From: a virus
Virus record (IMG/VR): IMGVR_UViG_3300042387_002391
DNA length: 64,000 nucleotides
Strand: one strand, 5' to 3'
Shown here: piece after piece, positions 1 through 64,000 of the stretch
How the letters are laid out: each line of letters opens with the position of its first letter
How positions within the stretch are numbered: the stretch's first letter is position 1
Notes under the pieces: model-generated
Seen by the model: only the letters and a program-made list of their open reading frames with translations
What the model was told of the DNA's origin: nothing
The model's database searches: none
Made by a program: the position numbers and the translations under genes

Positions 1-68
1 TCAGTCTGCCAATGAAGAACACGGAGTTGGTTTTGAAGCTTGACAAGATTAACAATTACCTTTTCCAT
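1..68 (-). CDS. Partial CDS (runs off left edge), probable ferritin/Dps-like phage protein
   Basis: Manual translation from ATG at 68: MEKVIVNLVKLQNQLRVLHWQT..., with a ferritin-like LHWQ motif; TAAATA lies 5 nt upstream of the ATG. Confidence 0.55.
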   Translation of the reverse strand, partial: MEKVIVNLVKLQNQLRVLHWQT

Positions 69-98
69 GCTCTTATTTATTCCGAGTTTTTAAAAATG

Positions 99-665
99 TT
101 AACGAGTACGACGACGAGTATTTGCGACCGTAATAGGTCTGCGAATGTTTGTTTTGCGCCAGAATTGATAAGCAAGAGTTACAGGAACTGTTACAATCGT
201 TCCAGAATCAGCAACGCTATAAGCAGTATCAGCAACGGACACGATATAAGCACCATACATAGTGTACTCGCTGATTGTTGTCATGTCTTTGTCAAATAAT
301 TGCATGATCAATACAGAAGAATCAGAAGGAGTGTTGTAGTCGCCTGTCGAAGTATTATCATTGAATGTCTGGAAGGTATTTTGTTCAAGAACATTGCGGA
401 TGTCATAGCGCTGATCACAGCGGAATGTTACAGAATATCCAGTAGAGCCAGGATAAGTGGCTGTGCCAGGAATGTTGAACGGAAGGCCCATATAAGGAAC
501 TGTTTGGTTTGTGATGGATCTGCCAGGCAATGAAGCAGTTTCAACATAAACAAGATCGTCTTCTGTAAATCCAGTATTTCCGAAACGGACTAGACGAAAT
601 TGAAATTGACGAGCGAAGTCGCGTGTTTGAGCTACTCTGTAGAATGATGTAATGTTTTGAGCCAT
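99..665 (-). CDS. gp19: Tail tube protein (T4 gp19-like)
   Basis: 188 aa with ETASLPGRSI, VPYMG..IPG and VTLAYQFW motifs; downstream of the sheath gene; TAGATAAGTA late-type promoter upstream. Confidence 0.85.
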   Translation of the reverse strand: MAQNITSFYRVAQTRDFARQFQFRLVRFGNTGFTEDDLVYVETASLPGRSITNQTVPYMGLPFNIPGTATYPGSTGYSVTFRCDQRYDIRNVLEQNTFQTFNDNTSTGDYNTPSDSSVLIMQLFDKDMTTISEYTMYGAYIVSVADTAYSVADSGTIVTVPVTLAYQFWRKTNIRRPITVANTRRRTR

Positions 666-799
666 GATTTTACTTATCTAAAATGGTTAAATTTTTAAGG
701 TTTGAAAGGTAGTATTTCCGAATTTATTTATCTGACGTTCGATAATTTTTGTATCAAATAAATGGTTGAACGTATTTAAAATTAAATTAATTAATTCTA

Positions 800-2662
800 A
801 TGAATAATATGAATTTAGATATAGAACTAGTAAAGCAACTAAGAACAAAGCATCCAAAACATTACTGCAAAATTATTAAAAACCATTATCAAGAAATTTA
901 TAAAGCAATTGAAGATTTTGCACAGAATGTGTATTGCGATTACCAAATGAATTTTCCACAAAAAATATATCACTGGATTCACCAGCTTCACAAAATTCCA
1001 CTTTGTCCGATTAAGAATGTACTTTTAAAATTTTATAATCATAAGTTTGAATACAGAAAGTTTAGCGAAAGAGGATTGTTCACAGAAGAGTTTGCAAAAA
1101 ATAGAATGAAGGGAAGAACAAAATTTCCTAATGCCAAAGAAAGAATGGGTGATATTGATGCAAATTTTCGATACGAAGAAAATTATAAGGAACAAGCTTT
1201 TAAGCAAGTCAGCAAAATGTTTGACGAAATACAAAACATTGGGGGAGTTTGTACCGCAATTAAAACCAAAAAGAATGCTAAACTGTATTCTTTTGTTAAA
1301 AATTTATATCCAACAGCAGAAACGTTTTCAGAGTGTTTGTTTTTGCTTTTAAACAACATGTCTGAACCACCTTTGTGTCCATTTTCCAAGCTTCCTTTGC
1401 CTTTTGTAAATTTTAAGCAAGGTTATAAAGACACTCACCCTGCTGCTGTTTGCGATTTAAAGAGACACAAAAGGCAAGAAAAGCTTCAAAATCTCGAAAT
1501 TTTGTCTAAAGAAGAAACAATTGTACAACTTCAAATGATGATAGACGAGCTCAGAAGAAACAATATTTCGATCAATAATTTGAAGCAGTCTGCGGTTAAA
1601 AGATGTCCTAGTTTAGCAATATCGATCGAACAGCACACAAAAACATATACAACTCTTACCAAAAAATGGTCAGAAAGAGCTTATTTGCTTTTGCATGAAG
1701 GCGAATCGAGAGATTTCTCGAAATGCAGATTTTCTTCTTTTGATGAAGGCTACTATGACACATTCGTTAACCCTAACAGTTCGATTGGAGAAGAAAATCT
1801 TGCGAGTTGGATCGAAAGTCTGAGTGTCAGCAAAATAAGGAGGCACGAAAGGCTTTTAAACGGGATGGAGGCAGACATCTATGCCGAGAATGTTAACTTA
1901 GCGATAGAATATCACGGCGAATATTATCATAATTTTGAATTTAGAGGCACAGACTATCACAAGCGAAAAGCAGATGCTGCTTTAACCAAAAATATAAATT
2001 TGCTTCAAATTTTTGAAAGCGAATGGTATAATAAGCAAGAAATAGTAAAGTCTATTATTAAATCTGAACTGGGAATATTCTCTTTCAAAGTTGATGCAGA
2101 ATCGTGCTTAGTTAAGCAACTTGACTCTAAAACAAAAAATGAATTTTTAGTAAAAAACCATATTCAGGGAATCGACCGTTCGATTATTGCTTTTGGCCTT
2201 TATTTCGATGACGAATTAGTCTCTTGTATGACATTCGGAAGAGGATGTAAACAAAAGGACAATCGAATTGAATTAGTTAAATTTTGCAATAAACTAGACA
2301 CTGCAGTAATTGGAGGAGCAAGTAAACTGATAAATGCATTCGCAAAGCAGTTTAAGCCTGCAAAAATTTTTACATTTTCAGACAGAAGATTTGCAAATAG
2401 TAGTAATTTTTACGAAGATTTGGGTTTTAAAAAATGTAACCAAACAATACCGAATTATTTTTACTTCAAATCTAGCATGCCTCAATACATGAAGTTAATC
2501 CACCATTGCAATTTCGCGAAACATTTGCTGCCTCGTAAATTAAAACAGTATGACGCAAATCAAACAGAGTATGAAAATATGAAGCAGAACGGTTACTTTA
2601 AAATTTATGATGCAGGAAGCTTCAGATATGAACTAACTTTTAAACAACCTACCAATGTTTAG
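800..2662 (+). mobile_element. Free-standing Hef-like homing endonuclease gene (PD-(D/E)xK/DUF559-type nuclease plus C-terminal domain)
   Basis: EADIY..NLAIEYHGEYYH, LLQIFESEW, IELVKFC..VIGGASKL, KIYDAG motifs; inserted antisense between sheath and tube genes. Confidence 0.8.
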
Positions 2663-2677
2663 TTGGTAGGTTGTTTT
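2642..2677. terminator. Bidirectional intrinsic terminator between convergent endonuclease and sheath genes
   Basis: aaacaacctaccaa..ttggtaggttgttt inverted repeat followed by a T-rich tract. Confidence 0.7.
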
Positions 2678-2690
2678 CCTTTTTGACTTT

Positions 2691-4793
2691 TTAAATAATT
2701 TCTTGGAAGTTTTGGCTCGTGCGGGTTGCAATAAAGTCAATCAAAATAAATTCCGAACTCCGTACAGCCTTCAAATAAATGCTAACCAAAAGTTCGTTAT
2801 TATCGATGACATCAGGTGTGTTAATTCTTTCGTCGCAGACAATTTCAAAGTCAAAAAGTCCTTCTGTGTTCTTTGCAAACTCAAAAATTGGAGTAATAAC
2901 ACTCTTCAGACGAGTCCTTGTAAATTCGGTATTTGGTTCAAACACAAAATACTTCAAGGTTCTTTGAGTTGCTCTTTCGAGAGTTAGGAACAATCTGCGA
3001 ACATTGATGCGATCAAAAGCAGTTGGTTTTGTTTGAAGGGTTTTTTGACCCATTACAGCAAATCCGTCTCCACTAAAGAACACAACAGGGTTTACAGAAA
3101 TTTCATAAAGTCTGTCGCGTTGTTTTTGATTTGGATTGAAAGCAATATCGAGAGCATTGAAAGTGCCTCTGTTGAGACCTGCTGGAGCAAACCATGGTTG
3201 AGAGACCGCATCATTGCGAGCAAATGTTGCAGCAGCATAACCTGAAAACGGTACCCACATTCTGCGACCTGTAAAGATATCAGAAACTTTGACCCAGTTA
3301 CCATACATTGCAGCATAGTTGCTTTCAGAGCTAGCAATCTCTTTGAGGGGATTGTAAATGTCTTGGGTAAATGTTTTTCCTTCAGAATCAATTACTTTTG
3401 AGTCTCTGCCCAATACAAAAATAGGACGAAGAGGATCGATAATTGCCATGCAATCTTTGCGAGTATTTTGAGCAAAGTTGACAAGTGTGTCAGAAACTGC
3501 GCGGAAGTCATCAGTCAAGGCAGAAACATCGCTGACGAATGTTTCATCATTGAAGGAGCTAATTCCGAGCGTATTTGTCATTGCAAATACTGTAGAAAGA
3601 CCGGCATCAACAATAACATCAACAATAGTGTTTTCAATGCTTTCGAGAGGACGAAGAGCTTTGTCAAGCTTTCCTGGAACGCTTCCGATAACTTTCGAAA
3701 CGTCTTGTGAGCGGCTGTCGGGAGTAAAGACGCCAAGAGGGAAGAGAGCTTTGGCTCCGTCAGTAACAGTAACGCGAGAGGTCGGAAGAGTGGAGTTAAC
3801 AGCCCATTGATAGCTCTTAGAGATTGCTGGGTTGATATACATCTTAATTGTCGGAGAGGCATCGTTGATATTATCTCCAATGAATGCGTTTGAAAGAATG
3901 CCACCAGTTGGGCTTACTTGGCGTCTGTTATAATCAAATGAGCCGAGGTACTTTTCAGTTGTTGCGAGGGTTAACATTGTTGCGTCTGAAGTAGAACGAC
4001 GAACTTTATAAACACCGAGGGAAAGATGATCTTGATATTCATCAGTTTCGAAACCGATGAAGCCAACCTTTTCGAGAGATTCAGAAATGCTATACAAGCC
4101 TCTGTTGCTGTCTGCAAGAGTTGCTGAAAGAGCAAAGTCGATGCGATCTGTCGTAATCGAACCAAATGTATCAGAAGCAGTAAGAGTCGTTAGAGCAAGA
4201 ACCGATTCGAAGTTTGGTGAGCTGGTGGAAACCGCAAGGTTGTCTGCAAAGCCAACATAGTAGCCTTCTGCATATTCATTGACAACTGTTTGGAGGTCAT
4301 TAAGAATGAAGAAGCCGGCGTTAATTTCGACATCACCTGTAAGTTTAGCAGAAAGAACGGAAGAACCGGTGCCAACCCAATCAAAGTTGCCTTCAACGAG
4401 CTTTGTGTATTGCTCTTGGCTCATGCTTGCCGCAATTGGCGCACCAATCTCCCATTCGCCAGTTGCTGAAGTCATTGGATAGAATAGAGCTCCAAAAGAA
4501 TTGGAATAAGCAGAACCAGTGTTTGCTCCGTATGGTAAACGAACAGTGTTCAGAACGCCAGGAGAATTGAGAACTTCTTTACAGCTGTAGTAAAAGTACA
4601 TTTCAGCTGGTGTCGAAGGAATGCCGTAAATTGATTCAAATTCGCTTGTTGAAGTAATCAACAAAGGCTCGCTGACAGGACCTTGGGGAGCAAAGCCAGG
4701 AACAACGATTGTCGTGCCTGCTTGAATTTGTGTACGAAGTGAAAGATCTTTTTCAGTAATCTGAACGCCGGGTGAGTTAATGATTCTTGCCAT
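2691..4793 (-). CDS. gp18: Contractile tail sheath protein (gp18)
   Basis: SPGVQITEKDLS N-terminus; PWFAPAGLNRG, DRINVRRLF and FEPN motifs. Confidence 0.95.
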   Translation of the reverse strand: MARIINSPGVQITEKDLSLRTQIQAGTTIVVPGFAPQGPVSEPLLITSTSEFESIYGIPSTPAEMYFYYSCKEVLNSPGVLNTVRLPYGANTGSAYSNSFGALFYPMTSATGEWEIGAPIAASMSQEQYTKLVEGNFDWVGTGSSVLSAKLTGDVEINAGFFILNDLQTVVNEYAEGYYVGFADNLAVSTSSPNFESVLALTTLTASDTFGSITTDRIDFALSATLADSNRGLYSISESLEKVGFIGFETDEYQDHLSLGVYKVRRSTSDATMLTLATTEKYLGSFDYNRRQVSPTGGILSNAFIGDNINDASPTIKMYINPAISKSYQWAVNSTLPTSRVTVTDGAKALFPLGVFTPDSRSQDVSKVIGSVPGKLDKALRPLESIENTIVDVIVDAGLSTVFAMTNTLGISSFNDETFVSDVSALTDDFRAVSDTLVNFAQNTRKDCMAIIDPLRPIFVLGRDSKVIDSEGKTFTQDIYNPLKEIASSESNYAAMYGNWVKVSDIFTGRRMWVPFSGYAAATFARNDAVSQPWFAPAGLNRGTFNALDIAFNPNQKQRDRLYEISVNPVVFFSGDGFAVMGQKTLQTKPTAFDRINVRRLFLTLERATQRTLKYFVFEPNTEFTRTRLKSVITPIFEFAKNTEGLFDFEIVCDERINTPDVIDNNELLVSIYLKAVRSSEFILIDFIATRTSQNFQEII

Positions 4794-4865
4794 ATATTTT
4801 ATTTATCTAATTTCGGATTATTTTTTCGTTTGCGCATAAAAAACCTGTATTTTTGCGTGCAAATT

Positions 4866-5486
4866 TTATTTAATGGCGTTCAGATTATTTTTCTTCTTTC
4901 TAATCATATTAAATTGATTAAATTGAAAATCCGCAGTAGTTTCAAGAATTTCTCCGTCTCTATAAGAATAGTTAATTCCTCTCAAATTTGTAATAAAAGC
5001 ATTGTGATAAACAAATTCGACAACAGTTTCATTATATTCATTCAGTGCAAGAATTGAAAAAGTGGTTTGATATTCATTAACCATTCCGCTTTCCATGCTT
5101 GCTGCAGCAGTCATCAAAGCTCCTGGTGTTCCATCATAAATACTCAAGCGCGGATCATTCAAAACAGCAAGCCATCTCCACAACACATAATAATTTTTAT
5201 AATCATTATCAACAACAAAGTTAACAGAAATTGGGGGATGGTTTGGACGATGGTGTGAAGAAAAGTTCAGTGTCTGACCGACCCAATCTACTTCCACGGC
5301 TGGTACAGTAATGTCTGGCACAATTGTTCCGTGAACACTAATTTGCACAGAATCAATATCTAAGTCTGGATCGGTTTTGCTCATCTCTCTTAAAATCTTC
5401 GGAAGAGTTAAGACAAGAATAAACTTATCCTTCGAAGCAACGTTCAAAGGAGACTGGAGTGTTGGATTTTGGCAAATTTCAGACAT
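4866..5486 (-). CDS. gp3: Tail completion/sheath stabiliser (gp3-like)
   Basis: ISVNFVVDNDYKNYYVLWRWL motif; position next to the sheath gene. Confidence 0.65.
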   Translation of the reverse strand: MSEICQNPTLQSPLNVASKDKFILVLTLPKILREMSKTDPDLDIDSVQISVHGTIVPDITVPAVEVDWVGQTLNFSSHHRPNHPPISVNFVVDNDYKNYYVLWRWLAVLNDPRLSIYDGTPGALMTAAASMESGMVNEYQTTFSILALNEYNETVVEFVYHNAFITNLRGINYSYRDGEILETTADFQFNQFNMIRKKKNNLNAIK

Positions 5487-7449
5487 CTTGGTTGTAATAT
5501 GTGTATCCCATTTCTAGGAGCGATTCTTCATCTAAATCATACTTATCAAGAGTTTCAAGTTCTTTCTGAGTAATTCCGAGAGCTGGATATGCAAGATTTT
5601 CTTCAGCAGCTGGTTTCGGAACAACTGAAGGATTTTTACTAAGATCTTTCAAATCATAATTTTCTGTAAAGTTTTCCCAGTAACCATTCGGAACAATTTT
5701 TAAAGGATGGTTCTGTAAGTCAAAATCTACAATCTGAAAGTATTGTTCGACTATTTCGGTTTTGAGAATGAATAAAGCCCAAGTAAGAGCCATAATTCTA
5801 TCGTCGAAGAATTTATCTGTTCTTTTTTTATAAACGCCATTTGGATGTTTCACAAATGTTTCAAACTCAGAAATTGTTTGCGGGTCGTTTATTTGTACGC
5901 ATTGCAAATGATTTACCCAATATCTCATATTTCCAATTCCGTCACTTCTGATATTTGTATGAGAAAGTACTCCAAGATTTCTTGTTGTATTGTATTTGTC
6001 TGAAGTAGATATTTTTGAATATGCAACAATTTTTTCGTAATTGTGATGATAATGCAGAGCATCAATAACTTGGGCACCGCAATTGTTTCTTTCAATCAGT
6101 ATTGGAGGCACACCCCAAGATTGTCCGATTGTTAGCAGTTTATTTGCAAAGTGGTATGGTTCAATAACTGCTGAACCGTATACAGCCACTTGCTGAATGT
6201 TTTGAAGATCCGTTACATCAAGAATTTGAGCAACAGATGCTGCTCTTCCAATACCTTCTCCAACGTCTACTCCGATTACATAAAGTTTATTCTTATCGGG
6301 ATATTCAAAGACGCTGTAGTCACCTTCTTCTGAAGTCCAAATCGGAGGCTTTTTAGTTTGTTTAAATCTTTCTATGAGAAGTGCTCCAACTGCTGAGGTG
6401 GAGTCGTCAAGGAAGCAATTATGAACTAGCACGCCGTTTGCATAGTAACAAGAACCATCAACACTTATGAGATCATATACCCATCTTTTTTGTTTGATCT
6501 TTTTTATGTTAGTAATCTTTTGCAGTTCTCCTCGCTCTCCTTCTAAAAAATCTCCTACGCTTAGCGAATCAGCTATCTTGAGTTCTCCTTCTACGATAAA
6601 CGGATGCTTTAGTGACGCAACTATTTTTGTTCTGTCTGTTGTAAACTCTAAAACATTTTTCTTGAGTCTCTGAACTCCTTTAAATGAACGAAGTCCCCAA
6701 GGTGTAGACACTTTTAAATTTTTGTCGTTAATAGCTACATTTTCTGAGAGCAATTCTTTAAAAAGATCGTATAAGTCTCGGATTTTATAAAATTTTGAAT
6801 CTCCTTCGTTGCTTATGTAAACTTGTGACGAACCTCCTACGCAATTGTTAAATTCTTGCAAGAACTTTTCTTCTGATCCGAGAGCAGCAATCATTGTCTC
6901 TTTCCATGCTTGATCTCTTCCAGGAACTTCCCACCAATCAATTCTTTCTGCTTTCCAAGGCGGATTTAAGTTCTGTTCAGCCTGTGAATATATTTCGTAA
7001 AATTTATTTCCGACTCCCTGTGGCGTACTCACCAGTAATATTTTAGACTTTTTGCCAGACGAAATTGTAGGAATAACCGATGACCAAAATTCTTCAAGCA
7101 AGTGTGTATTGTGATGGAGAACTCCGTTTGAGTAAAACATCCGACTAGGCACATCAACAATATCATACACAAAATCTTTGTTTTTCAGCTTTTCTTTTGC
7201 AATAACTTTATCGAGACCACTCTTTGTTTGAATAATTCTATTCTTGCAATTTCTAACAAGCAAACTATCGCCCTTTTTGTCTATTAGTGAATGGTTTGCT
7301 GACGCTTTAAATGTTAAGCCAGATCTCGTTGTAATTTTATAAATGGACTTTGGTCGGTATTTGGCAACACCTTTAAAAACTTCCCATCCATTAGGCGTTT
7401 CTATTTTTATGCCTTTTGTATTTGGTTTAAACTCAATTAAATCCTTCAT
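5479..7449 (-). CDS. terL: Large terminase fragment 3: IntC (114 aa) + ATPase C-part + cis mini-intein + nuclease domain
   Basis: NGVLHHN|THLL junction; VSTPQG coupling motif; QEFNN|CVGG...NGVLVHN|CFL; IGVDVGEG and DDRIMAL nuclease motifs. Confidence 0.9.
   Translation of the reverse strand: MKDLIEFKPNTKGIKIETPNGWEVFKGVAKYRPKSIYKITTRSGLTFKASANHSLIDKKGDSLLVRNCKNRIIQTKSGLDKVIAKEKLKNKDFVYDIVDVPSRMFYSNGVLHHNTHLLEEFWSSVIPTISSGKKSKILLVSTPQGVGNKFYEIYSQAEQNLNPPWKAERIDWWEVPGRDQAWKETMIAALGSEEKFLQEFNNCVGGSSQVYISNEGDSKFYKIRDLYDLFKELLSENVAINDKNLKVSTPWGLRSFKGVQRLKKNVLEFTTDRTKIVASLKHPFIVEGELKIADSLSVGDFLEGERGELQKITNIKKIKQKRWVYDLISVDGSCYYANGVLVHNCFLDDSTSAVGALLIERFKQTKKPPIWTSEEGDYSVFEYPDKNKLYVIGVDVGEGIGRAASVAQILDVTDLQNIQQVAVYGSAVIEPYHFANKLLTIGQSWGVPPILIERNNCGAQVIDALHYHHNYEKIVAYSKISTSDKYNTTRNLGVLSHTNIRSDGIGNMRYWVNHLQCVQINDPQTISEFETFVKHPNGVYKKRTDKFFDDRIMALTWALFILKTEIVEQYFQIVDFDLQNHPLKIVPNGYWENFTENYDLKDLSKNPSVVPKPAAEENLAYPALGITQKELETLDKYDLDEESLLEMGYTYYNQDV
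6418..6843 (-). mobile_element. Cis mini-intein (142 aa) in terL
   Basis: Starts CVGGSSQV, block B ASLKHPF, ends YANGVLVHN, followed by Cys. Confidence 0.9.
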
Positions 7450-7535
7450 AATTGATTATATAACTCATCTATGGTTGAAGAAACAATTTGATTTTCAGAG
7501 TTCATCAGATTAATTTTTGAGTCTCCTTGGAGACA
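7108..7535 (-). mobile_element. Atypically split intein 2 of terL: IntN 29 aa (7449-7535) + IntC 114 aa (7108-7449)
   Basis: CLQGDSKINL...IDELYNQL*, then an ATGA overlap into MKDLIEF...ASANH...NGVLHHN|T. Confidence 0.85.
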
Positions 7536-8612
7536 CTCTATGAACGCACATTCGTCAACCATGACGCAATTATGCGCTTGCAAACCGTTTGCAAAAAAGT
7601 GATGGTGCTCTGTCTCAATTACATCAAAAACTTCTGTTAGTTTATTCTTAGAAATTTCTTCAATCGAAATTATTTTTTCTGGTCCGTCAACGGTTTGAAT
7701 AATATCACTAATGCTGAAATTTTTTGCTTGCTTAAATTCCGACGAGTTAAAAAATAACAAATGATCTTCTGTACAAGAAACTTCCTTTTTGCTTTCTGTA
7801 GTTAATTTTAAAATGGGACTACTGACAGTGCTTCTTTTAATTCCCGAAAAGCTGCTCCAACCTGTTCCGGTTAGTACTTTAGAATTTTGTGTATTAAGCT
7901 TTTGTTTGAGTGTTTGCTCAAAAGGATTCCCAAATATTTCAAAAGCTTTTGATAATGTTATCTCTCTCTGATCAGACTCTCTGTCGTTAATTGTTATTTT
8001 GCAATCTCCTGTAAGACAGTTTAAAGAATCGCCGCGAATAGAAGTAGCTGTCGTAGTCGAAACTATAATGCTCGAGTCGTTGCCGAGCGTCATTCCAGTT
8101 TTTGCATAATCTTTTACACCTGGTTTGATATAGTTTGGAAGCTGTTCGTAAGCCATCCTAATTCTTTTAAAAATGTTGATTGCTGTTGTTTCTTTATTAG
8201 CTACAATAGCAACTCTATAGTCGTCATGAAAACAAACCATCCAAAGTGAAAAGATAGTAAGAAGTGTCGAATTGTGAGACAAAATACCGTTAGAATAAAA
8301 TCTGTGATTATCATCTTTCACAGCAACGTCATACATATTTTCGATCTTATCTGTCTTTTTGATTGAAGTAATTTTTTGAAGGCCCTTTTCTGTCATGATC
8401 TCATCGCCCTCTCGAAGATCTTTTACATAAACTTCTTGCAAATATTTTTTGTAGACAATGTGTTCGTCAGCACACTCTAGAAAAAAATTTTTAGTTTTAA
8501 TTTTCCAGACTTGGTACGGAATAGTTTTGTAAGCAGCCTCAAGATCTTGCCAGCCACTGTCAGTCATTATTTCGTAATCTGAAATTTTTCTTGTTTCGAT
8601 GATTTCTGCCAT
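7446..8612 (-). CDS. terL: Large terminase fragment 2: IntC + 84-aa extein + cis intein + 11-aa Walker B extein + IntN
   Basis: NGILSHN|STLL; ANKETTA; SIRGDSLN|CLTGD...NGLQAHN|CVMVDECAFIE|CLQGD; segment lengths 114+84+150+11+29 = 388 aa. Confidence 0.9.
   Translation of the reverse strand: MAEIIETRKISDYEIMTDSGWQDLEAAYKTIPYQVWKIKTKNFFLECADEHIVYKKYLQEVYVKDLREGDEIMTEKGLQKITSIKKTDKIENMYDVAVKDDNHRFYSNGILSHNSTLLTIFSLWMVCFHDDYRVAIVANKETTAINIFKRIRMAYEQLPNYIKPGVKDYAKTGMTLGNDSSIIVSTTTATSIRGDSLNCLTGDCKITINDRESDQREITLSKAFEIFGNPFEQTLKQKLNTQNSKVLTGTGWSSFSGIKRSTVSSPILKLTTESKKEVSCTEDHLLFFNSSEFKQAKNFSISDIIQTVDGPEKIISIEEISKNKLTEVFDVIETEHHHFFANGLQAHNCVMVDECAFIECLQGDSKINLMNSENQIVSSTIDELYNQL
7569..8018 (-). mobile_element. 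Cis mini-intein (150 aa) in terL
   Basis: CLTGDCKI start, CTEDH block B, FANGLQAHN end, followed by Cys. Confidence 0.9.
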
Positions 8613-10195
8613 TTTCTTTAATTAGTTTGTTTAATTTCTTTTAAAACAGGAGGCTCTAAAAGAAATTCTAAGCAAGTGTTAAGAATTTTTTGTTTGTCTT
8701 TGTAATAATCCATTTCTGGAATGTGCAAAATCTTGCAGTTAATTGCTTCTACAATTTGTTGATCTCTTTTTTGATCATTTTGAGTTCCTCTTCGATTTCT
8801 TTCGTCGTGCCAATATGCTCCATCAAATTCAATGCACTTGTTAATGCTCTTAATAAAGAAATCCAACCTTCTGTAAGTAGTAGATGTTTGAACTTTGTAT
8901 TCAAGAGTTTTTCCCGTATCTTCTTTAGCACCATTGTTAAAGGTTGCAAAGAAAATATCCGAAGGATCAAACAATTGTTTTATTTTCTCGTAAATTGACC
9001 AAAATAATTCTTGTGAAACCTTTGAATATACAGAAGATTTGTTTGAATCCATCCATTTTTTTGTAATTCCTTTTCTAATTTCTGTTGCTTCTTCAAACGA
9101 GCATTCGTGTCTCCTAGCAATAGCTTCTACAGAATTTGTTGTTTGTCTTTCTCTCACTTTTTCTTTTGCCTCTTCTTCTGTATATCCTCTTTTCAACCAA
9201 TAACCTTTTTGGTTTGGCATATTTTGAAGTTCTTTTTGTCTTTGGCTAATTTTTTCTCCGTTATCGTTTCTATTCTCAAATTTGTTGTGCCACAAAACGT
9301 TGCAAGACGAATTGTGACAAAAGTTTCTGTAGCCTGCTTCAATATTGTAGAACGGAACTGGTTTACAGCACCATTTACAAGTGCCTGTTGCAGAAGGATC
9401 AACATATTTTTTGTAGTAGTCCTCCAGAGGCATTTGCAATTTTGCTATGTGCAATGAAAGTCTGCTGAGAGAGGGAAATTTTTCGCCGTCAATTGCGCAT
9501 TGATATGTTAAATCGTCTGTTGTATATACGCCTTTCTTGAGTTTAGAATCTCTGTTATAGTGAAGCGTGCAGCAAGCATTTGTTCTAGTTTGTTCATAAG
9601 GAACTTTGTTGTCGCAAGAAGCAAGTCTGCATTTTGTATCATCCAAAATGTATTTGTTGTAAAGAAATTTTTTCTGCTCACTAGAGAAGTTATTTTTTGT
9701 CATGCACAAAGCAATTCCTGCCCAACCTGAAAAATAATTGTTGATTTCTTCTACGTATATAAAATTTTTGATGGCTGATTTGCATTTTTCTTTGTCCTTG
9801 TATTTTTTAAAAGTCTTTTTAATAATCACTCCGCAAAACAAGCCGCAAGATTTATATGTCTCGTAAGTTAGTTTGCGGTCAGTAATCATGCACCTCGGAC
9901 ATATGTCGGAAGTAAAAATAAAGGTATCATAAAAATTCTTGACGTTGTTCTTTCCCTCTTTTGTAGACACAGCTCTCAGCAGGCCTGTAACGTTGTTGTA
10001 ATTTTTATTTTGGTAGGTTATATGGTTTGCCATAAAGTTATTTATCTACCTTTAAGGCCTTTTCAACTTTGACTCGAAACTAAAATTGCTGCTAGACTAT
10101 TTAGAAGCTAGTTCGAACAAGTCTTTGACTGAAATTTCCTGTATTTCTCCAGTCTTTTTGTTGCGAACCTTTATAATACTTTCAGATTGAAGGCA
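8271..10195 (-). mobile_element. Atypically split intein 1 of terL: IntN 32 aa (10100-10195) and IntC 114 aa (8271-8612) flanking an endonuclease gene
   Basis: RQVGK|CLQSESIIKVR...KDLFELASK* and MAEIIE...CADEH...NGILSHN|S; splicing would restore Walker A RQVGKST. Confidence 0.88.
8618..10033 (-). mobile_element. Free-standing homing endonuclease gene (Vsr-like/DUF559 PD-(D/E)xK domain, Zn-finger modules)
   Basis: LDFFIKSINKCIEFDGAYWH; CKWC..F....GYRNFC module; sits between the split-intein halves. Confidence 0.85.
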
Positions 10196-10873
10196 CTTCC
10201 CAACTTGGCGAGATGAAAGAACGCAAGCCATACGCTCTCGGACAAACGTTCTCAGAACTCTTCTCTGAGCCTCATACAACTCAATCCTTACTTTGCCTTT
10301 ATCAAGGTTTATAATATAAAAAAAGTTTTCTGCAAAATAAATGATATCGTCTTTGCATTTTACTAACTCACTAACCATGTCTGCAGTAAACTCATACTGA
10401 GCTCCTGCTACTGGAATGTTTTTAGAACCTCTATAATAATATGAAGGATCGATTGGTTCTTGGTTAATAATTTTTTGTGTGGAAGTATTATAACCAGCTT
10501 CTGTAAATTTATCGTCGTCTAGAGTAGCATTCAGCAAATCATTCTCTGTTACTTTTGGAGCTTTGGTTTTTTTTACAGGTTTCGCTTCCAAGGTTTGAGA
10601 AACCTCGAACTCTTCCTTCTCTTTCTTTTCTTTCTTCTCTAACTGCTTAACGGTTGGAATTCTAATAACCTTTCCGTCTTTTTTAATAATAGGTGGTCTA
10701 CCAATTGGTCTTTTCTTCCCAGACCCTTTCGGACGTCCTCTCCTTGGCTTATTTTTAACGCCCTTTGGACGCCCTCCCTTATTCTTAAAAACTGGCTGCT
10801 CTTGCTGAGAGTGCTCGTTGCTTTGAGAAATTTCTGGAGCTGCTTGGTTATCTTGTTCTGACTGTTCTTCCAT
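10097..10873 (-). CDS. terL: Large terminase fragment 1 (AT-hook-like N-extension, Walker A, IntN)
   Basis: CKDDIIYFAENFFYI, LYEAQ and SRQVGK as in T4-like gp17; GRP repeats near the N-terminus. Confidence 0.88.
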   Translation of the reverse strand: MEEQSEQDNQAAPEISQSNEHSQQEQPVFKNKGGRPKGVKNKPRRGRPKGSGKKRPIGRPPIIKKDGKVIRIPTVKQLEKKEKKEKEEFEVSQTLEAKPVKKTKAPKVTENDLLNATLDDDKFTEAGYNTSTQKIINQEPIDPSYYYRGSKNIPVAGAQYEFTADMVSELVKCKDDIIYFAENFFYIINLDKGKVRIELYEAQRRVLRTFVRERMACVLSSRQVGKCLQSESIIKVRNKKTGEIQEISVKDLFELASK

Positions 10874-10904
10874 GGCTTCTAATTAGCCCTCAGAAGCACC
10901 TTTT

Positions 10905-11255
10905 TCAAGGTCTGTTATTAGCAATCTCGAGAAACGTTGCTCGCATAAGATCTACCAAAGCAGCTTCGTCTCTTGGAGTATTTGCATTAAAAACACACAC
11001 TTGTTCTCCCTGCAAAGTATAACCAACAATGGAAAAGCAACTCAAATATTCTTCAGTCATCAAAGTCAGATGATCAATTTCTTTGTGCTTTTGCTTTTTG
11101 TCCTGCAAGACTTCATTCTTATGTCTCGCAAGTGCCTGAGCAAATAATTGGTTTATTTCAACCTTTTCGGTTTTTGAAGCTGGCTTAATACTCTCTGCAG
11201 CCAAATTTTGTTTCTTTTTAGTTTTTGCAGAAGTGCTTGTTTTTTTAGTAGCCAT
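10905..11255 (-). CDS. Hypothetical protein
   Basis: 116-aa ORF collinear with the operon. Confidence 0.6.
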   Translation of the reverse strand: MATKKTSTSAKTKKKQNLAAESIKPASKTEKVEINQLFAQALARHKNEVLQDKKQKHKEIDHLTLMTEEYLSCFSIVGYTLQGEQVCVFNANTPRDEAALVDLMRATFLEIANNRP

Positions 11256-11259
11256 AAAT

Positions 11260-11586
11260 TTAAAGTTCTTGATCTTTGATTGAAACTCCTTTTCCGATGA
11301 TTCCGTGCCTTACAAGATGTTCAATAATAACTTCAAATGAAGAAGTTTGGATTTTTAAGCGACCTGGAATGTATTGGTTGCCGTCATACAATTCAAAGAA
11401 TGATTCGTTGATGTAAGGATCATTTATATAGCAAGTAAACCAAACCGAAGCAACTCCAGGATCAACCATAATTGACCAGGCTCTCGGATCGTTTTCTCCG
11501 TAATCTACAAAGAGCTTGTGAGCAACATAGCCGGAATCTCTGAATCTCTTCAGAGTATAACCAAGCGTTGTTAGTTTGTTTGCCAT
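11260..11586 (-). CDS. Hypothetical protein (start moved to MANKLTT)
   Basis: TAATTA-N5-ATG upstream of 11586; globular-looking sequence. Confidence 0.6.
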   Translation of the reverse strand: MANKLTTLGYTLKRFRDSGYVAHKLFVDYGENDPRAWSIMVDPGVASVWFTCYINDPYINESFFELYDGNQYIPGRLKIQTSSFEVIIEHLVRHGIIGKGVSIKDQEL

Positions 11587-11668
11587 GTTTTTAATTACTA
11601 CTAATAATGCACTAGGTCTAGCAAAAGACAATAACGAAAAAAAAAACAATTTTAGATAAGTAAATTAT

Positions 11669-12412
11669 ATGTCTATTAAAATTTACGATAAAGCCAAGAT
11701 CTTCGGAAAAACAAAAGTGGTAGTCGGTTCTAATGAGGAGATTCCTACTTCGAGTTACAGCGTAGTTTTTGGAGATGGTTACACGGACGAACCAATAACA
11801 GAAGCTAACGAAGGTTCGTATGTTTCATTAACTTTATTAACTTTAGAAACTGATGCCCCGAACGGAACTGAAATTCCTTACACCATAACCGGCATTTCCG
11901 AACAAGATTCATCATTACCTTTGAATGGAGTATTTGTTGTTGGCGTTGACCAACAACGTCGCTTTACTGTGGCAGAAGACTTCTTAACAGAAGGACCAGA
12001 AACAATGGTCATTACTTTAGATGGAATTACTCCAACTGTTTCTGCTGCTTTAGTTATTAATGATACTTCTACGACTCCTGTTCCAACTTATACTCCGTTT
12101 TTTGGTGACGGTAACTATGTTAACTTATTAACAGAAGCTAATGAGGGTGATTACACGGTATATGTATTACAGACTACAAATGTAACCCAAGGAACAGTAA
12201 TACCTTACACTATAACAGGCATTTCTCCAAGCGACATCAATGTTCCTCTTCAAGGAAGTTTAGTAATTGAAGCAAATCGTGAGGGATATATCTTCTTTAC
12301 AATAGCTGATGACCTCTCAACAGAAGGACCAGAAACAATGGTCATTACTTTAGATGGAATTACTCCAACTGTTTCTGCTGCTTTAGTTATTAATGATACT
12401 TCTACAGAGTAA
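11669..12412 (+). CDS. Tandem Ig-like/Calx-beta-like protein, probable virion decoration protein
   Basis: Two ~110-aa beta-rich repeats (EANEG...IPYTITGI...TEGPETMVITLD); TAGATAAGTA late-type promoter; antisense to neighbours. Confidence 0.65.
   Translation: MSIKIYDKAKIFGKTKVVVGSNEEIPTSSYSVVFGDGYTDEPITEANEGSYVSLTLLTLETDAPNGTEIPYTITGISEQDSSLPLNGVFVVGVDQQRRFTVAEDFLTEGPETMVITLDGITPTVSAALVINDTSTTPVPTYTPFFGDGNYVNLLTEANEGDYTVYVLQTTNVTQGTVIPYTITGISPSDINVPLQGSLVIEANREGYIFFTIADDLSTEGPETMVITLDGITPTVSAALVINDTSTE
11986..12405 (+). repeat. Perfect 87-nt direct repeat (11986-12072, 12319-12405)
   Basis: Identical aacagaaggaccagaaac...tgatacttctac at the 3' end of each domain repeat. Confidence 0.9.
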
Positions 12413-12426
12413 TTTTGCATTCAAAC

Positions 12427-13143
12427 TCACTTAACAAGTCCAGAAGCAATATATTTCAAATAAGGGGTAACAAATTTAAAGATCTTGAGCTTGTGATTAA
12501 TAGAGACTTTAATAGTTTCGTGAGCAAATGACATCAGAAGAATGTTCTGAATATTCAGAGGTACATTCTCAATAATTGGACTTCCTTGAAATTGCAGAGC
12601 TGCTTCACAAACAATCTCGTTTGTATTTGCTCTCTGTTCATCACCAATTTTCGCAAACACCTTGCCTTCTTTTGTAACAAAATAAAGTTTTTCAGCATCT
12701 GGAATAATTGAATTAAATTTCAAAATTTCCGAGAACTTTGATTTAGAAATTTCGAAGGTGGTATCGAACTCAATAGCATTCAGTTTCTCTTCACTGATTG
12801 ATTTCTTTGCAACCATATAGCTCTCATCAAGCAAATGATACTTGAAAGAAATTGTTGGGCTGATATATTCAATAGCATTTGTTCCAACAACCAAACTTAT
12901 CTCATCTTGCTCAATGCCAGCAAATAGTCTCAAAAACGTTTTGCAATCAGGAATAATACATTTGAAAGGCTGCTCACACTTGCTTGGAAGAGAAGCAAGA
13001 AGAATTGTTGCATTGTCAACAGAAGTTACGAGAGTCTTTATTGTTCCATCTTCCTGAACATCCAAACAAATATTATCAGAAATTTTTGAAGCAGGACCAA
13101 GAAGATTATCGACAAATGTGCGCCGGTCAAGTTTAATTGTCAT
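12427..13143 (-). CDS. gp45: DNA polymerase sliding clamp (gp45-like)
   Basis: 238 aa; two-domain beta-clamp-like pattern (IPDCKTFL, FKYHLLD, YLKYIAS); replication context. Confidence 0.65.
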   Translation of the reverse strand: MTIKLDRRTFVDNLLGPASKISDNICLDVQEDGTIKTLVTSVDNATILLASLPSKCEQPFKCIIPDCKTFLRLFAGIEQDEISLVVGTNAIEYISPTISFKYHLLDESYMVAKKSISEEKLNAIEFDTTFEISKSKFSEILKFNSIIPDAEKLYFVTKEGKVFAKIGDEQRANTNEIVCEAALQFQGSPIIENVPLNIQNILLMSFAHETIKVSINHKLKIFKFVTPYLKYIASGLVK

Positions 13144-13589
13144 TTGATGCGACTGACTCTCTTACTTTTTACTTGGATGTCAACTTCGTCGAGACGATTT
13201 GCGATGCGCTCAAGATTGCTATTAATCTTTTCAAAAATGGCTTGCAACTTACTATCAAAAGCAGGAGCAGCAATTGGAGCAATTTGTTGAGCAAGAGATG
13301 GAGCAGGAGCTTGCTGAACATAATGTTGCTCTTGAATTGGAGAAATTGTCTGCTCATTGATTGGATAAGAGTTTTCTGCTTCTCTTTGAAGAAGCGCAAG
13401 CATTTCTTTCTCTTTGTTGTTCTGGAAGTTGTGCTGAGGAAATCCTTGTGTGAGGATTTGTTTTGGATCAATGCGAGTTGCTTGTTGAGTTGCACTGGTT
13501 CTTTCTGTAGTATTGTGATCAACTCTCAGAAGCTCGCTTCCAAAGATTTGAGCAATTTGTGCTGCTGCGATTTTGTCTTCAGTAATCAT
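13140..13589 (-). CDS. Hypothetical Gln-rich protein
   Basis: ORF 13140-13640 in the track; probable ATG at 13589; ATGA overlap with the clamp gene. Confidence 0.55.
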   Translation of the reverse strand: MITEDKIAAAQIAQIFGSELLRVDHNTTERTSATQQATRIDPKQILTQGFPQHNFQNNKEKEMLALLQREAENSYPINEQTISPIQEQHYVQQAPAPSLAQQIAPIAAPAFDSKLQAIFEKINSNLERIANRLDEVDIQVKSKRVSRIK

Positions 13590-13620
13590 TTGGTTTACCT
13601 TAAACCACTTTTTAAATGTT

Positions 13621-13959
13621 TCAACTAGATTTTTGAACATTGAGATTTATGGGATATTTGGGTTCCAACCAAAGCTGCGTGTCGTCAAATATTTCAACAG
13701 AGTTTGTGTAATTAAAGCGTTCTAACGCTTTCTTAACCTCTGATGTTTCTTCTGAAGAAAGAGGACTTGTTAGAAATATAACCGTTTTAAAAGATTTTGG
13801 CGGAGTTGTTATTTCATGCCTTTCGACTTTTTTGTCGATAATTTTTAAAACTTCTTCAGTTAATTTTTCGATCTCTGGAGAAGAAAACAAACCTTCTTCA
13901 AAGCAGTATTTGTCAAATTCTTCTTGAAGTAATTGGCTAAATTTTTTAGTCATGCTCAC
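13621..13959 (-). CDS. Hypothetical protein with KKFSQLLQEE leader
   Basis: 112-aa ORF; TAGAAT just upstream. Confidence 0.55.
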   Translation of the reverse strand: MSMTKKFSQLLQEEFDKYCFEEGLFSSPEIEKLTEEVLKIIDKKVERHEITTPPKSFKTVIFLTSPLSSEETSEVKKALERFNYTNSVEIFDDTQLWLEPKYPINLNVQKSS

Positions 13960-14053
13960 AAGACATTCTAAAGAGTTTTTTGAAAATGTTAACTAGATAA
14001 ATTAAAGAATCATTTTATTGTTTTTGACATGATCTTTTTTTATACAAAAAGAC

Positions 14054-14085
14054 AAAAAAAAAGAGCTTCCGAAGAAGCTCTTTTT
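14054..14085 (-). terminator. Intrinsic terminator after folE2
   Basis: GAGCTTC-TTCG-GAAGCTC followed by poly-T on the minus strand. Confidence 0.85.
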
Positions 14086-14112
14086 AACATTTTCGAAACG
14101 TTCACTGTGAGA

Positions 14113-15132
14113 TTAACAAACTAAACTATCATAAACTTCTACAGGCACGTCTGGTGTCAGGCCTCCCTTAACTCCTTTTACTATTACAGATACAGCGTTG
14201 TGACTGTGTAGAGATTCAAGATGAGAGCAAATTGCTTTAAAATCTTTAATTCTCGGATCTGCATCCAATTGTTCGTGAAGCAACCGAGCTGCGTCCTCAA
14301 CAAATTTCAAATAAGATCCGTTAGCGATAGCAAAAAACATCTCATCTTCTCGCTTAACCATAACTTGGGTCTCTGTGCGCAAGGCATTCAGACACATATC
14401 CTTTAGGTCTTCAATCCAAACCATGTCTTCAAACTCTACAGTAATTCGAGCTTTGGATCGCTGAGAGTGCGGAACGACCAATTTGTTCATTTCTTCCATT
14501 GCTTGCAAAGAAAGAGTACTTGAACACGGACAAGCGCTAGAGTATACCATGTCAAAGTGCATGAACTTCTTAACTGAACCATCCTCTTTGTGATGAGCCT
14601 CCAAAGAGACATTGTAATATTGATAACCTTCTAAGCCGCTTTTCAATGATTTCTGGATAATCGGATAACTAAAATTCAAAATAATGTGAGCATCATATGA
14701 GCCAAGTTTTTCGCGATATGTTCCGAGAACTTTTTCAAGGAGTTCGATCGAGAATACTTCATCCTTGTATTCATAAAACGAACGCATGATGCGAGACATG
14801 TTGATGCCTTTCTTTTCTGCTTCTAGCGAAACTGTTCCCGTAACAGAGGTTTCGAGATCATAGGTTAGACCTCCCTCTTTCCTTTTGAATTTAAGAGGAA
14901 GTCTGAAATTGTGAATACCAACTTGATGTATTTTTGTGTGACTTCCTTGAATATTTGCAGAAGGCCCATTCTGGAGATCTGCCATCGAAGCCTTAAAATC
15001 TTCTGTCGCAATAAAATCTTCGTCATATGTCCTGTCAAGAGTCGCATATAGCGTACCTTCCTTGCGATCATATGGAATAATTTCCGACTTAGTTGAATCT
15101 TCTCCTAGCCATTCGTATGTTTTTTCTGTCAT
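14113..15132 (-). CDS. folE2: GTP cyclohydrolase IB (FolE2)
   Basis: KKGINMSR, SACPCS, PHSQRS, VKREDE, FVEDAAR and HLESLHSHNA motifs. Confidence 0.93.
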   Translation of the reverse strand: MTEKTYEWLGEDSTKSEIIPYDRKEGTLYATLDRTYDEDFIATEDFKASMADLQNGPSANIQGSHTKIHQVGIHNFRLPLKFKRKEGGLTYDLETSVTGTVSLEAEKKGINMSRIMRSFYEYKDEVFSIELLEKVLGTYREKLGSYDAHIILNFSYPIIQKSLKSGLEGYQYYNVSLEAHHKEDGSVKKFMHFDMVYSSACPCSSTLSLQAMEEMNKLVVPHSQRSKARITVEFEDMVWIEDLKDMCLNALRTETQVMVKREDEMFFAIANGSYLKFVEDAARLLHEQLDADPRIKDFKAICSHLESLHSHNAVSVIVKGVKGGLTPDVPVEVYDSLVC

Positions 15133-15140
15133 AATTTATG

Positions 15141-15168
15141 ATTGTATAATACTTTTTAAATTCTTCAA
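15141..15168 (-). promoter_or_regulatory. Sigma70-type promoter TTGAAG-N16-TACAAT
   Basis: -10 lies 8 nt from the folE2 ATG; same architecture recurs across the window. Confidence 0.7.
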
Positions 15169-15175
15169 TAAAAAA

Positions 15176-15210
15176 TTAACAGCAAAGCTCTTTAAACTTT
15201 GCTGTTAAAA
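15176..15210 (-). terminator. Terminator hairpin after the SSB gene
   Basis: ttaacagcaaag..ctttgctgttaa inverted repeat with an adjacent A-run on the plus strand. Confidence 0.7.
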
Positions 15211-15222
15211 TCCTTTTAATTT

Positions 15223-16173
15223 TTACAGATCTGCAAGAAGTTTCTTGAGCTTGTCATCTGTTGAATCTTCGGAATCGTCTTCACCGTTCTCAGCAGCAAA
15301 TACTGAAGGCTTCGAAGAAGCTGCTGGTGCTTTTTCACTAATATCAAAGACCTCTTCAACAACGTTTCCGATCTTCGTAACACTCGAAGGCTTCTCATTA
15401 CGAATCGGAGCATACTCATCAGAATCATCTTCCGGAGCAGAACCAGTCGTCAAGTTAAAGAAGTGCTCATCAAGCAAGCGCTGCATCTCGGAAGACGTTG
15501 TTTGCTTATTGACTGCTTTAAGATCATGAATAGATCCAAGAATTGCCTCGACGTCAACTTCAATTGTAGAAGCAGACAAGAACTTCGAAGAAGCATAAGT
15601 GACATACTGAGCTTTTCCGCCACGAGCTCCTGTACGGTTTTCACATTTGATGCGTAGAGTGCTTCCGTTCTCAACATCAAAGACTTTTTCTACTCCAAAC
15701 TCATCAGCATCATCGCCCTCCAAGGCGCTTTCAATAATCTTAGCCATTTCCTTACCATAGCGAAGAATCTTAACTTTGCCTTCATTCTCCGGATTCTCTG
15801 GATCAGAAATAACGAGAACGTTGACCATCCAACCTTCTTTGCGCGAAAGAACCTTTGCTGCTTCTTTCTCGGATTCGGTTCCAGTGCGATAAGTCTTCAA
15901 GTAGTATGCATCGATCGGACAAGTTTCTCCAAAGGTAGTTGGACAGAGTGCTGTTACAAACTTTCCGGTAGCAACAGAATTCCAACCATGGTTATAATAG
16001 TGGAAGATTGTCTCTTTCGGAGAGCTGGGATTTGGAAGCAAACGAACTTGATAAGTGTTGCCTGGTGTGAATTTTAGGATTTCTTTATAAAGGCCATTGC
16101 CTCCCTTTTCTTTCTCACCAGAAGAAAGAGATTGCTTGATGGCTTCGAACATGGATTTAGTGTTAATACTCAT
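15223..16173 (-). CDS. gp32: Single-stranded DNA-binding protein (gp32)
   Basis: VRLLP, CPTTFGETCPI, DPENPENEGKVK motifs; acidic tail ending LLADL. Confidence 0.9.
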   Translation of the reverse strand: MSINTKSMFEAIKQSLSSGEKEKGGNGLYKEILKFTPGNTYQVRLLPNPSSPKETIFHYYNHGWNSVATGKFVTALCPTTFGETCPIDAYYLKTYRTGTESEKEAAKVLSRKEGWMVNVLVISDPENPENEGKVKILRYGKEMAKIIESALEGDDADEFGVEKVFDVENGSTLRIKCENRTGARGGKAQYVTYASSKFLSASTIEVDVEAILGSIHDLKAVNKQTTSSEMQRLLDEHFFNLTTGSAPEDDSDEYAPIRNEKPSSVTKIGNVVEEVFDISEKAPAASSKPSVFAAENGEDDSEDSTDDKLKKLLADL

Positions 16174-16183
16174 TTCAAAATTA

Positions 16184-16211
16184 ATCTTACATTATCTCTC
16201 AGGACAGTCAA
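16184..16211 (-). promoter_or_regulatory. Sigma70-type promoter TTGACT-N16-TAAGAT
   Basis: Directly upstream of the SSB gene. Confidence 0.7.
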
Positions 16212-16219
16212 CAAAAAGA

Positions 16220-16888
16220 TCAAATTTCTCTTTGCAATTGCTTGTAAACAAACTCTGTGAGTGACGGAATTGCCTTCTTAACATACGGCCGGAGGATAAC
16301 AGACTTTGTATAAAGAGCATACAAGGTTTTAAATTGTTCTACAAACTCTCCAATAAAGAATCCTCTAACATCTTCTGCAAGCGTTTGGACAGATGAATAA
16401 ACGTCAGGAAACTCCATAACTGTATAGACGTTAATCTTGTTCTCTTTGTAGTGAGCCATCCAAGTAAATGCATCCGAAGTTTGATGAGACGGATATTGAT
16501 AAAATTGGATTTTATTCTGAACACAGAAGTTTGCAATAAATCTCAAGGACTCTTTGACTTCTTCAATCTGACTATCAGGATCCTGCAAAAATTGTTGCTT
16601 CTTGTAGGTTGTATATGCTTTGACAGCACGCATCGTTGAAAAATAATCTAAGCCAAAGTATTCAACGTCCGGATAAAGCTTATAAGGAGCCTGGAAAAAG
16701 ATGTCTGGATTAATTTCTGGATGCTTCTTAAAGAGGATTGAAATACGCTTTAAAAATTTGTGCTTATCTGTATCAATAATGTCTCCGAAGTCCTTTTTAA
16801 TTTTAAAGGGTTTGTTTTTTATTGAACGCGATACGATCAGGTGTTTATTATAAAGAGTTTTTTCTAGCTCGGTGATTGGGCTTTGCAT
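16220..16888 (-). CDS. Hypothetical protein, possibly a gp59-like helicase loader
   Basis: 222 aa, immediately upstream of gp32 as gene 59 is in T4; synteny only. Confidence 0.45.
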   Translation of the reverse strand: MQSPITELEKTLYNKHLIVSRSIKNKPFKIKKDFGDIIDTDKHKFLKRISILFKKHPEINPDIFFQAPYKLYPDVEYFGLDYFSTMRAVKAYTTYKKQQFLQDPDSQIEEVKESLRFIANFCVQNKIQFYQYPSHQTSDAFTWMAHYKENKINVYTVMEFPDVYSSVQTLAEDVRGFFIGEFVEQFKTLYALYTKSVILRPYVKKAIPSLTEFVYKQLQREI

Positions 16889-17011
16889 TGATCTTTTGAA
16901 CGATTGATTTGATTACCTTTGATTTTACTAAAAATTTTCATGATATCAAATTTTTGGAGCTACTCTTGTTTCCTTATCTTCTGAGCCCCGTTAAACAATT
17001 TTTTTTGAGCA

Positions 17012-17377
17012 TTAATTTTTAGGGCGCTGAGTCGATTTTTTAGCATTATGGATCCGACGAACAGTTGATTTGGTTACTTTGCTCTTCACAAGTGACGGAT
17101 TCAAATACAACATCGACAGCAAAGCATCTCGAAAATTATTTGAAGAAGTAATCTCAGCAAAGAACTCTTGATAACTTTTATTTTCCAAAAGAAGCGCAAA
17201 AAATGCAGCAGTATTCAACTTCTTGTTCTCAATCATGGAAATCATCGAACCAGCTTTTAGCATTCCATCAATGAATTCTTTTGAAAGCATCTGATCAACT
17301 GGTGATGCTTTTGAATTCTCAATGTCAGAAAAGATGGTTGGTGCCATCTCTTTAATTACTGGGGGACAATAAAACAT
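17012..17377 (-). CDS. Hypothetical protein (intact copy Z)
   Basis: 121-aa ORF, partly duplicated at 18813-19016. Confidence 0.6.
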   Translation of the reverse strand: MFYCPPVIKEMAPTIFSDIENSKASPVDQMLSKEFIDGMLKAGSMISMIENKKLNTAAFFALLLENKSYQEFFAEITSSNNFRDALLSMLYLNPSLVKSKVTKSTVRRIHNAKKSTQRPKN

Positions 17378-17388
17378 TCAACTCGTAC

Positions 17389-18153
17389 TTAATTGCTGTG
17401 CTTTAATTGTTTTGCAAATTTTTGATAAAACTCTTTCTCTTTTGAATTATTTGAAAAGACGAAAGCGAAATCTTCTAAAGAGTCATGCTTCAAAATTAAT
17501 TCTTTCACAACCCAATAAAATTCATAAAATGATATTTTGTCATGCAAAAGTTCTTCGCAATAAATATACTTTGAAGGTTTCTCCGAAAGGTTTAAAATTG
17601 CTTCTTTTTGTGAGTCGAATTCAAATGGATCGACAGTGAAGAACAAAGCACAAAAATTATTTTGGAAAATTATTCTAGTACATGCTGAGTTTTCTTCTGT
17701 ATTTTTAGTAAAGTCAAAGTAATTTGCAATAAGCCAACAAAAATCAGCATTCTTTACATCTCCGTCTTCTTTTAAGAATTTCTGAAAAGCTTCTCGCTCT
17801 TTTGTAATTTTTTCAAAAACTTCTTTTAAAATTTTTGACTTACAACAAAAGATTGTGCAAAATCGACCAACTCCTGAAGAAGGCTGCGTCACGAGTTTTA
17901 AATTATACTCAGCGTATTTTTTAACAATTTGCTTCGCAATTTCTAAATCATCTTCAACAAGAATCGAATCAATCTGCAAATTAAAAAGGTCCTTCAAATC
18001 TTTCTCTGAAACACCGTCATCTTCAAACCACACAACATTGACTTCACGAATTTGTTTAATTTTTTGATGACAAATTGCAAAAGTCTGTTCGTCGAGATAA
18101 GAACAAAAGCTATCAAAAACTTGTAGTCCAGTTTGTTTGTTAATTTTCATCAA
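17389..18153 (-). CDS. Hypothetical protein (Y2, paralog of 19028-19780)
   Basis: Shared C-terminus FAFVF.NNSKEKEFYQKF.KQLK. Confidence 0.65.
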   Translation of the reverse strand: MMKINKQTGLQVFDSFCSYLDEQTFAICHQKIKQIREVNVVWFEDDGVSEKDLKDLFNLQIDSILVEDDLEIAKQIVKKYAEYNLKLVTQPSSGVGRFCTIFCCKSKILKEVFEKITKEREAFQKFLKEDGDVKNADFCWLIANYFDFTKNTEENSACTRIIFQNNFCALFFTVDPFEFDSQKEAILNLSEKPSKYIYCEELLHDKISFYEFYWVVKELILKHDSLEDFAFVFSNNSKEKEFYQKFAKQLKHSN

Positions 18154-18802
18154 ATGTTATTTTGAACAATTTTTTGGAAGCTATAGAAGCAGACCCTCTT
18201 TTATATTGCTTCTTGTTGAGCGGGTCATTTACTAAGTGATCTTCAAATGTTTCTGGTTCAAAATTTGTTGTGCGTTGTTTTGAAAGGCTCTCTACTTTGA
18301 ATCCTCTTTCTAAAGCTTGATTGAGAATTTGTTGCCAAAAGTCTTTGCCGTCACTGTTACAAGAAGGTCCTGATGTCAAAAACGGAAAGAATTTGGGCAA
18401 ATAATCCAAGACAATACTTCTGGTTAACCCGACATTCTCTTTCGTTTTTAATTGACTGACAGATTCTAAGATATAGTTTGTGCTAACTATTGGAGGTTTT
18501 TTGCTTTTAACAAAGAAATATTCAGTTGTTTTTTCTTCAAAAATAACAACTCTGCTTTGATTTTTGTCGTCTTTTATAAAATTAAAAATAAAAACTTTTT
18601 TGTATGCTTCAGAAGTTTCATTTAAAAAAACTTCGTGGTTTATAAAGTTTTCTAACCTTTTGCCTATCTTTTTAATTTTGACGAGGTCTTGATTTTTTTC
18701 TACGTCATAATCTTCCTTTAATTTTTCGTCAGGAAAATAATCTGGAGCCTCTAAAACTAAGCTCTTTTCTACTTCTTCAACGAGTGTGTCAAATTTGTTC
18801 AT
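18140..18802 (-). CDS. Hypothetical protein (X2) with KFDTLVEEVEKS leader
   Basis: Paralog of 19770-20444 (GL.R.IVL.YL, G..FW...L..ALE.GFKV). Confidence 0.65.
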   Translation of the reverse strand: MNKFDTLVEEVEKSLVLEAPDYFPDEKLKEDYDVEKNQDLVKIKKIGKRLENFINHEVFLNETSEAYKKVFIFNFIKDDKNQSRVVIFEEKTTEYFFVKSKKPPIVSTNYILESVSQLKTKENVGLTRSIVLDYLPKFFPFLTSGPSCNSDGKDFWQQILNQALERGFKVESLSKQRTTNFEPETFEDHLVNDPLNKKQYKRGSASIASKKLFKITFDEN

Positions 18803-18812
18803 AGATCATTAA

Positions 18813-19016
18813 TCAATGAGTTTCAGCAAAGAATTCTTGATAACTTTTATTTTCCAAAAGAAGTGCAAAAAATGCAACAGTATTTATCTTCTCGTTTTCA
18901 ATCATGAAAATCATCGAACCAGCTTTCAGCATTCCATCAATGAATTCTTTTGAATTTTCAAGGTCGGAAAAGATGGTTGGAGCCATCTCTTTAATTACTA
19001 GGGGACAATAAAACAT
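18813..19016 (-). pseudogene. Truncated, internally deleted copy of 17012-17377
   Basis: 67 aa; lacks ASPVDQMLSK (deleted between TCAAAAG micro-repeats) and the C-terminal part. Confidence 0.7.
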
Positions 19017-19027
19017 TCAACTCACGC

Positions 19028-19780
19028 TTATTTCTTGCCCTTCAATTGCTTGCTAAATTTTTGATAAAACTCTTTCTCTTTTGAATTATTTGGAAAAACA
19101 AAAGCAAACTCTTCTAAAGGACGTTTGTTCATCACAGAGGTCAAAAAACAAGCAAAGTGATAAAAATTAATTTGATTATGCAGAACTTGGTCGCAACAAA
19201 CAAAACTCTTCGGTTCTTCTGAACATTTTAGAACATACTGATCATCAAAAACGTTTTCACAATTACTTCTGATGCTCGATACAGCATGGACGCTGTTATC
19301 AAAAATCACATAACAATGTTCTAAACCATCTTCCCAAAAGCGATTAAAAAAGCTAATTGCACAACGAATGTGTGATCTATTAAGCACGTCTGCTTCACCA
19401 TCTAGAAGAAATTGTTTGTATGCTTCTCGTGCTTTGTCATATTCTGTAAACAATTGTTTGAAAAGCGAAGTATTACAGCAAAAAATTGCATATCCATCAG
19501 ACCAAAAAAATTCCGGATATTCAATAACTCTTAAAGGAAATTTTTGATATTTTTTTAAAAAACTATCTAACGTTTGTTTGTCTTTGGATTCAATCAAAAC
19601 AATCGAATCCAAAGTTTGCTCAAAAATTTCCTCAACGTCCTCTTCGAGGTCTGAAATTGATTTGAAGTAAAATTCCAGAGCAGGATCAAGTTTGCCCTCA
19701 GTAAAATAATTCAAGAGAACGTCAGAACAATTTTGAAACATTTGACGTGCAAAAGGATAACTTTGTTTCTCAAGCAACAT
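19028..19780 (-). CDS. Hypothetical protein (Y1)
   Basis: 250 aa; paralog of 17389-18153. Confidence 0.65.
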   Translation of the reverse strand: MLLEKQSYPFARQMFQNCSDVLLNYFTEGKLDPALEFYFKSISDLEEDVEEIFEQTLDSIVLIESKDKQTLDSFLKKYQKFPLRVIEYPEFFWSDGYAIFCCNTSLFKQLFTEYDKAREAYKQFLLDGEADVLNRSHIRCAISFFNRFWEDGLEHCYVIFDNSVHAVSSIRSNCENVFDDQYVLKCSEEPKSFVCCDQVLHNQINFYHFACFLTSVMNKRPLEEFAFVFPNNSKEKEFYQKFSKQLKGKK

Positions 19781-20444
19781 TTTTAAATATAATTTTGAAG
19801 TATTTGCGTCCTGCTAAAGTTTTGTTGGAAACGTGAGACAGTTCCGCTGGATCGATGACACGGTCGCTCAACCAGTATTTTTCAAAATCGTTTGGTTTAA
19901 AACCATGTTCTTCTTTATTTAGAGAACCTACTACTTTAAACCCCTTCTCTAGAGCTCCTCTAAGAAGCTTTTCCCAGAAAGGCCTTCCGAAACGATTAGC
20001 ATCTTGTCCTGAGGTAAAACTTGGAAATAATTTAGAAAGATAGTTTAAAACAATTTTTCTAGCAAGTCCTAAATTTTGCTCTTCGTGCCTTTGATCAGCT
20101 GAGTAAAGAACAAATTCATCGGTCGTACCGACAGGACGTTTTCCTATGCTTACAGGAGGATTAATGTGTTTTGTATGATAGATTTTGACCATGCACTCGC
20201 ATTGATTATTTTCGAAAAAGCAAAAAATATAATGTTTCATTCGTTCAGTAATATTTCTTTCCAAAACATATACTTCAAGACCTTCAAAATCTTCAAGCTT
20301 CTTTCCGCGTTCTTTTGCTTCAGCAACGTCCTCAGAATGAGCAACAGTATGCTCATCCGCAAGAACAGCATTTTCGTGATAATCTGGAGCTTCTGTCATC
20401 AAGCTCTTTTCTACTTCTTCAACTAGTGTATCAAATTTTTTCAT
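19770..20444 (-). CDS. Hypothetical protein (X1) with KFDTLVEEVEKS leader
   Basis: 224 aa; first ~65 nt nearly identical to 18737-18802. Confidence 0.65.
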   Translation of the reverse strand: MKKFDTLVEEVEKSLMTEAPDYHENAVLADEHTVAHSEDVAEAKERGKKLEDFEGLEVYVLERNITERMKHYIFCFFENNQCECMVKIYHTKHINPPVSIGKRPVGTTDEFVLYSADQRHEEQNLGLARKIVLNYLSKLFPSFTSGQDANRFGRPFWEKLLRGALEKGFKVVGSLNKEEHGFKPNDFEKYWLSDRVIDPAELSHVSNKTLAGRKYFKIIFKNVA

Positions 20445-20450
20445 AACTTA

Positions 20451-21332
20451 TCAATCAACGGGCTTCAACATCTTCGTGAACTCCATGAACTCTTCTGTTA
20501 AATTTCCTCCGGCAGCTGCTTCATGACCTCCACCAGAAGCAATTCTTTGAACAAATTTAGAAACATCTACAGAAGTGTTGTTTGGGCTTCTGCGCACGGC
20601 AATTCTTTTCTGATTAACAATAACAGCAATAGCAACATCAACTTTGTGTTTTGTTATCAAATAATCACAGCATTCTTGAACATATTTCTCACAAAAGACT
20701 GCTCCAACATTTACTGGAACACCGTCAAACTCAACTTTACCAAAGAATGGTTTTAGTTCTCTGAGATGACCACTCATGTGCTTCTTATATAGCTCAATCG
20801 TATTCTGTTTAAATTTATCAAAAGGAACAAAGCCGTTATAATAATCTTCAATAAACGATTCTACTTTGTTTGACATGCAATGATAAACAATATTAAGAGA
20901 TTCAGAAAGAGGAGTGGCACTTGTATGTGAATCCCAATCATCAGCAAGAGCAATCAAAGTCTTCTGAGCACTAGAAAGCTCTTTTCCAGCTTTTTTGAAG
21001 AACGTATCATAAATCAACTTCGAGCAAGATGTTTCATTATAGATTCTTGCAATTGCTTCTTTGAATGGATAAATGTTTGTTTTGTGATGATCGAGAATTA
21101 TTGTTGTTTTATGATCAATCATTTCTCCAATTTTTGAGACATCTAAATCAGCAAAATATAAGCGATCAACTTTCTTTTCGAGAGCCATCCATTTATAAAA
21201 ATCTTCAGAAAGCTTCATCGGAGTTGTTGCGACGTAATCTAGTTTCTTGTTATAAAGCCAGCAAAGAACAAGATAACTCACAATGCCATCAAGATCTTTA
21301 TGAAAGAATACTGTTGCGTTTGAATTAGTCAT
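20451..21332 (-). CDS. DHH/DHHA1 phosphoesterase
   Basis: HKDLDG, ILDHH and GGGHEAAAG motifs. Confidence 0.9.
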   Translation of the reverse strand: MTNSNATVFFHKDLDGIVSYLVLCWLYNKKLDYVATTPMKLSEDFYKWMALEKKVDRLYFADLDVSKIGEMIDHKTTIILDHHKTNIYPFKEAIARIYNETSCSKLIYDTFFKKAGKELSSAQKTLIALADDWDSHTSATPLSESLNIVYHCMSNKVESFIEDYYNGFVPFDKFKQNTIELYKKHMSGHLRELKPFFGKVEFDGVPVNVGAVFCEKYVQECCDYLITKHKVDVAIAVIVNQKRIAVRRSPNNTSVDVSKFVQRIASGGGHEAAAGGNLTEEFMEFTKMLKPVD

Positions 21333-21366
21333 AAAATTTAACAAAGAATTTTTATTTAACGGGATA

Positions 21367-21885
21367 TTAAAGTTTTTTATACAGATCGATCAGTTCCGGA
21401 TCGTTTGTGAAAATTAAAAAGCTTTTGAGATTACCTTTTGATTGAAAACACTCTTTAAAAGAAAAAGCAGAAATAGAAAAATTTAGATCATCTAAAGGCA
21501 ACTCGACGATCATGATATCTTTTTCATTTTTAACGATCTCACTTTGTTCGAAGAGTCGTGTAATAATATTCACAAACTCGTCGCGAGAAATTCCATTCTT
21601 TTGATCAAATCTTATATTAATAGAAGTTCTATCTTCATTTTTTTGCAAGAATTCATCAAACTGCACATACAACCGATCTTCTATTGAAATTCTTTCGTCA
21701 ACGCATTCAATTAAGCTCCGAATATAATCAAAGCTGTAGTTTTTCGATATAGTTATTCGAACAGACGTAGAACTTTCAAATATTTCGTAACTTTTAAATA
21801 ACTCTACAATTTGCGAATCTGAAGATCTCTTTATTAATTTCAAAGGTGTTTTTTGAAATGGCTTCTCAGACATCATAAGTTTCAA
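21367..21885 (-). CDS. Hypothetical protein
   Basis: 172-aa ORF in operon. Confidence 0.55.
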   Translation of the reverse strand: MKLMMSEKPFQKTPLKLIKRSSDSQIVELFKSYEIFESSTSVRITISKNYSFDYIRSLIECVDERISIEDRLYVQFDEFLQKNEDRTSINIRFDQKNGISRDEFVNIITRLFEQSEIVKNEKDIMIVELPLDDLNFSISAFSFKECFQSKGNLKSFLIFTNDPELIDLYKKL

Positions 21886-22438
21886 GAAAGTTAATTAACG
21901 GTTCATCTGTCAAAAGCATAATAGAACATATGTCATCATGTTCATATGAATATTGCGACTCTTCTGTGTTGTTGCTTTCAAATGTTTTAAATGTGTTGTT
22001 AGGATTAAATAGATCATAAATAAATTTCGAAAAATTTTGCGAAAGATCACAGTTTCTTAAAACTACAACAAGATTGTCTGAAATTATTATATTTTGATCG
22101 TGGATCCAATTTTTCAGATAAACCAAAAAAGTCTCTAAAAAGGTTTGTGATAGACTGTAATAATTTTTAATTTCCAATTCCCACATACAAGGAATCTTGT
22201 TATTACTTGTATATAAAATAAATCCAGGGCTATCGTGAGCCGAATTGTCAATATAACTAGTAAAACATCTGCAAGCTTCTAAACCTCTGTGATAAACCAA
22301 TCTTGCAAAACTATTTCGGGGATCGTCAATATCTTGCAATCGAAAAAATCCAATAGTCTCTTTACTGTCATCATAAATGTCTATAACAATTTCATGAGAA
22401 GCATCTTCTACTTTTAACTGGAAAGGCTTACTCTTCAT
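21866..22438 (-). CDS. Hypothetical protein
   Basis: 190-aa ORF overlapping both neighbours. Confidence 0.55.
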   Translation of the reverse strand: MKSKPFQLKVEDASHEIVIDIYDDSKETIGFFRLQDIDDPRNSFARLVYHRGLEACRCFTSYIDNSAHDSPGFILYTSNNKIPCMWELEIKNYYSLSQTFLETFLVYLKNWIHDQNIIISDNLVVVLRNCDLSQNFSKFIYDLFNPNNTFKTFESNNTEESQYSYEHDDICSIMLLTDEPLINFLETYDV

Positions 22439-23792
22439 TGATCAGGTTATTTAGCGCGTTTTCTGCTCCTTTGACAACACTCTCTGTAGAAGGACCATCT
22501 TCTTCAAAATAGTCTTTATTAGTTTCTTTCAGAGTAAGAGTATTGTAGTTGCATTTAAAGGCAGCACTTCCAAAGTTTGGACCGAAACGGTTTTTTTGTA
22601 AACCCATGTTAATGATTCCTAGCTCAATGTCCTCCTCTTCTCTCCACAAAGAGCAGATCAAGTCAGCTGTAGATGCAATTCCTATACTGTCTGCAATTCC
22701 TTCCATTCCTGGAGACGAAGTATTAAAATTTCCGCGATTTAGCTGAGTGGCGCTAACGCAAGGCAGATTGAATTCAAATGCTAAAGCTCTTAATTGTTCT
22801 GCTATTTCTTTAATTGATTCGTACGAATTTAAACCTTTACTGACAGGTTGAATTAAATTAATGTAGTCAATTACTATGACGTCAGGTATAAATCCTTTGT
22901 GTTTAAGTTTTTTGAGATACGAACTAATCTGACGAACAGTAACCGTTTTTGGAGGATATTCTTTGATTATCAAACGGCTAGATAAATTTTTTTCAATGTG
23001 TTTGATTTGCTCCTTTAGTTCTATAGTAAATGTCTTCAGATCATTATGTGGAATTTGCGACATTTGCGCACTAATTCTCTTGGCATACATAAACTCAGAC
23101 ATTTCCAAAGAGATCAACAGAACGTTTTTATTTTGCAGTAATAGATTAGTTGCAATGTTACCAAGAACAATCGACTTTCCGACGTTCACTTGACCTGCAA
23201 ATATCGTAAGCGTCTTTGGAAAAAGTCCTCCTTCTGTCCTATCATCCAAAAACTTCCAGCCTGTAGGAATTGGATTGTAAGTCGTCGTTAATTCTTTAAC
23301 GTGCTTATCGATATCTTCAAAATACCAGTGACCAAGATTTTCCTTTAAAGTAATATTATAAGCCTTTTCAAAATCTACAAGAACCTCTTCAATCTTAAAA
23401 GAATTATCTGAAAATTTCTCAGCAACGTTTAGAATAGTTTTATAAACAAACCTTTCTTTAAGAAATTTTTCTGTATTAGCAATCAGTTCGTCTTTATTAT
23501 AAGAAGAATCTAGCTGAGCCAAACGAGGCTTTAAATCAGCAAGAGCTTTTCTATCCTCGTCTGAAGTCAGCCTTGCTTTTATTTCTGTTACTGAAGGAAC
23601 TACACCATGCTGCGTAAAAAACTCTGCTACCTTTCCAACAATTTTACCAATATTTTTATCATTAAAAAAAGAAGGATCCAGATAACTTATAATTGAGCTC
23701 AAATACTCTTGATCAGCAAGAGCATTGAGCAACAATATATTTTCAAAATAATCTAAATCAACTTTTGGAGCTGGAGATTGCTTATCACTCAT
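22428..23792 (-). CDS. gp41: Replicative DnaB-like helicase (gp41)
   Basis: GQVNVGKS, SLEMSE, IDYINL, SATQLNR and KNRFG motifs. Confidence 0.95.
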   Translation of the reverse strand: MSDKQSPAPKVDLDYFENILLLNALADQEYLSSIISYLDPSFFNDKNIGKIVGKVAEFFTQHGVVPSVTEIKARLTSDEDRKALADLKPRLAQLDSSYNKDELIANTEKFLKERFVYKTILNVAEKFSDNSFKIEEVLVDFEKAYNITLKENLGHWYFEDIDKHVKELTTTYNPIPTGWKFLDDRTEGGLFPKTLTIFAGQVNVGKSIVLGNIATNLLLQNKNVLLISLEMSEFMYAKRISAQMSQIPHNDLKTFTIELKEQIKHIEKNLSSRLIIKEYPPKTVTVRQISSYLKKLKHKGFIPDVIVIDYINLIQPVSKGLNSYESIKEIAEQLRALAFEFNLPCVSATQLNRGNFNTSSPGMEGIADSIGIASTADLICSLWREEEDIELGIINMGLQKNRFGPNFGSAAFKCNYNTLTLKETNKDYFEEDGPSTESVVKGAENALNNLINEE

Positions 23793-24946
23793 TCAGAATC
23801 ATCTTCGCTGGATTCTTCGTCGCTGTCAACAATACTTTCTTCAGACTCGTTTTTAAAACAAAGTTCTTTTTGCAGCTTTGCCTCAAGGACTGGCAAGATC
23901 TTATTCCAAATTGCTTCATCGTCCTTAAAATCTTTAAAGTAACCAAGCATTTCGCCATTAAGAGCATAACGATGTCCTTGCTTTTCAAGCACTCCGTAAC
24001 CCTCTGCCATTTCAAGTAATCCCGAAAATTTATTCAAACCTGTTCGGAAGTTCAAATACATTTCAATTTCAAGAAAAGGCGTAACAAAACGGTTTTTGGT
24101 AGTGAATGCTCTCAGAGTTACACCATTAATTCCTTTTGCAAGAAAGGTCATTTCTGAATTTGCGTCTTTATTTTTAGTGTCTTCTGCTCGCTCTGTCTTC
24201 TTTGCAAGCTGAACAATTACAGAAGCCATATACAAAGGACCAGATCCACCTGCTTGCTTTTTAATAGCACTCGGATGCAGCTGAGACGGATCCTCATAAA
24301 TGTGATTAGTAAATACGACTGGACAGTTTGCCTTTGCAGCGGCATGAGTAATTGCTCGCATCAGACTTTTGAGTTGTCTTGCTCTGTTGCCCATATCCAC
24401 GGTTTCTGCACCTTCGTCGATTTTCTTTTTCTCTTGTGCAGTAATCAAATTTCCCAATGAATCAATAACAACCAAGACTTTGCCTTGCAATTTGCTTTGA
24501 ACGATCGTATCCAAGAATTGAACAATCTCATTTCGACATTGTTCTGTAATTTCAGAAGGCACGTGCTTAATTTTTTTAGTGTCGCAACCAAGACGCTCTG
24601 CGGTTGCTTGATCAAGTGCTCCCTCAGTATCAAAGTAGGCAACATACATTCCTTTCTTTTGAGCATTGGCCATAATTTTGTTAGCCAAAACGGTCTTACC
24701 GCAACTTTCCGCACCAATTAATGCTGTGAGACGCCCCATTGGAATGCCTCCATAAAGCGATCCGGAAACGATTGCATTGAGGGCATAAGAGCCTGTATCA
24801 ATCCATTCATTAACCGTAGACAAGCTATTGCCATCCAAAAATGCTGCATTTGAATTTAGTTTATCAAGAACTTTAAAAGCATCTTGAATTGAACCTACTG
24901 ATGAATCTTCTACTTCCTCTTCGTTAGTTTTTTTAGTTTTAGCCAT
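23789..24946 (-). CDS. uvsX: RecA-like recombinase UvsX
   Basis: IDTGSYALN, GAESCGKT, FDTEGA, IDSLG and KNRF motifs. Confidence 0.93.
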   Translation of the reverse strand: MAKTKKTNEEEVEDSSVGSIQDAFKVLDKLNSNAAFLDGNSLSTVNEWIDTGSYALNAIVSGSLYGGIPMGRLTALIGAESCGKTVLANKIMANAQKKGMYVAYFDTEGALDQATAERLGCDTKKIKHVPSEITEQCRNEIVQFLDTIVQSKLQGKVLVVIDSLGNLITAQEKKKIDEGAETVDMGNRARQLKSLMRAITHAAAKANCPVVFTNHIYEDPSQLHPSAIKKQAGGSGPLYMASVIVQLAKKTERAEDTKNKDANSEMTFLAKGINGVTLRAFTTKNRFVTPFLEIEMYLNFRTGLNKFSGLLEMAEGYGVLEKQGHRYALNGEMLGYFKDFKDDEAIWNKILPVLEAKLQKELCFKNESEESIVDSDEESSEDDSE

Positions 24947-24995
24947 ATGTTTTCTCTATAAGAATCTTGTATTTTTAGAATTTTTCAACAAAAGA

Positions 24996-25024
24996 AAAAG
25001 GAGAGTTTTGGACTCTCCTTTTTT
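24996..25024. terminator. Intrinsic terminator
   Basis: aaaaaggagagt-ttgg-actctcctttt-type inverted repeat with A/T tails. Confidence 0.8.
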
Positions 25025-25049
25025 AGCAGTTGACTCTTAACTAAAGTTT

Positions 25050-25412
25050 TTATTCATCGTCAAACAATTTCACTACGTCAGCACTTTTCTGTTGAGCAGG
25101 CTGCGGAGGTGCAAAAAGCTGATCATACTGAGCAGCAAATTGAAAAGCAAAAGGAATTGAATCGCTGAGAGTAATATTTGCCTTATTAAAGTGCCATACC
25201 GTTGGTTGACCTTTATCTGCTTGAAATTCCTTGAAAAACAAGGGAAGAATTTGAAGCTGGAGTTGGTTTGTTTGTGAATTTGGTTGGATATGAACCAGAG
25301 CAGGATTCTCAATAGTCAGAGTGGTCTCTGTTTGCTTAATTGCTTTTCCGATGACTGTTCGTCCGATTGTATCGAGGAACACTGTTAGTTCTTTGTTGGT
25401 TGTTTCACTCAT
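25050..25412 (-). CDS. Hypothetical protein
   Basis: 120-aa ORF ending VVKLFDDE. Confidence 0.6.
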   Translation of the reverse strand: MSETTNKELTVFLDTIGRTVIGKAIKQTETTLTIENPALVHIQPNSQTNQLQLQILPLFFKEFQADKGQPTVWHFNKANITLSDSIPFAFQFAAQYDQLFAPPQPAQQKSADVVKLFDDE

Positions 25413-25774
25413 AATTTGTAAGCCTTGACCTTCTTTGATTTTTTAGAAAGTTCAACAACCTGCGTGACATAAAGCAAAACTTTTTCTCCTTTCGGAGTTA
25501 GCATAATTCTGTCATCCGAAGCAATCCAAATCAGATCATAAACTTCGAGCATGTACATAAAATCTCCGGCAAGGTCGCAAGTAATATAATCAACAAGATA
25601 ACAATCCTCATTTACAATACTTTTTAAAGTATCATAGAGCTCTTGATAGGAAAGAGCTTGAAGAATTTGTTCTGCAGAGTACACAAAGGTAATTAGTTCA
25701 CATTCCAAACATTTCAAAAAGATCTGTCTGAACTTCTTTTCCAATTTGCGGTAAAGACCATCCAATTGCTTCAT
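25409..25774 (-). CDS. Hypothetical protein (possible winged helix; true start probably further downstream)
   Basis: IMLTPKGEK wing-like motif; ATGA overlap with the next gene. Confidence 0.45.
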   Translation of the reverse strand: MKQLDGLYRKLEKKFRQIFLKCLECELITFVYSAEQILQALSYQELYDTLKSIVNEDCYLVDYITCDLAGDFMYMLEVYDLIWIASDDRIMLTPKGEKVLLYVTQVVELSKKSKKVKAYKL

Positions 25775-27320
25775 ATAAGCGCTCAGTTGGTTGCGTGACT
25801 AATTTTGCAAACATCCTATCCCAATCTGGCTTCAGACCAAATTCTAAAGGAAGTGTCGAAACGTATGTAATTGCGTCCAAACCGTATTTGTTCTTTGTGC
25901 AATATAACTTCTTAACTTTCTGTCCAGTCTGAATTGCTTCAAATTTATCATCAATTTTAAACTCTTTAATAAGAATATTATAAGCAATTGCTCCTTTGAC
26001 ATGAGAAGGAGTTTTATTTGCAAATTTGTAGAGCGATGATCCTTCTGCATATTTGTCGAGATTGTTAATAGAAGTTCTGGCAGCAACATCATTAGGATCA
26101 AGATTCAAAAATTCATTATAACCTTCTCTATAAACTTCGTTGGTTTGCTTTATATTTTGAGTAAGAAGTGCTGTTTGAATAATTTTTTCAATAAACTTCT
26201 TAACTTTCTTCGGAGTTGTTGAGCGAACAAGTTCAATTCCTGTATATTTAAATTTATCTACAGCAACGCCCTCTTCATCAAGAACGTGAAGAACATATCG
26301 CTTCTTTTGCAAGAATATTCCAACATCCGAAATAACTTCTCTCTTGAAAACATATCGAGGATCAACTGAAAATAATTCTTTCCTAGCCCACTCGAGAATT
26401 TCTGTATTGACTACTTTATCGAGTTCATCAACAATTTCATGAACCTTTTCATTAACCTTTCCATCAATTGTAAGAGGAATGTTTTGCTTTTGGAGAATTG
26501 GATCAATTGTTATATAAACAGAATTATGAACAAGAATGTCATTAGCAAAGAAAGTATGCTCTGTGTCATCTGCCATTTCAATATCATAAACATATTCATC
26601 TTCAAACTCTCCAATGTGTTCTACTGAAGTAATATCAACAATTAAAGGGGTTCTGTTTACATTTACAACAAATTTATCAGTATCTTTGCAAACTTGCTTT
26701 GGAGGCAATCTCAACAAAGTATTGTCTCTCCAAACCATGCAACCATGATCTTCTGTCATTATTACTTCGTTGCCATTTGCACAAACTTTATATTTGCCTT
26801 TTGAAACTTTGTGACGAATGAGCTTTTTTATTTTTCCAAAAACAATTTCGTGATTTTCGGAATTATAAGTCAAACATTGCAAATCGATGTCAGAAACATC
26901 CAAAATTTCATGACCAAATTGTGAGAGGTCTGTTGGACTGTTTTTGAATTTTTCATACAAGTCACCAATGCAAATATCCCCTTTATTAGTGGTTATAACA
27001 GTGCTAAAAATTTCACTGTCCGTATCGCCATATTTGGTAACTGACTCAGAAATGCCGTATTTTTCTCTTACAAAATTGTCAAGAATGTTTCCTCCAGCCT
27101 TGGCAACGCTTTGGCCAGTTGCTGTAATAGATGAGGCATGATCCAAGTCCATCAAAGACGAGTGTTTGTTAGACGTGACACCATAGGCGCTGTTCAAGAG
27201 CACCTTCAAAGCGGCATTAAGATTGTTGTAGTGGGTTATACTCCATACCATTTTCTTCTCTAATTCCTTCAACTCTTCTAGAGTCATTTCTTGATAGGAT
27301 TTTTTTGTCATATGGTTCAA
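25698..27320 (-). CDS. gp43: Family B DNA polymerase fragment C (fingers-2, palm, thumb) with intein
   Basis: KVLLNSAYG, YGDTD|S, KKRY and GIELVRS motifs; clamp-binding-like tail DLFEMF. Confidence 0.92.
   Translation of the reverse strand: MNHMTKKSYQEMTLEELKELEKKMVWSITHYNNLNAALKVLLNSAYGVTSNKHSSLMDLDHASSITATGQSVAKAGGNILDNFVREKYGISESVTKYGDTDSEIFSTVITTNKGDICIGDLYEKFKNSPTDLSQFGHEILDVSDIDLQCLTYNSENHEIVFGKIKKLIRHKVSKGKYKVCANGNEVIMTEDHGCMVWRDNTLLRLPPKQVCKDTDKFVVNVNRTPLIVDITSVEHIGEFEDEYVYDIEMADDTEHTFFANDILVHNSVYITIDPILQKQNIPLTIDGKVNEKVHEIVDELDKVVNTEILEWARKELFSVDPRYVFKREVISDVGIFLQKKRYVLHVLDEEGVAVDKFKYTGIELVRSTTPKKVKKFIEKIIQTALLTQNIKQTNEVYREGYNEFLNLDPNDVAARTSINNLDKYAEGSSLYKFANKTPSHVKGAIAYNILIKEFKIDDKFEAIQTGQKVKKLYCTKNKYGLDAITYVSTLPLEFGLKPDWDRMFAKLVTQPTERLYEAIGWSLPQIGKEVQTDLFEMFGM
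26523..27017 (-). mobile_element. Cis mini-intein (165 aa) at the polB YGDTD|S site
   Basis: Ser start, MTEDH block B, FANDILVHN|S end. Confidence 0.9.
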
Positions 27321-28524
27321 AATATTTTAAGTCTTCGTCTGTTAAATTTAACACGATGTCGATTACTCGTTCGTCTTCTATCTTAGCATTCTTTTTCTTA
27401 TTTTCTACTGAAGTTAACATTTGTAGGTTTTTAAAGTGTGACATTTTTTGGGGATCAATGTCGTGCTCAAAGCCGTAAATTTTAGGTAGAACATGGTCTA
27501 TGTGAAACTTCTTTAATCCTCTCGGAAGATTGTCGGGATTAATAACATTTCTGTGGAGTCTATATGATATGGTCGTATAATACTCTACTAAAAATTTGTA
27601 TTCTGCCCACTTTTCAGGATCTCTATGTTTTCTATTGCTTAGTCCTGTATATGTCCATCTACATCTTTCGCTACAAAAATCACGATAACCTGTATTAAGC
27701 GTTTTAAACTCACAAGGCTTATTGCAAAAAAGACATTCGTCAGGTTTATCTTTTTCATACATGAAAAGATGATACGATTCAGGTTTTGTTTTTGCTGGAT
27801 ATTCTTTTACAATTTTCGAATGAATTGAAGGAAAGTAATGTTCTACGAAATACGTCATCGAACAATAATCGATCTTATTGAGCTCTGTAATAAATTCGTG
27901 CAAGTTTTTCTCATCGTGTTTGTTAGCAAATTCTGCAAGTGCTTGATATGAGTATCCCACCGACAATGTTTGAAACTGCAAGTGTTTGCCGTTGCAAATT
28001 ATTGGTTCTATATCATGATAATAACAGTAAAGAGCTTCCCTGTTATGTTTGCATTTTTTTCTAATTTCTTTGAGTTTTTTGTATTCGTCAGGAAAGGCTA
28101 GTTTAGCAACATCGATCAATTGTACTCCTGAAAGTTTATTGTCAGCGCATACCTTTATTATGTCTTTCAGCGAACTTTTGTTGTTGGTATTTTCGATGAG
28201 AACATGCACATTAACGTTTTTCCAAACATACTTGGTGGAAACTATAATGTCGTTATAAATCAACGGTGTATAATTTTTTTCTGTAAAAGAAATTTTTTTA
28301 AACTCGCCGCTTACGGTTTTATAGTACACTGTCTTTCCTTCAACCTTTTTCCAAAGATCCGGATAATCTGATTTAATCTTAGCAAAACTATCTTTGGTGT
28401 AGTTTGCGTTAATAAATTTTCTTGGAGTAGAAAGAGTTTTTGTAATCAACTCTACCAACTCATTATTTTCTTCAGAACTTCCGTAAGTAGGGTTTTCGCT
28501 ATTGTTACTATTATCAATTATCAT
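27217..28524 (-). mobile_element. Free-standing HNH homing endonuclease gene inside polB
   Basis: HIDHVLP...NLQMLTSVENKKK; CLFC..F....GYRDFC module. Confidence 0.85.
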
Positions 28525-28548
28525 GATAATAGTATTTATGCTATAAAT

Positions 28549-29841
28549 TTATTTTTCTTTGGATTTAATAGCCTTTTTGATTTTGGCGAGCTCTTGCTTA
28601 AAATAATTCATCTGATCCTTACTTTCTACACGCTCTTTGTAGATCTGATCGATTAGATTTGGAAGAATACCTTTGGTTTTTTGACTATACAATACTCCAG
28701 CCTTAGTGAGTGCTACATTTTCTTTGACTAGGAATTCTTTAAATTTTTGTCCCGAAAGCGTATGAATCTTGCCATTCAAAAGCCTTATCGAAATTTCTCC
28801 TTTTGGATCATTAGCAATATTCCCGAAATCTCCTTGAACAACTTTCCCTAATTTTGTTTCTGGAGAAATGTTTAATGTAATAATAGTATTGGGATATAGT
28901 GAATTAACGTCAAAACTCACAATCGACTTTTGAATACCTCTTTCTGGATCTCTTACAAACCCTCCTTCAAAAGCTTCTCTGTCAAGATTGTTCGGAAAGG
29001 TGGGAATAACCATTCCTTGTTTATGAGCCTGAATAGCAACTGCTCCCGTAACAACTGCAACTTTTCCGAGGGCTGCTTCAAAATTTGTGCATCCCTTATA
29101 AGCAATCATTCTAGCAATTTCCAAGAATTTGAGCTTTTCTTCAAGCTTTACGAGCAAATGCACATCTTGAATATTGTAATCTACAAACAATTTCCAGTCT
29201 GTATGAGCCAATTCACCTAAGCTAACTGCATTATAAGCAATCTTTCCTTCTCCGAGTTCAAGTTCAGCAATATAATTTAAACTAAACGATTCTTTCTCTC
29301 CAGGCGAAAAGGCTTTATAAAGATCCATGTAATCAATCAAAGACACTCCGCTAATCGACCATACAGTAATTTCTTTACCCATGTCAGTAAAGACTTTCCT
29401 TCCTCTCACATTTCCAACTGGCGACAACTGTTTTACGAAGTCGTCGCCAAAAATTCTCGTAAATCGATTAATGATATAAGGAAAGTCAAACCCAGAAGAA
29501 TTCCAACCTGAAGCAATATCTGGATAATCGCTCTTCCAAAAATCTACAAATTGCAAGATCAAATCTTGCTCATCCTTACATCTGTGATAAATGCAATCAG
29601 GAAGAGTTGGAGTATATTGCTCCTTAAGTCCCCAAGTATGAGTTGCTTTGGTTAAGGTATCATAAATTGTTATCAAATTGATAGGAACGGCTGCTCTCTC
29701 AGGAACTGGGAACTGTCCTCTCTTTGCGTAACAAGTTTGAGAGTAGCTAACCCATTTGTGCTGTTCTTCATCATACACCTCATATTCTTCTTTATCAGAA
29801 AGTGTTAAAAAATTTTCTATGCTAATTTGTTGTTCTGTCAT
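28549..29841 (-). CDS. gp43: Family B DNA polymerase fragment B (exonuclease II/III, motif A, fingers-1)
   Basis: GWNSSGFDFPY, YNIQDV, FDVNSLYP motifs; ends in the fingers helix. Confidence 0.92.
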   Translation of the reverse strand: MTEQQISIENFLTLSDKEEYEVYDEEQHKWVSYSQTCYAKRGQFPVPERAAVPINLITIYDTLTKATHTWGLKEQYTPTLPDCIYHRCKDEQDLILQFVDFWKSDYPDIASGWNSSGFDFPYIINRFTRIFGDDFVKQLSPVGNVRGRKVFTDMGKEITVWSISGVSLIDYMDLYKAFSPGEKESFSLNYIAELELGEGKIAYNAVSLGELAHTDWKLFVDYNIQDVHLLVKLEEKLKFLEIARMIAYKGCTNFEAALGKVAVVTGAVAIQAHKQGMVIPTFPNNLDREAFEGGFVRDPERGIQKSIVSFDVNSLYPNTIITLNISPETKLGKVVQGDFGNIANDPKGEISIRLLNGKIHTLSGQKFKEFLVKENVALTKAGVLYSQKTKGILPNLIDQIYKERVESKDQMNYFKQELAKIKKAIKSKEK

Positions 29842-30622
29842 ATGAATATCTGTTGCGATAAGTAATCATTCTGCTTCTAGCTTTAGGATTAATGGTCAAT
29901 AAATATGCCTCAAATTCTTTCTCACTCATTTTTCCTAAACGTTCTGTTAGAATCTGTGGCTGATTTGTCTTTTTTCCTTTTGATATATTAGCTCCACGTT
30001 TCTTATGGTCAACGTTTTTGTTGTGAAGAGAATTTAAGCATCTTTGAATTTTTTGTTCAGGTGTCAACGTTTGAATAAAGGTTTTAAGAGTGTTGCTGAC
30101 ATTTTTATATTTTTCTTCTTTCGTAATTTTTGGCTTTTGTACTTTAGGAGCATAATTATGTCCAAACAAATACTTGCTTTGTTTTTGCTTGACAGGGTTT
30201 CCGCACCCACAACAACACAGCGGCAGAGGATCCTTGGGAGGTCTTGGTTTAGATAACATTGCTTCTCTTATTTTTTGCCTTACTTCAGGACACTTGGTTG
30301 GGTGATTTTTAGCAAATTCGATGCGCGCAATCTCAAATTGTTTGCTGTTAAAAAATCGCTGGTGGTGATTCTTTGAACACATTTTATTGAATGCTGAGGC
30401 CAGCTTGCTTCTCACTTGTATCGAGTCGTTTTGATGAATTTTGCATAACAATCTGTGTATTAGAAAGTGTTCTCTTGCCGTAAGTTTGACTAAATTGTCG
30501 CGATCATTTGTTCCGCCTAAACATTTTGGTAAAATGTGATGTTTTTCGTAGTATTGGCCACTTATTGTTTGTCTGGATTTAGATCTTTCAATAATCGAGT
30601 CGTGCACATTTTTATAATTCAT
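29822..30622 (-). mobile_element. Free-standing HNH homing endonuclease gene inside polB
   Basis: EKHHILPKCLGGTN..NLVKLTAREHFLIH; C-terminal CCCGCG and basic DNA-binding region. Confidence 0.88.
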
Positions 30623-30625
30623 ATG

Positions 30626-30648
30626 TGCGTTTACTTAATCTAAACGCA
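30626..30648 (-). promoter_or_regulatory. Hairpin overlapping a late-type TAAGTA promoter before the HNH start
   Basis: TGCGTTTA-GATTAAG-TAAACGCA, ending 3 nt before the ATG. Confidence 0.65.
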
Positions 30649-30668
30649 ACATCTACCTCGATATCAAA

Positions 30669-31070
30669 TCATGTTTGCCGTTTTCTAATCTTGATTTTGT
30701 GTGATTTTGGATATGATGAGGTATCAACTTCAATATCCAACAAAAATACTTTCAAAGGAAATTGCGAAAAGGTTGGATCTCCATTCTGCTCCTTATACAT
30801 ATCAATAAGGAATTGCTGTTCTGGTCCAAGATTATGAAAGATTCTTTTGTTAGCTGTGTTGTCTACAAACTTCTTGCGCTCTAAACTATTCTTAAAAGTC
30901 TTCTTCATCAAAGAAGTCTTGAAAATCGATACAGCATCTTCTGCACCATCCTTCTCAAGATACAAAAACGGACGAAAAGGAATCTCTGTATCAATTCTCT
31001 GACCATCTTCTGTCCAAGTTCTCAAGAAGACCGATTCATTAAAAGGATTGTAGGAAGCAGCGCGATACAT
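30669..31070 (-). CDS. gp43: Family B DNA polymerase fragment A (N-terminal domain, ExoI DIE)
   Basis: PFRPFLY and LKVFLLDIEVD motifs. Confidence 0.88.
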   Translation of the reverse strand: MYRAASYNPFNESVFLRTWTEDGQRIDTEIPFRPFLYLEKDGAEDAVSIFKTSLMKKTFKNSLERKKFVDNTANKRIFHNLGPEQQFLIDMYKEQNGDPTFSQFPLKVFLLDIEVDTSSYPKSHKIKIRKRQT

Positions 31071-31105
31071 GCTTCCTACAATATACTAAACCAAACTAAA
31101 ATCAA
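31047..31105 (-). promoter_or_regulatory. polB promoter TTGATT-N16-TATTGT with a 13-bp hairpin over the start codon
   Basis: ATTGTAGGAAGCA / TGCTTCCTACAAT perfect inverted repeat (31047-31059, 31070-31082). Confidence 0.75.
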
Positions 31106-33528
31106 ACTAAAAATTTACGATCCTTTGAACCAAATGGCGTGAAATAAACTTCATGATATTTCATCAAATTCTTTTCATCATCAAGCCAGAATTTTTCCGC
31201 ATATGCTCGAGCCTTTTTACAATGTTCTGCGTAAATGCTTTGGTTTTTGAGAACGGTTTTTAGACAGTCAATGAACTCTGCACCAGTCTTATATTTTAAA
31301 GAAGCATCTTTGTAGGTAACCATATCAGGACATACGCAAGGAAGACCAAGGGCACCCGATTCGATTAATTTAATATTGCTATTGTGCGAAACTATTCCAT
31401 TAGCAATATAAGACTTTGTAGCTGGAACGCAAATATCATACACAATTTCTTCATCTTCTAGATGCTCGATAGAAACAACTTCGTCTTTCCATTGAAATTC
31501 TTTGTATGCGTTGCTGTGAGACTTACTGCAAATATTGCGCAAGCGTTGTTTTTTAAATTCGGAAACAAAACCAATTTCTTTCTCGTAAATATCGCAACCC
31601 TCTCTGGTAATTCTAATATTGTAATGATGACCAGTATAAACTTTTTCGGTTTCCTTCGATTTACCGAATGGTCTGGTGTACATAGAAATTTCTTTCTTAA
31701 TTTTGCTATGAATACCAAAGCCAAGTAGTAAAATCTGTATGTCTTTAGCAAATTTTTCTGACTTAGTGCAGAATAAAATATCAGTACCATTTCTTCCGAC
31801 TGTAGCATCGGCTTCAAACAAACCTTTGATAAACTGAGCTACTACCGATTTTCTTGATTGCCAAATAAAGTTCGGAACAAACAAGTTCTTGCTTTGTTTT
31901 CTTGTTGTTAGTCCCATCCATTCAAACATCCTTCTGAGCAATCTAGAGTTACAAGAAATGGTTTGGTGGTTAGTAAAGTCGTATGTAGATTGATAGCGCT
32001 TTGGCTCAATACCTAACTGACTAATTAAATATTTCACATCTTCTATGACTTCTTGGTCTCTGTTGCAGCAAACGATCGAAATGCAATTACCAGCTGAAAA
32101 ATGACCGTCTCCTAAAATGTAGCCAAACAGTCGAGCAAACTCTTCGTTAAATCTCACCAAAGGAGAAATGGCCTTGTCTTGAATGTGAATAAAGTCTTCG
32201 ATAGTTATTTTTTTAGTATTCCAAAACGGAAGCTGAATTTCTTGATATGGTAAATTTTCTTCCAATTGATACTTAGAAAGATTCACGAAATCGCCAATTT
32301 TTATGTCTTTCATTTCAGTCCAATCACTGTCTTTTGAAATTCTGTGAGTGATGGTCCCTTTAATCTCATAGCCCATTTTTGTGACCACCTTAATAATTTT
32401 TTCCGTCTTCGGAGAAATATAGTAAGCATTGCTCTCTTCAAATTTATTGTCCTGAGAAAGCGTCTTAAATTTTACATTGTTTTTGTTATTTTGATCAAGC
32501 TTACTAACTGAGTTACAGTAGTCTTCAATTTTAATTAATCCCTTTCCTTTAACTTGAATCATCGTGTCGCCCGTAACGCATTTGCTGCGATTGAAATGAT
32601 TATCTTGAAGAGCTGCAAAGGTTACCTGTGCTCCAGATTTTGCCATTGCTTCTGGAAACTCGACAAGAGGAGCCCACGGAAAGAATCTCATTTCTCCGCT
32701 ATCAATAAATGGCTTGAGAGGAAGTGGATAAGATCCGTAAAAGTGCCATTGAAAATCTTTGCGTGTTTTAATAATGTTCGGAACAACAAATTCAAAGTCA
32801 TCCTTTTGATTAACTCTATTCATTACATCAACATGCGTTCCGGATGCAAAAATAGCAACGATGGGTTTCTTCTTATTCTTATCAAACTTCTTAATGAGAT
32901 CTCCAAGATTATAATAGCGGTCAAACCACCATTTCATCAGATAGTTTGGAACAGTTGTAACATTCTTGTTACCTGTCTTATTAATCATATAGTCTCTAAA
33001 ATAATCACAAGTAACCGTGACTTCGTCCATCATAGAAATAATTTCTAAAATGCTGTTACGGATTTCGTCAGAAACAAATGCATCTCTATTCCTATTATAC
33101 ATTGGAATGTCTTCATGGAATACGACGTCATCGACTTCATAAATCAGCTTCAGAGGCTTTTGTGTTGAAATTTGTTTGAGAATTTTAACAAAGTCTCTTT
33201 GATGAGGAGTTGCTTGCCTTTGAAGTTTAACAGCTTCGACTGTCTGATAGAATTTTGGATCAAGCACCATTGCTGTTGATTCCATGATAACTGCTTTCTG
33301 ATACAAGTTGAGTAAAAGATTTGGAGCCATGCAGCGGTAATATCCACATCCGCCATAATCAGCAAGATAGTTTAGAGCACGCTTCAAACCTTCTCCGGGA
33401 ACTTCTGGTGCTGGAACTGGTCTTTGTGCAGGAGAACGGTTAACATATGATGGAGAAGGAATGCCAAATGGAAGGCCGTGTGGTGCTCCAATCATATTTT
33501 GGATGCCTAATTGTACAGGTTGTGACAT
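31102..33528 (-). CDS. GT-B glycosyltransferase-like protein containing a LAGLIDADG intein
   Basis: GGCGYYR, YEVDD, DNHFNRSK|SNIKLIE after splicing. Confidence 0.8.
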   Translation of the reverse strand: MSQPVQLGIQNMIGAPHGLPFGIPSPSYVNRSPAQRPVPAPEVPGEGLKRALNYLADYGGCGYYRCMAPNLLLNLYQKAVIMESTAMVLDPKFYQTVEAVKLQRQATPHQRDFVKILKQISTQKPLKLIYEVDDVVFHEDIPMYNRNRDAFVSDEIRNSILEIISMMDEVTVTCDYFRDYMINKTGNKNVTTVPNYLMKWWFDRYYNLGDLIKKFDKNKKKPIVAIFASGTHVDVMNRVNQKDDFEFVVPNIIKTRKDFQWHFYGSYPLPLKPFIDSGEMRFFPWAPLVEFPEAMAKSGAQVTFAALQDNHFNRSKCVTGDTMIQVKGKGLIKIEDYCNSVSKLDQNNKNNVKFKTLSQDNKFEESNAYYISPKTEKIIKVVTKMGYEIKGTITHRISKDSDWTEMKDIKIGDFVNLSKYQLEENLPYQEIQLPFWNTKKITIEDFIHIQDKAISPLVRFNEEFARLFGYILGDGHFSAGNCISIVCCNRDQEVIEDVKYLISQLGIEPKRYQSTYDFTNHQTISCNSRLLRRMFEWMGLTTRKQSKNLFVPNFIWQSRKSVVAQFIKGLFEADATVGRNGTDILFCTKSEKFAKDIQILLLGFGIHSKIKKEISMYTRPFGKSKETEKVYTGHHYNIRITREGCDIYEKEIGFVSEFKKQRLRNICSKSHSNAYKEFQWKDEVVSIEHLEDEEIVYDICVPATKSYIANGIVSHNSNIKLIESGALGLPCVCPDMVTYKDASLKYKTGAEFIDCLKTVLKNQSIYAEHCKKARAYAEKFWLDDEKNLMKYHEVYFTPFGSKDRKFLV
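31381..32580 (-). mobile_element. Intein (400 aa) with LAGLIDADG endonuclease
   Basis: CVTGDT start; LFGYILGDG and FIKGLFEADA motifs; ANGIVSHN|S end. Confidence 0.92.
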
Positions 33529-33559
33529 AATTTTAATTTATTTGTAATTTGATTTTAAT

Positions 33560-35356
33560 CTAGCTCGTGACGGTCGAAATTCCGTTTTGTTTTGTAACAT
33601 GAATAACATGCTCTGCTTTTGAAAGCACTTCTGGTCCTCTGTGAGTAATAATGTAACAAGATTCATTATTTTCATTAAACCGCTCACGAAGAACTTTGAG
33701 AGTCAAAGAAACGCCTTTATCATCTAGCGAAGAATCAAGAAGCTCATCATAAAAAACCGTGCTAAAATTTACATCGCCTTGCAAACGACGAATATCTGCA
33801 AAGGCAAACAGGCAGGCGAGGTCAATACGTTTGCGCTCTCCTCCAGAAAAGTTGAAGTAAGACTTTTGTTGTGAATTTTCATCAATGATTTCTTCATCAA
33901 AGAACTCATTAAACTGACACAAGCAATTTGCTTCAAGCTTTTTAAGATAGTAAGCAATTCTCGAATTAAGAACTTTGAGAATTTTTTTGACAATGAACGA
34001 CTTAATTCCTTCTTCAGAAAGAACGAATTTTACCGTTTCAAGAATATTCAGTTCGTTGTTGAGCTTATCCACATTTGCTTTTGACTCCACAGCAACATTT
34101 TTAAGCGTCGTAATTTTTCCTTTGAGGTCATTATTGTGTTCTTTAGAAGCGCATTTTATGTCGTCTTCAACTTCGTTTAAATTGCCTTCCAAATGCTTAA
34201 TACTAATCTGTAGTGAATTTACGTCAGAATGTTGTTTTTGAATGGAAGACTTTTTAGTATTCAGCTCTTCTCGCTCTTCTCTTAATTTTTTTGCATTTTC
34301 ATTGACTGAAGAAACTGATTCACCAACTACGACTTTTGCCTTTTCGTATGTTTGGATTGTTTCTTGATGCTTTGCAATTAAATCTTGAACATGCTTTACA
34401 TGCTCTTCAGAGTATTCTCTGTTACAAGTCGGGCAAGAGTCTTTGTTTGTTTGCAGTTGTTTAATTTGCTTGTTCTCTGCATTGATTTCTGCATCAATCT
34501 TATGAATTTTAGATTGCAAAGAAGTTTGTTTTTCTTGCAAAGTATTCAAAGATTCTTTTACTTTTAAAAGTTGTTCATCAATCTCTTTATCAGAAACAAT
34601 TTGATATTTTGCTAACTGCTCTTTGAGATTAGAAATATCTACTATCAACTTAGCCTTCTTATCGCTAAGTTTATTGACTCTTTCTTGTTTGATAGTTTCG
34701 TAGTTGTCAAATTGAGATTGGTTGAAATTTAGTTCGTTTTCTGTTTGCTCAAATTTTGAATAAGCAATTTCATAGTCCTTTTTTGCAATACTATGATCAT
34801 CTCGAGCCTTCAAAACCATTTGTGTAAAAACTTCTAGACCAAGAACGCTCTCGATAAATTTTCTCCTATCAGTCTTCGGTAGCGCCATAAAGGGCTGCGC
34901 ATTATTTGCTGACATGATAACAGAGTTTTGAAAGACAGTTGCTGGCGTATGAATCAAATCCTGAATAAATGCATTTGTTTTAGCAAGTGTTGATCTCGTA
35001 ACATCTTCTCCGTTCTTAAAGAGTTGGCATTTTGTTGGACCAAGCTTTCTGCAAATTTTATAAGTGTCCGTAACATTATTAGAAGTTACATCAAACTCCA
35101 AAGAAACTTCACAGCGCTTTTGAGTAAAGCTGTTTTGAATAAAATCCTTAGGAATCTCCCTAAGTGTTGTGCCGTAAAGCGAATAATAAAGAAATTCTGT
35201 AATGCCGCTCTTCCCAGCAGCATTTTTAGAATCTTCTTTATCGAGATTTGTTCCGACAATAGCATTGACTCCTGGTCTAAGATCGACTTTTACAGGAACA
35301 TCACCAAACGACAAAAAATTTCTTCCTTCTAAAGTCTTAAAATTAATAAAACGCAT
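33560..35356 (-). CDS. gp46: Rad50/SbcC-like recombination ATPase (gp46)
   Basis: NAAGKS, CPTC zinc hook, FSGGE and YDELLD motifs. Confidence 0.95.
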   Translation of the reverse strand: MRFINFKTLEGRNFLSFGDVPVKVDLRPGVNAIVGTNLDKEDSKNAAGKSGITEFLYYSLYGTTLREIPKDFIQNSFTQKRCEVSLEFDVTSNNVTDTYKICRKLGPTKCQLFKNGEDVTRSTLAKTNAFIQDLIHTPATVFQNSVIMSANNAQPFMALPKTDRRKFIESVLGLEVFTQMVLKARDDHSIAKKDYEIAYSKFEQTENELNFNQSQFDNYETIKQERVNKLSDKKAKLIVDISNLKEQLAKYQIVSDKEIDEQLLKVKESLNTLQEKQTSLQSKIHKIDAEINAENKQIKQLQTNKDSCPTCNREYSEEHVKHVQDLIAKHQETIQTYEKAKVVVGESVSSVNENAKKLREEREELNTKKSSIQKQHSDVNSLQISIKHLEGNLNEVEDDIKCASKEHNNDLKGKITTLKNVAVESKANVDKLNNELNILETVKFVLSEEGIKSFIVKKILKVLNSRIAYYLKKLEANCLCQFNEFFDEEIIDENSQQKSYFNFSGGERKRIDLACLFAFADIRRLQGDVNFSTVFYDELLDSSLDDKGVSLTLKVLRERFNENNESCYIITHRGPEVLSKAEHVIHVTKQNGISTVTS

Positions 35357-35362
35357 TGACGA

Positions 35363-35390
35363 ATTATATGTTATGTTACTCCTAAATCAA
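35363..35390 (-). promoter_or_regulatory. Sigma70-type promoter TTGATT-N16-TATAAT
   Basis: -10 lies 6 nt from the gp46 ATG. Confidence 0.75.
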
Positions 35391-36074
35391 GTCTTTTAGA
35401 AAATTATTCAACTTAGTGAGATCCATTGTAGTGTTTTGAGGAGCTTGAGGAGGTCTAGTTGATAAACCAACACTGCTATTTGTCTTTAGTGCAAGATCAT
35501 AAATTGATTTTGTTTCTGTTCCAACATTGAAAACTCCTTGAGCCTTATTATTGATAAGTTTAACAACAAGACCAGCAATAACATCAACATAATCACAATT
35601 CGTTTGAACATCCGACCAAGCCTTCTCATAAGGAAAAGGATTTGGTTTATGAGACAATCTGCAAATCAAATAATCATTACTTCTCAGTTGAACCAGAGCA
35701 TCTCCAATGAGTTTAGTGTAACCGTAAAAGGTTCCAAGATGAACAGGAACTCCTTCTTCTGAACAATTTTCTTCAGAGCCAGCATAAACATAATCTGTTG
35801 AAATATGTACGAGTTTCTTAGAAGTTTTGTTGCAGTAGTCAATTAGTTCATCCAGCGCTTTAACGTTTGTGCTCCAACTTTCCTCTCTATTTTCTTCGTA
35901 TGTTTTTGTGAAAGCAATACAATTGATAACAACATCGTAGCAAATGAGCTTGTAGCTCCATCCTGCAAGATCTACAAAATCAATCGAGTCTTTCTTTCTA
36001 CTAAGAACGTCCCAATTTGTTTGGCTTGCTAGTTCTTTGCCGAACAAGCCGTCACCTAAAATAACAGCATTCAC
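35382..36074 (-). CDS. rmlD: dTDP-4-dehydrorhamnose reductase-like SDR
   Basis: GDGLFG, ISTDYVY and YGYTK motifs. Confidence 0.8.
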   Translation of the reverse strand: MNAVILGDGLFGKELASQTNWDVLSRKKDSIDFVDLAGWSYKLICYDVVINCIAFTKTYEENREESWSTNVKALDELIDYCNKTSKKLVHISTDYVYAGSEENCSEEGVPVHLGTFYGYTKLIGDALVQLRSNDYLICRLSHKPNPFPYEKAWSDVQTNCDYVDVIAGLVVKLINNKAQGVFNVGTETKSIYDLALKTNSSVGLSTRPPQAPQNTTMDLTKLNNFLKDLI

Positions 36075-36619
36075 TTTTTAAACAAAACTCCGAGACCAAA
36101 ATGTTCAGTAATGTTATAAAAACCAACATCATGCTTTGCTGAGATATCTTGACATACACGATAAATTTCTGGAAAAGAAACTGTATCATGCAAAATTACG
36201 ACATCACTGTGCTGAATAGCCCAATCTGCACAAGCAAAGGTCGGATCATATTCATGAACAATGTCGATGTGAATGAGATCATAGCGATTGTTATTGTCTT
36301 TAATAAAGTCTTCAAAAGAAGATCGGACAATTTCTACATTGGTTCCGTCAAATGAATTTTTAACAGTATTATAAAATTTGTCACCTTGCGCGTGATTAAT
36401 ATGTGCGTCTCCAACGAAAGAATCCACACCAACAACTTTGTTAAAAGCCTGCGAAAGAATATCAGAACTATAACCATGATCTACTCCAAATTCTAGAGCA
36501 ATGTCCTGCTTCAGGTTAAATTGTTTAATAATCGGAAAGATATAATCTTCTAGTCCTATCCAGGCAGTTGATATATTAGTTCTACGTTTTAGTTCCCACG
36601 GCTGTCTTGTTATTGACAT
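36071..36619 (-). CDS. Class I SAM methyltransferase (Methyltransf_24-like)
   Basis: LEFGVDHGYS, DLIHIDIVHEY and ILHD motifs. Confidence 0.75.
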   Translation of the reverse strand: MSITRQPWELKRRTNISTAWIGLEDYIFPIIKQFNLKQDIALEFGVDHGYSSDILSQAFNKVVGVDSFVGDAHINHAQGDKFYNTVKNSFDGTNVEIVRSSFEDFIKDNNNRYDLIHIDIVHEYDPTFACADWAIQHSDVVILHDTVSFPEIYRVCQDISAKHDVGFYNITEHFGLGVLFKK

Positions 36620-36622
36620 AAG

Positions 36623-37270
36623 TTAAAATTTATAATTTGATTCTTCATAAACCGCTCCATAAAGATCTTTTCCAGCTGTGTGTAAGTTGCAAGGAGTGCA
36701 AGCGCTATTCAACAACCAAAATTCACAATACCATCTTGGATCGTTAACAGAACCTCTCTTCAAGCCTTCTTCAAAAGTTGGCAGAGTCTTAATATAGTTA
36801 CTGTTAGCCCACCAAAAATTACCCGAGTAGTGATTCATCGGCTTATTATAAAGATCTACTCCAACTGTATCATGCTCCTTAAGTTTTTCTAAACAATTTG
36901 AATATTGTTCGATTAAAAAGTATTCCATGTAGTTTACCCAAGACTCGATGTTTTTATTTTTACCTCTTGATACTCCTTTACTGTGCAAATACAAAACCTG
37001 GACGTCCTGTGCACTTTGACAAAAGTCTTGAATTGTTTTAAGAGTATTCATCTCTCCTTTTATGTCACTAGAAAAACAAGTTGTTTTAACTTTTTTTAAA
37101 AAATTTATTTTTGTTTTATATCTTTCGACCTTATCATCTCCTACCAAAACAACGTTAACATTGTTGCAGGCATCAAGCAAACCAGACTCTTGAATTTTGT
37201 TGTATGTTTTAAGGAATCTGTCAACACAATCATTGACACAATACATATGATAAAAAATTTCAATGCTCAT
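36623..37270 (-). CDS. Putative glycosyltransferase-like protein
   Basis: LYLHSKG and HYSGNFWW motifs; glycosylation-island context. Confidence 0.55.
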   Translation of the reverse strand: MSIEIFYHMYCVNDCVDRFLKTYNKIQESGLLDACNNVNVVLVGDDKVERYKTKINFLKKVKTTCFSSDIKGEMNTLKTIQDFCQSAQDVQVLYLHSKGVSRGKNKNIESWVNYMEYFLIEQYSNCLEKLKEHDTVGVDLYNKPMNHYSGNFWWANSNYIKTLPTFEEGLKRGSVNDPRWYCEFWLLNSACTPCNLHTAGKDLYGAVYEESNYKF

Positions 37271-38120
37271 GAGTTGTGATCGTTTTTATAAAATTTGAGG
37301 CCATTGCCTTCGTTGTGTTATTATTCAGAAAGTGTTCTTCAAATTTACTTGCGTATTTTTCATAAACGTTAGGTGCACTGTTCGATTTAGAATCAGAAAA
37401 TATGTCCAAGCACAGTTGTTTAGGAAAAGAAGCCATTGTCAGTTCCGGACACTTATCTATGTTTATGAAATAAGGCAAACAACCATTTGCCAAAATCTCA
37501 TAGTGTCTCATGCAATCCCAACCAGCCTTCTTGATCGTTACCGCAAAGCAAGACTCTTGATATCCTTTGTAGTAATCTGTTTCATTATTATAAATATAAG
37601 TTGAACGATCTCTCGGATCACAAATGGCGACATCTCTTGTTTTATTTTTAACAAAATTTACTTTACATATCGGAATAGCAAATGAAATCGGAAATAGTCT
37701 TTCGTGCTTATAAACAAGTTCTCTTTTGAAGTATAGAATACCGAGATCAAAAACTTTATGAATGTTTGTTTCGTCTTCTCCATCAACTGCGATAACTTTA
37801 TTCTTCGGATAGTGTTCTAAAATTTGTTGAATGTGATCACTGCATCTCCAAATAGAACCATAAACAATGTAGTCAAAATATTTGTTTTTAATCTTCGAAG
37901 TAATGTCTGTTCTATCTACTTCAATATCTGGAAGAATTCTCGTAACCGACATGCCCATTCCGTAGAGCTTCTTTGCTGCATCCTCATCATAAGAAACATA
38001 ATTGTGATCTCTCTTATTATAATCAACAACGTCTGCTCCAAATAGCTCTCTTAAACCAATCAACAAGCAATCATCTTGATAATCGACATGGTCTCCTTTT
38101 GTCAAATACAAAATTTTCAT
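37260..38120 (-). CDS. Putative glycosyltransferase
   Basis: KKAGWDCMRHYEILANGCLP exostosin/GT-like motif. Confidence 0.6.
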   Translation of the reverse strand: MKILYLTKGDHVDYQDDCLLIGLRELFGADVVDYNKRDHNYVSYDEDAAKKLYGMGMSVTRILPDIEVDRTDITSKIKNKYFDYIVYGSIWRCSDHIQQILEHYPKNKVIAVDGEDETNIHKVFDLGILYFKRELVYKHERLFPISFAIPICKVNFVKNKTRDVAICDPRDRSTYIYNNETDYYKGYQESCFAVTIKKAGWDCMRHYEILANGCLPYFINIDKCPELTMASFPKQLCLDIFSDSKSNSAPNVYEKYASKFEEHFLNNNTTKAMASNFIKTITTHEH

Positions 38121-38872
38121 ATTTGATTTAATTTAAAAGTTTTAAAATTCGTATTAATCTTCGCATCTTTAGGAACGCACAAAAAGTCTGCTGGATATTT
38201 TGTCATCATTTGGTACATATCATATTGCAAATCTTCCTTAATAAAAGAAACGAGTTCGTCAGGCGTATAACCAAATTTTGCTAATTGAAAATCTTCAATC
38301 TCGACAATCATTACTGGTTTGTCTTTCAGAATTTTATTTTTGGCTCCTTTTAGCACAGGCAACTCACAACCTTGCACATCGAGCTTGATAAAATTAATTT
38401 TGGGTAGTTCTAAAGCATCGACAACGACCATTTTAACTTGTTGTCCAACATTATTTTTTGATATGGACGTATCTCCGTGATTGATAGACTCCCCTGGACT
38501 TGTATTTGGCTCTGAAATAAAAACTTCTTGCTCTGTGTCACCTACAGCATTATTCATCACCTGAATGTTCGACAGTCTATTCAGATGAGCATTTGCATTA
38601 ACTTGATGATAGAACAAATTCATTGGCTCAAAAGAAAATACCGATCCTTCTTTTGTCAAAAGACCCATTGTTACAGAATGGTAACCAAAATTAGCTCCGA
38701 TATCCAAGCAGTTATGCGTTGGCTTCAAATAACCAACAAGAAGTTCTGTAATATGTTCTTCCCAGCAACCTTCTCTTTTAATTGTATCTCCAATCGCATC
38801 GTTTGATAAAAATACATAATTCTTATAAAGACCAAATTCTGTTAAACTAATTGTTGTAAACATTGAGCTCAT
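38117..38872 (-). CDS. FkbM-family methyltransferase
   Basis: LDIGANFGY, FEP and IKLDVQGCE motifs. Confidence 0.88.
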   Translation of the reverse strand: MSSMFTTISLTEFGLYKNYVFLSNDAIGDTIKREGCWEEHITELLVGYLKPTHNCLDIGANFGYHSVTMGLLTKEGSVFSFEPMNLFYHQVNANAHLNRLSNIQVMNNAVGDTEQEVFISEPNTSPGESINHGDTSISKNNVGQQVKMVVVDALELPKINFIKLDVQGCELPVLKGAKNKILKDKPVMIVEIEDFQLAKFGYTPDELVSFIKEDLQYDMYQMMTKYPADFLCVPKDAKINTNFKTFKLNQI

Positions 38873-39819
38873 TTTAAAAATATTTCTTCGAAGCGCTTCA
38901 TTACGTTTTTTGGTGAAAATTGTTCAACGATTGTTTTACAATCTGCAGGAGTTATTTTATCATGTCGCTTTTTAAGGTTCGTGAGAATTACATTAAGCTG
39001 GCTTCCGTTCTCATACCAAATTCCTTTATCATTCAACAATTCAATATGATGCTTATCAAGACCACCTTTCCAGCTAATAACAGGCTTTCCTCCATGCAGG
39101 AACTCACAAATTGCAAGACCAAAGCTCTCGCCATGATTTCTTCCGTGAATCATGTAATCACAGGTGTTAATAAAGTTAGATTTATTCTGAAGATTATGTG
39201 TTCCGTTAACATGAATAATATTTGGATGCTCTGGTCCAAACGGTCTTGTGTTCATAAACAAGAAAACAATGTCTTTTTTGATTTGTAAAACGTTATAAAT
39301 TTCTTGGTGAACAAACGAAAGGTCAAATTCGCTTTGGCCACCATATCTTCCGATAACAATATTATCTTTTGGAATATTGAGTGCTTCTCTGTAATTTTCA
39401 CTTGGTTCTGGCAAGGAAACGATGTGAGGCACATAACTACCTTCCATGTTCATTTTGCTTGCTAGCCACTTTGAAACATATGCGTATTTGTCTCCATGAA
39501 TATCTTTATTTTGGAATACTACATGAATCAAATTTTTGGCATTCGGAACAACCTTGCCGTCATTATCTCCAGCTTTAATATAATAAACGCAAACAATATT
39601 TTTATCTTCAACAAATTGATAGCAATCTTTGAAATCTTCATACAAAAACACTTCAAAGCGCTTTTCAAATTTTTTCAAAGTTGCAAGATCTGCCTTCGCA
39701 CTAGAAATAATATAAGATTTATTTCCTAAAATTTCTTCATTGTAATGAGCATAATCATACAAAGCAACTTCTGTTCCTCTTATACCTAATTGATTTGAAT
39801 GGAATGCAATAGTTTTCAT
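38869..39819 (-). CDS. GT-B glycosyltransferase
   Basis: RGTEVALYDYA and GESFGLAICEF..GKPVI motifs. Confidence 0.8.
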   Translation of the reverse strand: MKTIAFHSNQLGIRGTEVALYDYAHYNEEILGNKSYIISSAKADLATLKKFEKRFEVFLYEDFKDCYQFVEDKNIVCVYYIKAGDNDGKVVPNAKNLIHVVFQNKDIHGDKYAYVSKWLASKMNMEGSYVPHIVSLPEPSENYREALNIPKDNIVIGRYGGQSEFDLSFVHQEIYNVLQIKKDIVFLFMNTRPFGPEHPNIIHVNGTHNLQNKSNFINTCDYMIHGRNHGESFGLAICEFLHGGKPVISWKGGLDKHHIELLNDKGIWYENGSQLNVILTNLKKRHDKITPADCKTIVEQFSPKNVMKRFEEIFLK

Positions 39820-40580
39820 TTATAAGATTTAAATTGTTCGTAACCCCCAGATTTAAAAGGTTCTTTGTTCCATTTTTGCATAAGCAAATCACCTTGGTCA
39901 TTCATATTTTTTGGAGTGTACTTCAAACGATCATCCGCAATTCTGTTAGAATGTCCAGAATGATGTGAGACTTTAGAACCAGTAAATACGCCATGTCTCA
40001 GTCCGCAGCGCTCTAGAGACATTACATAATCATTGTCTTGATAGAAGAAGTAGAAGGTTTCATCGAGATATCCAATTTTTTCAAAGACTGACCTTCTGCA
40101 ACAAAATACACAACCAAACATATGGAGGGATACTTCATAACCATAATACAATTTATTTTCAGAAGGCAAAAACATCTTCGTGTGCCGATGCCATTTTCTG
40201 TCTACTGGCGAAATTGAGTGGATGTCTGGGTTGGAGTCAAATTCTTTAACAATATTCTGAATACAATCTTTATGAATTACAAGATCATTATTTGGACCAA
40301 ACACAAACTCTGCTGTGCATTTTTCCAAAGCAAAATTATAAAAACGATTATAATTAAATTTTTCTCCAGGAATAATTAGCTCCACTTTTGGCTGCTGATA
40401 ATCTTTGTTAAAATCTTTATTCGTCTCAACAATATAAATTTTATTGATTAGCTCGTCGGCAGATTCGATGTAAGAATCCACACATTTTTTTGTAGTCTGG
40501 AAAGACTCTTCATCAGCTGCTAAGGAAAGGATAATAACGTCAACTCTATTTTGCATAGACTTCATAAAGGTAGGTTTCAA
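39816..40580 (-). CDS. GT2-family glycosyltransferase
   Basis: PNNDL and GYLDETFYFFYQDND motifs. Confidence 0.8.
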   Translation of the reverse strand: MKPTFMKSMQNRVDVIILSLAADEESFQTTKKCVDSYIESADELINKIYIVETNKDFNKDYQQPKVELIIPGEKFNYNRFYNFALEKCTAEFVFGPNNDLVIHKDCIQNIVKEFDSNPDIHSISPVDRKWHRHTKMFLPSENKLYYGYEVSLHMFGCVFCCRRSVFEKIGYLDETFYFFYQDNDYVMSLERCGLRHGVFTGSKVSHHSGHSNRIADDRLKYTPKNMNDQGDLLMQKWNKEPFKSGGYEQFKSYK

Positions 40581-41328
40581 GGGTTTTAATTACATCGTAC
40601 TGATGAATTACATAAGGTTCTTTGTTGTCAATTTTCACTTTGTTGTCTGAAGTAATTTCTACAGTTGATTTGCCAAAGTGAGCAAGATTGAATATTTCAA
40701 AATTGTTTAAAATATTGTAACGGAAAGCATCAAAGCGAACAACTTTATTAAGGGATGCTTGATCAATATTTGGATAATTTCCAATTCGTGAAATAATCTG
40801 AGTCATATCAGCACACATTTCCTTAAGAAGTTGGAGCGATGAAATTCTATTGCCGAGAATGCTTCCACCATTAAGAACTTCGTATTTTTTCAAAAGATTA
40901 TAAGCATCTTGGTTATAACAAACATTCAGCCAAGTAGAATTAGTTTGACAATTTTGTGTTATAAAGTTTTCGCTTGTAACATACGGCTTTTCATTTTGAA
41001 TTAGTTCAAAAACATTATTTTGAATAAAAACGTCAGTAAAATCGCACAAATAAACATTGGTTGCTTGTGAATAATGTTTGCAATACAAATAAAAGAAAAT
41101 AACTTTTAGTGTATATGGTGAAATGTCCTTATTCACATTATGCCTTTTAACAAGTTCTTGCGTATCAATAAAGCTGACACCAGATTCTGCAATAAAAGCA
41201 TGTAACTCTTCACTAAGATTATTCCCAAGAATAGTTAGTTTGTCACAAAACCTCTTTGCACTATTTACAAATACTTTAATTCCTGGTTGTAGTTTATAAC
41301 CTTGACCAAATACTATAATTTCGTTCAT
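40546..41328 (-). CDS. Putative GT-A glycosyltransferase
   Basis: CDFTDV, LNGG, DQASLN and HQYD motifs. Confidence 0.65.
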   Translation of the reverse strand: MNEIIVFGQGYKLQPGIKVFVNSAKRFCDKLTILGNNLSEELHAFIAESGVSFIDTQELVKRHNVNKDISPYTLKVIFFYLYCKHYSQATNVYLCDFTDVFIQNNVFELIQNEKPYVTSENFITQNCQTNSTWLNVCYNQDAYNLLKKYEVLNGGSILGNRISSLQLLKEMCADMTQIISRIGNYPNIDQASLNKVVRFDAFRYNILNNFEIFNLAHFGKSTVEITSDNKVKIDNKEPYVIHQYDVIKTLETYLYEVYAK

Positions 41329-42176
41329 TTGTTTTTCTTCAGTTGTTTTAAAATTTCAATTACTTGCTCCTGTGTATATTGAGGAGGTTGATTCGGATAA
41401 TATCCATGCTTATTTTTATAGATCTCTCGACCAGCCATTACATCCTTCATCCATTCTGATTTATCTTTTGCAATAGATGAATTTTCGATTGCACCTGGCG
41501 CTTCTTCAATCAACTCATGGCTATCAGCAAGATCAGCAAACCACCAAAACGGAGGATGATAACCTGCTTTGATAATGTAGTTTGTTGAGCTTACGTGCTC
41601 CCAACAATTTTTAAAGTCTTCGCACATATAACCTAGACCTTGCTTCAACAAAGTCTTTGTAAAAAACGAAAACATCGCAACAGTATGCTCGTACAGTGCA
41701 ATTTTACAAACTTTATAATCTACGATTAATTTTGGGTTCGGTTCAGTTTTTTCGTCAAGCAAATGTCTATTATGTAGATCAAAGTCTTTAATAGTTTGTT
41801 TGCGGTTAAATGGAGAACCAGGGCCGTAATTGAAGTGATGTATACCGCTAACCTTATGAGCTTCCACATATTTTTGAAAGATTGCCTTATCTTTAATTAT
41901 CATGTCATCTTCGATAATAAAGATATAATCACAATCTTTATCGAGTAGATGCTTCATTGCTCTGTTTTTAGACTTAGCGACTCCTTGATTAGTTTCATTT
42001 TGCAACCACGTTCCAAAATCTAATTTAAACCCATCGATTGGTTTTCCGTCATTAACAACAACCAGTTCATCAATAACATCTTCACAAGGTGCTAAAGACT
42101 TCAATAAACCCTTCAAATAGCTTATTCTCTCATGGGTTACAATTCCGACGGCAATTTTTTCTTTTTTATCATTCAT
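41325..42176 (-). CDS. GT2-family glycosyltransferase
   Basis: VVVNDG, NQGVAKSKN and IEDD motifs. Confidence 0.8.
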   Translation of the reverse strand: MNDKKEKIAVGIVTHERISYLKGLLKSLAPCEDVIDELVVVNDGKPIDGFKLDFGTWLQNETNQGVAKSKNRAMKHLLDKDCDYIFIIEDDMIIKDKAIFQKYVEAHKVSGIHHFNYGPGSPFNRKQTIKDFDLHNRHLLDEKTEPNPKLIVDYKVCKIALYEHTVAMFSFFTKTLLKQGLGYMCEDFKNCWEHVSSTNYIIKAGYHPPFWWFADLADSHELIEEAPGAIENSSIAKDKSEWMKDVMAGREIYKNKHGYYPNQPPQYTQEQVIEILKQLKKNK

Positions 42177-43233
42177 GAGATGTTTGACATATTTTATATA
42201 ATTCTAAACATTTATCAAGCACTTCTTTTTTAGTGGCTCGTGTTTCTACGTGATCAACAAATTCGTGAAAAGCTGTTTCAATATCAATTGAAAGTTTTTT
42301 AACTTCCTTTGTATCAATTTGAGCATCATCTAAAATATTGAATTCTGTGCGAAATTGGAGAGGACCGTATTGAGTAAGCTTTGTAATAAGCATATCAAGA
42401 GTCAAAGTATCAATCTTTGTATCAACATAGACGCTAACAATATTTCCTTTAACGATACTTGGGAGGTCTTGATATTTCTTCTCTATCAATTCAGAAATTT
42501 TTAGTCGATAATGTTTAGGACTCACTGGATTTTCAACAAACTTTATATCGTTTAAGTCATCAAAGTTGATAATTGAAACTCCTTTTGGTTGACCTCTGTC
42601 TCCAAAATCCATTTCATAAGGAGAACCAAGATACAAAACATAACGATCCTCGTAAATCCTGTGATCTCTGCAATGAAAGTGACCGCTGACAACAGCACAG
42701 ACTTTCTTGAGTAGCTCAGCTGAAGACTCGCCATGATCACAAATCTTCGTTGCGTTCATTTTAAAGTTTGTTATTTCAAAATGACCAAGAAGCATATCTG
42801 CTTGCTCTAACAAGCTTGTATCAGTTTTCCAAGGACAGAACGTAACTTTCTTTTCACCAACTTGGAGGGTAGTTGGTGTAGAATATACATGCACGTTACT
42901 TCTCTCTAAGATTTCTATTGAGTTAATCTCAACAGTTGAAGACAAAAATGCATCATGATTACCAGGAATCATATGAATATCAAACTCTTGCAATTCATCA
43001 AAAAATTTCTTAGCAACATGCAGAGTATTGACACCAATCTCGTGTCGATCATGAAAGACATCTCCTCCAAAGAAGATTGTGTCTAGCTTATGATCTTTCA
43101 TCACACTCTTAATCCACTGAGCAATACCAAGAGCAGTATTATGCCAGGTCTGAGAGTTTTGATGCACTCCCAAATGCAAGTCAGAAAAGAAAAGAACCTT
43201 ATTATTTCTAGGATTAATCTTCAAAGTATCCAT
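42169..43233 (-). CDS. gp47: Mre11/SbcD-like recombination nuclease (gp47)
   Basis: SDLHLG, GDVFHDR, GNHD and SGHFH motifs. Confidence 0.95.
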   Translation of the reverse strand: MDTLKINPRNNKVLFFSDLHLGVHQNSQTWHNTALGIAQWIKSVMKDHKLDTIFFGGDVFHDRHEIGVNTLHVAKKFFDELQEFDIHMIPGNHDAFLSSTVEINSIEILERSNVHVYSTPTTLQVGEKKVTFCPWKTDTSLLEQADMLLGHFEITNFKMNATKICDHGESSAELLKKVCAVVSGHFHCRDHRIYEDRYVLYLGSPYEMDFGDRGQPKGVSIINFDDLNDIKFVENPVSPKHYRLKISELIEKKYQDLPSIVKGNIVSVYVDTKIDTLTLDMLITKLTQYGPLQFRTEFNILDDAQIDTKEVKKLSIDIETAFHEFVDHVETRATKKEVLDKCLELYKICQTSHE

Positions 43234-43702
43234 TTTGTGTATAATCTTCGCTCATTGCATTGTGAGTATTTTTCCGACAGGGAATTTCTCCGCTACATAC
43301 ATGACTCTCATAAACGTCTTCTTGATATCTTTTGAGTGTTTCAAAATCTCGCTTATGCTTTTTAATACAATTCTGAAAAGCATGGTAAGCAACTTTCGTA
43401 AAATATGAAAAAGGATTGTAACCAGAATTGCATTTAAAACGCTTCCTGCGGAGAGCTGTCATCATCTTCACGATTGCATCTCCTTGCATTTCCGTTTTAA
43501 AAGAATATGAATAAAAGTTTCGAGCAAGTCCCAAACGAACAGCAATCATCTGAACCATGGCAGCCAAGCTTTCAGACAAAACATCTGTATCATAATACTC
43601 TTGAATCTGCCTTTCCATTTCTACTGGATCGATATAAACATCCTTTAGTTCTTCTTTGGTTCTTCTTACTCTTTTAATTGGTACAATTTTTTCATCTTTC
43701 AT
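43214..43702 (-). CDS. gp55: Late-transcription sigma factor (gp55)
   Basis: NFYSYSFKTEMQGDA and NPFSYFTKVAYHAF motifs. Confidence 0.9.
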   Translation of the reverse strand: MKDEKIVPIKRVRRTKEELKDVYIDPVEMERQIQEYYDTDVLSESLAAMVQMIAVRLGLARNFYSYSFKTEMQGDAIVKMMTALRRKRFKCNSGYNPFSYFTKVAYHAFQNCIKKHKRDFETLKRYQEDVYESHVCSGEIPCRKNTHNAMSEDYTQNGYFED

Positions 43703-43714
43703 AACGGTTTGGAG

Positions 43715-43742
43715 ATTATAGGTTAAGGATTTTATTTTTCAA
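43715..43742 (-). promoter_or_regulatory. Sigma70-type promoter TTGAAA-N16-TATAAT
   Basis: Upstream of gp55. Confidence 0.75.
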
Positions 43743-45174
43743 CTAATTGATTCAAAATTAATGGAATTTTTTCTGATTCATATAGTCTTTTTCTTTCTTC
43801 AAAGTGTTTGTAACCATATGTTAAGCAAGTATCAGCAATATCAAAAATTGTTGCCATTTCTTTTGTGTGGTGTAAGCGCAAGCTACGACCAATTGACTGA
43901 ATGATTTTAATACGAGCTTTTCCAATAGAAGCAAAAATAATATTATGTAAATTTTTAATTGAAATACCGGTAGAAAAGATTTTAGAAATTGCTATACAAA
44001 CAACTCCACTCGTTGTTTCCATAATTTGCTTAATTTTCTCTCGCTCTTCAACTTCTACAGAACCTTGCACAAAAAATACTTGTCTTTCTGTTTTATCTTT
44101 TAAGTATTCAAGAAGATGTTCGCCATGCACAATTCTATCGACAAGAACAAGGGTATTGGTTTCGAGATTATTAACGAGTTTTGTAATAACGGAATTTCTA
44201 TACTCATTTGTGTGAAGCCAAGTAGTTTCTTCTTCATAACCAGCTGTCGGATTTGACATTGAAGGAGTTGTAAACTTTGGAATATTTTTGTATTTTAGTT
44301 CCAAACCAACAACACGAACTTTTGAAATAAATTGGTCTTGTCGGAGATCGATAGATTTTTTCCTATAAAGAATTGATCCAAATATTCTATTGATTGACCA
44401 AATGTCATATTTATTTTCTGGCAAAGAACCTGTGAAACCAAACTTGTGCTTGCATTTAAGATCTTTTATAAGTTTTGATATCTTCTCTGCCGAAAAATAT
44501 TTGTGGCATTCATCCGCTATAACCACATCAAAATTAGCTAAAACGCTCTGGTCTTGCTTCTTTGAAAGAAGAATTTGATTGTTAGCTACAACAATTTTTG
44601 TATTTTGAAATTCGTGACTTCCGGTCCACTTTGAAACCAAACTCGGATCAATACCATAATCTAAAAAATCTTGAAAAGTTTGTTGCACAAGTTGAATGTC
44701 TGGAACGAGAACGAGAATATTGTAATCTTTATTCTTAAGAATTGTGCTTGCCATTAAGGCAATGACAAGTGTCTTTCCAGCAGATGTCGGAAGAACAATC
44801 AACCCTCGTCCTTTTTGCAAGGCAATTGTTGCTGATTCAATCTGATAATCTCTCGGAGTTAGATTTAGTTCAATTGGAACATCTCCAAGCGAATCAATTT
44901 TTGTCGCATCAAGAAACGACTGAGAAGCTTTTAACTTTAAAGAAGGAAATTTAAATTTAATCTCAGAACAAATTTCTTCAAAAAAAGGAGCATCAAAGTT
45001 ACCTTTATTTGTTATTGCATACTTTCTTACTGGCATGTTTCTACCAGTCCTTCTCTTAACAAATAACAGAGCCTTGTCTTCAACGGAAAAATGTTCTCTG
45101 ATTTGACTCAAATACTCAGAAACAATCTGAGGCTTTCTAGCAACTGAATCATAATCAAATAAAACTTCTTTCAT
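43732..45174 (-). CDS. uvsW: UvsW SF2 helicase
   Basis: PRDYQ, PTSAGKT, DECH, GFTGS and QSIGRSLR motifs. Confidence 0.93.
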   Translation of the reverse strand: MKEVLFDYDSVARKPQIVSEYLSQIREHFSVEDKALLFVKRRTGRNMPVRKYAITNKGNFDAPFFEEICSEIKFKFPSLKLKASQSFLDATKIDSLGDVPIELNLTPRDYQIESATIALQKGRGLIVLPTSAGKTLVIALMASTILKNKDYNILVLVPDIQLVQQTFQDFLDYGIDPSLVSKWTGSHEFQNTKIVVANNQILLSKKQDQSVLANFDVVIADECHKYFSAEKISKLIKDLKCKHKFGFTGSLPENKYDIWSINRIFGSILYRKKSIDLRQDQFISKVRVVGLELKYKNIPKFTTPSMSNPTAGYEEETTWLHTNEYRNSVITKLVNNLETNTLVLVDRIVHGEHLLEYLKDKTERQVFFVQGSVEVEEREKIKQIMETTSGVVCIAISKIFSTGISIKNLHNIIFASIGKARIKIIQSIGRSLRLHHTKEMATIFDIADTCLTYGYKHFEERKRLYESEKIPLILNQLVEK

Positions 45175-46378
45175 CTTTAATTTTTTCTAAAATTTGATCT
45201 GCCGTAAAATTTTCAAGAACCATCTCTTGTAAGCTTGCAACAGTTATATTTGATTTAATTTTAAAGCCTTCTAAAGATTTGTCAAACGACGGGAAGAAAC
45301 TTTTTAAGAATAATTGCAAAATTTCTTGATTAACATAATCAATATTAATTTTCAAATCGAATCTACCTGGTCTCAAAAGCGCTGAATCGAGCTTGTCAAT
45401 GTGATTTGTTGTTGCAATTAAGATTCTTCCATCAACTCCTGCAAAACCATCAAGAGCATTTAAAATTTCCGACAAGCCTGCCATGCCAAGTTCGTTCTTC
45501 AGTGTATTTTTAGTTGCTTTGACAATATTTTCTTCAAATTCATCATCTTTTCTTGAATGAGTGAATGTCTGACAATCAATATCCTCAATAACGACAACGC
45601 ATTTTTCAGTTAGCTTTTCGAATGCGTCTTCGATCTTTAAAAAAGCGCTAGTTGGAATATAATAAATTGGATAACTGAAGTGAGAAGCAATTGCTTTAAT
45701 ATAACTAGTTTTTCCAGTTCCTGGAGGTCCGTAAAGCATAATACCAAGTTGATGTGGAATTCCTTTTTCGAGATACCACTTCTCTTCTTTGATAAACGAA
45801 CTTATTCTATCAACAACCAGATCCTTTTTCTGTTGTTCTATAAAAATTGAATCAAGGCTCCTTTTGCTAACATCTTTAATCCAACTCCAATCTCCGCTGT
45901 ATTTGAACATCTTTATCTTGTTCTGCAAGTCATGTTGCTTTTCAATTTCTTCAAGCAATCTTTCAAAAACTTTCTTTGATCTTCCAAACTTTGTAATAAC
46001 AACAGTTTCTTTATCTCTGTCAGTCTGATTAGCTGGCTCCTTATCAAGAAGCACCATCAAAGGAGTCTTTTCAAACCAAACAATGTGCCATCCGTAACCA
46101 ACCGAAAAGACGCTGCCTTCAGATCCCCAGCGGCCATTTGAAATCTTCCACTGTCGAAAGTTTTTGTTCCTATAATTTGTTTCAATCCATTTTAAAAAGT
46201 TATAAAAGCTGTCATGCTGGCTCGTTATAGTCACGGACGTAGTTAGTTCTCTTTTCAAGAAATTAACAAACTTCCCGGGAACATCTTTTAACCAAAATGA
46301 AATAATGCCAGCACTTCCTAAACCCAAACCGGTCTGAAGAATGTGATTGTTAGCAATTATTTCAGTCAAGAAACTCAT
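45155..46378 (-). CDS. BCS1-like AAA+ ATPase with hydrophobic N-terminus
   Basis: WYLEKGIPH, GPPGTGKTS, IEDID, LNALDG and TTNH..LDSALLRPGRFD motifs. Confidence 0.85.
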   Translation of the reverse strand: MSFLTEIIANNHILQTGLGLGSAGIISFWLKDVPGKFVNFLKRELTTSVTITSQHDSFYNFLKWIETNYRNKNFRQWKISNGRWGSEGSVFSVGYGWHIVWFEKTPLMVLLDKEPANQTDRDKETVVITKFGRSKKVFERLLEEIEKQHDLQNKIKMFKYSGDWSWIKDVSKRSLDSIFIEQQKKDLVVDRISSFIKEEKWYLEKGIPHQLGIMLYGPPGTGKTSYIKAIASHFSYPIYYIPTSAFLKIEDAFEKLTEKCVVVIEDIDCQTFTHSRKDDEFEENIVKATKNTLKNELGMAGLSEILNALDGFAGVDGRILIATTNHIDKLDSALLRPGRFDLKINIDYVNQEILQLFLKSFFPSFDKSLEGFKIKSNITVASLQEMVLENFTADQILEKIKDERSFI

Positions 46379-46788
46379 GTTGTTTCAAGAATTATAATCT
46401 TTGATAAATTATTCATACCAAATTGTGCATCTCGCAAATTCATTTCTACCTTTGAGAGATACTCAACAAGAAATTCATTGTTAGCAATTTCTTCATCAAT
46501 TCTCACAATGGCTTCATGAGAAGCAATTGAATCGGAAATCGTTTTTGCATTCAGACCAACAGGAGATTCATGCTCAATCTTTTGACGGAGTTTCTTGCAA
46601 GCGGATTCCTTGAGTTTTTTATAGCGTCCAATCTCTTGTTTATGGAACATTAGACGGCCAACCCAATAGTGCCTAACAGAAGCCAGGGTCATCTGAGCGT
46701 CTTTCAAATTGAGTTCATCAAACTTTAGAAACTCAGCAATTTTTTCGTGATATTCGAGAAATAGGTCAGCAGAAGATTTTTCAGACAT
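46375..46788 (-). CDS. uvsY: Recombination mediator UvsY-like protein
   Basis: 137-aa helical protein upstream of uvsW; size and synteny match T4 uvsY. Confidence 0.65.
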   Translation of the reverse strand: MSEKSSADLFLEYHEKIAEFLKFDELNLKDAQMTLASVRHYWVGRLMFHKQEIGRYKKLKESACKKLRQKIEHESPVGLNAKTISDSIASHEAIVRIDEEIANNEFLVEYLSKVEMNLRDAQFGMNNLSKIIILETT

Positions 46789-47419
46789 AAAAATAGGCTA
46801 GATTGAATTGTTGATTGGAATTTTCGTCAACATAATAATTTTTAAAGCGTGGAAATATACCTTCGATCATTTTTACAAAAAAATTTAATTTTCTTTGTTC
46901 GCTTTTCAAAATGTGGAAGTAAAGAATATCAGGAAACCTTTCGTTTCTTTCGTGAAGGCTTGTTACAATAGCGTCTTTAATGCTTTGTATAACTGAGTAA
47001 GCGTAATTTCCGAGTTTATTTGTCGTTTTTATTTCGTCTTGAGAATCTTTAAAGTTTATGGTAATAATTGGGTGTTCGGTTTCATCAACAGCTTTTTGTA
47101 AGCCAGCTAGAATACGTCTATCTTCAAAATTCGTAAAAAGAGTGCTCAACAAATCTTTATATACATGCTGCTTATCATAAAAGCTTACGCTTAACTCAAA
47201 AGACATACCATTAGTTGCAATTACTTCATACAAATCAGTATTTGCGTTCGAATCCACTTTTTCAAAAGACTCGTACAGCGGATACAAACTTTGCTTACAA
47301 ATAATAAAAACATCCCAAAAGCGCTCCCAGTTAAAATTATCTACATTTTCAATCAGCAAATAATCATAGTCAGGAGCCTTTGTAGACTCATAAACAAGTT
47401 CTAAAATTCTATCACTCAT
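46781..47419 (-). CDS. Hypothetical protein
   Basis: 212-aa ORF. Confidence 0.6.
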   Translation of the reverse strand: MSDRILELVYESTKAPDYDYLLIENVDNFNWERFWDVFIICKQSLYPLYESFEKVDSNANTDLYEVIATNGMSFELSVSFYDKQHVYKDLLSTLFTNFEDRRILAGLQKAVDETEHPIITINFKDSQDEIKTTNKLGNYAYSVIQSIKDAIVTSLHERNERFPDILYFHILKSEQRKLNFFVKMIEGIFPRFKNYYVDENSNQQFNLAYFYV

Positions 47420-47770
47420 CTAGTGAAGTTTAGAAACATTCAAAATGCGATCAACAACTTTATAAATACTTGTAGCAGCTCTCTTCAAATGAGCTTCAGA
47501 AAGTATGCTAAAACTGTCAACTTCAGTCCTTTCTAAAACATAAGGAGCAACTGCAAGAATAAGATTATTTCTCATTAAAGGATTATTTACAGAAGAAGGA
47601 GTTTGTCTGCAAGAATTATTTGTTGAAGCATTCGAAAGCTCGTTTTTTAAACTTTTATTTTCTGATTCAAGAAGAGTATTTTCAGTCTCAAGAGCATCAA
47701 TATGTCCTTCAAGAGATTTAATTGTTCCGATTAGTTTATTAATGCATTCTGTAATTTCTGATGTTTCCAT
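47420..47770 (-). CDS. Hypothetical coiled-coil protein (start METSEI)
   Basis: TTGAAA-N16-TATTAT-N6-ATG at 47777-47804. Confidence 0.6.
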   Translation of the reverse strand: METSEITECINKLIGTIKSLEGHIDALETENTLLESENKSLKNELSNASTNNSCRQTPSSVNNPLMRNNLILAVAPYVLERTEVDSFSILSEAHLKRAATSIYKVVDRILNVSKLH

Positions 47771-47894
47771 AAAGAAATAATAAAACAAAAATTAAGAATT
47801 TCAACAAAAATAACTTCAAACACAAACTTCAAAATTTTACATATATAAATTATATAACTTATAAGAAGGAATTATTAATAATCTCCTCAATTCA

Positions 47895-48181
47895 GATCGA
47901 AGGAGGGAGGTCCCCCATTGCTGGAAAACCTCCCTTCTTAAAAATTGTACTCCTTCAAACGAGTCTCAGTCGGGTTCGCAAACTCCAGATAGTCTTTCTC
48001 TATCAAGCTCCCTCGGTTGTCCTGTAAGAGCATTTTGTTTGAGTGGTCCTAGCTTTCGCTAGACAACGGTCACGCAATAGCGCACTTCGAGATGTGTTTT
48101 TAATTTATGAATCGCTGATCCTTGTTGTTTATCTCACTACTGAGACCCGCTATAACGCTTTGGCTAGGGCTAACAGACGAT
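47895..48181 (-). ncRNA. Putative ~290-nt structured non-coding RNA (unassigned)
   Basis: GC-rich intergenic island; long-range stem CGGGTCTCAGT/ACTGAGACTCG; GNRA-capped hairpins; G-U pairs form only on the minus strand; TTGACT-N16-GACGTT upstream. Confidence 0.65.
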
Positions 48182-48235
48182 GAAAGAAACGTCGAACAGT
48201 TATTGTAAAAGTCAACCAATTTGATAAATACTTTC

Positions 48236-48469
48236 ATGGAATTTCAAAAAATAGTCGAAGAGCTTCTACAGGAAGACATGACAGCTGGAGGAGAAGGTTC
48301 TTCTTTTGGTCCGGGAGTTGTGAATACTGCTGATCAATTTAGTAGTGACTCTTATGCTCCAGGAGATGCTCGCACCCCTTCGAGTATTTTTGGAGGAGCT
48401 GTTCTTACAAGAGGTGGTCTGAAAAAAACCAAAAAGAAAAAATTAAAAAAGAAATCCCGTAAGAAGTAA
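48236..48469 (+). CDS. Small protein with basic tail and MEFQKIVEELL leader
   Basis: GATAAATA-N5-ATG; YAPGDAR motif; poly-Lys tail. Confidence 0.65.
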   Translation: MEFQKIVEELLQEDMTAGGEGSSFGPGVVNTADQFSSDSYAPGDARTPSSIFGGAVLTRGGLKKTKKKKLKKKSRKK

Positions 48470-48470
48470 T

Positions 48471-48833
48471 ATGGAATTTCAAAAAATAGTCGAAGAGCTG
48501 TTAGATGAAAATGTTGCTCTGGGTGGGGATGACAAAAAGAAGGGAATTATTGCAGCAAATTTTACAACAAAGACAGGTCTCTATGCTTCTGCACAAACCG
48601 GAACTTCTGCTGGTGTGCTTGCTCCTCAATTTCAAACTGCTTCTAGCGGAGGTTCGAAGAGCTCTGGTGAACAATCTAATATCGGAGCGGAAGAGGATAC
48701 ATCAGCAACAAGAAAGTCAAATTATCGAAAGAATTCTTCCAAAGGCTGTAGAGGTAGCACAAAAAATAATTCAAAGGGAAGTAAAGGAACGGTTATCAAA
48801 TATAAGCCGATAGATTTTGGAGGTAAATTGTAA
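48471..48833 (+). CDS. Low-complexity protein with duplicated MEFQKIVEELL leader
   Basis: First 29 nt identical to 48236-48264. Confidence 0.6.
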   Translation: MEFQKIVEELLDENVALGGDDKKKGIIAANFTTKTGLYASAQTGTSAGVLAPQFQTASSGGSKSSGEQSNIGAEEDTSATRKSNYRKNSSKGCRGSTKNNSKGSKGTVIKYKPIDFGGKL

Positions 48834-49285
48834 TGGAAGCAGATTTAGGACATTGGGTGCTTTCTGAGGGTCTAGAATATGATCCGGAAGCTTTTGGTAT
48901 GATCTACTTGATTACAAACAAAGTAACAAACAAAAAGTACATCGGAAAGAAGCAATGTGTTTCCAAAGTCAAAAGACCACCATTAAAAGGAAAGACAAGA
49001 AAACGCATAACAATGAAAGAAAGCGATTGGAGGACCTATACTGGTTCATCAAACGAGCTGAATGCTGACATTGCAAAGTATGGTAAAGAAAACTTTTCTT
49101 TTGAAATCTTAGAATGGGGTGGATCAAAATTTGAATTGGGCTATAAAGAGATCAAGAGACAACTACAGGAAGATGCATTGTTGAGCGAGCAATTCTACAA
49201 CGGAATTTTAAATTGTCGTCTATCAAAACCCAAGTATTACGTACCTTATGAGCAATCAAAAAACAAAAACCTTCCCAAAAGCTAG
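48833..49285 (+). CDS. denA: GIY-YIG endonuclease II-like protein
   Basis: GMIYLITN..KKYIGKK, ESDWRTYTGSS and FYNG motifs. Confidence 0.8.
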   Translation: MEADLGHWVLSEGLEYDPEAFGMIYLITNKVTNKKYIGKKQCVSKVKRPPLKGKTRKRITMKESDWRTYTGSSNELNADIAKYGKENFSFEILEWGGSKFELGYKEIKRQLQEDALLSEQFYNGILNCRLSKPKYYVPYEQSKNKNLPKS

Positions 49286-49673
49286 AGTTTGTGTTATTGA
49301 TATCTATCCCTCATTTGAAGAAGGTCTAAAAAAGGCTATAAAATTTTCTCAAGAGCACAACATAATGCTCAATAGTGCGGATGGCAGAAAACTCATCGTT
49401 AGTTATTGCATTAAAGCAATAGAAAATGATTATACTCAAACTTCCAGTCCTTTTCCAAAAGTTCTCTGCATGGCTTCAGAACCAATTAATAAAAAGATTC
49501 AAACGTTCATTGATAACTATTTTAAGAGCATTATGAAGTATGTTCCAATGCCCTATTGTGGAGCTATAAAGCTAGAATCTCCAGATTTAGAAAGTGCTGC
49601 TGAAAATAGTTTGAAGCAACAAAAGACTCAAGGAAAGTTTCAAAAGCTGAGCACGAGACTGAAGCTAAAATAA
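49248..49673 (+). CDS. Hypothetical protein
   Basis: 141-aa ORF overlapping the denA 3' end. Confidence 0.55.
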   Translation: MSNQKTKTFPKARVCVIDIYPSFEEGLKKAIKFSQEHNIMLNSADGRKLIVSYCIKAIENDYTQTSSPFPKVLCMASEPINKKIQTFIDNYFKSIMKYVPMPYCGAIKLESPDLESAAENSLKQQKTQGKFQKLSTRLKLK

Positions 49674-49702
49674 AAAACCGAGCAAATTTTCGTTGCTCGG
49701 CT
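49672..49702 (-). terminator. Intrinsic terminator
   Basis: ccgagcaa..ttgctcgg hairpin preceded by an A-run on the plus strand. Confidence 0.7.
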
Positions 49703-49730
49703 CGTTATTAAGGAACTATAAGTGTTGTAA

Positions 49731-50375
49731 TTAAATCTCAGCAGAAGCAATTAAAGAGCCATCTTCTTCTCCAAAACCACAACCATTGTCTTTAATATAA
49801 AGTTTGATTTGCGGTAGACGGAGGTCTGGAGGTCCGTCTAAACGGATTACTGCAGGAGAGTCTTCTTTAGGAAAGAATGCACCAGTGTTCCTTTCATAAG
49901 ACAGTACCATCGCATTATAAATGTTATCAATTTCTTCTCTGTAAGATTCGTCAATTTCTCTACCTTCTCTTGGAGTAATTGGAATTTCTTTGCGAACAGG
50001 AAGATAAAAAATTACATCAATGTGCTTCATTGCAAATGCGGCAATTGTTTTGCAATCCATAATAAAGTTTTCATCAAATCCTGGAGTTTCTTTTCTATAG
50101 TGCCACAAAGAATAAGCAATATTGTCAATTGGACATCTATCAAAAATTACGAACTTGTCTTCAGAAGTAGAAGCAATTTGAACTTCGTCGACAAGAGCAT
50201 CAAGAATAGCTCTCTGAGATTCAGCGCTTGCTTCTTTATTGAGTTTAATATTCTTCTCTTTGATAATATCTCTATAAGTCTTTTCTGGCTTTTTATACAT
50301 TGGCCATTGTTTGAGAAATTGTTCAATGAGTGTAGACTTGCCAGTGCTGTGTGATCCTATCAAGGCGATTTTCAT
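49731..50375 (-). CDS. P-loop nucleotide-kinase-like protein (AAA_28/NadR-type)
   Basis: GSHSTGKST and FDRCPID motifs. Confidence 0.75.
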   Translation of the reverse strand: MKIALIGSHSTGKSTLIEQFLKQWPMYKKPEKTYRDIIKEKNIKLNKEASAESQRAILDALVDEVQIASTSEDKFVIFDRCPIDNIAYSLWHYRKETPGFDENFIMDCKTIAAFAMKHIDVIFYLPVRKEIPITPREGREIDESYREEIDNIYNAMVLSYERNTGAFFPKEDSPAVIRLDGPPDLRLPQIKLYIKDNGCGFGEEDGSLIASAEI

Positions 50376-50441
50376 AAAGTTTAATTAGTGTTTATATTAG
50401 TATTTTCAAGTGAAAGTTTTTGTGATGCGAGATGTATTTCT

Positions 50442-51401
50442 TTAATTTGTACACGATACATTAGATTCTAATATTTTTGCGATATTCTTCTTATCTTTAT
50501 AATGAATAACGAGTAACTTTATATTCATCTTTTCACAATATTCTTTTTTTATCTGATCTCTTTTTTGTAAAATTTTAAAATATTTTTTCCCTCCGAAAAA
50601 ACTGACAGGCTTAAAATGCTGCAGTCCATGAAATTCGATTATTAAATTAAATTTAGGAACATATATGTCGAACCAGTGGACACTTTGGTCTATTATAACT
50701 TTGTGTTGATGTATATGATCAATACCTCTTTCTTTGAGCCACACTACGATCGAGGACTCTCCTTGCGAAAATCCGCAAGCCTGACATCCGTTTCCGCCAA
50801 TATGATCAGTCATTCGTTGTTTGAACACACCGTGTATTTTACATATTATATTGACGTGAGACTTATAACCAGTATACTCTACTTGGCTGTAATCATACAA
50901 ATCTCCATGCTTTTTTCTCGCTCTTGTGATAAAACTTTCTAACTTAGATGAGGAAGTTTTAAATAAACGTTTTTGCTTATTGCATTTGCTGCAACAAATT
51001 CCTAATATAAGAGACGAAGGAACCTGTGTGAATTTTATATTGCTTTTTTTGCAAAACAACTCTAATTTTGTATGCATGCTTTTGTAAACAGCGTTACTAA
51101 AATCTAAATTATTTACGAACTCCGAAGATGTTCTTTTTTCTAAAATATTTAAAAATTTGTCTATATCGTGACGTTTTTTTGACAACAGTTGTTTTTCAAA
51201 ACCGCATGTCGGGCAACCTTGTCTTAAGCGTGCGTGATCAGCAGGTCTTTGTTGGAACTCTCCGTGAACAGGACAAATGATAGTTACTTTAGTTCCGTCG
51301 TTGACGTAATTTACTTTTGAATAGTCATAAAAGTTATTATGTACTTCGTTAAATCTTTTGACTATTTGTTCTTGTGTTAATTTTTTTGGCATATCTTCCA
51401 T
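50442..51401 (-). mobile_element. Free-standing homing endonuclease gene (Zn repeats + DUF559/Vsr-like nuclease)
   Basis: YDYS...IICP.HG.F.Q...H..GC..C repeats; FDIYVPKFNLIIEFHGLQHF. Confidence 0.85.
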
Positions 51402-51422
51402 GTTTACTTATGGAAGATATGC
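51389..51422 (-). promoter_or_regulatory. 13-bp hairpin sequestering the endonuclease start, TAAGTA at the loop
   Basis: GCATATCTTCCAT-AAGTAAAC-ATGGAAGATATGC. Confidence 0.8.
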
Positions 51423-51433
51423 AAATATTTCTA

Positions 51434-52258
51434 CTACACAGAAACAGTCTTATCCCAGGCTGACACGTGAAGTCTCGTAAGACCAATGTAACCGTATTTT
51501 TTTGCCATTTCTAGTACAAAGCGAGTCCTTTCATGAAAGTTTGCTTGACTATCCAAACCGGGCATCATTAGTATTCTGCTCCAGGGAATCGAAAACGGTT
51601 CAATAAAATCGCGGATAATTTCTTCCAGATCTTTTTCTTCAGAAATTACAAACTTGAACCAATAATTCGGATGTTCCATGATTCTTTGTAGTGCTTCTGG
51701 AACAATTCTCTTGTCTCTCTCCATTCCGGAGTTTGCGAGCTTTACTGAACAATTGATTTGATGGAGATGATTAAAAAGGCCGTCTTCGATAAAAAACGTT
51801 CCGTTTGTTTCTATTTCATTATAAGTCTTCGCATCGTTGTACGCGTCGTGAAAATAATTCAAAAATTGAACGATTGTTTTTTGATGTTTGGGAATAGTAG
51901 GTTCTCCGCCTGACCAAATTAAATGAATTCTTCCTTGTTTGATCCATTCGAGAATATTTTGATCCTTCCAATGACCAATTAATTGATCGTTAGTCATCGT
52001 GTCTCCGAAAAGCCAAATTGGAGCAGTATCGCATGTCCATGTTGCTGTGCCTTCGCCGTGAAGATCGCCAGTAAATGTTCCTGAGTCTGTGTTGCCTCGT
52101 CCAGCATTTTTTACTTCTACGAGGTGTTTTGTTGATAGGCCACAACTTAGATTGCAACCTTTAAGTCGAATAAAATATGCCGGATAGCCTGTCGTGCGTC
52201 CTTCACACTGGATTGAATAAAAATGTTCGGATATTGTTAATTGGTTTGAATTACTCAT
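51434..52258 (-). CDS. queE: 7-carboxy-7-deazaguanine synthase (radical SAM)
   Basis: FYSIQCEG, GCNLSC...CDT, GGEP, IETNG and RLHV motifs. Confidence 0.88.
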   Translation of the reverse strand: MSNSNQLTISEHFYSIQCEGRTTGYPAYFIRLKGCNLSCGLSTKHLVEVKNAGRGNTDSGTFTGDLHGEGTATWTCDTAPIWLFGDTMTNDQLIGHWKDQNILEWIKQGRIHLIWSGGEPTIPKHQKTIVQFLNYFHDAYNDAKTYNEIETNGTFFIEDGLFNHLHQINCSVKLANSGMERDKRIVPEALQRIMEHPNYWFKFVISEEKDLEEIIRDFIEPFSIPWSRILMMPGLDSQANFHERTRFVLEMAKKYGYIGLTRLHVSAWDKTVSV

Positions 52259-52297
52259 AAGAATTTAGTATAAAATATTTTTAGTGGAAATCAATTT

Positions 52298-52771
52298 TTA
52301 TTTTGTGTAAATTGAGGAATTTGCTTCGTGTTCAAAAGCTTCTACCGATTCTACCCAGCAACGGTCTCCATAACTTTCTTTAATCATTTCAGAAGCTACG
52401 TTGAAGCAAAATTCTGCAACCTTTTCGATTCCTACTCCGTCCATGATTTTAAGATTGCAAGCTCTGCGTTCGTGAAGCTGTTTAAAAAGATCCAAGCAGG
52501 GATCAGATTTATCCAGAACGAGCGTATGGTCGAACTGCTCATTGAGGACAGATTTGAGCTTCTTAAGAGAACCATAATCGACACACCAATTACGTTCATC
52601 AAGCTCTTTGCAACCAAATGTAAATTTGGCCTTGAGTTGGTACCCATGAACACGAAAACAAAAATTGCCTTCTCTCACGAGACCTGCTGTTGCTAGTTGA
52701 GGATCAGCCTTCCATTGACGAAATGCGCAAGATCCCAATTCAATAACTTTTGTTGAAGTAAATTTTCCCAT
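52298..52771 (-). CDS. queD: 6-carboxytetrahydropterin synthase
   Basis: AFRQWKA, C..HGY, FDHT and EHEANS motifs. Confidence 0.85.
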   Translation of the reverse strand: MGKFTSTKVIELGSCAFRQWKADPQLATAGLVREGNFCFRVHGYQLKAKFTFGCKELDERNWCVDYGSLKKLKSVLNEQFDHTLVLDKSDPCLDLFKQLHERRACNLKIMDGVGIEKVAEFCFNVASEMIKESYGDRCWVESVEAFEHEANSSIYTK

Positions 52772-52773
52772 AA

Positions 52774-53052
52774 TTAGATTTTTTCAAAATTAATAACTTC
52801 CAAATTCTCTTTAAAATTTTCAAAAATGCTTTCAGACCATTCGTCTTCATAACAATCTTCTTGAACAAACTCAGCATTTGAAAGTTTGATTTGCGGAAGA
52901 CTCTCTTTGAGTTTGATAGCAAGATCAACAAGTTTCTTTTGATAATCTTCTTCTGAAGTTAGAACGATGTTTACAGAACTAGAAAAAAGCAATCCTGAAA
53001 TTGCCATTGATAGTTCCTCTTCTGTTAGTTTGACGTTAATGTGCTTAGACAT
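52774..53052 (-). CDS. Hypothetical protein
   Basis: TTGACA-N16-TAGACT-N6-ATG promoter at 53059-53086. Confidence 0.6.
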   Translation of the reverse strand: MSKHINVKLTEEELSMAISGLLFSSSVNIVLTSEEDYQKKLVDLAIKLKESLPQIKLSNAEFVQEDCYEDEWSESIFENFKENLEVINFEKI

Positions 53053-53082
53053 AAGAAGAGTCTACAGCACAATTTTTTCTTG

Positions 53083-53703
53083 TCAAGCTTTTATCAGTTT
53101 CTTGACGTCTTCTAATTTGAAGCCTTCTTGTGTTGCTTCATTTAAAATTTTGTAAAGGTCTTCAATGACATCATCAACTTTGTCTTGATATTCTAGAAAC
53201 CTTTTATATTTTGCAATGTCTTCAAAATTCTTTGTTTGTTTTTCTAACAAAGAAGTTGCTTCAAGAAGATCAGTCTTCGGTCCAAGAAATCTTTTCAATC
53301 GAAGAATTGTGCGAACCATTGGTGAATAAGCAACTTGTTCTTGTTCAGTTACAGGAGCTTTAATTTTATTTCCCTTTGCATCAATGATTCCGAGAGCATG
53401 GCACTCAAATTCAGAAAAGTCTTTTTTGAGTTCCTTTAAAAGAATTTCATTATCAAGATAGCTCTGCAAAGACTCTCTGTACATATTATTAAAGACCGAA
53501 CCGCGCATATGCAAGTCTCCTTCTGGATTTACTTTGCAGCCTCTTCCGTAGTTTGGAGAACCGCAATAGGAACAACCAGTAGAATCTTGATGAAAGTGAA
53601 CGCCATGCGGACCATAAGCGCACCCTTTGCCTCTATTCGGAGAGCCGCAATACATACAACGGCTCCTTCGTGTAAGAGGTTTGTTAGTAGGCTGCATTAG
53701 CAA
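53083..53703 (-). CDS. T4-like hypothetical protein with two Cys/His repeats
   Basis: CxYCGSPN.G.GC...H twice; LGIIDAKGN motif. Confidence 0.6.
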   Translation of the reverse strand: MLMQPTNKPLTRRSRCMYCGSPNRGKGCAYGPHGVHFHQDSTGCSYCGSPNYGRGCKVNPEGDLHMRGSVFNNMYRESLQSYLDNEILLKELKKDFSEFECHALGIIDAKGNKIKAPVTEQEQVAYSPMVRTILRLKRFLGPKTDLLEATSLLEKQTKNFEDIAKYKRFLEYQDKVDDVIEDLYKILNEATQEGFKLEDVKKLIKA

Positions 53704-53708
53704 GACCC

Positions 53709-54026
53709 TTACTTAGTAGGTTGTGTTCCTTGCTGAGGCTGATTTGGTTGCGTAGGAGTTGTAGCCTTGTTAGCAGTGTTCTGACCACTTTGCTGAGGAG
53801 TGGTTTGTTGTGCTGTTTGGTTTGCTGGAGTAGTTGCTGGCTTTGGAGCGCTTTTGGCTTTATTGAGCTCAATTTCCAAATTTTTGATAAGTTCAGGATT
53901 GCTTCCGTGATCTTTGAAGAGTTGTTGAACTACTTGTTGAACATTTGCAGGAACATTTTCCCACAAAGCAACGTTGATGTCTTCACCTAATACTGAATTG
54001 CAGATTTCGTCGAATGATTTACTCAT
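53709..54026 (-). CDS. Late protein with SFDEICNSVLGE leader and Gln/Pro/Thr-rich tail
   Basis: TAGATAAATA-N5-ATG. Confidence 0.6.
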   Translation of the reverse strand: MSKSFDEICNSVLGEDINVALWENVPANVQQVVQQLFKDHGSNPELIKNLEIELNKAKSAPKPATTPANQTAQQTTPQQSGQNTANKATTPTQPNQPQQGTQPTK

Positions 54027-54079
54027 GATTTTATTTATCTAAAAATAGAAAATTTTCTCCTCAGACCTTAAATAACATT

Positions 54080-55186
54080 ATGATTAATTTTAGAGAGATG
54101 GTATTAGAAGCTATCGATAGTCCGGATGGTGTGCCTTTGGCAACTTTTGCTGCAAGCACCAACACAAAGAAGGGGTTTTTCGATCTGATCAAAACAATTA
54201 AAGACGGATTCCACAAATTTAATGATTCATACGTAAAAACTCCAGGATACTACACACAAGCTTGGTTGTGGGCAGGTCAAAAATTTTCTTACACTTCGGT
54301 TGTAAATCACGAGGAGCTTCAAATAACATATCCAATGCTCGACTTTCTCTTTTTAGTTAAAGAGATGTATAATAAAAAAGATGCTAACTGGGGCACTGAT
54401 ATTTATAGCATAAATGATGTTTCTCCGAAACACGGATTAAAAAAAATAGAGCAAGATTTTTTAAGTGGATTTGCTGCACGATGTACTGCAGGAGTTCAGC
54501 CAGCAGACAGAGATACGTTATTTAATTATACTCCGTTTTCAGCAACGCTCAAATCAGTCCATCAAAAAATTAAAGACACTATTACTAGTGCTGGTCTAAT
54601 TGGAAGAAAAACGATCAAGAATTGCGCAGACAAGGGATATACTGTAAGACAAGCTATTTATTTAGCCACGCAACTAAGACAGAGCAACATGCCTATTATA
54701 TCTAGCATACCTGCTGCTAATAAATCAATCGATGACTTTTTGTATCAATCTGTTATTGGAACAAACTCTTATTTAGGAGGAGCAGTAACGCCGAGCGAAT
54801 CTGGTAAAGGCTTTAAAGCTGCCGTTAAAAGCAAGGTTAGCGCAATTATTAAACCCAAGACAATACCTACAGCAGTAAAAGATATGGTCGAAACACTGAT
54901 AAGTTTTATGGAATCGGTCAAGATTCGTGCAGACGTCTTAACGCCTCCTCCGCTACCCCCAAAACCACAAATGACATCAGACGAAATCAAAGAATCGCTG
55001 AATAAAGTTTTAAATGAAAAGGTAGAGGCGCTCAGCAATGGTACGTCTGAAATCGAAAAAGAAATATACTCAAAGTTGACAAACATGTTAAATCACGTTC
55101 CTGGAGAAAAGGATTGGGTCGGAAAACTCCAAGCAACTGCTTCCGGTTTGAAAAGCGTCGAAAGTGCTCTTGGAATCAAGATGTAA
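54080..55186 (+). CDS. Hypothetical late protein (MINFREMVLE leader)
   Basis: 368-aa ORF; TAAATA-N5-ATG. Confidence 0.65.
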   Translation: MINFREMVLEAIDSPDGVPLATFAASTNTKKGFFDLIKTIKDGFHKFNDSYVKTPGYYTQAWLWAGQKFSYTSVVNHEELQITYPMLDFLFLVKEMYNKKDANWGTDIYSINDVSPKHGLKKIEQDFLSGFAARCTAGVQPADRDTLFNYTPFSATLKSVHQKIKDTITSAGLIGRKTIKNCADKGYTVRQAIYLATQLRQSNMPIISSIPAANKSIDDFLYQSVIGTNSYLGGAVTPSESGKGFKAAVKSKVSAIIKPKTIPTAVKDMVETLISFMESVKIRADVLTPPPLPPKPQMTSDEIKESLNKVLNEKVEALSNGTSEIEKEIYSKLTNMLNHVPGEKDWVGKLQATASGLKSVESALGIKM

Positions 55187-56185
55187 TCAGCCTTTGAGTT
55201 TTTGTTTGATCAGTGCTTCTGGACCGCTTGCAGAATTCTTCACGACAAAATTCCAAGGAATCTCATTTAATTCTAGACTGCAACAAATTTCGTTAAAGTC
55301 TTTGAATTTTTGAAACTCTTTTGGCCATACAAAAACTTTCTTTCCGCTTTTAATATGCTTTTCAATTCTCTTGGCTGTTTGAGGATTGTTCTTGTCGTTA
55401 TCGAAGACATAAATTAGGTCATAACCAATTAGATTATTGAGTGTCATCTCTTGTTTATCGGTTGGAGCTAATGCAGCAATTGCAACACCGTTTTTGACGA
55501 ACATTGAGTCGATTGGACCTTCGAAGACAAACACATAAGGAATTTCTGAACCAACATTAGCAATTCCGAAGATTTCTTTCTCTCCAAACTTTGTCAAATA
55601 TCTTGGAAATTGGTTTTGTGTTAATGATCTCGTCTGATAACAAACAATTTTATTATTATCATCATAAAAAGGTATAACCAAACGATTTTTATGAACCTTG
55701 TCATCTAACGATACAAAAAACTTTTTGCAAGAATTGACTGCACTGAATAATCTTCTGTTATTACAGCACTCCAGAGCAAGTTTTACAAATTTATTATCTT
55801 TATAAAAGTCAATTTGGGCTTTGTCTGTCAGATCAATAGAATTGTCTGGCAAGTCTTGTATAACAAACTCTTTCTTGGCACTTATTTCCCTTATAAACGT
55901 ATTTCCAATCTGTCCGCTCTTTATATTGTTCCTTTTGATGATCTCTGGAATGGTTAGACCAGAAACTTCTTTAACCCACTCAAGTGGTCTCCAAGATTTT
56001 GCACAATTGTGACAATAAAAGTATTGCTTGTTAGGAAAATAAAACAGCCTGCGTGAGCGTCCAACTGATTTACCTTCTTTGCATACCGGACACTCTCCAT
56101 TAAAAACGTTTTGATACTTCTTATGAATTGGTCTTCTGCAATGCGTAAAGAAGACTTCTATAAGAAATTCTTGATTTAGTTCCAC
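55187..56185 (-). CDS. gp61: DNA primase (gp61)
   Basis: CPVC...CHNC zinc finger; RLVIPF, EGPIDSMF and FDND Toprim motifs; TTGAAA-N16-TAGAGT-N6-GTG. Confidence 0.92.
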   Translation of the reverse strand: MELNQEFLIEVFFTHCRRPIHKKYQNVFNGECPVCKEGKSVGRSRRLFYFPNKQYFYCHNCAKSWRPLEWVKEVSGLTIPEIIKRNNIKSGQIGNTFIREISAKKEFVIQDLPDNSIDLTDKAQIDFYKDNKFVKLALECCNNRRLFSAVNSCKKFFVSLDDKVHKNRLVIPFYDDNNKIVCYQTRSLTQNQFPRYLTKFGEKEIFGIANVGSEIPYVFVFEGPIDSMFVKNGVAIAALAPTDKQEMTLNNLIGYDLIYVFDNDKNNPQTAKRIEKHIKSGKKVFVWPKEFQKFKDFNEICCSLELNEIPWNFVVKNSASGPEALIKQKLKG

Positions 56186-56233
56186 GCAACTACTCTACAT
56201 TATAAAAAGCAAATTTCAAATAGCAATTTAAAA

Positions 56234-57016
56234 TTAAGAAAAATCATCCAGATCTATATTCAACTCAGAAGATAAATTTTTACCTACAACCTCTCTGAGT
56301 TTAGCAAATTGTCTATAATCTTTGTCAGTAAATTGGGTGCATGTAAATTTGTTTGTAATAATTTCCGGAGCTCCTTCTAATGTATTGATTGGATTTTCAC
56401 TGCACCAAAAGCCTCCTAGAACTTTCTTAGGAGCGCCTTTTAGAGAAGTAAGCGAGTTAAAGCTACAATAAAAGTCTTCTCCAACTACTTCCGGAGCTCC
56501 TTCTAAAGAAACGAGTTTATTGTACGAGCACAGATATGTTTTCTTACATTCTTTGGGTCCTCCCTTAAGAGTTTTTAAATGGTTAGATCTACATTCAAAC
56601 ATTCCGACTACAGCTGGTGCTCCTTTTAGAGTTATCAGTTCGTTATTTATGCAAGAATACAAACCTTCGACTTGTTTTGGTCCTTTTTCTAGAGAAATAA
56701 GATTATTTTCGCTACAATTAAACCCTCCTTCAACTATTTCAGGAGCCCCCTCCAAAGTATATAACTGGTTTCTGTGACATTGAAAGCTTCCTTCAACTTT
56801 CCAAAAGTTAAAGGGAAGTCTTGTTAACTGTTTGTTTTCTAGATCAACATCTTGATTAATACTTACTGAACCGTCTTCATACACTTCGTGGTATAATCTT
56901 TTTAACCAATTAAGCCATCTTTGCTTGTCTTTTGCTGGACCAAAATATAAAGGTTCTCTCGTACTTTCACAAATACTCTGATAAGCTTCTTCTAGTAATT
57001 TTTGATCTTTGTTCAT
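56234..57016 (-). CDS. 22-aa LRR-like repeat protein with KDQKLLEEAY leader
   Basis: About 7 repeats of L.SL.GAP..V.G.F.CS.N. Confidence 0.8.
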   Translation of the reverse strand: MNKDQKLLEEAYQSICESTREPLYFGPAKDKQRWLNWLKRLYHEVYEDGSVSINQDVDLENKQLTRLPFNFWKVEGSFQCHRNQLYTLEGAPEIVEGGFNCSENNLISLEKGPKQVEGLYSCINNELITLKGAPAVVGMFECRSNHLKTLKGGPKECKKTYLCSYNKLVSLEGAPEVVGEDFYCSFNSLTSLKGAPKKVLGGFWCSENPINTLEGAPEIITNKFTCTQFTDKDYRQFAKLREVVGKNLSSELNIDLDDFS

Positions 57017-57050
57017 ATAATTTTATTTAATGAAGCACTGTTCTTTGTCT

Positions 57051-57089
57051 CAAAAAAAAAGAAGGCTTTTCTTTTTAGGAAAAGCCTTC
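57051..57089 (-). terminator. Intrinsic terminator
   Basis: GAAGGCTTTTC..GAAAAGCCTTC followed by a long poly-T on the minus strand. Confidence 0.88.
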
Positions 57090-57231
57090 AACATTTAATG
57101 TTAGGATTAGTGAACTACCTTTGCAGGCTTCAGGCTCAAGGCCATCTCTTTAAACACTTCAACGCAGTCTTGGTTTTCGAAAGCTCGGTGTTCGTAATCA
57201 GCTGTTCCGGCTGATGAAGGTTTCCCTTCAG
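57051..57231 (-). ncRNA. Putative ~180-nt small RNA with its own promoter and terminator
   Basis: TTGACT-N16-TAAATT (57237-57264); hairpins TGAAGG-GAAA-CCTTCA, ATCAGC..GCTGAT, GCCT-GCAA-AGGT; no ATG at the predicted start. Confidence 0.6.
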
Positions 57232-57268
57232 AAGTTAATTTAGAGTATTTTTATTGTTAGTCAACAAC

Positions 57269-58012
57269 TTAAATTACTGACCAAGATTTGCCTTTATACC
57301 CCATTCCGGCCTGACCCCAAAAACCGTCTTTTGATGCAGGCAAATCACACAAAACTTTTTCAATGTCTCTGAAATTAGATTTGATCGGAATCACGATTAC
57401 GGCAGTGCTGTCGTTAAAATTTGCTGATAAAATTCGAACGCCTTCCTTATCAAAACCGTGTTCTTGAATAGCTTTTTTAAATTCACTTGCTTTGTCAGCA
57501 GAAACAAAAATGCAGTACGAGCTGTCAAATAACTCGCTTGGTAAGTTTGTTGAGGAAACACTTTCTTTAATTGGTTTTTGACCTGTAAGAGCAGCCATTG
57601 TTCTTACATGCACTCTGTCCTTTTCTTTTTCCGTTTCAGAAAGATCTTCGTAAGGAACGTGCTGAGCAGCATTCCACTCACCTTTTGGATTGCGTCTCAT
57701 CCATTCGTCATGAATGTATTTTGCAGCAGCTTCTTCGTCTCCCTTAAATTTATTTACAGCATCAAAAGCTGCTTTTCCTGCTGCTAGATTTTCTTTTTGC
57801 CAATCAGGATGTAATTTTTCAAAGGGAACGTTGATATTCCCTTCTGTTCCGTCAGAATTTTTCTTAATTCTTTCTTTTTTGCCTGTAGGATCAAAATTTT
57901 TGCGCCACTCTTCATGAGCTTTTGAAGCAAATTGTACAATAGCAGGATTCGAGTTTTCAACGAGAAGATGCTCGTTAATAATTTGCTTGAAGAGTGTATC
58001 GAATTTCGTCAT
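57269..58012 (-). CDS. RyR-repeat-like protein with KFDTLFKQIINE leader
   Basis: Two H.EW...VP(F/Y)E.L....K repeats. Confidence 0.65.
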   Translation of the reverse strand: MTKFDTLFKQIINEHLLVENSNPAIVQFASKAHEEWRKNFDPTGKKERIKKNSDGTEGNINVPFEKLHPDWQKENLAAGKAAFDAVNKFKGDEEAAAKYIHDEWMRRNPKGEWNAAQHVPYEDLSETEKEKDRVHVRTMAALTGQKPIKESVSSTNLPSELFDSSYCIFVSADKASEFKKAIQEHGFDKEGVRILSANFNDSTAVIVIPIKSNFRDIEKVLCDLPASKDGFWGQAGMGYKGKSWSVI

Positions 58013-58040
58013 ATACTATTATTGGTTTAATAAAAAGTTA

Positions 58041-58517
58041 TCAAAAATTTTCCAAGTCTACATTGAAGTTTCGGTCAAGTTCTTTGTCAAGTTTGCGGCG
58101 CTGTGCATCCCTAACGTGTCGAGGCACCGATTGAGCTGGTTTTGGCTTTGAGCTTGCGTGCTGAGGTGCTGGTTGTGCTGGTTCCAGCTTTGGTCTTACG
58201 CGAGGATGATCCTGTCCAACAGCTGGAGCCTCAAATCGCTTATTATCAACTTTGATTAGTTTGTTTTCTCCTGTAGCTTTGTACATTTGATTATTGAACT
58301 CGTAGTAATATGTCTTGTTTTTGTCTTTTGAGTAATCTCTAAGAATACCAGCTAAAAGGTGTAAATCTGTCCATATTGCTGGTATGAACGGAGACTCCTC
58401 AGTTCCCTCTCCGCTTTGGACTACGCTACTTAATCCCTTACCAAAAACCTCACTTTCCCAACCTTTATCTAGTTCTTCGTTAATAATTTGCTTGTAGAGT
58501 GTGTCGAATTTTGTCAT
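58041..58517 (-). CDS. Hypothetical protein with KFDTLYKQIINE leader
   Basis: First ~40 nt nearly identical to the start of 57269-58012. Confidence 0.6.
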   Translation of the reverse strand: MTKFDTLYKQIINEELDKGWESEVFGKGLSSVVQSGEGTEESPFIPAIWTDLHLLAGILRDYSKDKNKTYYYEFNNQMYKATGENKLIKVDNKRFEAPAVGQDHPRVRPKLEPAQPAPQHASSKPKPAQSVPRHVRDAQRRKLDKELDRNFNVDLENF

Positions 58518-58556
58518 AATAATTTAAATAAATTTTGTTGCAAACTTGAGATTGTG

Positions 58557-59030
58557 TTATCGTTTTTTAATAGCCTCCACTACCCCGTATAAGGATAAGA
58601 GAAACAAACCTCCAACCCATGTTGCTCCGCCAGCAATAGCCATTTGCCCGTCCCCTGTTTCCTTACCTACAACCATAATAAGTTTTCCTATCAAGTACAT
58701 TAAAGGTCCAGCGCCTATTGGGTGTGTCAGAGCTTCAAGAATTTCTCCGGCAACTTTTTTAACTTTGTTGACAACATCCATTACTGATTCGTTTTGTTGA
58801 CTCTCGACGTCCTCCTTGTTTATCATATCCTTCTTATACTCGTTGAGCATTCTGAGAAGTTCTTCGGAATTTTTAGCTGATGCTAACTTATCAAAAACTT
58901 CTGGAGCTTTTTCTTTTAACTTAACAGCTAGTTTATTAAATATTGGTTTTAGAATTGTTTCAGCTAACCCCTCATTGAGTTGAACTTTAACATAAGCTTC
59001 TTCGAGGAGTGTTTGATCTTTAGATTTCAT
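58557..59030 (-). CDS. Membrane protein with KDQTLLEEAY leader
   Basis: Two C-terminal hydrophobic segments. Confidence 0.6.
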   Translation of the reverse strand: MKSKDQTLLEEAYVKVQLNEGLAETILKPIFNKLAVKLKEKAPEVFDKLASAKNSEELLRMLNEYKKDMINKEDVESQQNESVMDVVNKVKKVAGEILEALTHPIGAGPLMYLIGKLIMVVGKETGDGQMAIAGGATWVGGLFLLSLYGVVEAIKKR

Positions 59031-59057
59031 GATATTTTATTTGATTGTTTTTAAAAA

Positions 59058-59471
59058 TTAACCTTTTGCAGAACTAATAATATACATCTTAAGTCTTCCA
59101 GAAAGGTCGTTGAGGACTCCAGCTGCTCTCACGATTTCAGCAGATTTGCCTGAAATTCCTTGAAAAGGAGTATTTGGTTTTTCCAAAGAAACTACCAATT
59201 TTTGCAAGCAGTCGCCATTTGTATTAAGAAGAAGTTCAGCAAGTTCGTCAAGTTTGTTTGTGTAATCTAACAAAGTCATTCCGGAAGGAGCTGCTGCTTC
59301 TTCTGTTGCTGGTTCAGGAGCTGGTTGTGGCATTGGTTCAACGTCACCTTTAAAATCTTCTGGATTTGCTTCAGTTGTTTCGTTGCCAGCTTCTTTAGGA
59401 GCTTCCTCTGCGGAAACTTCTTTATCTTGCTCGTTTAGATATACACGTTTGTAAAGTTCATCGAATTTCAT
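59058..59471 (-). CDS. Acidic protein with KFDELYKRVYLNE leader
   Basis: TAAATA-N5-ATG. Confidence 0.6.
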   Translation of the reverse strand: MKFDELYKRVYLNEQDKEVSAEEAPKEAGNETTEANPEDFKGDVEPMPQPAPEPATEEAAAPSGMTLLDYTNKLDELAELLLNTNGDCLQKLVVSLEKPNTPFQGISGKSAEIVRAAGVLNDLSGRLKMYIISSAKG

Positions 59472-59487
59472 AATTATATTTAAGCTT

Positions 59488-59865
59488 ATGGATTATTTTT
59501 TCACGCAATTGGGCGTTATTTTTTATTTATCTAGTTTTGTGTCAACTTTTGCAATTGTTTGGTTTTATACAGATACATTTTTGTATTACAGTCAGCTGTT
59601 TGGAATTTTTGAAAATACAAGACTGCAATATACTACATTCATTAATAAAAATCCTGACAAATATTTTCCGGACTTCTTATTTGAGCTAGGACTGACCTCT
59701 AAAAATAAATTTATCAAATTTTTGTACAAACTTATTAGCTGTCCGTTTTGTTTAATTCTTTGGCTATCGCTTTTTGCTAGTCTCTTTGTTTTAAATATTT
59801 TTTTAACAGCGCCGATTTATATAACTTCGCTCGTCATCACTTTTGGAATAAAGAAGCTCCTTTGA
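59488..59865 (+). CDS. Membrane protein with CPFC..W motif
   Basis: Hydrophobic segments; LISCPFCLILW. Confidence 0.55.
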   Translation: MDYFFTQLGVIFYLSSFVSTFAIVWFYTDTFLYYSQLFGIFENTRLQYTTFINKNPDKYFPDFLFELGLTSKNKFIKFLYKLISCPFCLILWLSLFASLFVLNIFLTAPIYITSLVITFGIKKLL

Positions 59866-60628
59866 AATTTTCTAGCATCAGAGCAATCTTTGGTTGAATG
59901 TCTCCTAGCTCAAAAATTTCATAATTTGAATTTACCACATTAAACCAAATAATTTTGAGCTTATCTATTCTGAGATTTGTGTATTTTTCGATAAAATACT
60001 TGTAAGTGTTCAGCTGAATTGTGTATTCATTAATTTCGCCCTCTGTCATGTCATCAAACGGATAAAACAAATCTCCATAAGGACTCTTCTTTTCCATTTT
60101 TTTGTTTGTCTTGAAGTCAATAATTTCAAGAGCATCTGTTTGAGAATTATAAGAAAGCATATCAGACATTCCACAAATTCTGGTATCATCAATATCTCCT
60201 AAAACAAATTCGTTCCGAACGCAAATCAAATGTGAGTTATCGTTATAAAAATTTTGAAAGTATTCGACAAGCTTTGGAAAGTTCTCACTAATCTTTTTCT
60301 TTTCGTCAAATCCGAGATTCTTGAAAGAACCGTCAAAAGCAACTTTCTTATTGCAATAAAAATTCTCAATATATTTGTGAAGCATGCTGCCAATGGTTGT
60401 TGAATAAAGATTATTCATTTCCCACTCAGCTTTGATATGGTCAGTCGTCGTTCCTTGCTTTTTAGCAACGCGAGCGGCAATCTTATCTAATTCGAACTTC
60501 TTTTTATAGCGCTTGAGAAGTTGTGTTACTGAAGGAGAACCGGAAGGCTCGTTGTCAATCAAATAAGCATGAGAATCTTCAACAAATGTTATTCTGTTGA
60601 AAACCGCAAGTTCTTTTGCAACGTTCAC
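59837..60628 (-). CDS. PD-(D/E)xK (RecB/Cas4-like) exonuclease
   Basis: SVTQ, GSMLH, CGMSD, IIDFKT and Y..QL..Y motifs. Confidence 0.85.
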   Translation of the reverse strand: MNVAKELAVFNRITFVEDSHAYLIDNEPSGSPSVTQLLKRYKKKFELDKIAARVAKKQGTTTDHIKAEWEMNNLYSTTIGSMLHKYIENFYCNKKVAFDGSFKNLGFDEKKKISENFPKLVEYFQNFYNDNSHLICVRNEFVLGDIDDTRICGMSDMLSYNSQTDALEIIDFKTNKKMEKKSPYGDLFYPFDDMTEGEINEYTIQLNTYKYFIEKYTNLRIDKLKIIWFNVVNSNYEIFELGDIQPKIALMLENFKGASLFQK

Positions 60629-60843
60629 GAGTGCACCGCCACATCTTCAATAAGAAACAAATCAAGTCGATAACCAACCTGCCGAAGTGTTCCAGTCATC
60701 CTCTTGCCTTCATAAGTCCATTTAATCATATCTCCGTCTTCATATTCCATCGAGGAATCTCTCAAGGCATTTTCTGTGTAAATTTCTGGATCAAAATAAA
60801 ATTTATCCCCGTCTTTGTAAACGTTATTTGTCTGGTTACTCAT
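60625..60843 (-). CDS. Hypothetical protein
   Basis: 72-aa ORF coupled to its neighbours. Confidence 0.5.
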   Translation of the reverse strand: MSNQTNNVYKDGDKFYFDPEIYTENALRDSSMEYEDGDMIKWTYEGKRMTGTLRQVGYRLDLFLIEDVAVHS

Positions 60844-61295
60844 TTGCTGTCCGGTTGTTCTTGTTTATGATATTGCATAAGCCATTGTGTTAGATGTTTT
60901 TTGTCTGATTTTGGGTACGAAAATTTATAACGGCCCCACTTTTTCGTGTTCACGTATTTGTTCCAAAGAGAGCTTGCAATCTTGTCGATCTGATTCTCAA
61001 TGTTGAATTGAAGCATGGGACTAATGTCTTCCATATTTCCTGCATGATAATCAGTCCATATATCATTCAGCACTGCTTCGTGGTGAGCTAGTTCGTGGAA
61101 AAATACATGCAAGAGGCGCTTCTTTGTTTGCTTGTTGTTGATGAAAATGCTCCTTTTTTCGAAGTCATACAAGCCTCCAACGCGCTTTGCTTGATCATTG
61201 AAGGACACTCTTGTTACTTTGTGTTCTTTTGCAATAATACAAATAAATTGCCGAAGCAGCTTTTTAGTAATTCTGCAGCTATCAAAAACCTTCAT
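60840..61295 (-). CDS. HExxH metallopeptidase-like protein (ImmA/IrrE-like)
   Basis: GLY...IFIN, FHELAH and downstream E. Confidence 0.65.
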   Translation of the reverse strand: MKVFDSCRITKKLLRQFICIIAKEHKVTRVSFNDQAKRVGGLYDFEKRSIFINNKQTKKRLLHVFFHELAHHEAVLNDIWTDYHAGNMEDISPMLQFNIENQIDKIASSLWNKYVNTKKWGRYKFSYPKSDKKHLTQWLMQYHKQEQPDSK

Positions 61296-61504
61296 TTGCA
61301 AACAAGCTTAGTTCCAAACAACAAAGACTTTGGAGTAGAATGATTCTGCAAAAGCCAATCATCTCCGACCTTAATAAAGTTTAGCAAAACATCATTGGCA
61401 ACACTTTTTGCTACAATAAGATTTTCTTCTTTTGTCAGCACATCACAGACTTCTGGATGCATTGGCTGACTTTTGAAAAAGTATTGAATGGTTCCTTTAG
61501 ACAT
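61292..61504 (-). CDS. Hypothetical protein (start MSKGTI)
   Basis: TTGACA-N17-TAATAT-N7-ATG. Confidence 0.5.
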   Translation of the reverse strand: MSKGTIQYFFKSQPMHPEVCDVLTKEENLIVAKSVANDVLLNFIKVGDDWLLQNHSTPKSLLFGTKLVCK

Positions 61505-61548
61505 TTTTGCTATATTAGATGATTTTGCGTCTAGTGTCAACTAGCAAT

Positions 61549-61740
61549 TTATTTTTTGTTCATTTCTGCTAGTTCTTTTATTGCATCTTCGAAAGAAACA
61601 AATTTAATTTCTTCTTTCGGAGGAGCTGCTGGTTCTTCATCTTTAATGATGTCCCACATTTGATTTGCAACATCTTGTCTCAATTTTTGAATGGTAGGAT
61701 CTTTTTCGAACTCTACTGCATTTGAACCAAAGGAAAACAT
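61549..61740 (-). CDS. Hypothetical protein
   Basis: 63-aa ORF at the end of the lysis operon. Confidence 0.5.
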   Translation of the reverse strand: MFSFGSNAVEFEKDPTIQKLRQDVANQMWDIIKDEEPAAPPKEEIKFVSFEDAIKELAEMNKK

Positions 61741-61742
61741 AA

Positions 61743-62147
61743 TTATTTTTTAACAAAAATTACAGCAAGCTGCACGAGAGCATTTAATAAGAACACTGCA
61801 ATCGATCCATAAAGAGCCATTGAAGCCTTCCATTTTGTATGTGACTGCTCTTCTACATCAATGCCTCTTTCGATTGCAATGAGTTTTTGACCCAAACCTT
61901 TTTCATCATAAAGCAGATGATCCATACTTTCCTCTAAATCATGCGTGGTTGACATGACTTGAGCTCTCCACATTTTTAGCTCTGTATCAGAAACAGCAAT
62001 CGTTTGCTTGATGTCAGCAATATCCTTATTCATGTTTTGCAACAATTTGTTGTGGTCATCAAGCTGTTGCAAAACCATCAATTGGTACTTAGACCATCCA
62101 TTACCTTCATAATGGTTCATGTTATGTTGTTCAAAATTTTCGTTCAT
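61743..62147 (-). CDS. Coiled-coil protein with C-terminal TM helix (lysis-accessory candidate)
   Basis: ATGA overlap with the PAS-LOV stop at 62144-62147; heptad pattern; hydrophobic C-terminus. Confidence 0.6.
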   Translation of the reverse strand: MNENFEQHNMNHYEGNGWSKYQLMVLQQLDDHNKLLQNMNKDIADIKQTIAVSDTELKMWRAQVMSTTHDLEESMDHLLYDEKGLGQKLIAIERGIDVEEQSHTKWKASMALYGSIAVFLLNALVQLAVIFVKK

Positions 62148-63064
62148 GATATTTTGCTTAGGTGTATGAATCCGCTTTCCGCATTTGGAGACCATTCATA
62201 TTTGATGTCCATTTTATCTGTAATGTCTCTTGCTATTCCGATAAAATTAACGACGACTCCATGTTCAATTACAGCAGAAATTGCAAGTCTGCTATAATAA
62301 ATTTCCCCATTCTTTCTTCTATTTTGAAGAAGAACATCACAGTTTTTTCCTTCTTTGATACACTTGCGAAGCGTAACGAGTGCTCTTGAATTTTTAGTTT
62401 CATCTGTTTGCAACATTCTGCAATTCTGTCCGACTAATTCTTCGCTCGTATAACCAGTAATTTTTTCGAATGCTTTATTAGCATAAACCATTACATTGTC
62501 TTCGTGCTGAGCGTCTGTAATGACAATGCCGTCAGTAGAAGACTCAACAGCTTTTTGAAGTAGTTTGTAGCTATAAACATTATTTGTTCCAAATTGCGTT
62601 AGATCAGAAGCAACACCTACTGTTTGATTTTCTCTTTCGTCGCACAAAGAAAATCTCCACATCAGCTTTACTTTGGATCCGCTCTTTGCAATCCAGTGGT
62701 TAATCAGAGCCTTGTGGCCGTCAAAATATAAAATTTTCTTTTCCTTTAATTCAGCAAAGCGCGCTTTTGTCTCAGCAGCATCAACAGGATCAATAAAATC
62801 CCATAAAACCTTGCCGAGCAACTCGCTTCGCGTATAACCTAGAATTGTGAAGGCAGCATCGCTAATTTTTAAAATCTTTGAGTTCTCGTCCAAGAATACA
62901 ATGATGTCCGGTGAAGCAGCAAAGATTAAAGCAAGTTGGCTTTCGAGCTCGGACAAGTATTTTGACAAACCGTTCAAAGTTTGTTGCCTGCTTTCAATTT
63001 TTTTAAGAATTTGCTCGTTTTCCAAAGACAAATTTACAGGTTTTGTTTTAATTGTTGTTTTCAT
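62144..63064 (-). CDS. Coiled-coil-PAS-LOV sensor protein without output domain
   Basis: PAS-A (SPDIIVFLD...LGYTRSELLGK); PAS-B with GIVITD...YANKAF..TGY..EELVGQNCRMLQ...QN.RKNG...FIGIARDIT. Confidence 0.88.
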   Translation of the reverse strand: MKTTIKTKPVNLSLENEQILKKIESRQQTLNGLSKYLSELESQLALIFAASPDIIVFLDENSKILKISDAAFTILGYTRSELLGKVLWDFIDPVDAAETKARFAELKEKKILYFDGHKALINHWIAKSGSKVKLMWRFSLCDERENQTVGVASDLTQFGTNNVYSYKLLQKAVESSTDGIVITDAQHEDNVMVYANKAFEKITGYTSEELVGQNCRMLQTDETKNSRALVTLRKCIKEGKNCDVLLQNRRKNGEIYYSRLAISAVIEHGVVVNFIGIARDITDKMDIKYEWSPNAESGFIHLSKIS

Positions 63065-63675
63065 GCGACATTCTCAATCAATTTTGCTTCCGCTTCTCTA
63101 CGTTCTAATAAACCATTTAAATTTTTGCCAACCCATAATCTCTTCATTTTGCGGATTTCTTGAGCAATGTTTTTATAATCTTTTTTAGGAATGAGAACTC
63201 TAATGTTTCTCATCTCGAGTCTGCTGTCGCCTTTGAGGCTGGTTCCTCTATTAAAGACCAGCGAAACGATTGCTCCATAAGCATCTGGATGAAGATCAGC
63301 CAATCCAGGAAAGGCTTTTTCAGCAAGGTTTGTAAATTTTGGCCAAGTAAGTTTCTGAAAAATTTCCTGTGCTTTGTCCCAACTAACTGTAATGCCACTT
63401 GCTCTGAGCACTTTTGTGTATTCTTTTCCTTCTTCTCTTGTTTTTCCTGAAGCTTTCTGAATGAGTCTGATTTGATCTTTTGGAAGAAATGAAAATATTT
63501 CTGCCAGTTCGCTTTCTGAATAATAAGCACAATCGACTCCAATTGCAATTGTCGGACCAGAAGCTCCACCTGGCCAGGTAAACTTAGAAAGATACTTTTC
63601 GTAATAAGCTTTTCCGCCACCTACTTCATAATCATAAAGTAGTTCAAGAGTTTTTGCAGACGGCTTAGAGCTCAT
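63061..63675 (-). CDS. Endolysin (pesticin-C/T4-lysozyme-like muramidase)
   Basis: E..., WPGGASGPTIAIG.D, AIVSLVFNRG, GLLERREAE motifs; AAGGAGG RBS before the ATG at 63675. Confidence 0.85.
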   Translation of the reverse strand: MSSKPSAKTLELLYDYEVGGGKAYYEKYLSKFTWPGGASGPTIAIGVDCAYYSESELAEIFSFLPKDQIRLIQKASGKTREEGKEYTKVLRASGITVSWDKAQEIFQKLTWPKFTNLAEKAFPGLADLHPDAYGAIVSLVFNRGTSLKGDSRLEMRNIRVLIPKKDYKNIAQEIRKMKRLWVGKNLNGLLERREAEAKLIENVA

Positions 63676-64000
63676 AATCATCCTCCTTTGCGTTTGTATC
63701 AATTACTGTAACTTCATTGATTGATTCTGATGTTCCTTTAAGAGAAGCATTTGAAGTGCTTCCGTATTTCAAATCAACAACCATTTCAGCACCAACATAT
63801 GAAGCTATAATAATTGCTAAAATTTCAATAGTTTTTGAAAATATTGTAACAAACCCCGTAATATACTCTGGAGGAGCTGAAGGAATTAAAAACAGAAGAC
63901 CGATTGTCGAGAAGTAAAAAAAGGCAAGAATTACAACAGACGTAAAGACGATATAAAACTTGCTTGACTCGAGATGATTAAGATTCCTGAGTCTCTGAAT
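63665..64000 (-). CDS. Partial CDS (5' end outside window), two-TM holin-like membrane protein
   Basis: Manual translation: ..SKFYIVFTSVVILAFFYFSTIGLLFLIP..ITGFVTIFSKTIEILAIIIASYVGA..EDDYEL*; overlaps the endolysin start. Confidence 0.6.
   Translation of the reverse strand: MQRLRNLNHLESSKFYIVFTSVVILAFFYFSTIGLLFLIPSAPPEYITGFVTIFSKTIEILAIIIASYVGAEMVVDLKYGSTSNASLKGTSESINEVTVIDTNAKEDDYEL

Follow-up and report, generated by a model that had tools for sequence, protein, structure and literature searches.

Does a free-standing homing endonuclease gene (HEG) carry, in its own upstream region, a copy of the sequence that its product targets? This question is raised by four HEGs in the 64,000-nucleotide stretch of DNA analysed here (the window), which comes from a new, distant T4-like phage. 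A first-pass annotation had reported that each of the four is preceded by a degenerate copy of neighbouring host-gene sequence and had read these copies as pseudo-target operators of a general design; all four literal matches, here (a) to (d), are present in the sequence as it described. The model for such an operator is that of T4 I-TevI, an intron-encoded GIY-YIG enzyme, which according to PMC2988022, summarising Edgell et al. 2004, resembles the homing site, overlaps a late promoter and mediates autorepression, operator binding and repression both having been measured. The four genes are as follows.

29822..30622, minus strand: HEG_A, 266 aa, free-standing MobE-family HNH homing endonuclease (PHROG 655, E=8e-43)
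27217..28524, minus strand: HEG_B, 435 aa, HNH type with a C-terminal H-x-D-H..N..N motif
8618..10033, minus strand: HEG_T, 471 aa, PD-(D/E)xK/Vsr-like endonuclease between split-intein halves in terL
800..2662, plus strand: HEG_tube, 620 aa, HNH-family (PHROG 3339 at 1e-82, PHROG 559 at 1e-70)

An endonuclease gene at the ExoI motif of a split polB

Residues 1-122 of HEG_A are 40-50% identical to annotated MobE/HNH HEGs of T4-like phages (tblastn), and full-length homologues occupy the same polB site. The Pfam HNH match falls under the curated cutoff (E=0.005), H28, H29, N43 and H52 are invariant among 31 homologues, and motif and family-level similarity together place the protein among the MobE-family HNH endonucleases. 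In an AF2 model (pLDDT 88) the HNH domain is N-terminal and is joined through a Cys-rich linker to a helical domain at the C-terminus; comparison of this model with known DNA-binding domains gave no clear structural match. The polymerase features around the gene are listed below.

30669..31070, minus strand: polB fragment 1, 133 aa, DNA polymerase (PHROG 2062)
30723..30740, minus strand: resident ExoI codons L-D-I-E-V-D, TTGGATATTGAAGTTGAT, the last motif conserved in polB ahead of the point where the HEG is inserted
28549..29841, minus strand: polB fragment 2, with ExoII/III and motif A (Pfam DNA_pol_B_exo1 and DNA_pol_B)

Fragment 1 terminates in ..FLLDIEVDT followed by a non-polymerase tail, SSYPKSHKIKIRKRQT, and a stop codon, and fragment 2 begins with a 43-aa non-polymerase N-terminal extension, MTEQQISIENF..EEYEVYDEEQHKW.., encoded at 29713-29841. 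The tail motif (H/K)KIKIRKK is kept in the split homologues P0001, P0004, P0007, P0010 and P0012, the extension (ITLGEF..DYEVWDE..W) is present in all split relatives and absent from intact alleles, and KIKIRKK..YEVWDE sequences occur in none of the intact polB alleles. In the HEG-less alleles L001-L021 ExoI continues straight into FPxPE, and the 21 close relatives with uninterrupted polB read DIEVDT-(4-6 aa)-FPxPERAAVPIN with no tail, which positions HEG_A 1-2 codons past ExoI. The resident ExoI codons at 30723-30740 are probably the left half of the homing site. At this one polB codon there are 21 intact alleles versus 15 that bear the HEG, plus one split allele (L195) that has lost the HEG and retained the split and both tails; this pattern of presence or absence, always at one position of a conserved gene, is the footprint that a mobile element would leave. 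The 15 distinct cassettes, from divergent metagenomic phages, have a common order of fragment 1 with its KIKIRKK tail, spacer, MobE-like HEG and fragment 2, and their HEGs are 37-51% identical to HEG_A of the window. HEG and polB trees are broadly congruent, which suggests mostly vertical descent, and by this comparison the HEG_A cassette appears to have long been co-inherited with polB.

A comparable arrangement is found in Aeromonas phage Aeh1, for which Crona et al. 2010 (PMC3045599) describe nrdA as split by a mobE insertion into fragments that are assembled through tails. In both cases a MobE-family HNH gene divides an essential gene into two ORFs, and both fragments possess unique tails at the break that intact homologues lack. 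In the window, by contrast, polB is the gene that is split, at ExoI, and its tails, which have a putative role in assembly and consist of the basic KIKIRKK sequence of fragment 1 and the acidic DYEVWDE sequence of fragment 2, are conserved over 15 lineages.

The ExoI box in the control region of HEG_A

The spacer between fragment 1 and HEG_A contains match (a) and two further features.

30651..30668, minus strand: ExoI box F-D-I-E-V-D, TTTGATATCGAGGTAGAT, an untranslated copy of the ExoI codons
30627..30647, minus strand: small hairpin of 7 bp, GCGTTTA-gattaag-TAAACGC, with its 3' end 4 nt before the HEG_A ATG
30632-30639, minus strand: candidate weak late-promoter-like octamer ATTAAGTA, a 6/8 match to TATAAATA, in the hairpin loop and 3' arm

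The box begins directly past the stop codon of fragment 1, 29-46 nt upstream of the HEG_A ATG. As first reported, 30651-30668 matches 30723-30740 at 14 of 18 nt and each of the four differences is at a third codon position, box and exon being identical at 12 of 12 non-wobble positions. Taken alone this match is non-significant against nucleotide-level and peptide-level shuffles (p about 0.15); it is considered real because related cassettes carry it, and that comparison is its sole demonstration. The first-pass annotation had proposed repeating the search across related phages, and for match (a) the outcome was positive: a GAY-ATH-GAR-(ACN/GTN) box was found in the spacer just upstream of the HEG in 14 of 15 cassettes. 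These boxes were first found by eye, and the only blind check is a motif scan (at most 1 mismatch, 90 nt upstream) of homologous HNH HEGs at other insertion sites, in which 0 of ~93 carried the box.

Across the 15 cassettes, exon and box are identical at 55/60 first (92%), 59/60 second (98%) and 22/60 third (37%) codon positions, giving 114/120 at non-wobble positions. Parsimony changes on the HEG tree at codon positions 1, 2 and 3 number 6, 3 and 21 in the box and 4, 3 and 21 in the exon, and variation at box positions 3, 6 and 9 is confined to Y, H and R. This coding-like pattern is found in a sequence that is not translated, since its frame relative to fragment 1 is 0, +1 or -1 depending on the cassette and some boxes include stop codons. 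The fourth codon of the box, Val (GTN) or Thr (ACN), shows three switches on the HEG tree, and exon and box changed together in every one of them (in the window versus its sister L360, in L287 versus its sister L364, and in L281), three events being too few for sign-test significance on a tree with unresolved forks.

The late promoter TATAAATA or a close variant is fused to the box in 10 of the 15 cassettes, promoters here being consensus matches and not mapped starts. The box is not fused to the promoter octamer in the window, L364 or L287. The window spacer has no TATAAATA and instead has the weak octamer ATTAAGTA 11 nt downstream of the box, with a TAAGTA variant at the equivalent place in L197 and L363; in L364 the box lies within the loop of an unrelated start-codon hairpin; and in L287 TATAAATA is flanked by one direct and one inverted copy of the box. 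In L365 the box is present in inverted orientation only, downstream of TTATAAATA.

In most relatives the box also pairs with HEG codons 2-8, the two being the 5' and 3' arms, respectively, of a hairpin or dyad in which the HEG start codon is buried. Predicted folds include those of L286 (-25.8 kcal/mol, z=-7.7) and L360 (-32.5 kcal/mol), and z ranges from -2.3 to -7.7 among hairpins of HEG_A homologues. In the window the pairing with HEG codons is lost, and the HEG_A region as a whole folds with z=-1.0. Start-sequestering hairpins that are more stable than shuffles and cover the RBS or ATG were found in HEG_B as well as in HEG_A homologues, with TATAAATA or CATAAATA, both consensus-based promoters, within or just ahead of the 5' arm. 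Gibb and Edgell (2007, 2009) described late promoters with RBS-sequestering hairpins upstream of I-TevI/II/III, segB and Aeh1 mobE, and Dassa et al. 2009 (PMC2677866) described such hairpins in 'fractured genes'. HEG_B and most HEG_A homologues resemble these T4-type switches in having TATAAATA in or beside a 5' arm that hides the RBS or ATG, and in having a HEG 3' end that overlaps the downstream gene fragment. They differ in that these descriptions of T4-type switches report no hairpin arm copying, or co-varying with, a host target motif.

Possible roles of the box

The reading that we favour, with a probability of about 0.5, is that the ExoI box is an I-TevI-style autorepression operator within a T4-type promoter/hairpin switch. 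The 18-nt FDIEVD copy would belong to the control region of the HEG_A cassette and would mimic the polB sequence that adjoins the insertion point on its left and that, in HEG-less alleles, probably makes up the left half of the homing site. The DNA-binding part of HEG_A may read the ExoI codons at the positions that are invariant in the coding target, and would therefore also bind the box; since the box abuts or overlaps the late promoter in most relatives, binding would stop HEG transcription without cleavage. In most relatives the same sequence would serve as one arm of the dyad or hairpin that buries the HEG start, as in the T4 late-promoter/hairpin switch. Conservation, codon-periodic variation, co-variation with the exon, position, flexibility of orientation and insertion-site specificity all point to such an operator, and from them we infer binding and repression. 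As with the I-TevI operator, a sequence similar to the deduced homing site of HEG-less alleles (the insertion point taken from intact alleles) lies in the gene's own control region at or overlapping a putative late promoter, appears to be without what cleavage needs and coexists with a translational hairpin. Unlike I-TevI, HEG_A is of the MobE HNH type and its free-standing gene splits polB, its mimic spans 4-6 codons of a catalytic motif and may be inverted or duplicated, and the evidence is purely comparative.

An RNA-level function could explain much of the conservation, since the box doubles as a hairpin 5' arm, and it is a tentative possibility that it is nothing but such an arm, pairing with the first HEG codons or with a dedicated inverted copy and burying the start in read-through transcripts. 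The late promoter would then lie inside the 5' arm, and the likeness to ExoI would be a frozen relic, read by no protein, of a founding insertion after which the exon end itself adjoined the promoter. Strong hairpins are predicted in L286, L282, L196, L360, L362, L363 and L287 (z -3.5 to -7.7), and stems between box and HEG codons contain three different compensatory pairs at one position (ACC:GGT, ACG:CGT and ACT:AGT). The variable box positions, however, pair with HEG codon position 2 rather than with the wobble position, a mapping derived from the predicted folds, and variation at these positions gives stem mismatches and not compensation. In L360 the N-terminal residues of the HEG have become TFQYH, fitting GATATTGAAACG, so that the box appears to be the more constrained stem partner. 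The promoter-plus-hairpin design is shared by HEG_B, and TATAAATA hairpins upstream of gene-splitting HEGs are documented in PMC2677866 and PMC2988022; yet the box persists without a stem-arm role in the window, in L364 (loop) and in L365 (inverted and partly loop), and pairing leaves the three joint exon-box Val/Thr switches unexplained. A relic of the founding insertion would fit the box frame ..DIETYKYNI, whose stop falls on the ATGA of the HEG start and which resembles a primordial end of fragment 1.

A plain insertion scar would be a non-functional leftover of a donor polB allele, carried in with the HEG through co-conversion or sloppy repair, with wobble-only differences that accumulated whilst both copies were coding in different phages. 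All mismatches in the window are indeed at third positions, the window copy is in frame directly past the stop codon, and the corresponding sequence of the intact allele L016 (FLFDIEVDT, TTTGATATCGAAGTTGAT) is 16/18 identical to it. Nevertheless, a scar is highly improbable for match (a) because the box is conserved across deep divergence: of 15 cassettes, with HEG proteins more than 2 substitutions per site apart and with HEG and polB trees that are broadly congruent, 14 have it, over that distance an unselected relic of 12-18 nt would be erased, and the orientation flips in L365 and L287 misfit a simple duplication. The evidence for target mimicry that suggests an operator applies identically to a box bound by the endonuclease in some other DNA-level role, as a titrating decoy or a recombination-stimulating self-nicking site, and the boxes unfused to a promoter octamer in the window, L364 and L287 are compatible with this. 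Such a role seems distinctly unlikely, however, when 10 of 15 cassettes have the box running into the late-promoter octamer, the position expected of an operator; decoy sites are not known to us from phage HEGs.

Upstream regions of the other three endonuclease genes

The sequences bearing on matches (b), (c) and (d) are these.

10034..10096, minus strand: HEG_T upstream spacer, holding the claimed Walker-A copy (10051-10090) and GATAAATA (10039-10046)
28506..28540, minus strand: HEG_B control region, with CATAAATA at 28533-28540 and after it a hairpin of 11 bp (28506-28534) in which the ATG (28522-28524) is buried
28880..28890, minus strand: polB motif A codons N-T-I-I, exact 11-mer AATACTATTAT, ~330 nt upstream of the HEG_B insertion point
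711..722, plus strand: tail-tube 12-mer copy, identical to tube codons 28-31 (573-584) and inside a stretch (701-745) like the sheath C-terminus

Were homing-site mimicry in a HEG's own control region a general rule readable from sequence, the targets of uncharacterised free-standing HEGs would be predictable from upstream DNA alone, and HEG_B would target polB motif A. Under such a rule the mimic would evolve as if coding, with non-wobble positions fixed and wobble positions free, because the enzyme would be shaped to read only the invariant positions of the coding target. We consider this rule doubtful, and the form given to it by the first-pass annotation, in which all four free-standing HEGs carry an upstream pseudo-target operator that reveals the target, unlikely. 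Match (a) behaves as predicted and the other literal matches exist, but the recurrence across four HEGs that was taken as the signal is not above background, because the HEG windows resemble control windows. Controls were random 100-nt windows of this genome and 73 non-HEG gene-upstream windows, scored for direct exact repeats within +-600 nt. Repeats of at least 11 nt were present in 13% and of at least 12 nt in 6.3% of random windows, and in 15% and 6.8%, respectively, of the gene-upstream windows; the exact-match statistics of the four HEGs are like those of the 73 controls (joint P=0.14). The annotation had itself called (b) to (d) individually weak; the values found are p=0.10 for (b), about 0.13-0.15 for (c) and about 0.04-0.07 for (d). 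Matches (b) and (d) lie at the chance level or close to it and have no counterpart in homologous cassettes, and (c) is better explained otherwise. The idea of a target-like operator thus finds comparative support for HEG_A at the ExoI site of polB and not as a design common to the four genes: judged by sequence comparison, only match (a) survives of the four claimed copies, and inclusion of (b) to (d) in the design is not supported on present evidence.

HEG_B splits polB ~20 codons ahead of motif B, and the insertion site is identical in L366, whose HEG_B homologue is 53-55% identical. RNAfold predicts a stability of -11.9 kcal/mol (z=-4.0) for its start-codon hairpin, a value that none of 200 shuffles reached, and L366 conserves CATAAATACTATTAT together with a 17-bp hairpin (z=-3.9). 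The exact 11-mer of match (c) is present at both 28526-28536 and 28880-28890, as annotated, though the empirical null yields the value given above. It overlaps CATAAATA, and a likeness to the N-T-I-I codons is kept in L366 (11/12, the mismatch at a wobble position), which counts in favour of the general rule. Two lineages are too few to test co-variation, 330 nt separate motif A from the insertion point, and the 11-mer is better read as the late promoter's 3' end joined to the 5' arm of the start-codon hairpin. Neither this word nor that of match (d) occurs again anywhere in the window.

The Pfam match of HEG_T to MTES_1575 REase falls under the curated cutoff (E=1e-4). In fractured genes (Dassa et al. 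2009, PMC2677866) the two parts of a split intein are separated by a free-standing Vsr-like/PD-(D/E)xK HEG. The terL gene of the window is alike: SRQVGK/CLQSESII.. opens an N-intein of ~32 aa with Cys and ends at a stop codon, HEG_T follows, and a C-intein then ends in ..GILSHN/STLL. In intein-less relatives terL1 residue 227 is joined directly to terL2 residue 102, and HEG_T homologues occupy the same terL site in L115 and L122. The atypically split AceL-TerL intein is another close system. For match (b) this likeness is context only, and no target mimic could be demonstrated upstream of HEG_T. The reported 17/27 is indeed the best ungapped 27-mer, but in a Smith-Waterman comparison of spacer and exon (p=0.10) the best hit lies elsewhere than Walker-A. 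The match has no wobble pattern, and no similar copy was found in the homologous spacers of L122 or L176. The HEG_T spacer is ~69% similar by eye to that of L115, about what the 59% identity of the two HEG_T proteins would predict.

HEG_tube is inserted between the sheath gene and the tube gene and is inverted relative to them. The exact 12-mer of match (d) is present at 711-722 and 573-584 as described, its significance being marginal, and Smith-Waterman alignment of the spacer with the flanking exon, assessed with shuffles, gave p=0.04. No such copy was found upstream of the HEG_tube homologues in the three homologous cassettes L091/92, L095/98 and L135. The same spacer, GLKGSISEFIYLTFDNF, aligns with sheath sequence, YLKAVRSSEFILIDF, at p=0.01 before correction for six comparisons, and match (d) may be part of a sheath-gene scar. 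The gap between sheath and tube genes is only ~20 nt in HEG-less relatives, and in relatives that have a homologous HEG there, it is read in the direction of the sheath and tube genes.

Split genes of a distant T4-like phage

Protein-family scans of the window, in which genes lie mostly on the minus strand, identified a tail tube, a sheath, a large terminase, an SSB, an SbcC-like protein and a family B polymerase. The polymerase shares only ~35% identity with those of cyanophages and Methylophilales phage Melnitz, and a search for near-identical phage records found none. Rfam gave no group I intron match at the gathering threshold over the whole window or at E<=1 over 25000-31500, ruling out group I introns as the cause of the split genes. 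These data indicate a new, distant T4-like phage. Its polB is spread over three ORFs with the homing endonuclease genes (HEGs) HEG_A and HEG_B between them, and further HEGs occupy terL and the sheath-tube region.

Fragments of polB and HEGs of the window
30669-31070, minus strand: polB fragment 1
29822-30622, minus strand: HEG_A, MobE-like HNH, between polB fragments 1 and 2
28549-29841, minus strand: polB fragment 2
27217-28524, minus strand: HEG_B, HNH-type, between polB fragments 2 and 3
25698-27320, minus strand: polB fragment 3, its true start probably downstream of the TTG at 27320
8618-10033, minus strand: HEG_T, splitting terL
800-2662, plus strand: HEG_tube, between sheath and tube genes

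An 808-aa ORF (31102-33528, minus strand) gave glycosyltransferase matches over residues 56-317 and unrelated matches over 462-616 and 653-717, a pattern that suggests an inserted element.

The HEG_A cassette in polB

Upstream of HEG_A, 30651-30668 is a copy (FDIEVD, here the ExoI box) of the resident polB ExoI codons at 30723-30740. In 21 close IMG/VR relatives (59-88% identity) polB is uninterrupted and reads ..FLLDIEVDT-(4-6 variable residues)-FPxPERAAVPIN, and comparison with this reading therefore places the HEG_A insertion point 1 or 2 codons past ExoI. After ExoI, polB fragment 1 ends in a foreign tail (SSYPKSHKIKIRKRQT and a stop), and fragment 2 opens with a foreign 43-residue extension. 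Searching by short fragment-1 proteins and by HEG_A homologues yielded 14 further distinct cassettes of the same architecture among related metagenomic phage loci (L196, L197, L199, L280-L282, L286, L287, L360-L365). Since their HEG proteins are 37-51% identical to HEG_A of the window and the HEG tree broadly agrees with the polB tree, the cassette is judged to be old and its descent mostly vertical. In a further locus, L195, polB is split and both tails are kept with the HEG absent, and the split therefore outlives the endonuclease. There (L195:5001-7827) polB is split at ExoI with a gap of only 100 nt, in which a decayed ..CGAGTCTATAATAG.. stands at the expected place of box and promoter. 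A single continuous insertion of tail plus N-extension in an intact polB, which would put the homing site away from ExoI, had no example in any fetched locus.

The fragment 1 tail (30669-30722) is basic (..Y..(H/K)KIKIRKK) and the fragment 2 N-extension (29713-29841) acidic (ITLGEF..DYEVWDE..W..Y), both being conserved in all split lineages (L195-L199, L280-L287, L360-L365). Together they resemble the first strands of terL N-inteins (IKIRNKKTGEIQELTLKEL in L176), and by analogy with the Aeh1 NrdA tails they may form an assembly clasp. A confident model of the HEG_A structure gave no Foldseek match at E<=0.001 and a best VIA-align match of Z=6.9; the matches of its C-terminal helices to helical DNA-binding domains were weak (Z about 4.5-5.4). 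Nothing useful came from scanning viral contigs with the single sequences of HEG_A, HEG_T and HEG_B, or with an alignment for HEG_B.

Conservation and possible role of the ExoI box

Boxes were first located by eye, followed by a motif scan. The pattern GAY-ATH-GAR-(ACN or GTN) is present in the spacer before the HEG in 14/15 cassettes and is degenerate in L197. It directly joins a late promoter, TATAAATA or a close variant, in 10 cassettes; in L287 one direct copy and one perfectly inverted copy flank TATAAATA, L365 has an inverted copy only, downstream of TTATAAATA, and the L364 box, which matches five exon codons (DIETT), sits within the loop of an unrelated start-codon hairpin. Box and resident exon agree at 55/60 first, 59/60 second and 22/60 third codon positions. 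On the HEG tree, changes at positions 1, 2 and 3 number 6, 3 and 21 in the box and 4, 3 and 21 in the exon, variation at the wobble-equivalent box positions being confined to Y, H and R. The window, L281 and L287 have Val at codon 4 and the remaining eleven scored cassettes Thr; the codon switched three times on the tree, each time jointly in exon and box. As a blind control, ~93 homologous HNH HEGs at other sites were scanned and none had a box with <=1 mismatch within 90 nt upstream. This comparison provides good support for one case of a MobE-type HEG whose control region holds a conserved mimic of the target motif.

The box is not translated: relative to fragment 1 its frame varies between cassettes (0, +1, -1), and some boxes hold stop codons. 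Translation by read-through or frameshift is ruled out by this variable frame and by the stops that precede or lie within several boxes, and recent gene conversion between exon and box by third-position agreement that is about that of unlinked synonymous choices. Codon-periodic conservation is an uncommon evolutionary signature for a non-translated element and deserves to be sought elsewhere.

In the folds of most relatives the box supplies the 5' arm, with the late promoter inside it, and HEG codons 2-8 the 3' arm of a hairpin or DNA dyad. Energies are -25.8 kcal/mol in L286 (z=-7.7) and -32.5 in L360, with z between -3.5 and -5.1 in L282, L196, L362 and L363, and one position shows three different compensatory pairs. 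A late promoter and start-codon hairpin ahead of HEGs is the published T4/Aeh1 design, which the hairpins of most HEG_A relatives share (PMC2988022; PMC2677866). Strong folds in most relatives and the compensatory pairs are consistent with a box that serves as a hairpin arm only, its ExoI likeness being a frozen relic, an explanation we regard as tenable but rather unlikely. The hairpin by itself does not explain the likeness to ExoI, because the variable box positions face HEG codon position 2, where variation produces uncompensated mismatches in the stem, because in L360 the N-terminal HEG residues have changed (MDYTFQYH) to fit the box and not vice versa, and because the box survives where it forms no stem arm, in the window, L364 and partly L365. 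A hairpin role also leaves the three joint Val/Thr switches of exon and box unaccounted for. In the window, which has lost the HEG-codon hairpin, just a weak ATTAAGTA lies 11 nt away from the box.

The most economical reading, given a probability of about 0.5 and drawing on only three co-variation events, is that the ExoI box is an operator of the kind known from T4 I-TevI, which represses itself at a homing-site-like sequence overlapping its own late promoter. The endonuclease would read the box as a double-stranded DNA element that mimics the homing site's left half. An enzyme shaped to the invariant positions of a coding target would leave its operator free to drift at wobble positions, and the wobble-only drift of the box is as expected from such recognition. 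That binding of the HEG at the box has other consequences seems improbable, and a functionless scar more improbable still. If binding is confirmed, the box would join the I-TevI operator as a further member of its kind; if it is an operator, homing-site-mimic autorepression would not be confined to T4 intron endonucleases but would extend to free-standing MobE-type enzymes that split essential genes. For uncultured phages the DNA specificities of such enzymes are otherwise difficult to come by, and an operator box would offer a computational handle on them, displaying the bases that are read and those that are ignored.

Upstream matches of the four endonuclease genes

The first-pass annotation had reported copies of neighbouring gene sequence upstream of HEG_A (match a), HEG_T (b), HEG_B (c) and HEG_tube (d), and had taken their recurrence as the signal. 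All four matches are literally present, but their recurrence is not above background, since their plain statistics are weak against random windows and control upstream regions. Among random 100-nt windows of the genome, 13% have a direct exact repeat within 600 nt that is 11 nt or longer and 6.3% one of 12 nt or longer; the corresponding figures for 73 upstream regions of non-HEG genes are 15% and 6.8%, and jointly the four HEG regions are not unusual against these controls (P=0.14). Match (a) by itself was non-significant against shuffles, and plain shuffle tests that compared spacer with exon, both as nucleotides and as peptides, were underpowered even for true positives. The observation is thus partly confirmed and its interpretation partly supported: upstream of HEG_A the target-like copy stands as a conserved mimic, and a general rule of such mimics upstream of all HEGs is not established. 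Short exact repeats beside HEGs are common in AT-rich phage DNA and, without comparative data, are not to be read as operators.

The terL gene is a 'fractured gene' in which a short N-intein (CLQSESII.. and a stop) comes directly after Walker A (SRQVGK), with HEG_T and a C-intein ending HN/S next in order. The proposed Walker A copy before HEG_T is not supported: local alignment of spacer and adjacent exon gave p=0.10 with a top match other than the Walker A one, there is no wobble pattern, and L122 and L176 have no comparable copy. The HEG_T and L115 spacers are ~69% identical by eye, roughly as predicted from the 59% identity of the HEG_T proteins. Apparently four inteins lie in terL, most of them absent from relatives.

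Apparent inteins of terL (5479-10873, minus strand)
Intein 1: atypical split with short N-part at Walker A (GK/CLQSESII.. and a stop; C-part ..GILSHN/S), HEG_T between the halves
Intein 2: contiguous mini-intein (N/CLTGDCKI...GLQAHN/C)
Intein 3: second short-N split (E/CLQGDSKI.. and a stop; C-part at the start of the next ORF, ..GVLHHN/T), no HEG, ORFs overlapping by ATGA
Intein 4: mini-intein (NN/CVGGSSQV...GVLVHN/C)

A further mini-intein occupies about residues 103-265 of polB fragment 3, at motif C after YGDTD, starting with Ser (SEIFSTVITTN..) and ending ..ILVHN/SVYITID; L001, L016 and L003, the last with another ~1.1 kb inserted, share it, and most relatives lack it.

The 11-mer upstream of HEG_B, likened to polB motif A codons, consists of the last four bases of CATAAATA and the 5' arm of an 11-bp hairpin (z=-4.0) in which the start codon of HEG_B is buried; its reported inverted copy is present, but is the 3' arm of this hairpin. 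L366, where a HEG_B homologue (53-55% identical) occupies the same polB site, keeps the element CATAAATACTATTAT together with a hairpin of 17 bp. Likeness to the motif A codons is also kept in L366 (AATACTATTATT vs AATACAATTATT), which independent conservation of motif A on the one hand and of promoter plus hairpin on the other would predict. The HEG_B insertion point is 330 nt away from motif A, and the spacer has no notable similarity to the exon sequence beside that point. The evidence, from two lineages only, leans towards coincidence.

The sheath-tube gap is ~20 nt in HEG-less relatives. HEG_tube homologues in other phages are oriented as the sheath and tube genes with a terminator upstream and carry no copy of flanking genes >10 nt; in the window HEG_tube is inverted. 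The 12-mer claimed as a copy of tube codons is there, but its identity to them is marginal (p about 0.04-0.07; local alignment of spacer and exon, p=0.04). The plus-strand spacer containing it (701-745) reads GLKGSISEFIYLTFDNF and resembles the sheath C-terminus YLKAVRSSEFILIDF (p=0.01 by Smith-Waterman, uncorrected for the six comparisons made), and the 12-mer may therefore sit in a scar of sheath sequence brought by the inverted cassette. On either side of the sheath gene lies a tail-tube paralogue (206 and 188 aa, both PHROG 45; 4866-5486 and 99-665, minus strand), a tube-sheath-tube order kept in relatives. On the minus strand, octamers that resemble late promoters but begin with a base other than T lie before the tube gene (GATAAATA, 725-732), HEG_T (GATAAATA, 10039-10046) and HEG_B (CATAAATA, 28533-28540), and (G/T)ATAAATAATA directly precedes the tube ATG in relatives, a hint that the late-promoter consensus may be slightly relaxed in this group of phages.

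What the first reader, a model, noticed from the sequence alone, without database searches (positions are those of the whole stretch)
25698..31070. Three-piece DNA polymerase with no splicing elements at either break
Seen: fragments A, B and C are separated by two free-standing HNH genes, with only 46-nt and 24-nt spacers and overlaps at the downstream sides. This leaves no room for group I intron cores, and there are no HN-ending IntC halves at the breaks. The B/C break is at the fingers coiled-coil tip (B ends ..ELAKIKKAIKSKEK; C starts ..MTLEELKELEKK). Established: two-subunit gp43 split in the fingers occurs in some T4-like phages. The extra A/B break separates ExoI from ExoII/III, implying a composite proofreading site in a non-covalent heterotrimer.
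Basis: partly seen in the sequence, partly recalled or inferred. Interest (0 to 1): 0.72.

Follow-up and report, generated by a model that had tools for sequence, protein, structure and literature searches.

The report
Phage DNA polymerase in three pieces
A freshwater T4-like phage encodes its replicative DNA polymerase as three genes cut apart by two mobile nuclease genes, and the first cut comes with a conserved tail-and-head pair that travels with the nuclease and probably holds the pieces together without splicing.

Summary
On the minus strand, a family B DNA polymerase is encoded as A (133 aa, ExoI), B (430 aa, ExoII, ExoIII, motif A) and C (motifs B and C). The pieces are separated by a MobE-like HNH gene and by a second nuclease gene of a private family that has an HNH-like motif.

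Nineteen relatives (54-94% identical) keep both sites uninterrupted and lack both nuclease genes. Identical contigs from three other lake metagenomes bridge every junction.

No intein half or intron was found at either break. The intron scan is weak: it missed one of two T4 control introns, and no RNA data exist.

New here:
- A's basic tail and B's acidic head are conserved. A head profile finds 36 cluster representatives that start with the head.
- In three representatives and two fetched loci, tail and head form one in-frame module of about 58 aa.
- Between two diverged phages, tail, nuclease gene and head are about 99% identical while the polymerase flanks are about 75-80% identical. The unit therefore moves as one cassette.
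- A complex model places A's ExoI strand in its canonical slot in B.

Most likely this is a non-covalent three-subunit polymerase, a new variant of the Aeh1 nrdA/mobE and split gp43 cases.

The parts
30669..31070 (-). polB fragment A, 133 aa: N-terminal domain plus the ExoI strand (DIEV at 30726-30737)
   Evidence: It is 94% identical to the N-terminus of the uninterrupted L003 polymerase. dN/dS against L003 is 0.027.
30672..30719 (-). A tail, 16 aa, net charge +6, with the conserved IKIRK motif. It is absent from uninterrupted short-form relatives.
   Evidence: The same tail, 11 residues after DIE, occurs in P0121, P0124, P0130, P0132, L038 and L118.
30651..30668 (-). Partial second copy of the ExoI codons, directly after the A stop. 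It is in frame, 72 nt after the first copy, and differs from it mostly at third codon positions.
   Evidence: A similar copy occurs in L038, L039, L148 and L172. It is absent in L118 and L152.
30627..30647 (-). Hairpin (7-bp stem, 7-nt loop) ending 5 nt before the HNH1 ATG. The loop resembles the TAGATAARTAA promoter-like motif of this phage but carries a one-base insertion.
   Evidence: z = -2.3 for the 66-nt stretch.
29822..30622 (-). HNH1: free-standing MobE-like HNH homing endonuclease gene
   Evidence: phrog_655, E = 7.8e-43. Aligns with T4 MobE through the HNH motif. Pfam HNH is below its cutoff.
28549..29841 (-). polB fragment B, 430 aa: ExoII (29485-29508), ExoIII (29164-29178), motif A (28891-28911)
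29713..29841 (-). B head, 43 aa, net charge -5, with the conserved YEV(W/Y)DE...W...SCY-type motif
28552..28608 (-). B tail: 19-residue extension of the ascending fingers helix, past the point where DNA likeness to relatives stops
   Evidence: Similar tails occur in P0006, P0019 and L178.
27217..28524 (-). HNH2: free-standing gene of a private family with an HNH-like motif (27391-27501) and a Cys cluster
   Evidence: Seven homologs at 53-80% identity. Invariant H341, D343, H344, N366 and N375. hhalign to the MobE-type motif gives E = 0.006. No Pfam HNH hit.
25698..27311 (-). polB fragment C (ATG at 27311; an in-frame TTG lies at 27320): descending fingers helix with motif B (27180-27206), motif C, palm and thumb
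26523..27017 (-). 165-aa mini-intein inside motif C: YGDTD | Ser1 ... block B TxxH ... HN | Ser+1
   Evidence: Solved polB intein 9hth matches at E = 9.2e-17. The site is empty in 13 relatives.
29713..30720 (-). Insert 1 as defined by loss of DNA likeness to uninterrupted relatives: 1008 nt in place of 16 nt in L003
27186..28612 (-). Insert 2 plus diverged flanks as defined by loss of DNA likeness: 1427 nt in place of about 106 nt in L003

Best explanation
The polymerase gene has been invaded at two sites by free-standing homing-endonuclease cassettes, and at a third site, inside piece C, by an intein.

Shown from sequence and comparison:
- The gene is in three ORFs.
- Relatives are uninterrupted at both breaks.
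- The first cassette consists of a basic tail on A, a stop codon, a MobE-like nuclease gene, and a new start with an acidic head on B.
- This unit is conserved in many lineages and moves between phages as a block bounded by the ExoI codons and the next conserved strand.

Inferred:
- A, B and C are translated separately.
- The intein removes itself from C.
- The three chains assemble non-covalently.
- A's ExoI strand slots between B's second strand and its ExoII strand, which makes a composite proofreading site. The tail and head act as a clasp that holds it there.
- B and C join through the two long fingers helices, as in known split gp43 enzymes. The polymerase site is then also composite: motif A comes from B, motifs B and C from C.

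By carrying its own clasp, the nuclease cassette would make its insertion into an essential active-site region harmless to the phage.
For: 1. Anatomy and motifs.

2. Nineteen IMG/VR relatives (L003-L022) are uninterrupted at both break sites and have no HNH1 or HNH2. Thirteen of them carry a single ORF of 848-852 aa. P0001, 96% identical to B, reads through both break sites.

3. Contigs identical to the window bridge all junctions in runs X2, X3 and X5.

4. A is under strong constraint: dN/dS is 0.027 against L003.

5. The tail is conserved in free-standing A-type proteins at 38-74% identity, on contigs up to 112 kb. The codons for KIKIRK differ synonymously between the window and L038.

6. 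The head is conserved.
- B-type proteins P0048, P0056, P0062 and P0088 carry it.
- A head profile searched against 1.84 billion representatives gives 40 hits at E <= 0.001. Of these, 36 start with the head and have no ExoI before it, 3 have it internally, and 1 is spurious.

7. L080 and L077 carry tail plus head as one in-frame module of about 58 aa, so these stretches are coding sequence.

8. Tails are +4 to +9 and heads -4 to -6 in every lineage checked.

9. Cassette mobility. Between L038 and L039, 1056 nt from the ExoI codons to just past the head show 10 mismatches. The flanks match at about 19-28 of every 30 nt.

10. Complex model of A with B.
- Score 0.85, best of 3 controls 0.00. In the tool's calibration the mark was reached by 58 of 80 solved complexes and 2 of 110 mismatched pairs.
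- The runs agree in at least 89% of contacts, and the partner's pLDDT is at least 85.
- A 106-114 contacts B 56-62 and B 105-113. The tail (118-131) and head residues 1-9, 19-23 and 36-45 lie in the interface.
- Whole gp43 structures are solved, so the core placement may come from that likeness. The calibration counts hold only roughly with my own alignments.

11. Precedents.
- Split gp43 subunits of phage 25 co-purify and are active (PMC2988022).
- Pfu polymerase split at the fingertip keeps full activity (PMC3061061).
- The Aeh1 NrdA tails that arose with the mobE insertion are essential (PMC3045599).
Against: - There is no transcript, protein or activity evidence for this phage.
- The Rfam intron scan is a weak negative. 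Under the same settings it found the T4 nrdB intron but missed the T4 td intron, which carries an ORF.
- The clasp role of tail and head rests on conservation, charge and one model, not on a binding test.
- Charge complementarity is not consistent at the B/C break.
- HNH2 is not proven to be a nuclease.
- The origin of the tail/head module is unresolved.
Confidence: 0.8

Rival explanations
1. RNA splicing. [quoted passage not shown]
For: - HNH nucleases are often intron-encoded in phages.
- Phage 25 has a group I intron in gene 43B (my recollection of Petrov 2010; not read here).
- By homology, 97 and 109 nt of insert 1 lie outside the HNH1 ORF.
- The Rfam scan cannot exclude an intron, because it missed the T4 td intron in the control.
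- A continuous tail-head form exists in L080 and L077.
Against: - No group I or group II model matches at E <= 10, in the 9-kb scan or in the two narrow scans.
- The sequence outside the nuclease ORFs is conserved coding sequence (tail and head). That leaves only 46 and 24 nt of non-coding spacer.
- 36 cluster representatives begin with Met at the same point of the module.
- The MobE family is free-standing in T-even phages (PMC2988022).
- The nuclease ORF overlaps the start of the downstream piece in both the window and L038.
Confidence: 0.05
2. Protein-level joining. The tail and head are the halves of a degenerate or atypical split intein, or another ligation device, that covalently joins A and B.
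For: - Relatives do use split inteins with free-standing nucleases at motif C (L005, P0001).
- hhalign aligns them in that register.
Against: - Tail plus head total only about 58 aa.
- There is no block B TxxH, no terminal HN, and no nucleophile after the head, which ends GQ followed by F.
- hhalign against inteins is not significant: E = 0.22 and 0.57.
- In L080 and L077 the module stays in the protein as an in-frame insertion.
Confidence: 0.03
3. A is dispensable. B's head fills the place of the ExoI strand, so the enzyme is a B+C polymerase without proofreading, and A has another role or is decaying.
For: - HMMER aligns B's head region with the gp43 stretch that holds the ExoI strand. That aligned stretch alone is not significant (i-E = 66).
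- The Pfam exonuclease-domain match on B starts inside the head, at residue 26.
- The head lacks the catalytic Asp and Glu.
Against: - A is intact and under strong constraint.
- A-type genes with the same tail persist in many lineages.
- The model places A's strand, not the head, in the canonical slot.
- Profile comparison of the head with the pre-ExoI region is not significant: E = 0.05 and 0.17.
Confidence: 0.06
4. Dead gene. The insertions inactivated the polymerase, and the phage relies on another enzyme.
For: Three interruptions lie in one essential gene, and no whole genome is held to check for a second polymerase.
Against: - All six catalytic motifs are intact, and there are no frameshifts or internal stops.
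- The same architecture recurs in dozens of diverged clusters.
- The identical sequence occurs in several lake samples.
Confidence: 0.03

Closest known systems
Aeromonas phage Aeh1 nrdA-a / mobE / nrdA-b (Friedrich 2007; Crona 2011, PMC3045599)
   Same: - A free-standing MobE-type HNH gene splits an essential enzyme gene inside its active-site region.
- The nuclease gene overlaps the downstream piece.
- Both pieces carry extra tails that are absent from uninterrupted homologs.
- The active site is composite.
   Different: - The host gene here is a DNA polymerase, and the site lies between ExoI and ExoII.
- The tail/head pair is conserved across dozens of diverged clusters.
- It is seen moving with the nuclease as one block.
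- It also exists fused in frame in rare relatives.
- Nothing has been tested biochemically.
Split gp43 of T4-related phages 25, 44RR, 31, 65 and 133 (Petrov 2006 and 2010, as described in PMC2988022 and PMC3061061)
   Same: - A family B polymerase is split at the fingers tip into two cistrons, in one case with a free-standing homing nuclease gene between them.
- The subunits co-purify and are active.
   Different: - The nuclease in phage 25 is seg-like (GIY-YIG). Here it belongs to a private family with an HNH-like motif.
- This phage has a further break after ExoI, giving three pieces, plus an intein.
Fractured genes with split inteins and free-standing nucleases (Dassa 2009, PMC2677866)
   Same: A nuclease gene lies between two halves of a replication gene in uncultured aquatic phages. 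Relatives of this phage have exactly that arrangement at motif C (L005).
   Different: At the two breaks studied here there are no intein halves. The intein in C is contiguous and lies elsewhere in the gene.
Engineered split Pfu polymerase and the natural split PolB of Methanothermobacter (PMC3061061)
   Same: They show that family B polymerases tolerate being cut into separately made chains that assemble 1:1.
   Different: Those cuts are in the fingers or palm. [quoted passage not shown] I found no report of a cut between ExoI and ExoII in the papers searched.

Membership tests
Family B DNA polymerase (T4 gp43 type) | ExoI, ExoII and ExoIII motifs, polymerase motifs A, B and C, and sequence likeness to gp43 | tested here: met
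   - Pfam DNA_pol_B_exo1 and DNA_pol_B match B and C.
- RB69 gp43 matches B at E = 1.6e-45 and C at E about 8e-17.
- A has no Pfam or PDB hit on its own but aligns to the N-termini of relatives.
Gene in pieces made by a free-standing homing nuclease (Aeh1 nrdA/mobE type) | A nuclease ORF with its own start lies between the pieces, and close relatives are uninterrupted | tested here: met
Gene in pieces made by a free-standing homing nuclease (Aeh1 nrdA/mobE type) | No intron or intein restores continuity at the break | tested here: inconclusive
   - Intein marks are absent at both breaks.
- No Rfam intron hit, but the control found only 1 of 2 T4 introns.
- No RNA run is available.
Gene in pieces made by a free-standing homing nuclease (Aeh1 nrdA/mobE type) | The pieces carry extra tails that are absent from uninterrupted homologs | tested here: met
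Gene in pieces made by a free-standing homing nuclease (Aeh1 nrdA/mobE type) | The pieces assemble into an active enzyme, and the tails are needed for this | not testable with these tools
   Only a model is available: score 0.85 against a best control of 0.00.
MobE-like HNH homing endonuclease (HNH1) | Sequence membership and an intact HNH motif | tested here: met
   - phrog_655 at E = 7.8e-43.
- tblastn hits to annotated MobE and other homing endonucleases.
- Invariant motif residues shared with T4 MobE.
- Pfam HNH scores 17.3 bits, below its cutoff of 21.4.
MobE-like HNH homing endonuclease (HNH1) | Cleaves the nuclease-free allele and promotes its own spread | not testable with these tools
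   Indirect support only: the cassette is about 99% identical between L038 and L039 while the flanks are about 75-80% identical.
HNH (His-Me finger) nuclease (HNH2) | Match to an HNH model or fold | tested here: inconclusive
   - No Pfam HNH hit, even at E <= 10.
- The motif is invariant in 8 family members.
- hhalign to the MobE-type motif gives E = 0.006 over 41 columns.
- The AlphaFold model is poor in that region, and Foldseek finds nothing.
Split gp43 at the fingers tip | The break lies between motif A and motif B, in the tip between the two fingers helices | tested here: met
   - Alignment to uninterrupted relatives.
- C residues 34-106 align to RB69 555-628.
- B runs 19 residues past the KDQM that I equate, by my own alignment from a recalled RB69 sequence, with the stretch ending at RB69 M489. 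PMC3061061 gives M489 as the RB69 equivalent of its engineered Pfu split.
Split intein at the breaks | N-terminal nucleophile and blocks A and B on the upstream piece; blocks F and G ending HN plus a nucleophile on the downstream piece | tested here: not met
   Profile comparison of tail plus head with inteins gives E = 0.22 and 0.57.
Group I intron at the breaks | Match to the catalytic core model | tested here: not met
   No hit at E <= 10. This is a weak test.
Class 1 intein (inside C) | Ser or Cys at position 1, block B TxxH, terminal HN followed by Ser, Thr or Cys, and insertion in a conserved motif | tested here: met
   Pfam Intein_splicing is below its cutoff. The solved intein 9hth matches at E = 9.2e-17.

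The most novel reading that the evidence does not exclude
The MobE-like cassette is a self-neutralising gene splitter. Besides the nuclease gene it carries a portable two-part protein clasp: a basic IKIRK tail for the upstream piece and an acidic YEVWDE-type head for the downstream piece. Any family B polymerase it invades between ExoI and the next strand therefore stays functional as separate subunits. This would be a third route to harmless insertion, alongside introns and inteins, and it has spread through many lineages of uncultured T4-like phages.
Probability: 0.5. Interest if true: 0.75.

Novelty: new variant of a known kind. Interest (0 to 1): 0.6.

Why it matters
Mobile nucleases usually hide inside introns or inteins so that the host gene survives. 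Only a few cases are known where a free-standing nuclease cuts an essential gene and the pieces reassemble. For one of them, Aeh1 NrdA, tails created by the insertion are essential.

This locus adds three things.
- It adds a cut through the proofreading site of a replicative polymerase.
- It gives a three-subunit polymerase.
- It provides comparative evidence that the assembly tails are conserved and travel with the nuclease gene.

[quoted passage not shown] It also offers natural split points and a small clasp that could be useful for engineering split polymerases.

Tried and rejected
- **RNA evidence.** No RNA holder is listed among the sequencing runs, so splicing could not be checked on reads.
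- **Rfam scans.** Scans at E <= 10 found no intron. The T4 control shows limited sensitivity, so I count this as weak evidence only.
- **The look-up of encoding contigs.** The contigs of P0001, P0048, P0062, P0121 and P0124 could therefore not be read.
- **Whole genome.** None is held.
- **Nuclease homologs in IMG/VR.** Pattern searches with HNH1, with HNH2 and with the HNH2 alignment found nothing.
- **Fragment A against isolate phages.** tblastn gave no match.
- **DNA search of the locus against isolate phages.** It gave only short conserved stretches.
- **Single-sequence fold of the L080 long form.** The model was unusable, with pLDDT 35.
- **HNH2 model.** Confidence was low in the HNH region, and Foldseek found no match.
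- **Pfam on the isolated HNH2 motif.** No hit.
- **Origin of the module.**
  - The head against the polymerase's own pre-ExoI segment gave E = 0.05 and 0.17.
  - The module and the head against inteins gave E = 0.22 and 0.57 respectively.
  - A weak RNase_H_2 hit on the L080 module region had E = 0.011.
  - None of these is significant.
- **Charge complementarity at the B/C break.** It is not consistent across lineages.
- **Tail DNA pattern in IMG/VR.** Most of the 60 matches were chance hits, for example tail genes in L125 and L136.
- **Ribosomal bypass from the first to the second ExoI copy.** Rejected, because reading on from the second copy ends after 13 codons.
- **Joints in the laid contigs.**
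  - A joint 26600 to 28889 had a side of only 26 nt and was ignored.
  - The X3 joint 29686 to 30729 rests on one contig with a side of 30 nt. It is only a weak hint of a co-occurring relative without insert 1.


Full report
**What is there.** Between 25698 and 31070, on the minus strand, lie five ORFs in a row.
- A: 30669-31070, 133 aa.
- HNH1: 29822-30622, 266 aa.
- B: 28549-29841, 430 aa.
- HNH2: 27217-28524, 435 aa.
- C: 25698-27311 from its first ATG; an in-frame TTG lies at 27320.

HNH1 overlaps the start of B by 20 nt. HNH2 overlaps C by 95 nt.

The catalytic motifs are spread over all three pieces, so both active sites would be built from more than one chain.
- A ends with the ExoI motif DIEV.
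- B holds ExoII, ExoIII and polymerase motif A.
- C holds motifs B and C.

Genes in this window generally lack Shine-Dalgarno sequences, so ribosome-binding sites cannot be used to judge the new starts.

**Comparison with uninterrupted relatives.** A search of IMG/VR with B gave 34 loci. Nineteen of them (L003-L022, 54-94% identical) read straight through both break sites and have no relative of HNH1 or HNH2.
- Thirteen carry a single ORF of 848-852 aa.
- L018 has 1015 aa, including the intein.
- L003 and L005 stop only inside the intein.
- L017 and L019 are cut by contig ends.

P0001, 96% identical to B, also reads through both break sites.

DNA likeness to these relatives stops at 30721 and resumes at 29712. 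That is 1008 nt in place of 16 nt in L003. It stops again near 28613 and resumes near 27185, which is 1427 nt in place of about 106 nt.

The inserts are therefore wider than the nuclease ORFs.
- A has a 16-residue tail after DIEVDT.
- B has a 43-residue head before FPVPE.
- B has a 19-residue extension of the ascending fingers helix.
- C has an extended descending helix.

**Not an artefact.** Contigs from three further lake-water metagenomes of different studies (X2, X3, X5) match the window without a difference. They bridge the A/HNH1, HNH1/B, B/HNH2 and HNH2/C junctions. X1 may be the source sample and is not counted.

**Splicing elements.**
- Inteins. Neither break has the marks of an intein half. 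The tail is 16 aa with no block B. The head is 43 aa and ends GQ before F, with no HN and no following nucleophile.
- Introns. Rfam scans at E <= 10 gave no group I or group II intron. This held for 25000-34000 and for two narrow stretches that use the laxest filters.
- Control. The same scan on T4 found the nrdB intron (E = 2.6e-6) but missed the td intron, which carries the I-TevI ORF. The negative result is therefore weak.
- RNA. No RNA run holds this sequence, so there is no direct test.

The stronger argument against introns is that the stretches outside the nuclease ORFs are conserved protein-coding sequence, as the next two sections show.

**The tail and head are conserved parts of a module.**
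- Tails. Free-standing A-type proteins at 38-74% identity (P0121, P0124, P0127, P0130, P0132; contigs up to 112 kb) all end the same way. After DIE come eleven residues and then IKIRK or a near variant.
- Three-piece enzymes elsewhere. Free-standing B-type proteins of 420-435 aa (P0048, P0056, P0062, P0088; contigs up to 209 kb) start with the same head and end at the fingers tip. Three-piece polymerases therefore exist in other lineages.
- Breadth. A profile of five heads searched against 1.84 billion cluster representatives gave 40 hits at E <= 0.001. Of these, 36 begin with the head and have no ExoI before it, 3 have it internally near residue 140, and 1 is spurious.
- Loci. A | MobE-like gene | B-with-head occurs in L038, L039, L148 and L172 (one lineage, where B and C are fused). 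It also occurs in L118 and L152, a lineage only 30% identical in B.
- Continuous forms. In L080 and L077 tail and head are joined in frame as one module of about 58 aa between ExoI and the FP..P loop, with no nuclease gene.
- Selection. The KIKIRK codons differ synonymously between the window and L038, which indicates selection on the protein.
- Charge. Tails carry +4 to +9 and heads -4 to -6 in every lineage checked.

**The cassette moves as a unit.** L038 and L039 differ at 65 of 117 codons in A and at 165 of 356 codons in the B core. In contrast:
- the tail is identical;
- the nuclease gene differs at 8 of 269 codons;
- the head differs at 3 of 44 codons.

In 30-nt steps, identity is 19-27 of 30 upstream of position 3869, just before the DIE codons. 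It is 29-30 of 30 from there to position 4924, about 38 nt past the head, and then falls back to 20-28 of 30. That stretch has 10 mismatches in 1056 nt.

This is the signature of recent lateral transfer of tail, nuclease gene and head together. The unit is bounded by the two most conserved codon stretches of this region.

L038 and L172 are nearly identical from the tail onward but differ at 40 of 117 codons in A. The ExoI site is therefore also a recombination boundary.

**Model of A with B.**
- The complex job scored 0.85 (runs 0.89, 0.85, 0.83) against a best control of 0.00.
- In the tool's calibration the mark was reached by 58 of 80 solved complexes and 2 of 110 mismatched pairs.
- The runs agree in at least 89% of contacts, and the partner's pLDDT is at least 85. 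These counts hold only roughly, because my own alignments were used.
- A 106-114 (the ExoI strand) touches B 56-62 (the next strand) and B 105-113 (the ExoII strand), which is the canonical arrangement.
- The whole tail (118-131) and head residues 1-9, 19-23, 25, 30, 36-38 and 41-45 are in the confident interface.
- Whole gp43 structures are solved, so the core placement may reflect that likeness. The tail-head contact has no solved precedent that I know of.
- A is intact and constrained: dN/dS is 0.027 against L003.

**The B/C break.** It lies in the tip between the two fingers helices. This is the known hot spot for split gp43 in T4-related phages. There the subunits co-purify and are active, and phage 25 has a seg-like nuclease gene in the gap (PMC2988022, PMC3061061, PMC2677866).

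HNH2 belongs to a private family.
- It has seven homologs at 53-80% identity.
- It has an invariant H..DH...N...N motif and a Cys cluster.
- Pfam does not recognise it.
- hhalign links the motif to the MobE-type motif at E = 0.006.

L177 and L178 show the same B-tail | HNH2 | C-head order with a conserved C head. P0004 with P0136, and P0006 with P0140, share contig lengths. The same cassette therefore probably sits in relatives whose A and B are fused. About 500-aa A+B pieces ending at the tip are common.

**Other elements in the gene.**
- C carries a 165-aa mini-intein at YGDTD | S (26523-27017). It has Ser1, TxxH and HN followed by Ser, and it matches the solved polB intein 9hth at E = 9.2e-17.
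- The site is empty in 13 relatives and filled by the same intein in L018.
- In L005, and apparently in P0001 and L003, the intein is split, with a 340-aa free-standing ORF between the halves. This is the 'fractured gene' layout of PMC2677866.

The mature enzyme therefore needs one protein-splicing step, but not at the two breaks.

**How it most likely works.**
- Shown: three ORFs, mobile cassettes, a conserved tail and head, and an intein.
- Inferred: separate translation; intein removal from C; assembly of A, B and C; A's ExoI strand completing B's exonuclease fold, with the basic tail and acidic head acting as a clasp; B and C pairing through the fingers helices.
- Regulation. A 7-bp hairpin ends 5 nt before the HNH1 start. 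Its loop resembles the TAGATAARTAA motif found just upstream of five genes in this window, with one inserted base. L038 has TATAAATA before its nuclease gene. This recalls the late-promoter and hairpin control of T4 nuclease genes (PMC2988022), but it is only a resemblance.

**Comparison and novelty.** The closest known system is Aeh1 nrdA split by mobE, where tails that arose with the insertion are essential (PMC3045599). For the second break, the closest is split gp43.

New here are:
- the cut between ExoI and ExoII;
- the three-piece enzyme;
- the breadth of the head family;
- the evidence that the assembly tails are cargo of the mobile cassette.

I found no description of this in three full-text searches. 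That does not prove that none exists.

**Limits.**
- There is no RNA, protein or activity data.
- The intron scan is weak.
- The clasp role is inferred.
- The origin of the module is unresolved. It might be a duplication of the ExoI hairpin, an intein remnant or something else.
- It is open whether the continuous long form is ancestral or a fusion after nuclease loss. The 36:3 ratio favours the split state as the usual one.

**Earlier notes in this scan.** The scan had already noted this same stretch in another window. It also noted the clasp idea, the second ExoI copy and the promoter-hairpin arrangement. I had seen the second ExoI copy and the hairpin before that look-up. I tested the intein-derivation idea and found no support for it.

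Noticed in passing
window 31102-33528 (-): An 808-aa glycosyltransferase-like ORF carries a roughly 400-aa LAGLIDADG intein (Pfam LAGLIDADG_3 at E = 8e-23, plus Intein_splicing). Its homologs in L038, L039, L077 and L080 are 402-412 aa and have no intein.
   Followed up: partly
window 30651-30668 (-); L038 3942-3956: A partial second copy of the ExoI codons lies right after the A stop. In the window it is in frame, 72 nt downstream of the first copy. In L038, L039, L148 and L172 it is in another frame, 70 nt downstream. It is absent in L118 and L152. Its meaning is unknown; it may be a remnant of the insertion event.
   Followed up: partly
L005 5638-9767; also P0001 and L003: In close relatives the motif C intein is split. 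A 696-aa piece ends after block B, then comes a 340-aa free-standing ORF, then a short C-terminal intein half fused to the rest of the polymerase. This is the 'fractured gene' layout.
   Followed up: partly
L080 7599-11463: This is another way of cutting the same gene. A and B are fused with the tail-head module in frame. The gene is split at the fingers tip, and it then resumes with a C-terminal intein half.
   Followed up: partly
window 670-680, 4799-4809, 10038-10048, 11653-11663, 54031-54041: The motif TAGATAARTAA sits just upstream of five gene starts. There are 6 exact matches in the window, and 10 with up to one mismatch against 5.7 expected. It may be a late-promoter-like element of this phage.
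   Followed up: partly
whole window: Upstream regions of nearly all ORFs are AT-rich and lack Shine-Dalgarno sequences, which may hint at the host group.
   Followed up: no
window 27217-27311 (-): HNH2 reads 95 nt into C in another frame. Homologs P0136, P0139 and P0140 stop about 30 codons earlier, just after the start of C, so the extension is probably not needed.
   Followed up: partly
window 25409-25774 (-): A 121-aa ORF of unknown family overlaps the last 77 nt of C. It has no Pfam or PHROG hit.
   Followed up: no
L038 versus L172: These two loci are nearly identical from the A tail onward but differ at 40 of 117 codons in A. A recombination boundary therefore lies at the ExoI site.
   Followed up: partly
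window 29686-30729, run X3: One low-depth contig joins these two points, skipping 1042 nt. This is a weak hint of a co-occurring relative that lacks the first cassette.
   Followed up: no

Follow-up and report, generated by a model that had tools for sequence, protein, structure and literature searches.

Phages are known to encode stable non-coding RNAs from their own promoters, such as the pRNA of phi29 and the stable RNAs C and D of T4, the latter two located in the T4 tRNA cluster. Among plasmids, the RNA II of ColE1 is a primer precursor of several hundred nucleotides, the folding of which could decide the formation of a hybrid downstream. Orphan, highly structured RNAs found by covariation, some of them phage-borne, include GOLLD (RF01998), ROOL (RF03087), and OLE, which measure 580–800 nt and form RNA-only multimers (bioRxiv 10.1101/2024.12.08.627333). 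In T4, the replication origins oriF (i.e., ori(uvsY)) and oriG span approximately 100 bp, with a MotA-dependent middle promoter and, immediately behind it, an unwinding element (Kreuzer and Brister 2010, PMC3016281). For oriF, a middle-mode promoter with the AT-rich unwinding element next to it is all that is required, and R-loop formation at this origin is independent of sequence; the R-loop origins of T4 need no RNA fold (PMC3016281). OriE carries an early-mode promoter and direct repeats, and the helicase UvsW unwinds the origin R-loops (PMC3016281).

In the current study, we analyzed a stretch of 64,000 nt of viral DNA (IMG/VR virus record IMGVR_UViG_3300042387_002391; hereafter the window), in which a gap of 465 nt without genes separates two divergent genes, starting at 47770 on the minus strand and at 48236 on the plus strand. 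Our results confirm that positions 47881–48181 of the minus strand are a real gene for an intricately folded non-coding RNA of ~300 nt that belongs to no catalogued family (Table 1). Like oriF, oriG, and oriE, the locus has a predicted promoter-driven transcript beside a uvsY-like gene and running toward it, with AT-rich DNA downstream; its promoter looks early-type, which together with direct repeats nearby recalls oriE. Unlike in oriF and oriG, the promoter is separated from the AT-rich DNA by a conserved RNA of 300 nt with a predicted pseudoknot. The promoters of oriF and oriG have a MotA box at −30 and no −35 element. The early-type look of the promoter at this locus comes from its conserved −35 GTTGAC. 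OriE carries a cluster of evenly spaced direct repeats; only two, 65–70 nt apart, are present in this locus. The likeness to ColE1 RNA II concerns size and the idea of folding, with no sequence or Rfam match. The RNA resembles GOLLD, ROOL, and OLE in being an orphan structured RNA but is shorter, and it has no similarity to them in Rfam. The phi29 pRNA, which is in Rfam, does not match it either, and the T4 RNAs C and D are not known to be similar to it. We propose, with a probability of roughly one half, that the gene encodes an early, stand-alone RNA of ~300–320 nt of uncultured, mostly freshwater T4-like phages, the function of which would lie in its shape, with protein binding as the probable mode of action.

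Table 1. Features of the locus and their positions in the window.
Feature	Position	Strand	Remarks
Conserved RNA body	47881–48181	−	~301 nt; ~317 nt with all of repeat B
5′ domain	48111–48181	−	junction of P2, P2a, P2b, and the hairpin CUCA-GUAG-UGAG, closed by P1
Helix P1	starts at +1	−	AUCGUCUG with CAGCGAU; 4 of 7 pairs changed on both sides
A-rich single-stranded linker	48092–48110	−	UUCAUAAAUUAAAAACACA; nearly invariant (alignments A5 and A7)
Central pseudoknotted domain	47965–48091	−	enclosed by the long-range CUCG/UGAG helix
P3 hairpin	48071–48084	−	3 pairs with double-sided change
Pseudoknot GTTGTC/GACAAC	48062–48067 with 48016–48021	−	99.6% paired; 2 pairs changed on both sides
Hairpin UAGC-GAAA-GCUA	48050–48061	−	3 pairs with double-sided change
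P5	48037–48041 with 47979–47983	−	2 pairs with double-sided change
P6	48026–48031 with 48007–48012	−	3 pairs with double-sided change
P7, variable hairpin	47988–48004	−	5 pairs with double-sided change
Direct repeat A	47933–47954	−	AGGAGUACAAUUUUUAAGAAGG; just 5′ of the 3′ hairpin
3′ hairpin	47905–47934	−	GGGAGGUUUUCC-AGCAAU-GGGGGACCUCCC; 98% paired
Invariant C-rich tail	47894–47905	−	CUCCUUCGAUCU; directly after the 3′ hairpin
Direct repeat B	47865–47886	−	GGAGAUUAUUAAUAAUUCCUUC; past the 3′ hairpin
Candidate promoter of the RNA	48188–48215	−	−35 TTGACT 48210–48215, N16, −10 GACGTT 48188–48193
AT-rich spacer	47771–47864	−	promoter-like sites for the next gene
Promoter-like site TTAATA-N18-TATAAT	47849–47878	−	in the spacer after the RNA
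Promoter-like site TTGAAA-N16-TATTAT	47777–47804	−	ends 6 nt before the ATG at 47770
Divergent neighbour gene	48236–48469	+	small protein, start MEFQKIVEELL
Next gene downstream of the RNA	47420–47770	−	116 aa, coiled-coil-like; ATG at 47770
212-aa gene	46781–47419	−	inserted together with the 116-aa gene, after the RNA and ahead of the UvsY-like gene
UvsY-like gene	46375–46788	−	137 aa; named from ESM Atlas look-alikes
BCS1-like AAA ATPase gene	45155–46378	−	between the UvsY-like and UvsW-like genes
UvsW-like helicase gene	43732–45174	−	

The folding energy of the single sequence was only modestly beyond that of shuffled sequences (z = −1.78 for the minus and −1.08 for the plus strand), so the case for the RNA rests on the comparison between copies. 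Pattern scans and a profile scan for the 137-aa protein, run on IMG/VR and on JGI/ENA metagenome contigs, yielded 40 distinct full-length copies and three truncated ones. A model of 14 helices was written by hand from RNAalifold output and inspection, and the covariance model R1 built from it scored the 40 homologues at 234–373 bits. Realigned to R1 (alignment A7), the copies formed standard pairs in 93.9% of the cells, compared with 36–47% when the partners were slid. Double-sided changes occurred in 31 of the 71 pairs versus 15.1 ± 1.9 in shuffles (0/500), and in 157 cells versus 37.7. Alignment A5, produced by mafft without fitting to the model, agreed with these values (30 pairs and 153 cells). 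The covariation test among homologues that the preliminary description had suggested thus gave a strong result, with 10 of the 14 helices, the pseudoknot included, showing covariation. The model also contains many conserved G-U pairs, which are C-A mismatches on the opposite strand, indicating that the fold belongs to the minus-strand transcript.

The RNA falls into three domains: a 5′ junction, a central part with the pseudoknot, and the hairpin at the 3′ end. Within the 5′ junction, P2 covaries, P2a has double-sided changes in two of its three pairs, and the CUCA-GUAG-UGAG hairpin (P2c) is 100% paired, with all four pairs changed on both sides. In the central domain, the hairpins CTAGC-GAAA-GCTAG, GATAG/CTATC (P7), and GCTCTT/GGGAGC (P6) that had been seen in the single sequence are all present and covary, and the GUGCGC hairpin is also among the helices with double-sided change. 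The possible pseudoknot pointed out earlier was likewise supported; in the consensus, RRYAAC of the P6 loop pairs with GUUGYY. Neither the long-range CUCG/YGAG helix nor an outer AGAU/AUCU helix showed double-sided change. The 11-bp closing stem of the preliminary description (GGGTCTCAGT/ACTGAGACTC) did not survive the comparison. It exists in the window and is 84% paired in the homologues, but it does not covary, 499 of 500 shuffles do as well, and the bases of its 5′ half are part of local helices for which covariation was seen.

The 3′ domain agrees with the long stem without a U tract described before, as does the AT-rich tract that follows it: the RNA lies in a GC island (0.45–0.475 over 47900–48199, with ~0.33 in the genome and surroundings), and the GC content falls to 0.22 over 47700–47899, right after the island. 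The 3′ arm of the hairpin, GGGGRACCUCCCUCC, is invariant and the changes in the 5′ arm preserve the pairing (G-U to G-C or A-U), which is why the hairpin shows no double-sided change. In a genome apparently without Shine-Dalgarno sites, the perfect GGAGG/CCUCC hairpin stands out. A leader peptide in the loop was considered and rejected, as the AUG (MGDLPPSI) occurs in only about half of the copies. Around this hairpin, the direct repeats A and B are placed at fixed distances, repeat B starting 30–31 nt after the start of GGGGRACCU in every copy. Both repeats begin with CGGA(R), and the following 9–14 nt differ between clades and are alike within each genome, with an A-versus-B score of 5.7 in the own genome and 4.0 across genomes (0/2000 permutations). 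These co-evolving direct repeats flanking the 3′ hairpin are new in this analysis. No complementary partner shared by repeats A and B was found. The repeats have the look of sites bound by a co-evolving protein, whether on RNA or DNA, and if the RNA has a protein-binding site specific to the clade, they would be its best candidates. A G tract able to pair with the invariant C-rich tail follows repeat B in about two thirds of the relatives; it is missing from the window, where GAGGAG of repeat B can pair with the tail.

No known RNA family accounts for the element. Searched with the 4227 models of Rfam 15, which include RNase P, tmRNA, 6S, group I and II introns, riboswitches, and ribozymes as well as GOLLD, ROOL, OLE, HEARO, and pRNA, the whole window gave no match at the gathering score. 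At E ≤ 10, the sole match in the window was HIV_FE, by chance (19 bits, cut-off 45), and ten diverse homologues had no sense-strand match overlapping the element. The antisense matches were also due to chance (IS128 at the 3′ end of homologue L075, 21.7 bits against a cut-off of 80, and HOTAIR_2 in L083, 17.6 against 60). ARAGORN found no tRNA or tmRNA, and together with Rfam this agrees with the earlier failure to match tRNA, tmRNA, RNase P, or intron cores. There was no conserved reading frame, the longest stop-free stretch being 21–27 codons in every frame in some copy, and no 3-nt periodicity (60/68/63 variable columns by phase). The literature that we searched contained no description of the RNA. 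The proposal of a new class of phage non-coding RNA is thus borne out by the covariation, the conserved promoter, and the lack of both an Rfam match and a conserved frame.

The promoter TTGACT-N16-GACGTT suggested from the single sequence is present and conserved among the copies. GTTGAC stands at a constant distance from helix P1 in 34 of 39 copies, and the −10 element, 16 nt further on, has the form NANNNT, with the A kept at position 2 and the T at position 6. The predicted +1 is the A at 48181, six nt past the −10 and also the first base of P1; in the alignment of the copies the A of AUCG likewise lies six nt beyond the −10. Promoters of the class GTTGACW-N16-NANNNT occur seven times in the window versus 1.95 expected (0/100 shuffles). 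Judged by its sequence, the promoter would be of the sigma-70 type and early-looking, and presumably active. Metatranscriptome contigs from two studies fall inside the RNA alone, within 47974–48168: one contig of 164 nt with two mismatches to the window (X1), and three contigs whose overhangs match the copy of a relative (X2). These four short contigs from RNA libraries are a weak hint of transcription, since carry-over of DNA is possible. Two further RNA runs (X3 and X4) were discarded, as their contigs lay on flanking low-complexity parts with <90% identity.

All IMG/VR relatives of the 137-aa protein carry the RNA element, mostly in freshwater samples and with a few labelled marine. Carriers are restricted to phages with a UvsY at least 62% identical. 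Where the homologue of the 137-aa protein is at most 50% identical, neither such a gap nor an R1 match was found, and R1 gave no match on 44 loci with distant UvsY relatives (31–50% identity), T4, and chance loci. The RNA therefore marks one clade. The mean identity to the window was 0.80 for the RNA, 0.72 for the UvsY-like coding sequence, and 0.58 for the divergent gene, and in so narrow a family part of the sequence conservation reflects limited divergence. Neither blastn with the element, megablast with 16 kb, nor tblastn with the UvsY-like protein found a match in 50,697 phage records, and no cultured phage is known to carry the RNA. A pattern scan of 185,579 GTDB genomes gave nine matches, all assigned to chance by nhmmer, leaving a host origin of the RNA unsupported. 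A scan for the 3′ hairpin pattern revealed no further members of the family; one candidate (L093) proved to be a chance match inside a gene.

The position of the RNA is constant among the copies, between a small divergent gene and the gene of the 137-aa protein, whose orientation it shares in all copies. The small MEFQKIVEE... gene is its upstream, opposite-strand neighbour in nearly all of them. On the other side, the RNA heads a uvsY/uvsW/47 gene cluster, in which the 137-aa gene is followed by those of a BCS1-like ATPase, a UvsW-type SF2 helicase, and a gp47-like phosphoesterase. The RNA model ends 42–96 nt before the UvsY-like gene in most relatives and 1.1 kb before it in the window, where the 116-aa and 212-aa genes are inserted, consistent with the location shortly upstream of uvsY given in the preliminary description. 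Several contigs have one to three inserted genes on either side, leaving the position of the RNA undisturbed, and whichever gene comes next starts 42–100 nt past the element. The strand switch noted at this locus exists, but only as a local one arising from a short block of plus-strand genes (48236–49673, 1.4 kb), and the cumulative GC skew has no turn at the element. We call the 137-aa protein UvsY-like from a language-model look-alike search alone, in which ESM Atlas returned look-alike clusters with 53–55% of members carrying PF11056 (UvsY). Pfam and PDB profiles gave no UvsY match for this protein, and it is not a demonstrable homologue of T4 UvsY (hhalign probability 0.2%).

Downstream of the RNA, the sequence of the AT-rich spacer varies between relatives apart from repeat B, and in the copies compared the gene after the RNA has its own −10 box 6–8 nt before the ATG. 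No intrinsic (U-tract) terminator was found after the RNA. A Shine-Dalgarno-like motif precedes just 4 of the 62 phage genes in the window. A box like (TA)GATAA(A/G)TA was observed 4–7 nt before the ATG of ~14 genes of the window, and others have a −10 or late-type box at 5–8 nt (gene starts with such upstream boxes are, for example, 665, 4793, 10033, 11669, 48236, and 54026). From these start sites, the phage messages seem to be mostly leaderless or near-leaderless. In the relatives, the palindrome CTTTAAAG (or a near variant) also occurs one to three times in the spacer, the copies being ~10–13 bp apart (e.g., L072 2380–2440, L059 2400–2450, and L040 2570–2599). A conserved (A/G)GT(A/G)GAYTTTTTT box comes next, and ~16 nt after it stands the −10 of the UvsY-like gene. 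Palindromes and box may represent a site for a regulator and a promoter of the middle type; this candidate promoter sits 3′ of the RNA, directly before the UvsY-like gene. Neither CTTTAAAG nor GTAGATTTTTT showed enrichment in the window.

With a promoter of its own and probably a near-leaderless message, the next gene speaks against a leader and for an RNA that is transcribed as a unit by itself, and the RNA is probably a separate early transcript working through its fold. We hypothesize that the host RNA polymerase would transcribe it early in infection and that it would fold into a compact particle acting by shape, and not as a messenger leader or a mere primer. Its likeliest partners would be one or more proteins of the phage replication and recombination machinery, or of the host. 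Against a stand-alone role, the fixed linkage to the uvsY cluster and the shared orientation would also fit a cis-acting one. Large non-coding RNAs that are well folded and clearly covary are seldom found, and T4-type phages have hardly any known examples. With its precise promoter, tested pseudoknot, ~40 natural variants, and fixed place beside recombination genes, this RNA is a ready experimental subject. Should its partner be a host factor, the RNA would represent a new kind of early takeover RNA; a link to the start of replication would give it bearing on what governs R-loop formation and origin choice, an open question in T4 (PMC3016281).

The linkage just mentioned is what a cis-acting leader of an early polycistronic message of recombination genes would predict. 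Such a leader could be a riboswitch, a processive antiterminator, or a structure protecting the 5′ end, and would control how stable the message is, or its read-through or translation. The RNA is always directly upstream of the UvsY-like or the inserted genes and in their orientation, no intrinsic terminator separates it from them, and its size and pseudoknotted core resemble those of large riboswitch aptamers. Without Shine-Dalgarno use and a U-tract terminator, though, the usual riboswitch platform is absent, no conserved expression platform was seen, and no known riboswitch matches. Besides, the gene immediately downstream differs between copies, each having its own promoter placed for a near-leaderless message, and we regard a leader as unlikely.

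Equally doubtful is a role for the RNA as precursor of the primer at a replication origin, where a fold like that of ColE1 RNA II, the repeats, and a downstream G tract would control a persistent RNA-DNA hybrid in the AT-rich spacer. Such an origin would be syntenic with T4 oriF, annotated at the 5′ end of uvsY, and would stand at the head of the uvsY/uvsW-helicase/gp47 cluster. The early-looking promoter, the two direct repeats, and the TTAA-centred palindromes of the relatives are in favour of this view, as is the G tract in the RNA sense that precedes AT-rich DNA in ~65% of the relatives. Yet the R-loop origins of T4 need no specific RNA sequence or fold (PMC3016281), and sequence-independent R-loops at oriF leave a conserved pseudoknotted fold of 300 nt unexplained. 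At this locus, 300 nt with 45–47% GC separate the promoter from the AT-rich tract (starting at ~47864), which itself carries the promoter of the next gene. The G tract is missing from the window and about one third of the copies, more distant relatives with the same gene order are without the element, and there is no global turn of the GC skew.

A more speculative, and in our view improbable, extension would join the folded RNA, the 3′ hairpin resembling a Shine-Dalgarno/anti-Shine-Dalgarno pair, and the co-evolving repeats into a platform for a clade-specific phage protein linking early transcription with the initiation of replication or recombination where the uvsY/uvsW/47 cluster begins. 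If true, a T4-type phage would possess a structured equivalent of ColE1 RNA II.

Small ribozymes are often carried by phages, and the pseudoknotted core of the RNA contains invariant unpaired stretches of 13–20 nt, as might be expected of a new self-cleaving or otherwise catalytic RNA. The core has no resemblance to the ribozymes of Rfam and no obvious substrate or processing site, which makes a catalytic role very improbable. A decaying remnant or chance structure without function, which would suit the marginal single-sequence fold (z = −1.78) and the absence from more distant relatives, is hardly credible given compensatory changes in 31 pairs, conservation above that of the flanking genes, and a conserved promoter.

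Some further observations concern the surroundings of the locus. The site immediately 3′ of the RNA is an insertion hot spot in several contigs, among them that of the closest relative (L001, IMGVR_UViG_3300042332_001946), the RNA of which is 96% identical to that of the window and in which an additional ~1.6 kb separates the RNA from the 116-aa gene (1330–3000). Two more distant relatives (L088 and L090) have a gene of ~480 aa directly after the UvsY-like gene. The same promoter class as that of the RNA, GTTGACW-N16-NANNNT, is found at 57237–57265 on the minus strand, before another ORF-free stretch; R1 has a weak and probably meaningless match (13 bits) at 57055–57089. Next to the small divergent gene, an adjacent paralogue (48471–48833, plus strand) shares the N-terminus MEFQKIVEELL, after which the two sequences diverge, and one of the two proteins has a lysine-rich C-terminal tail. 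Their shared start resembles the sequence that targets the internal proteins of T4 to the capsid and undergoes cleavage after (L/I)xE. Genes for a SegE-type GIY-YIG endonuclease (48833–49285, plus strand) and an HNH/DUF723 endonuclease (50442–51401, minus strand) are located less than 3 kb from the RNA. Further along, a gene for a QueD-like 6-pyruvoyl-tetrahydropterin synthase (52298–52771, minus strand) may belong to a deazaguanine DNA-modification pathway.
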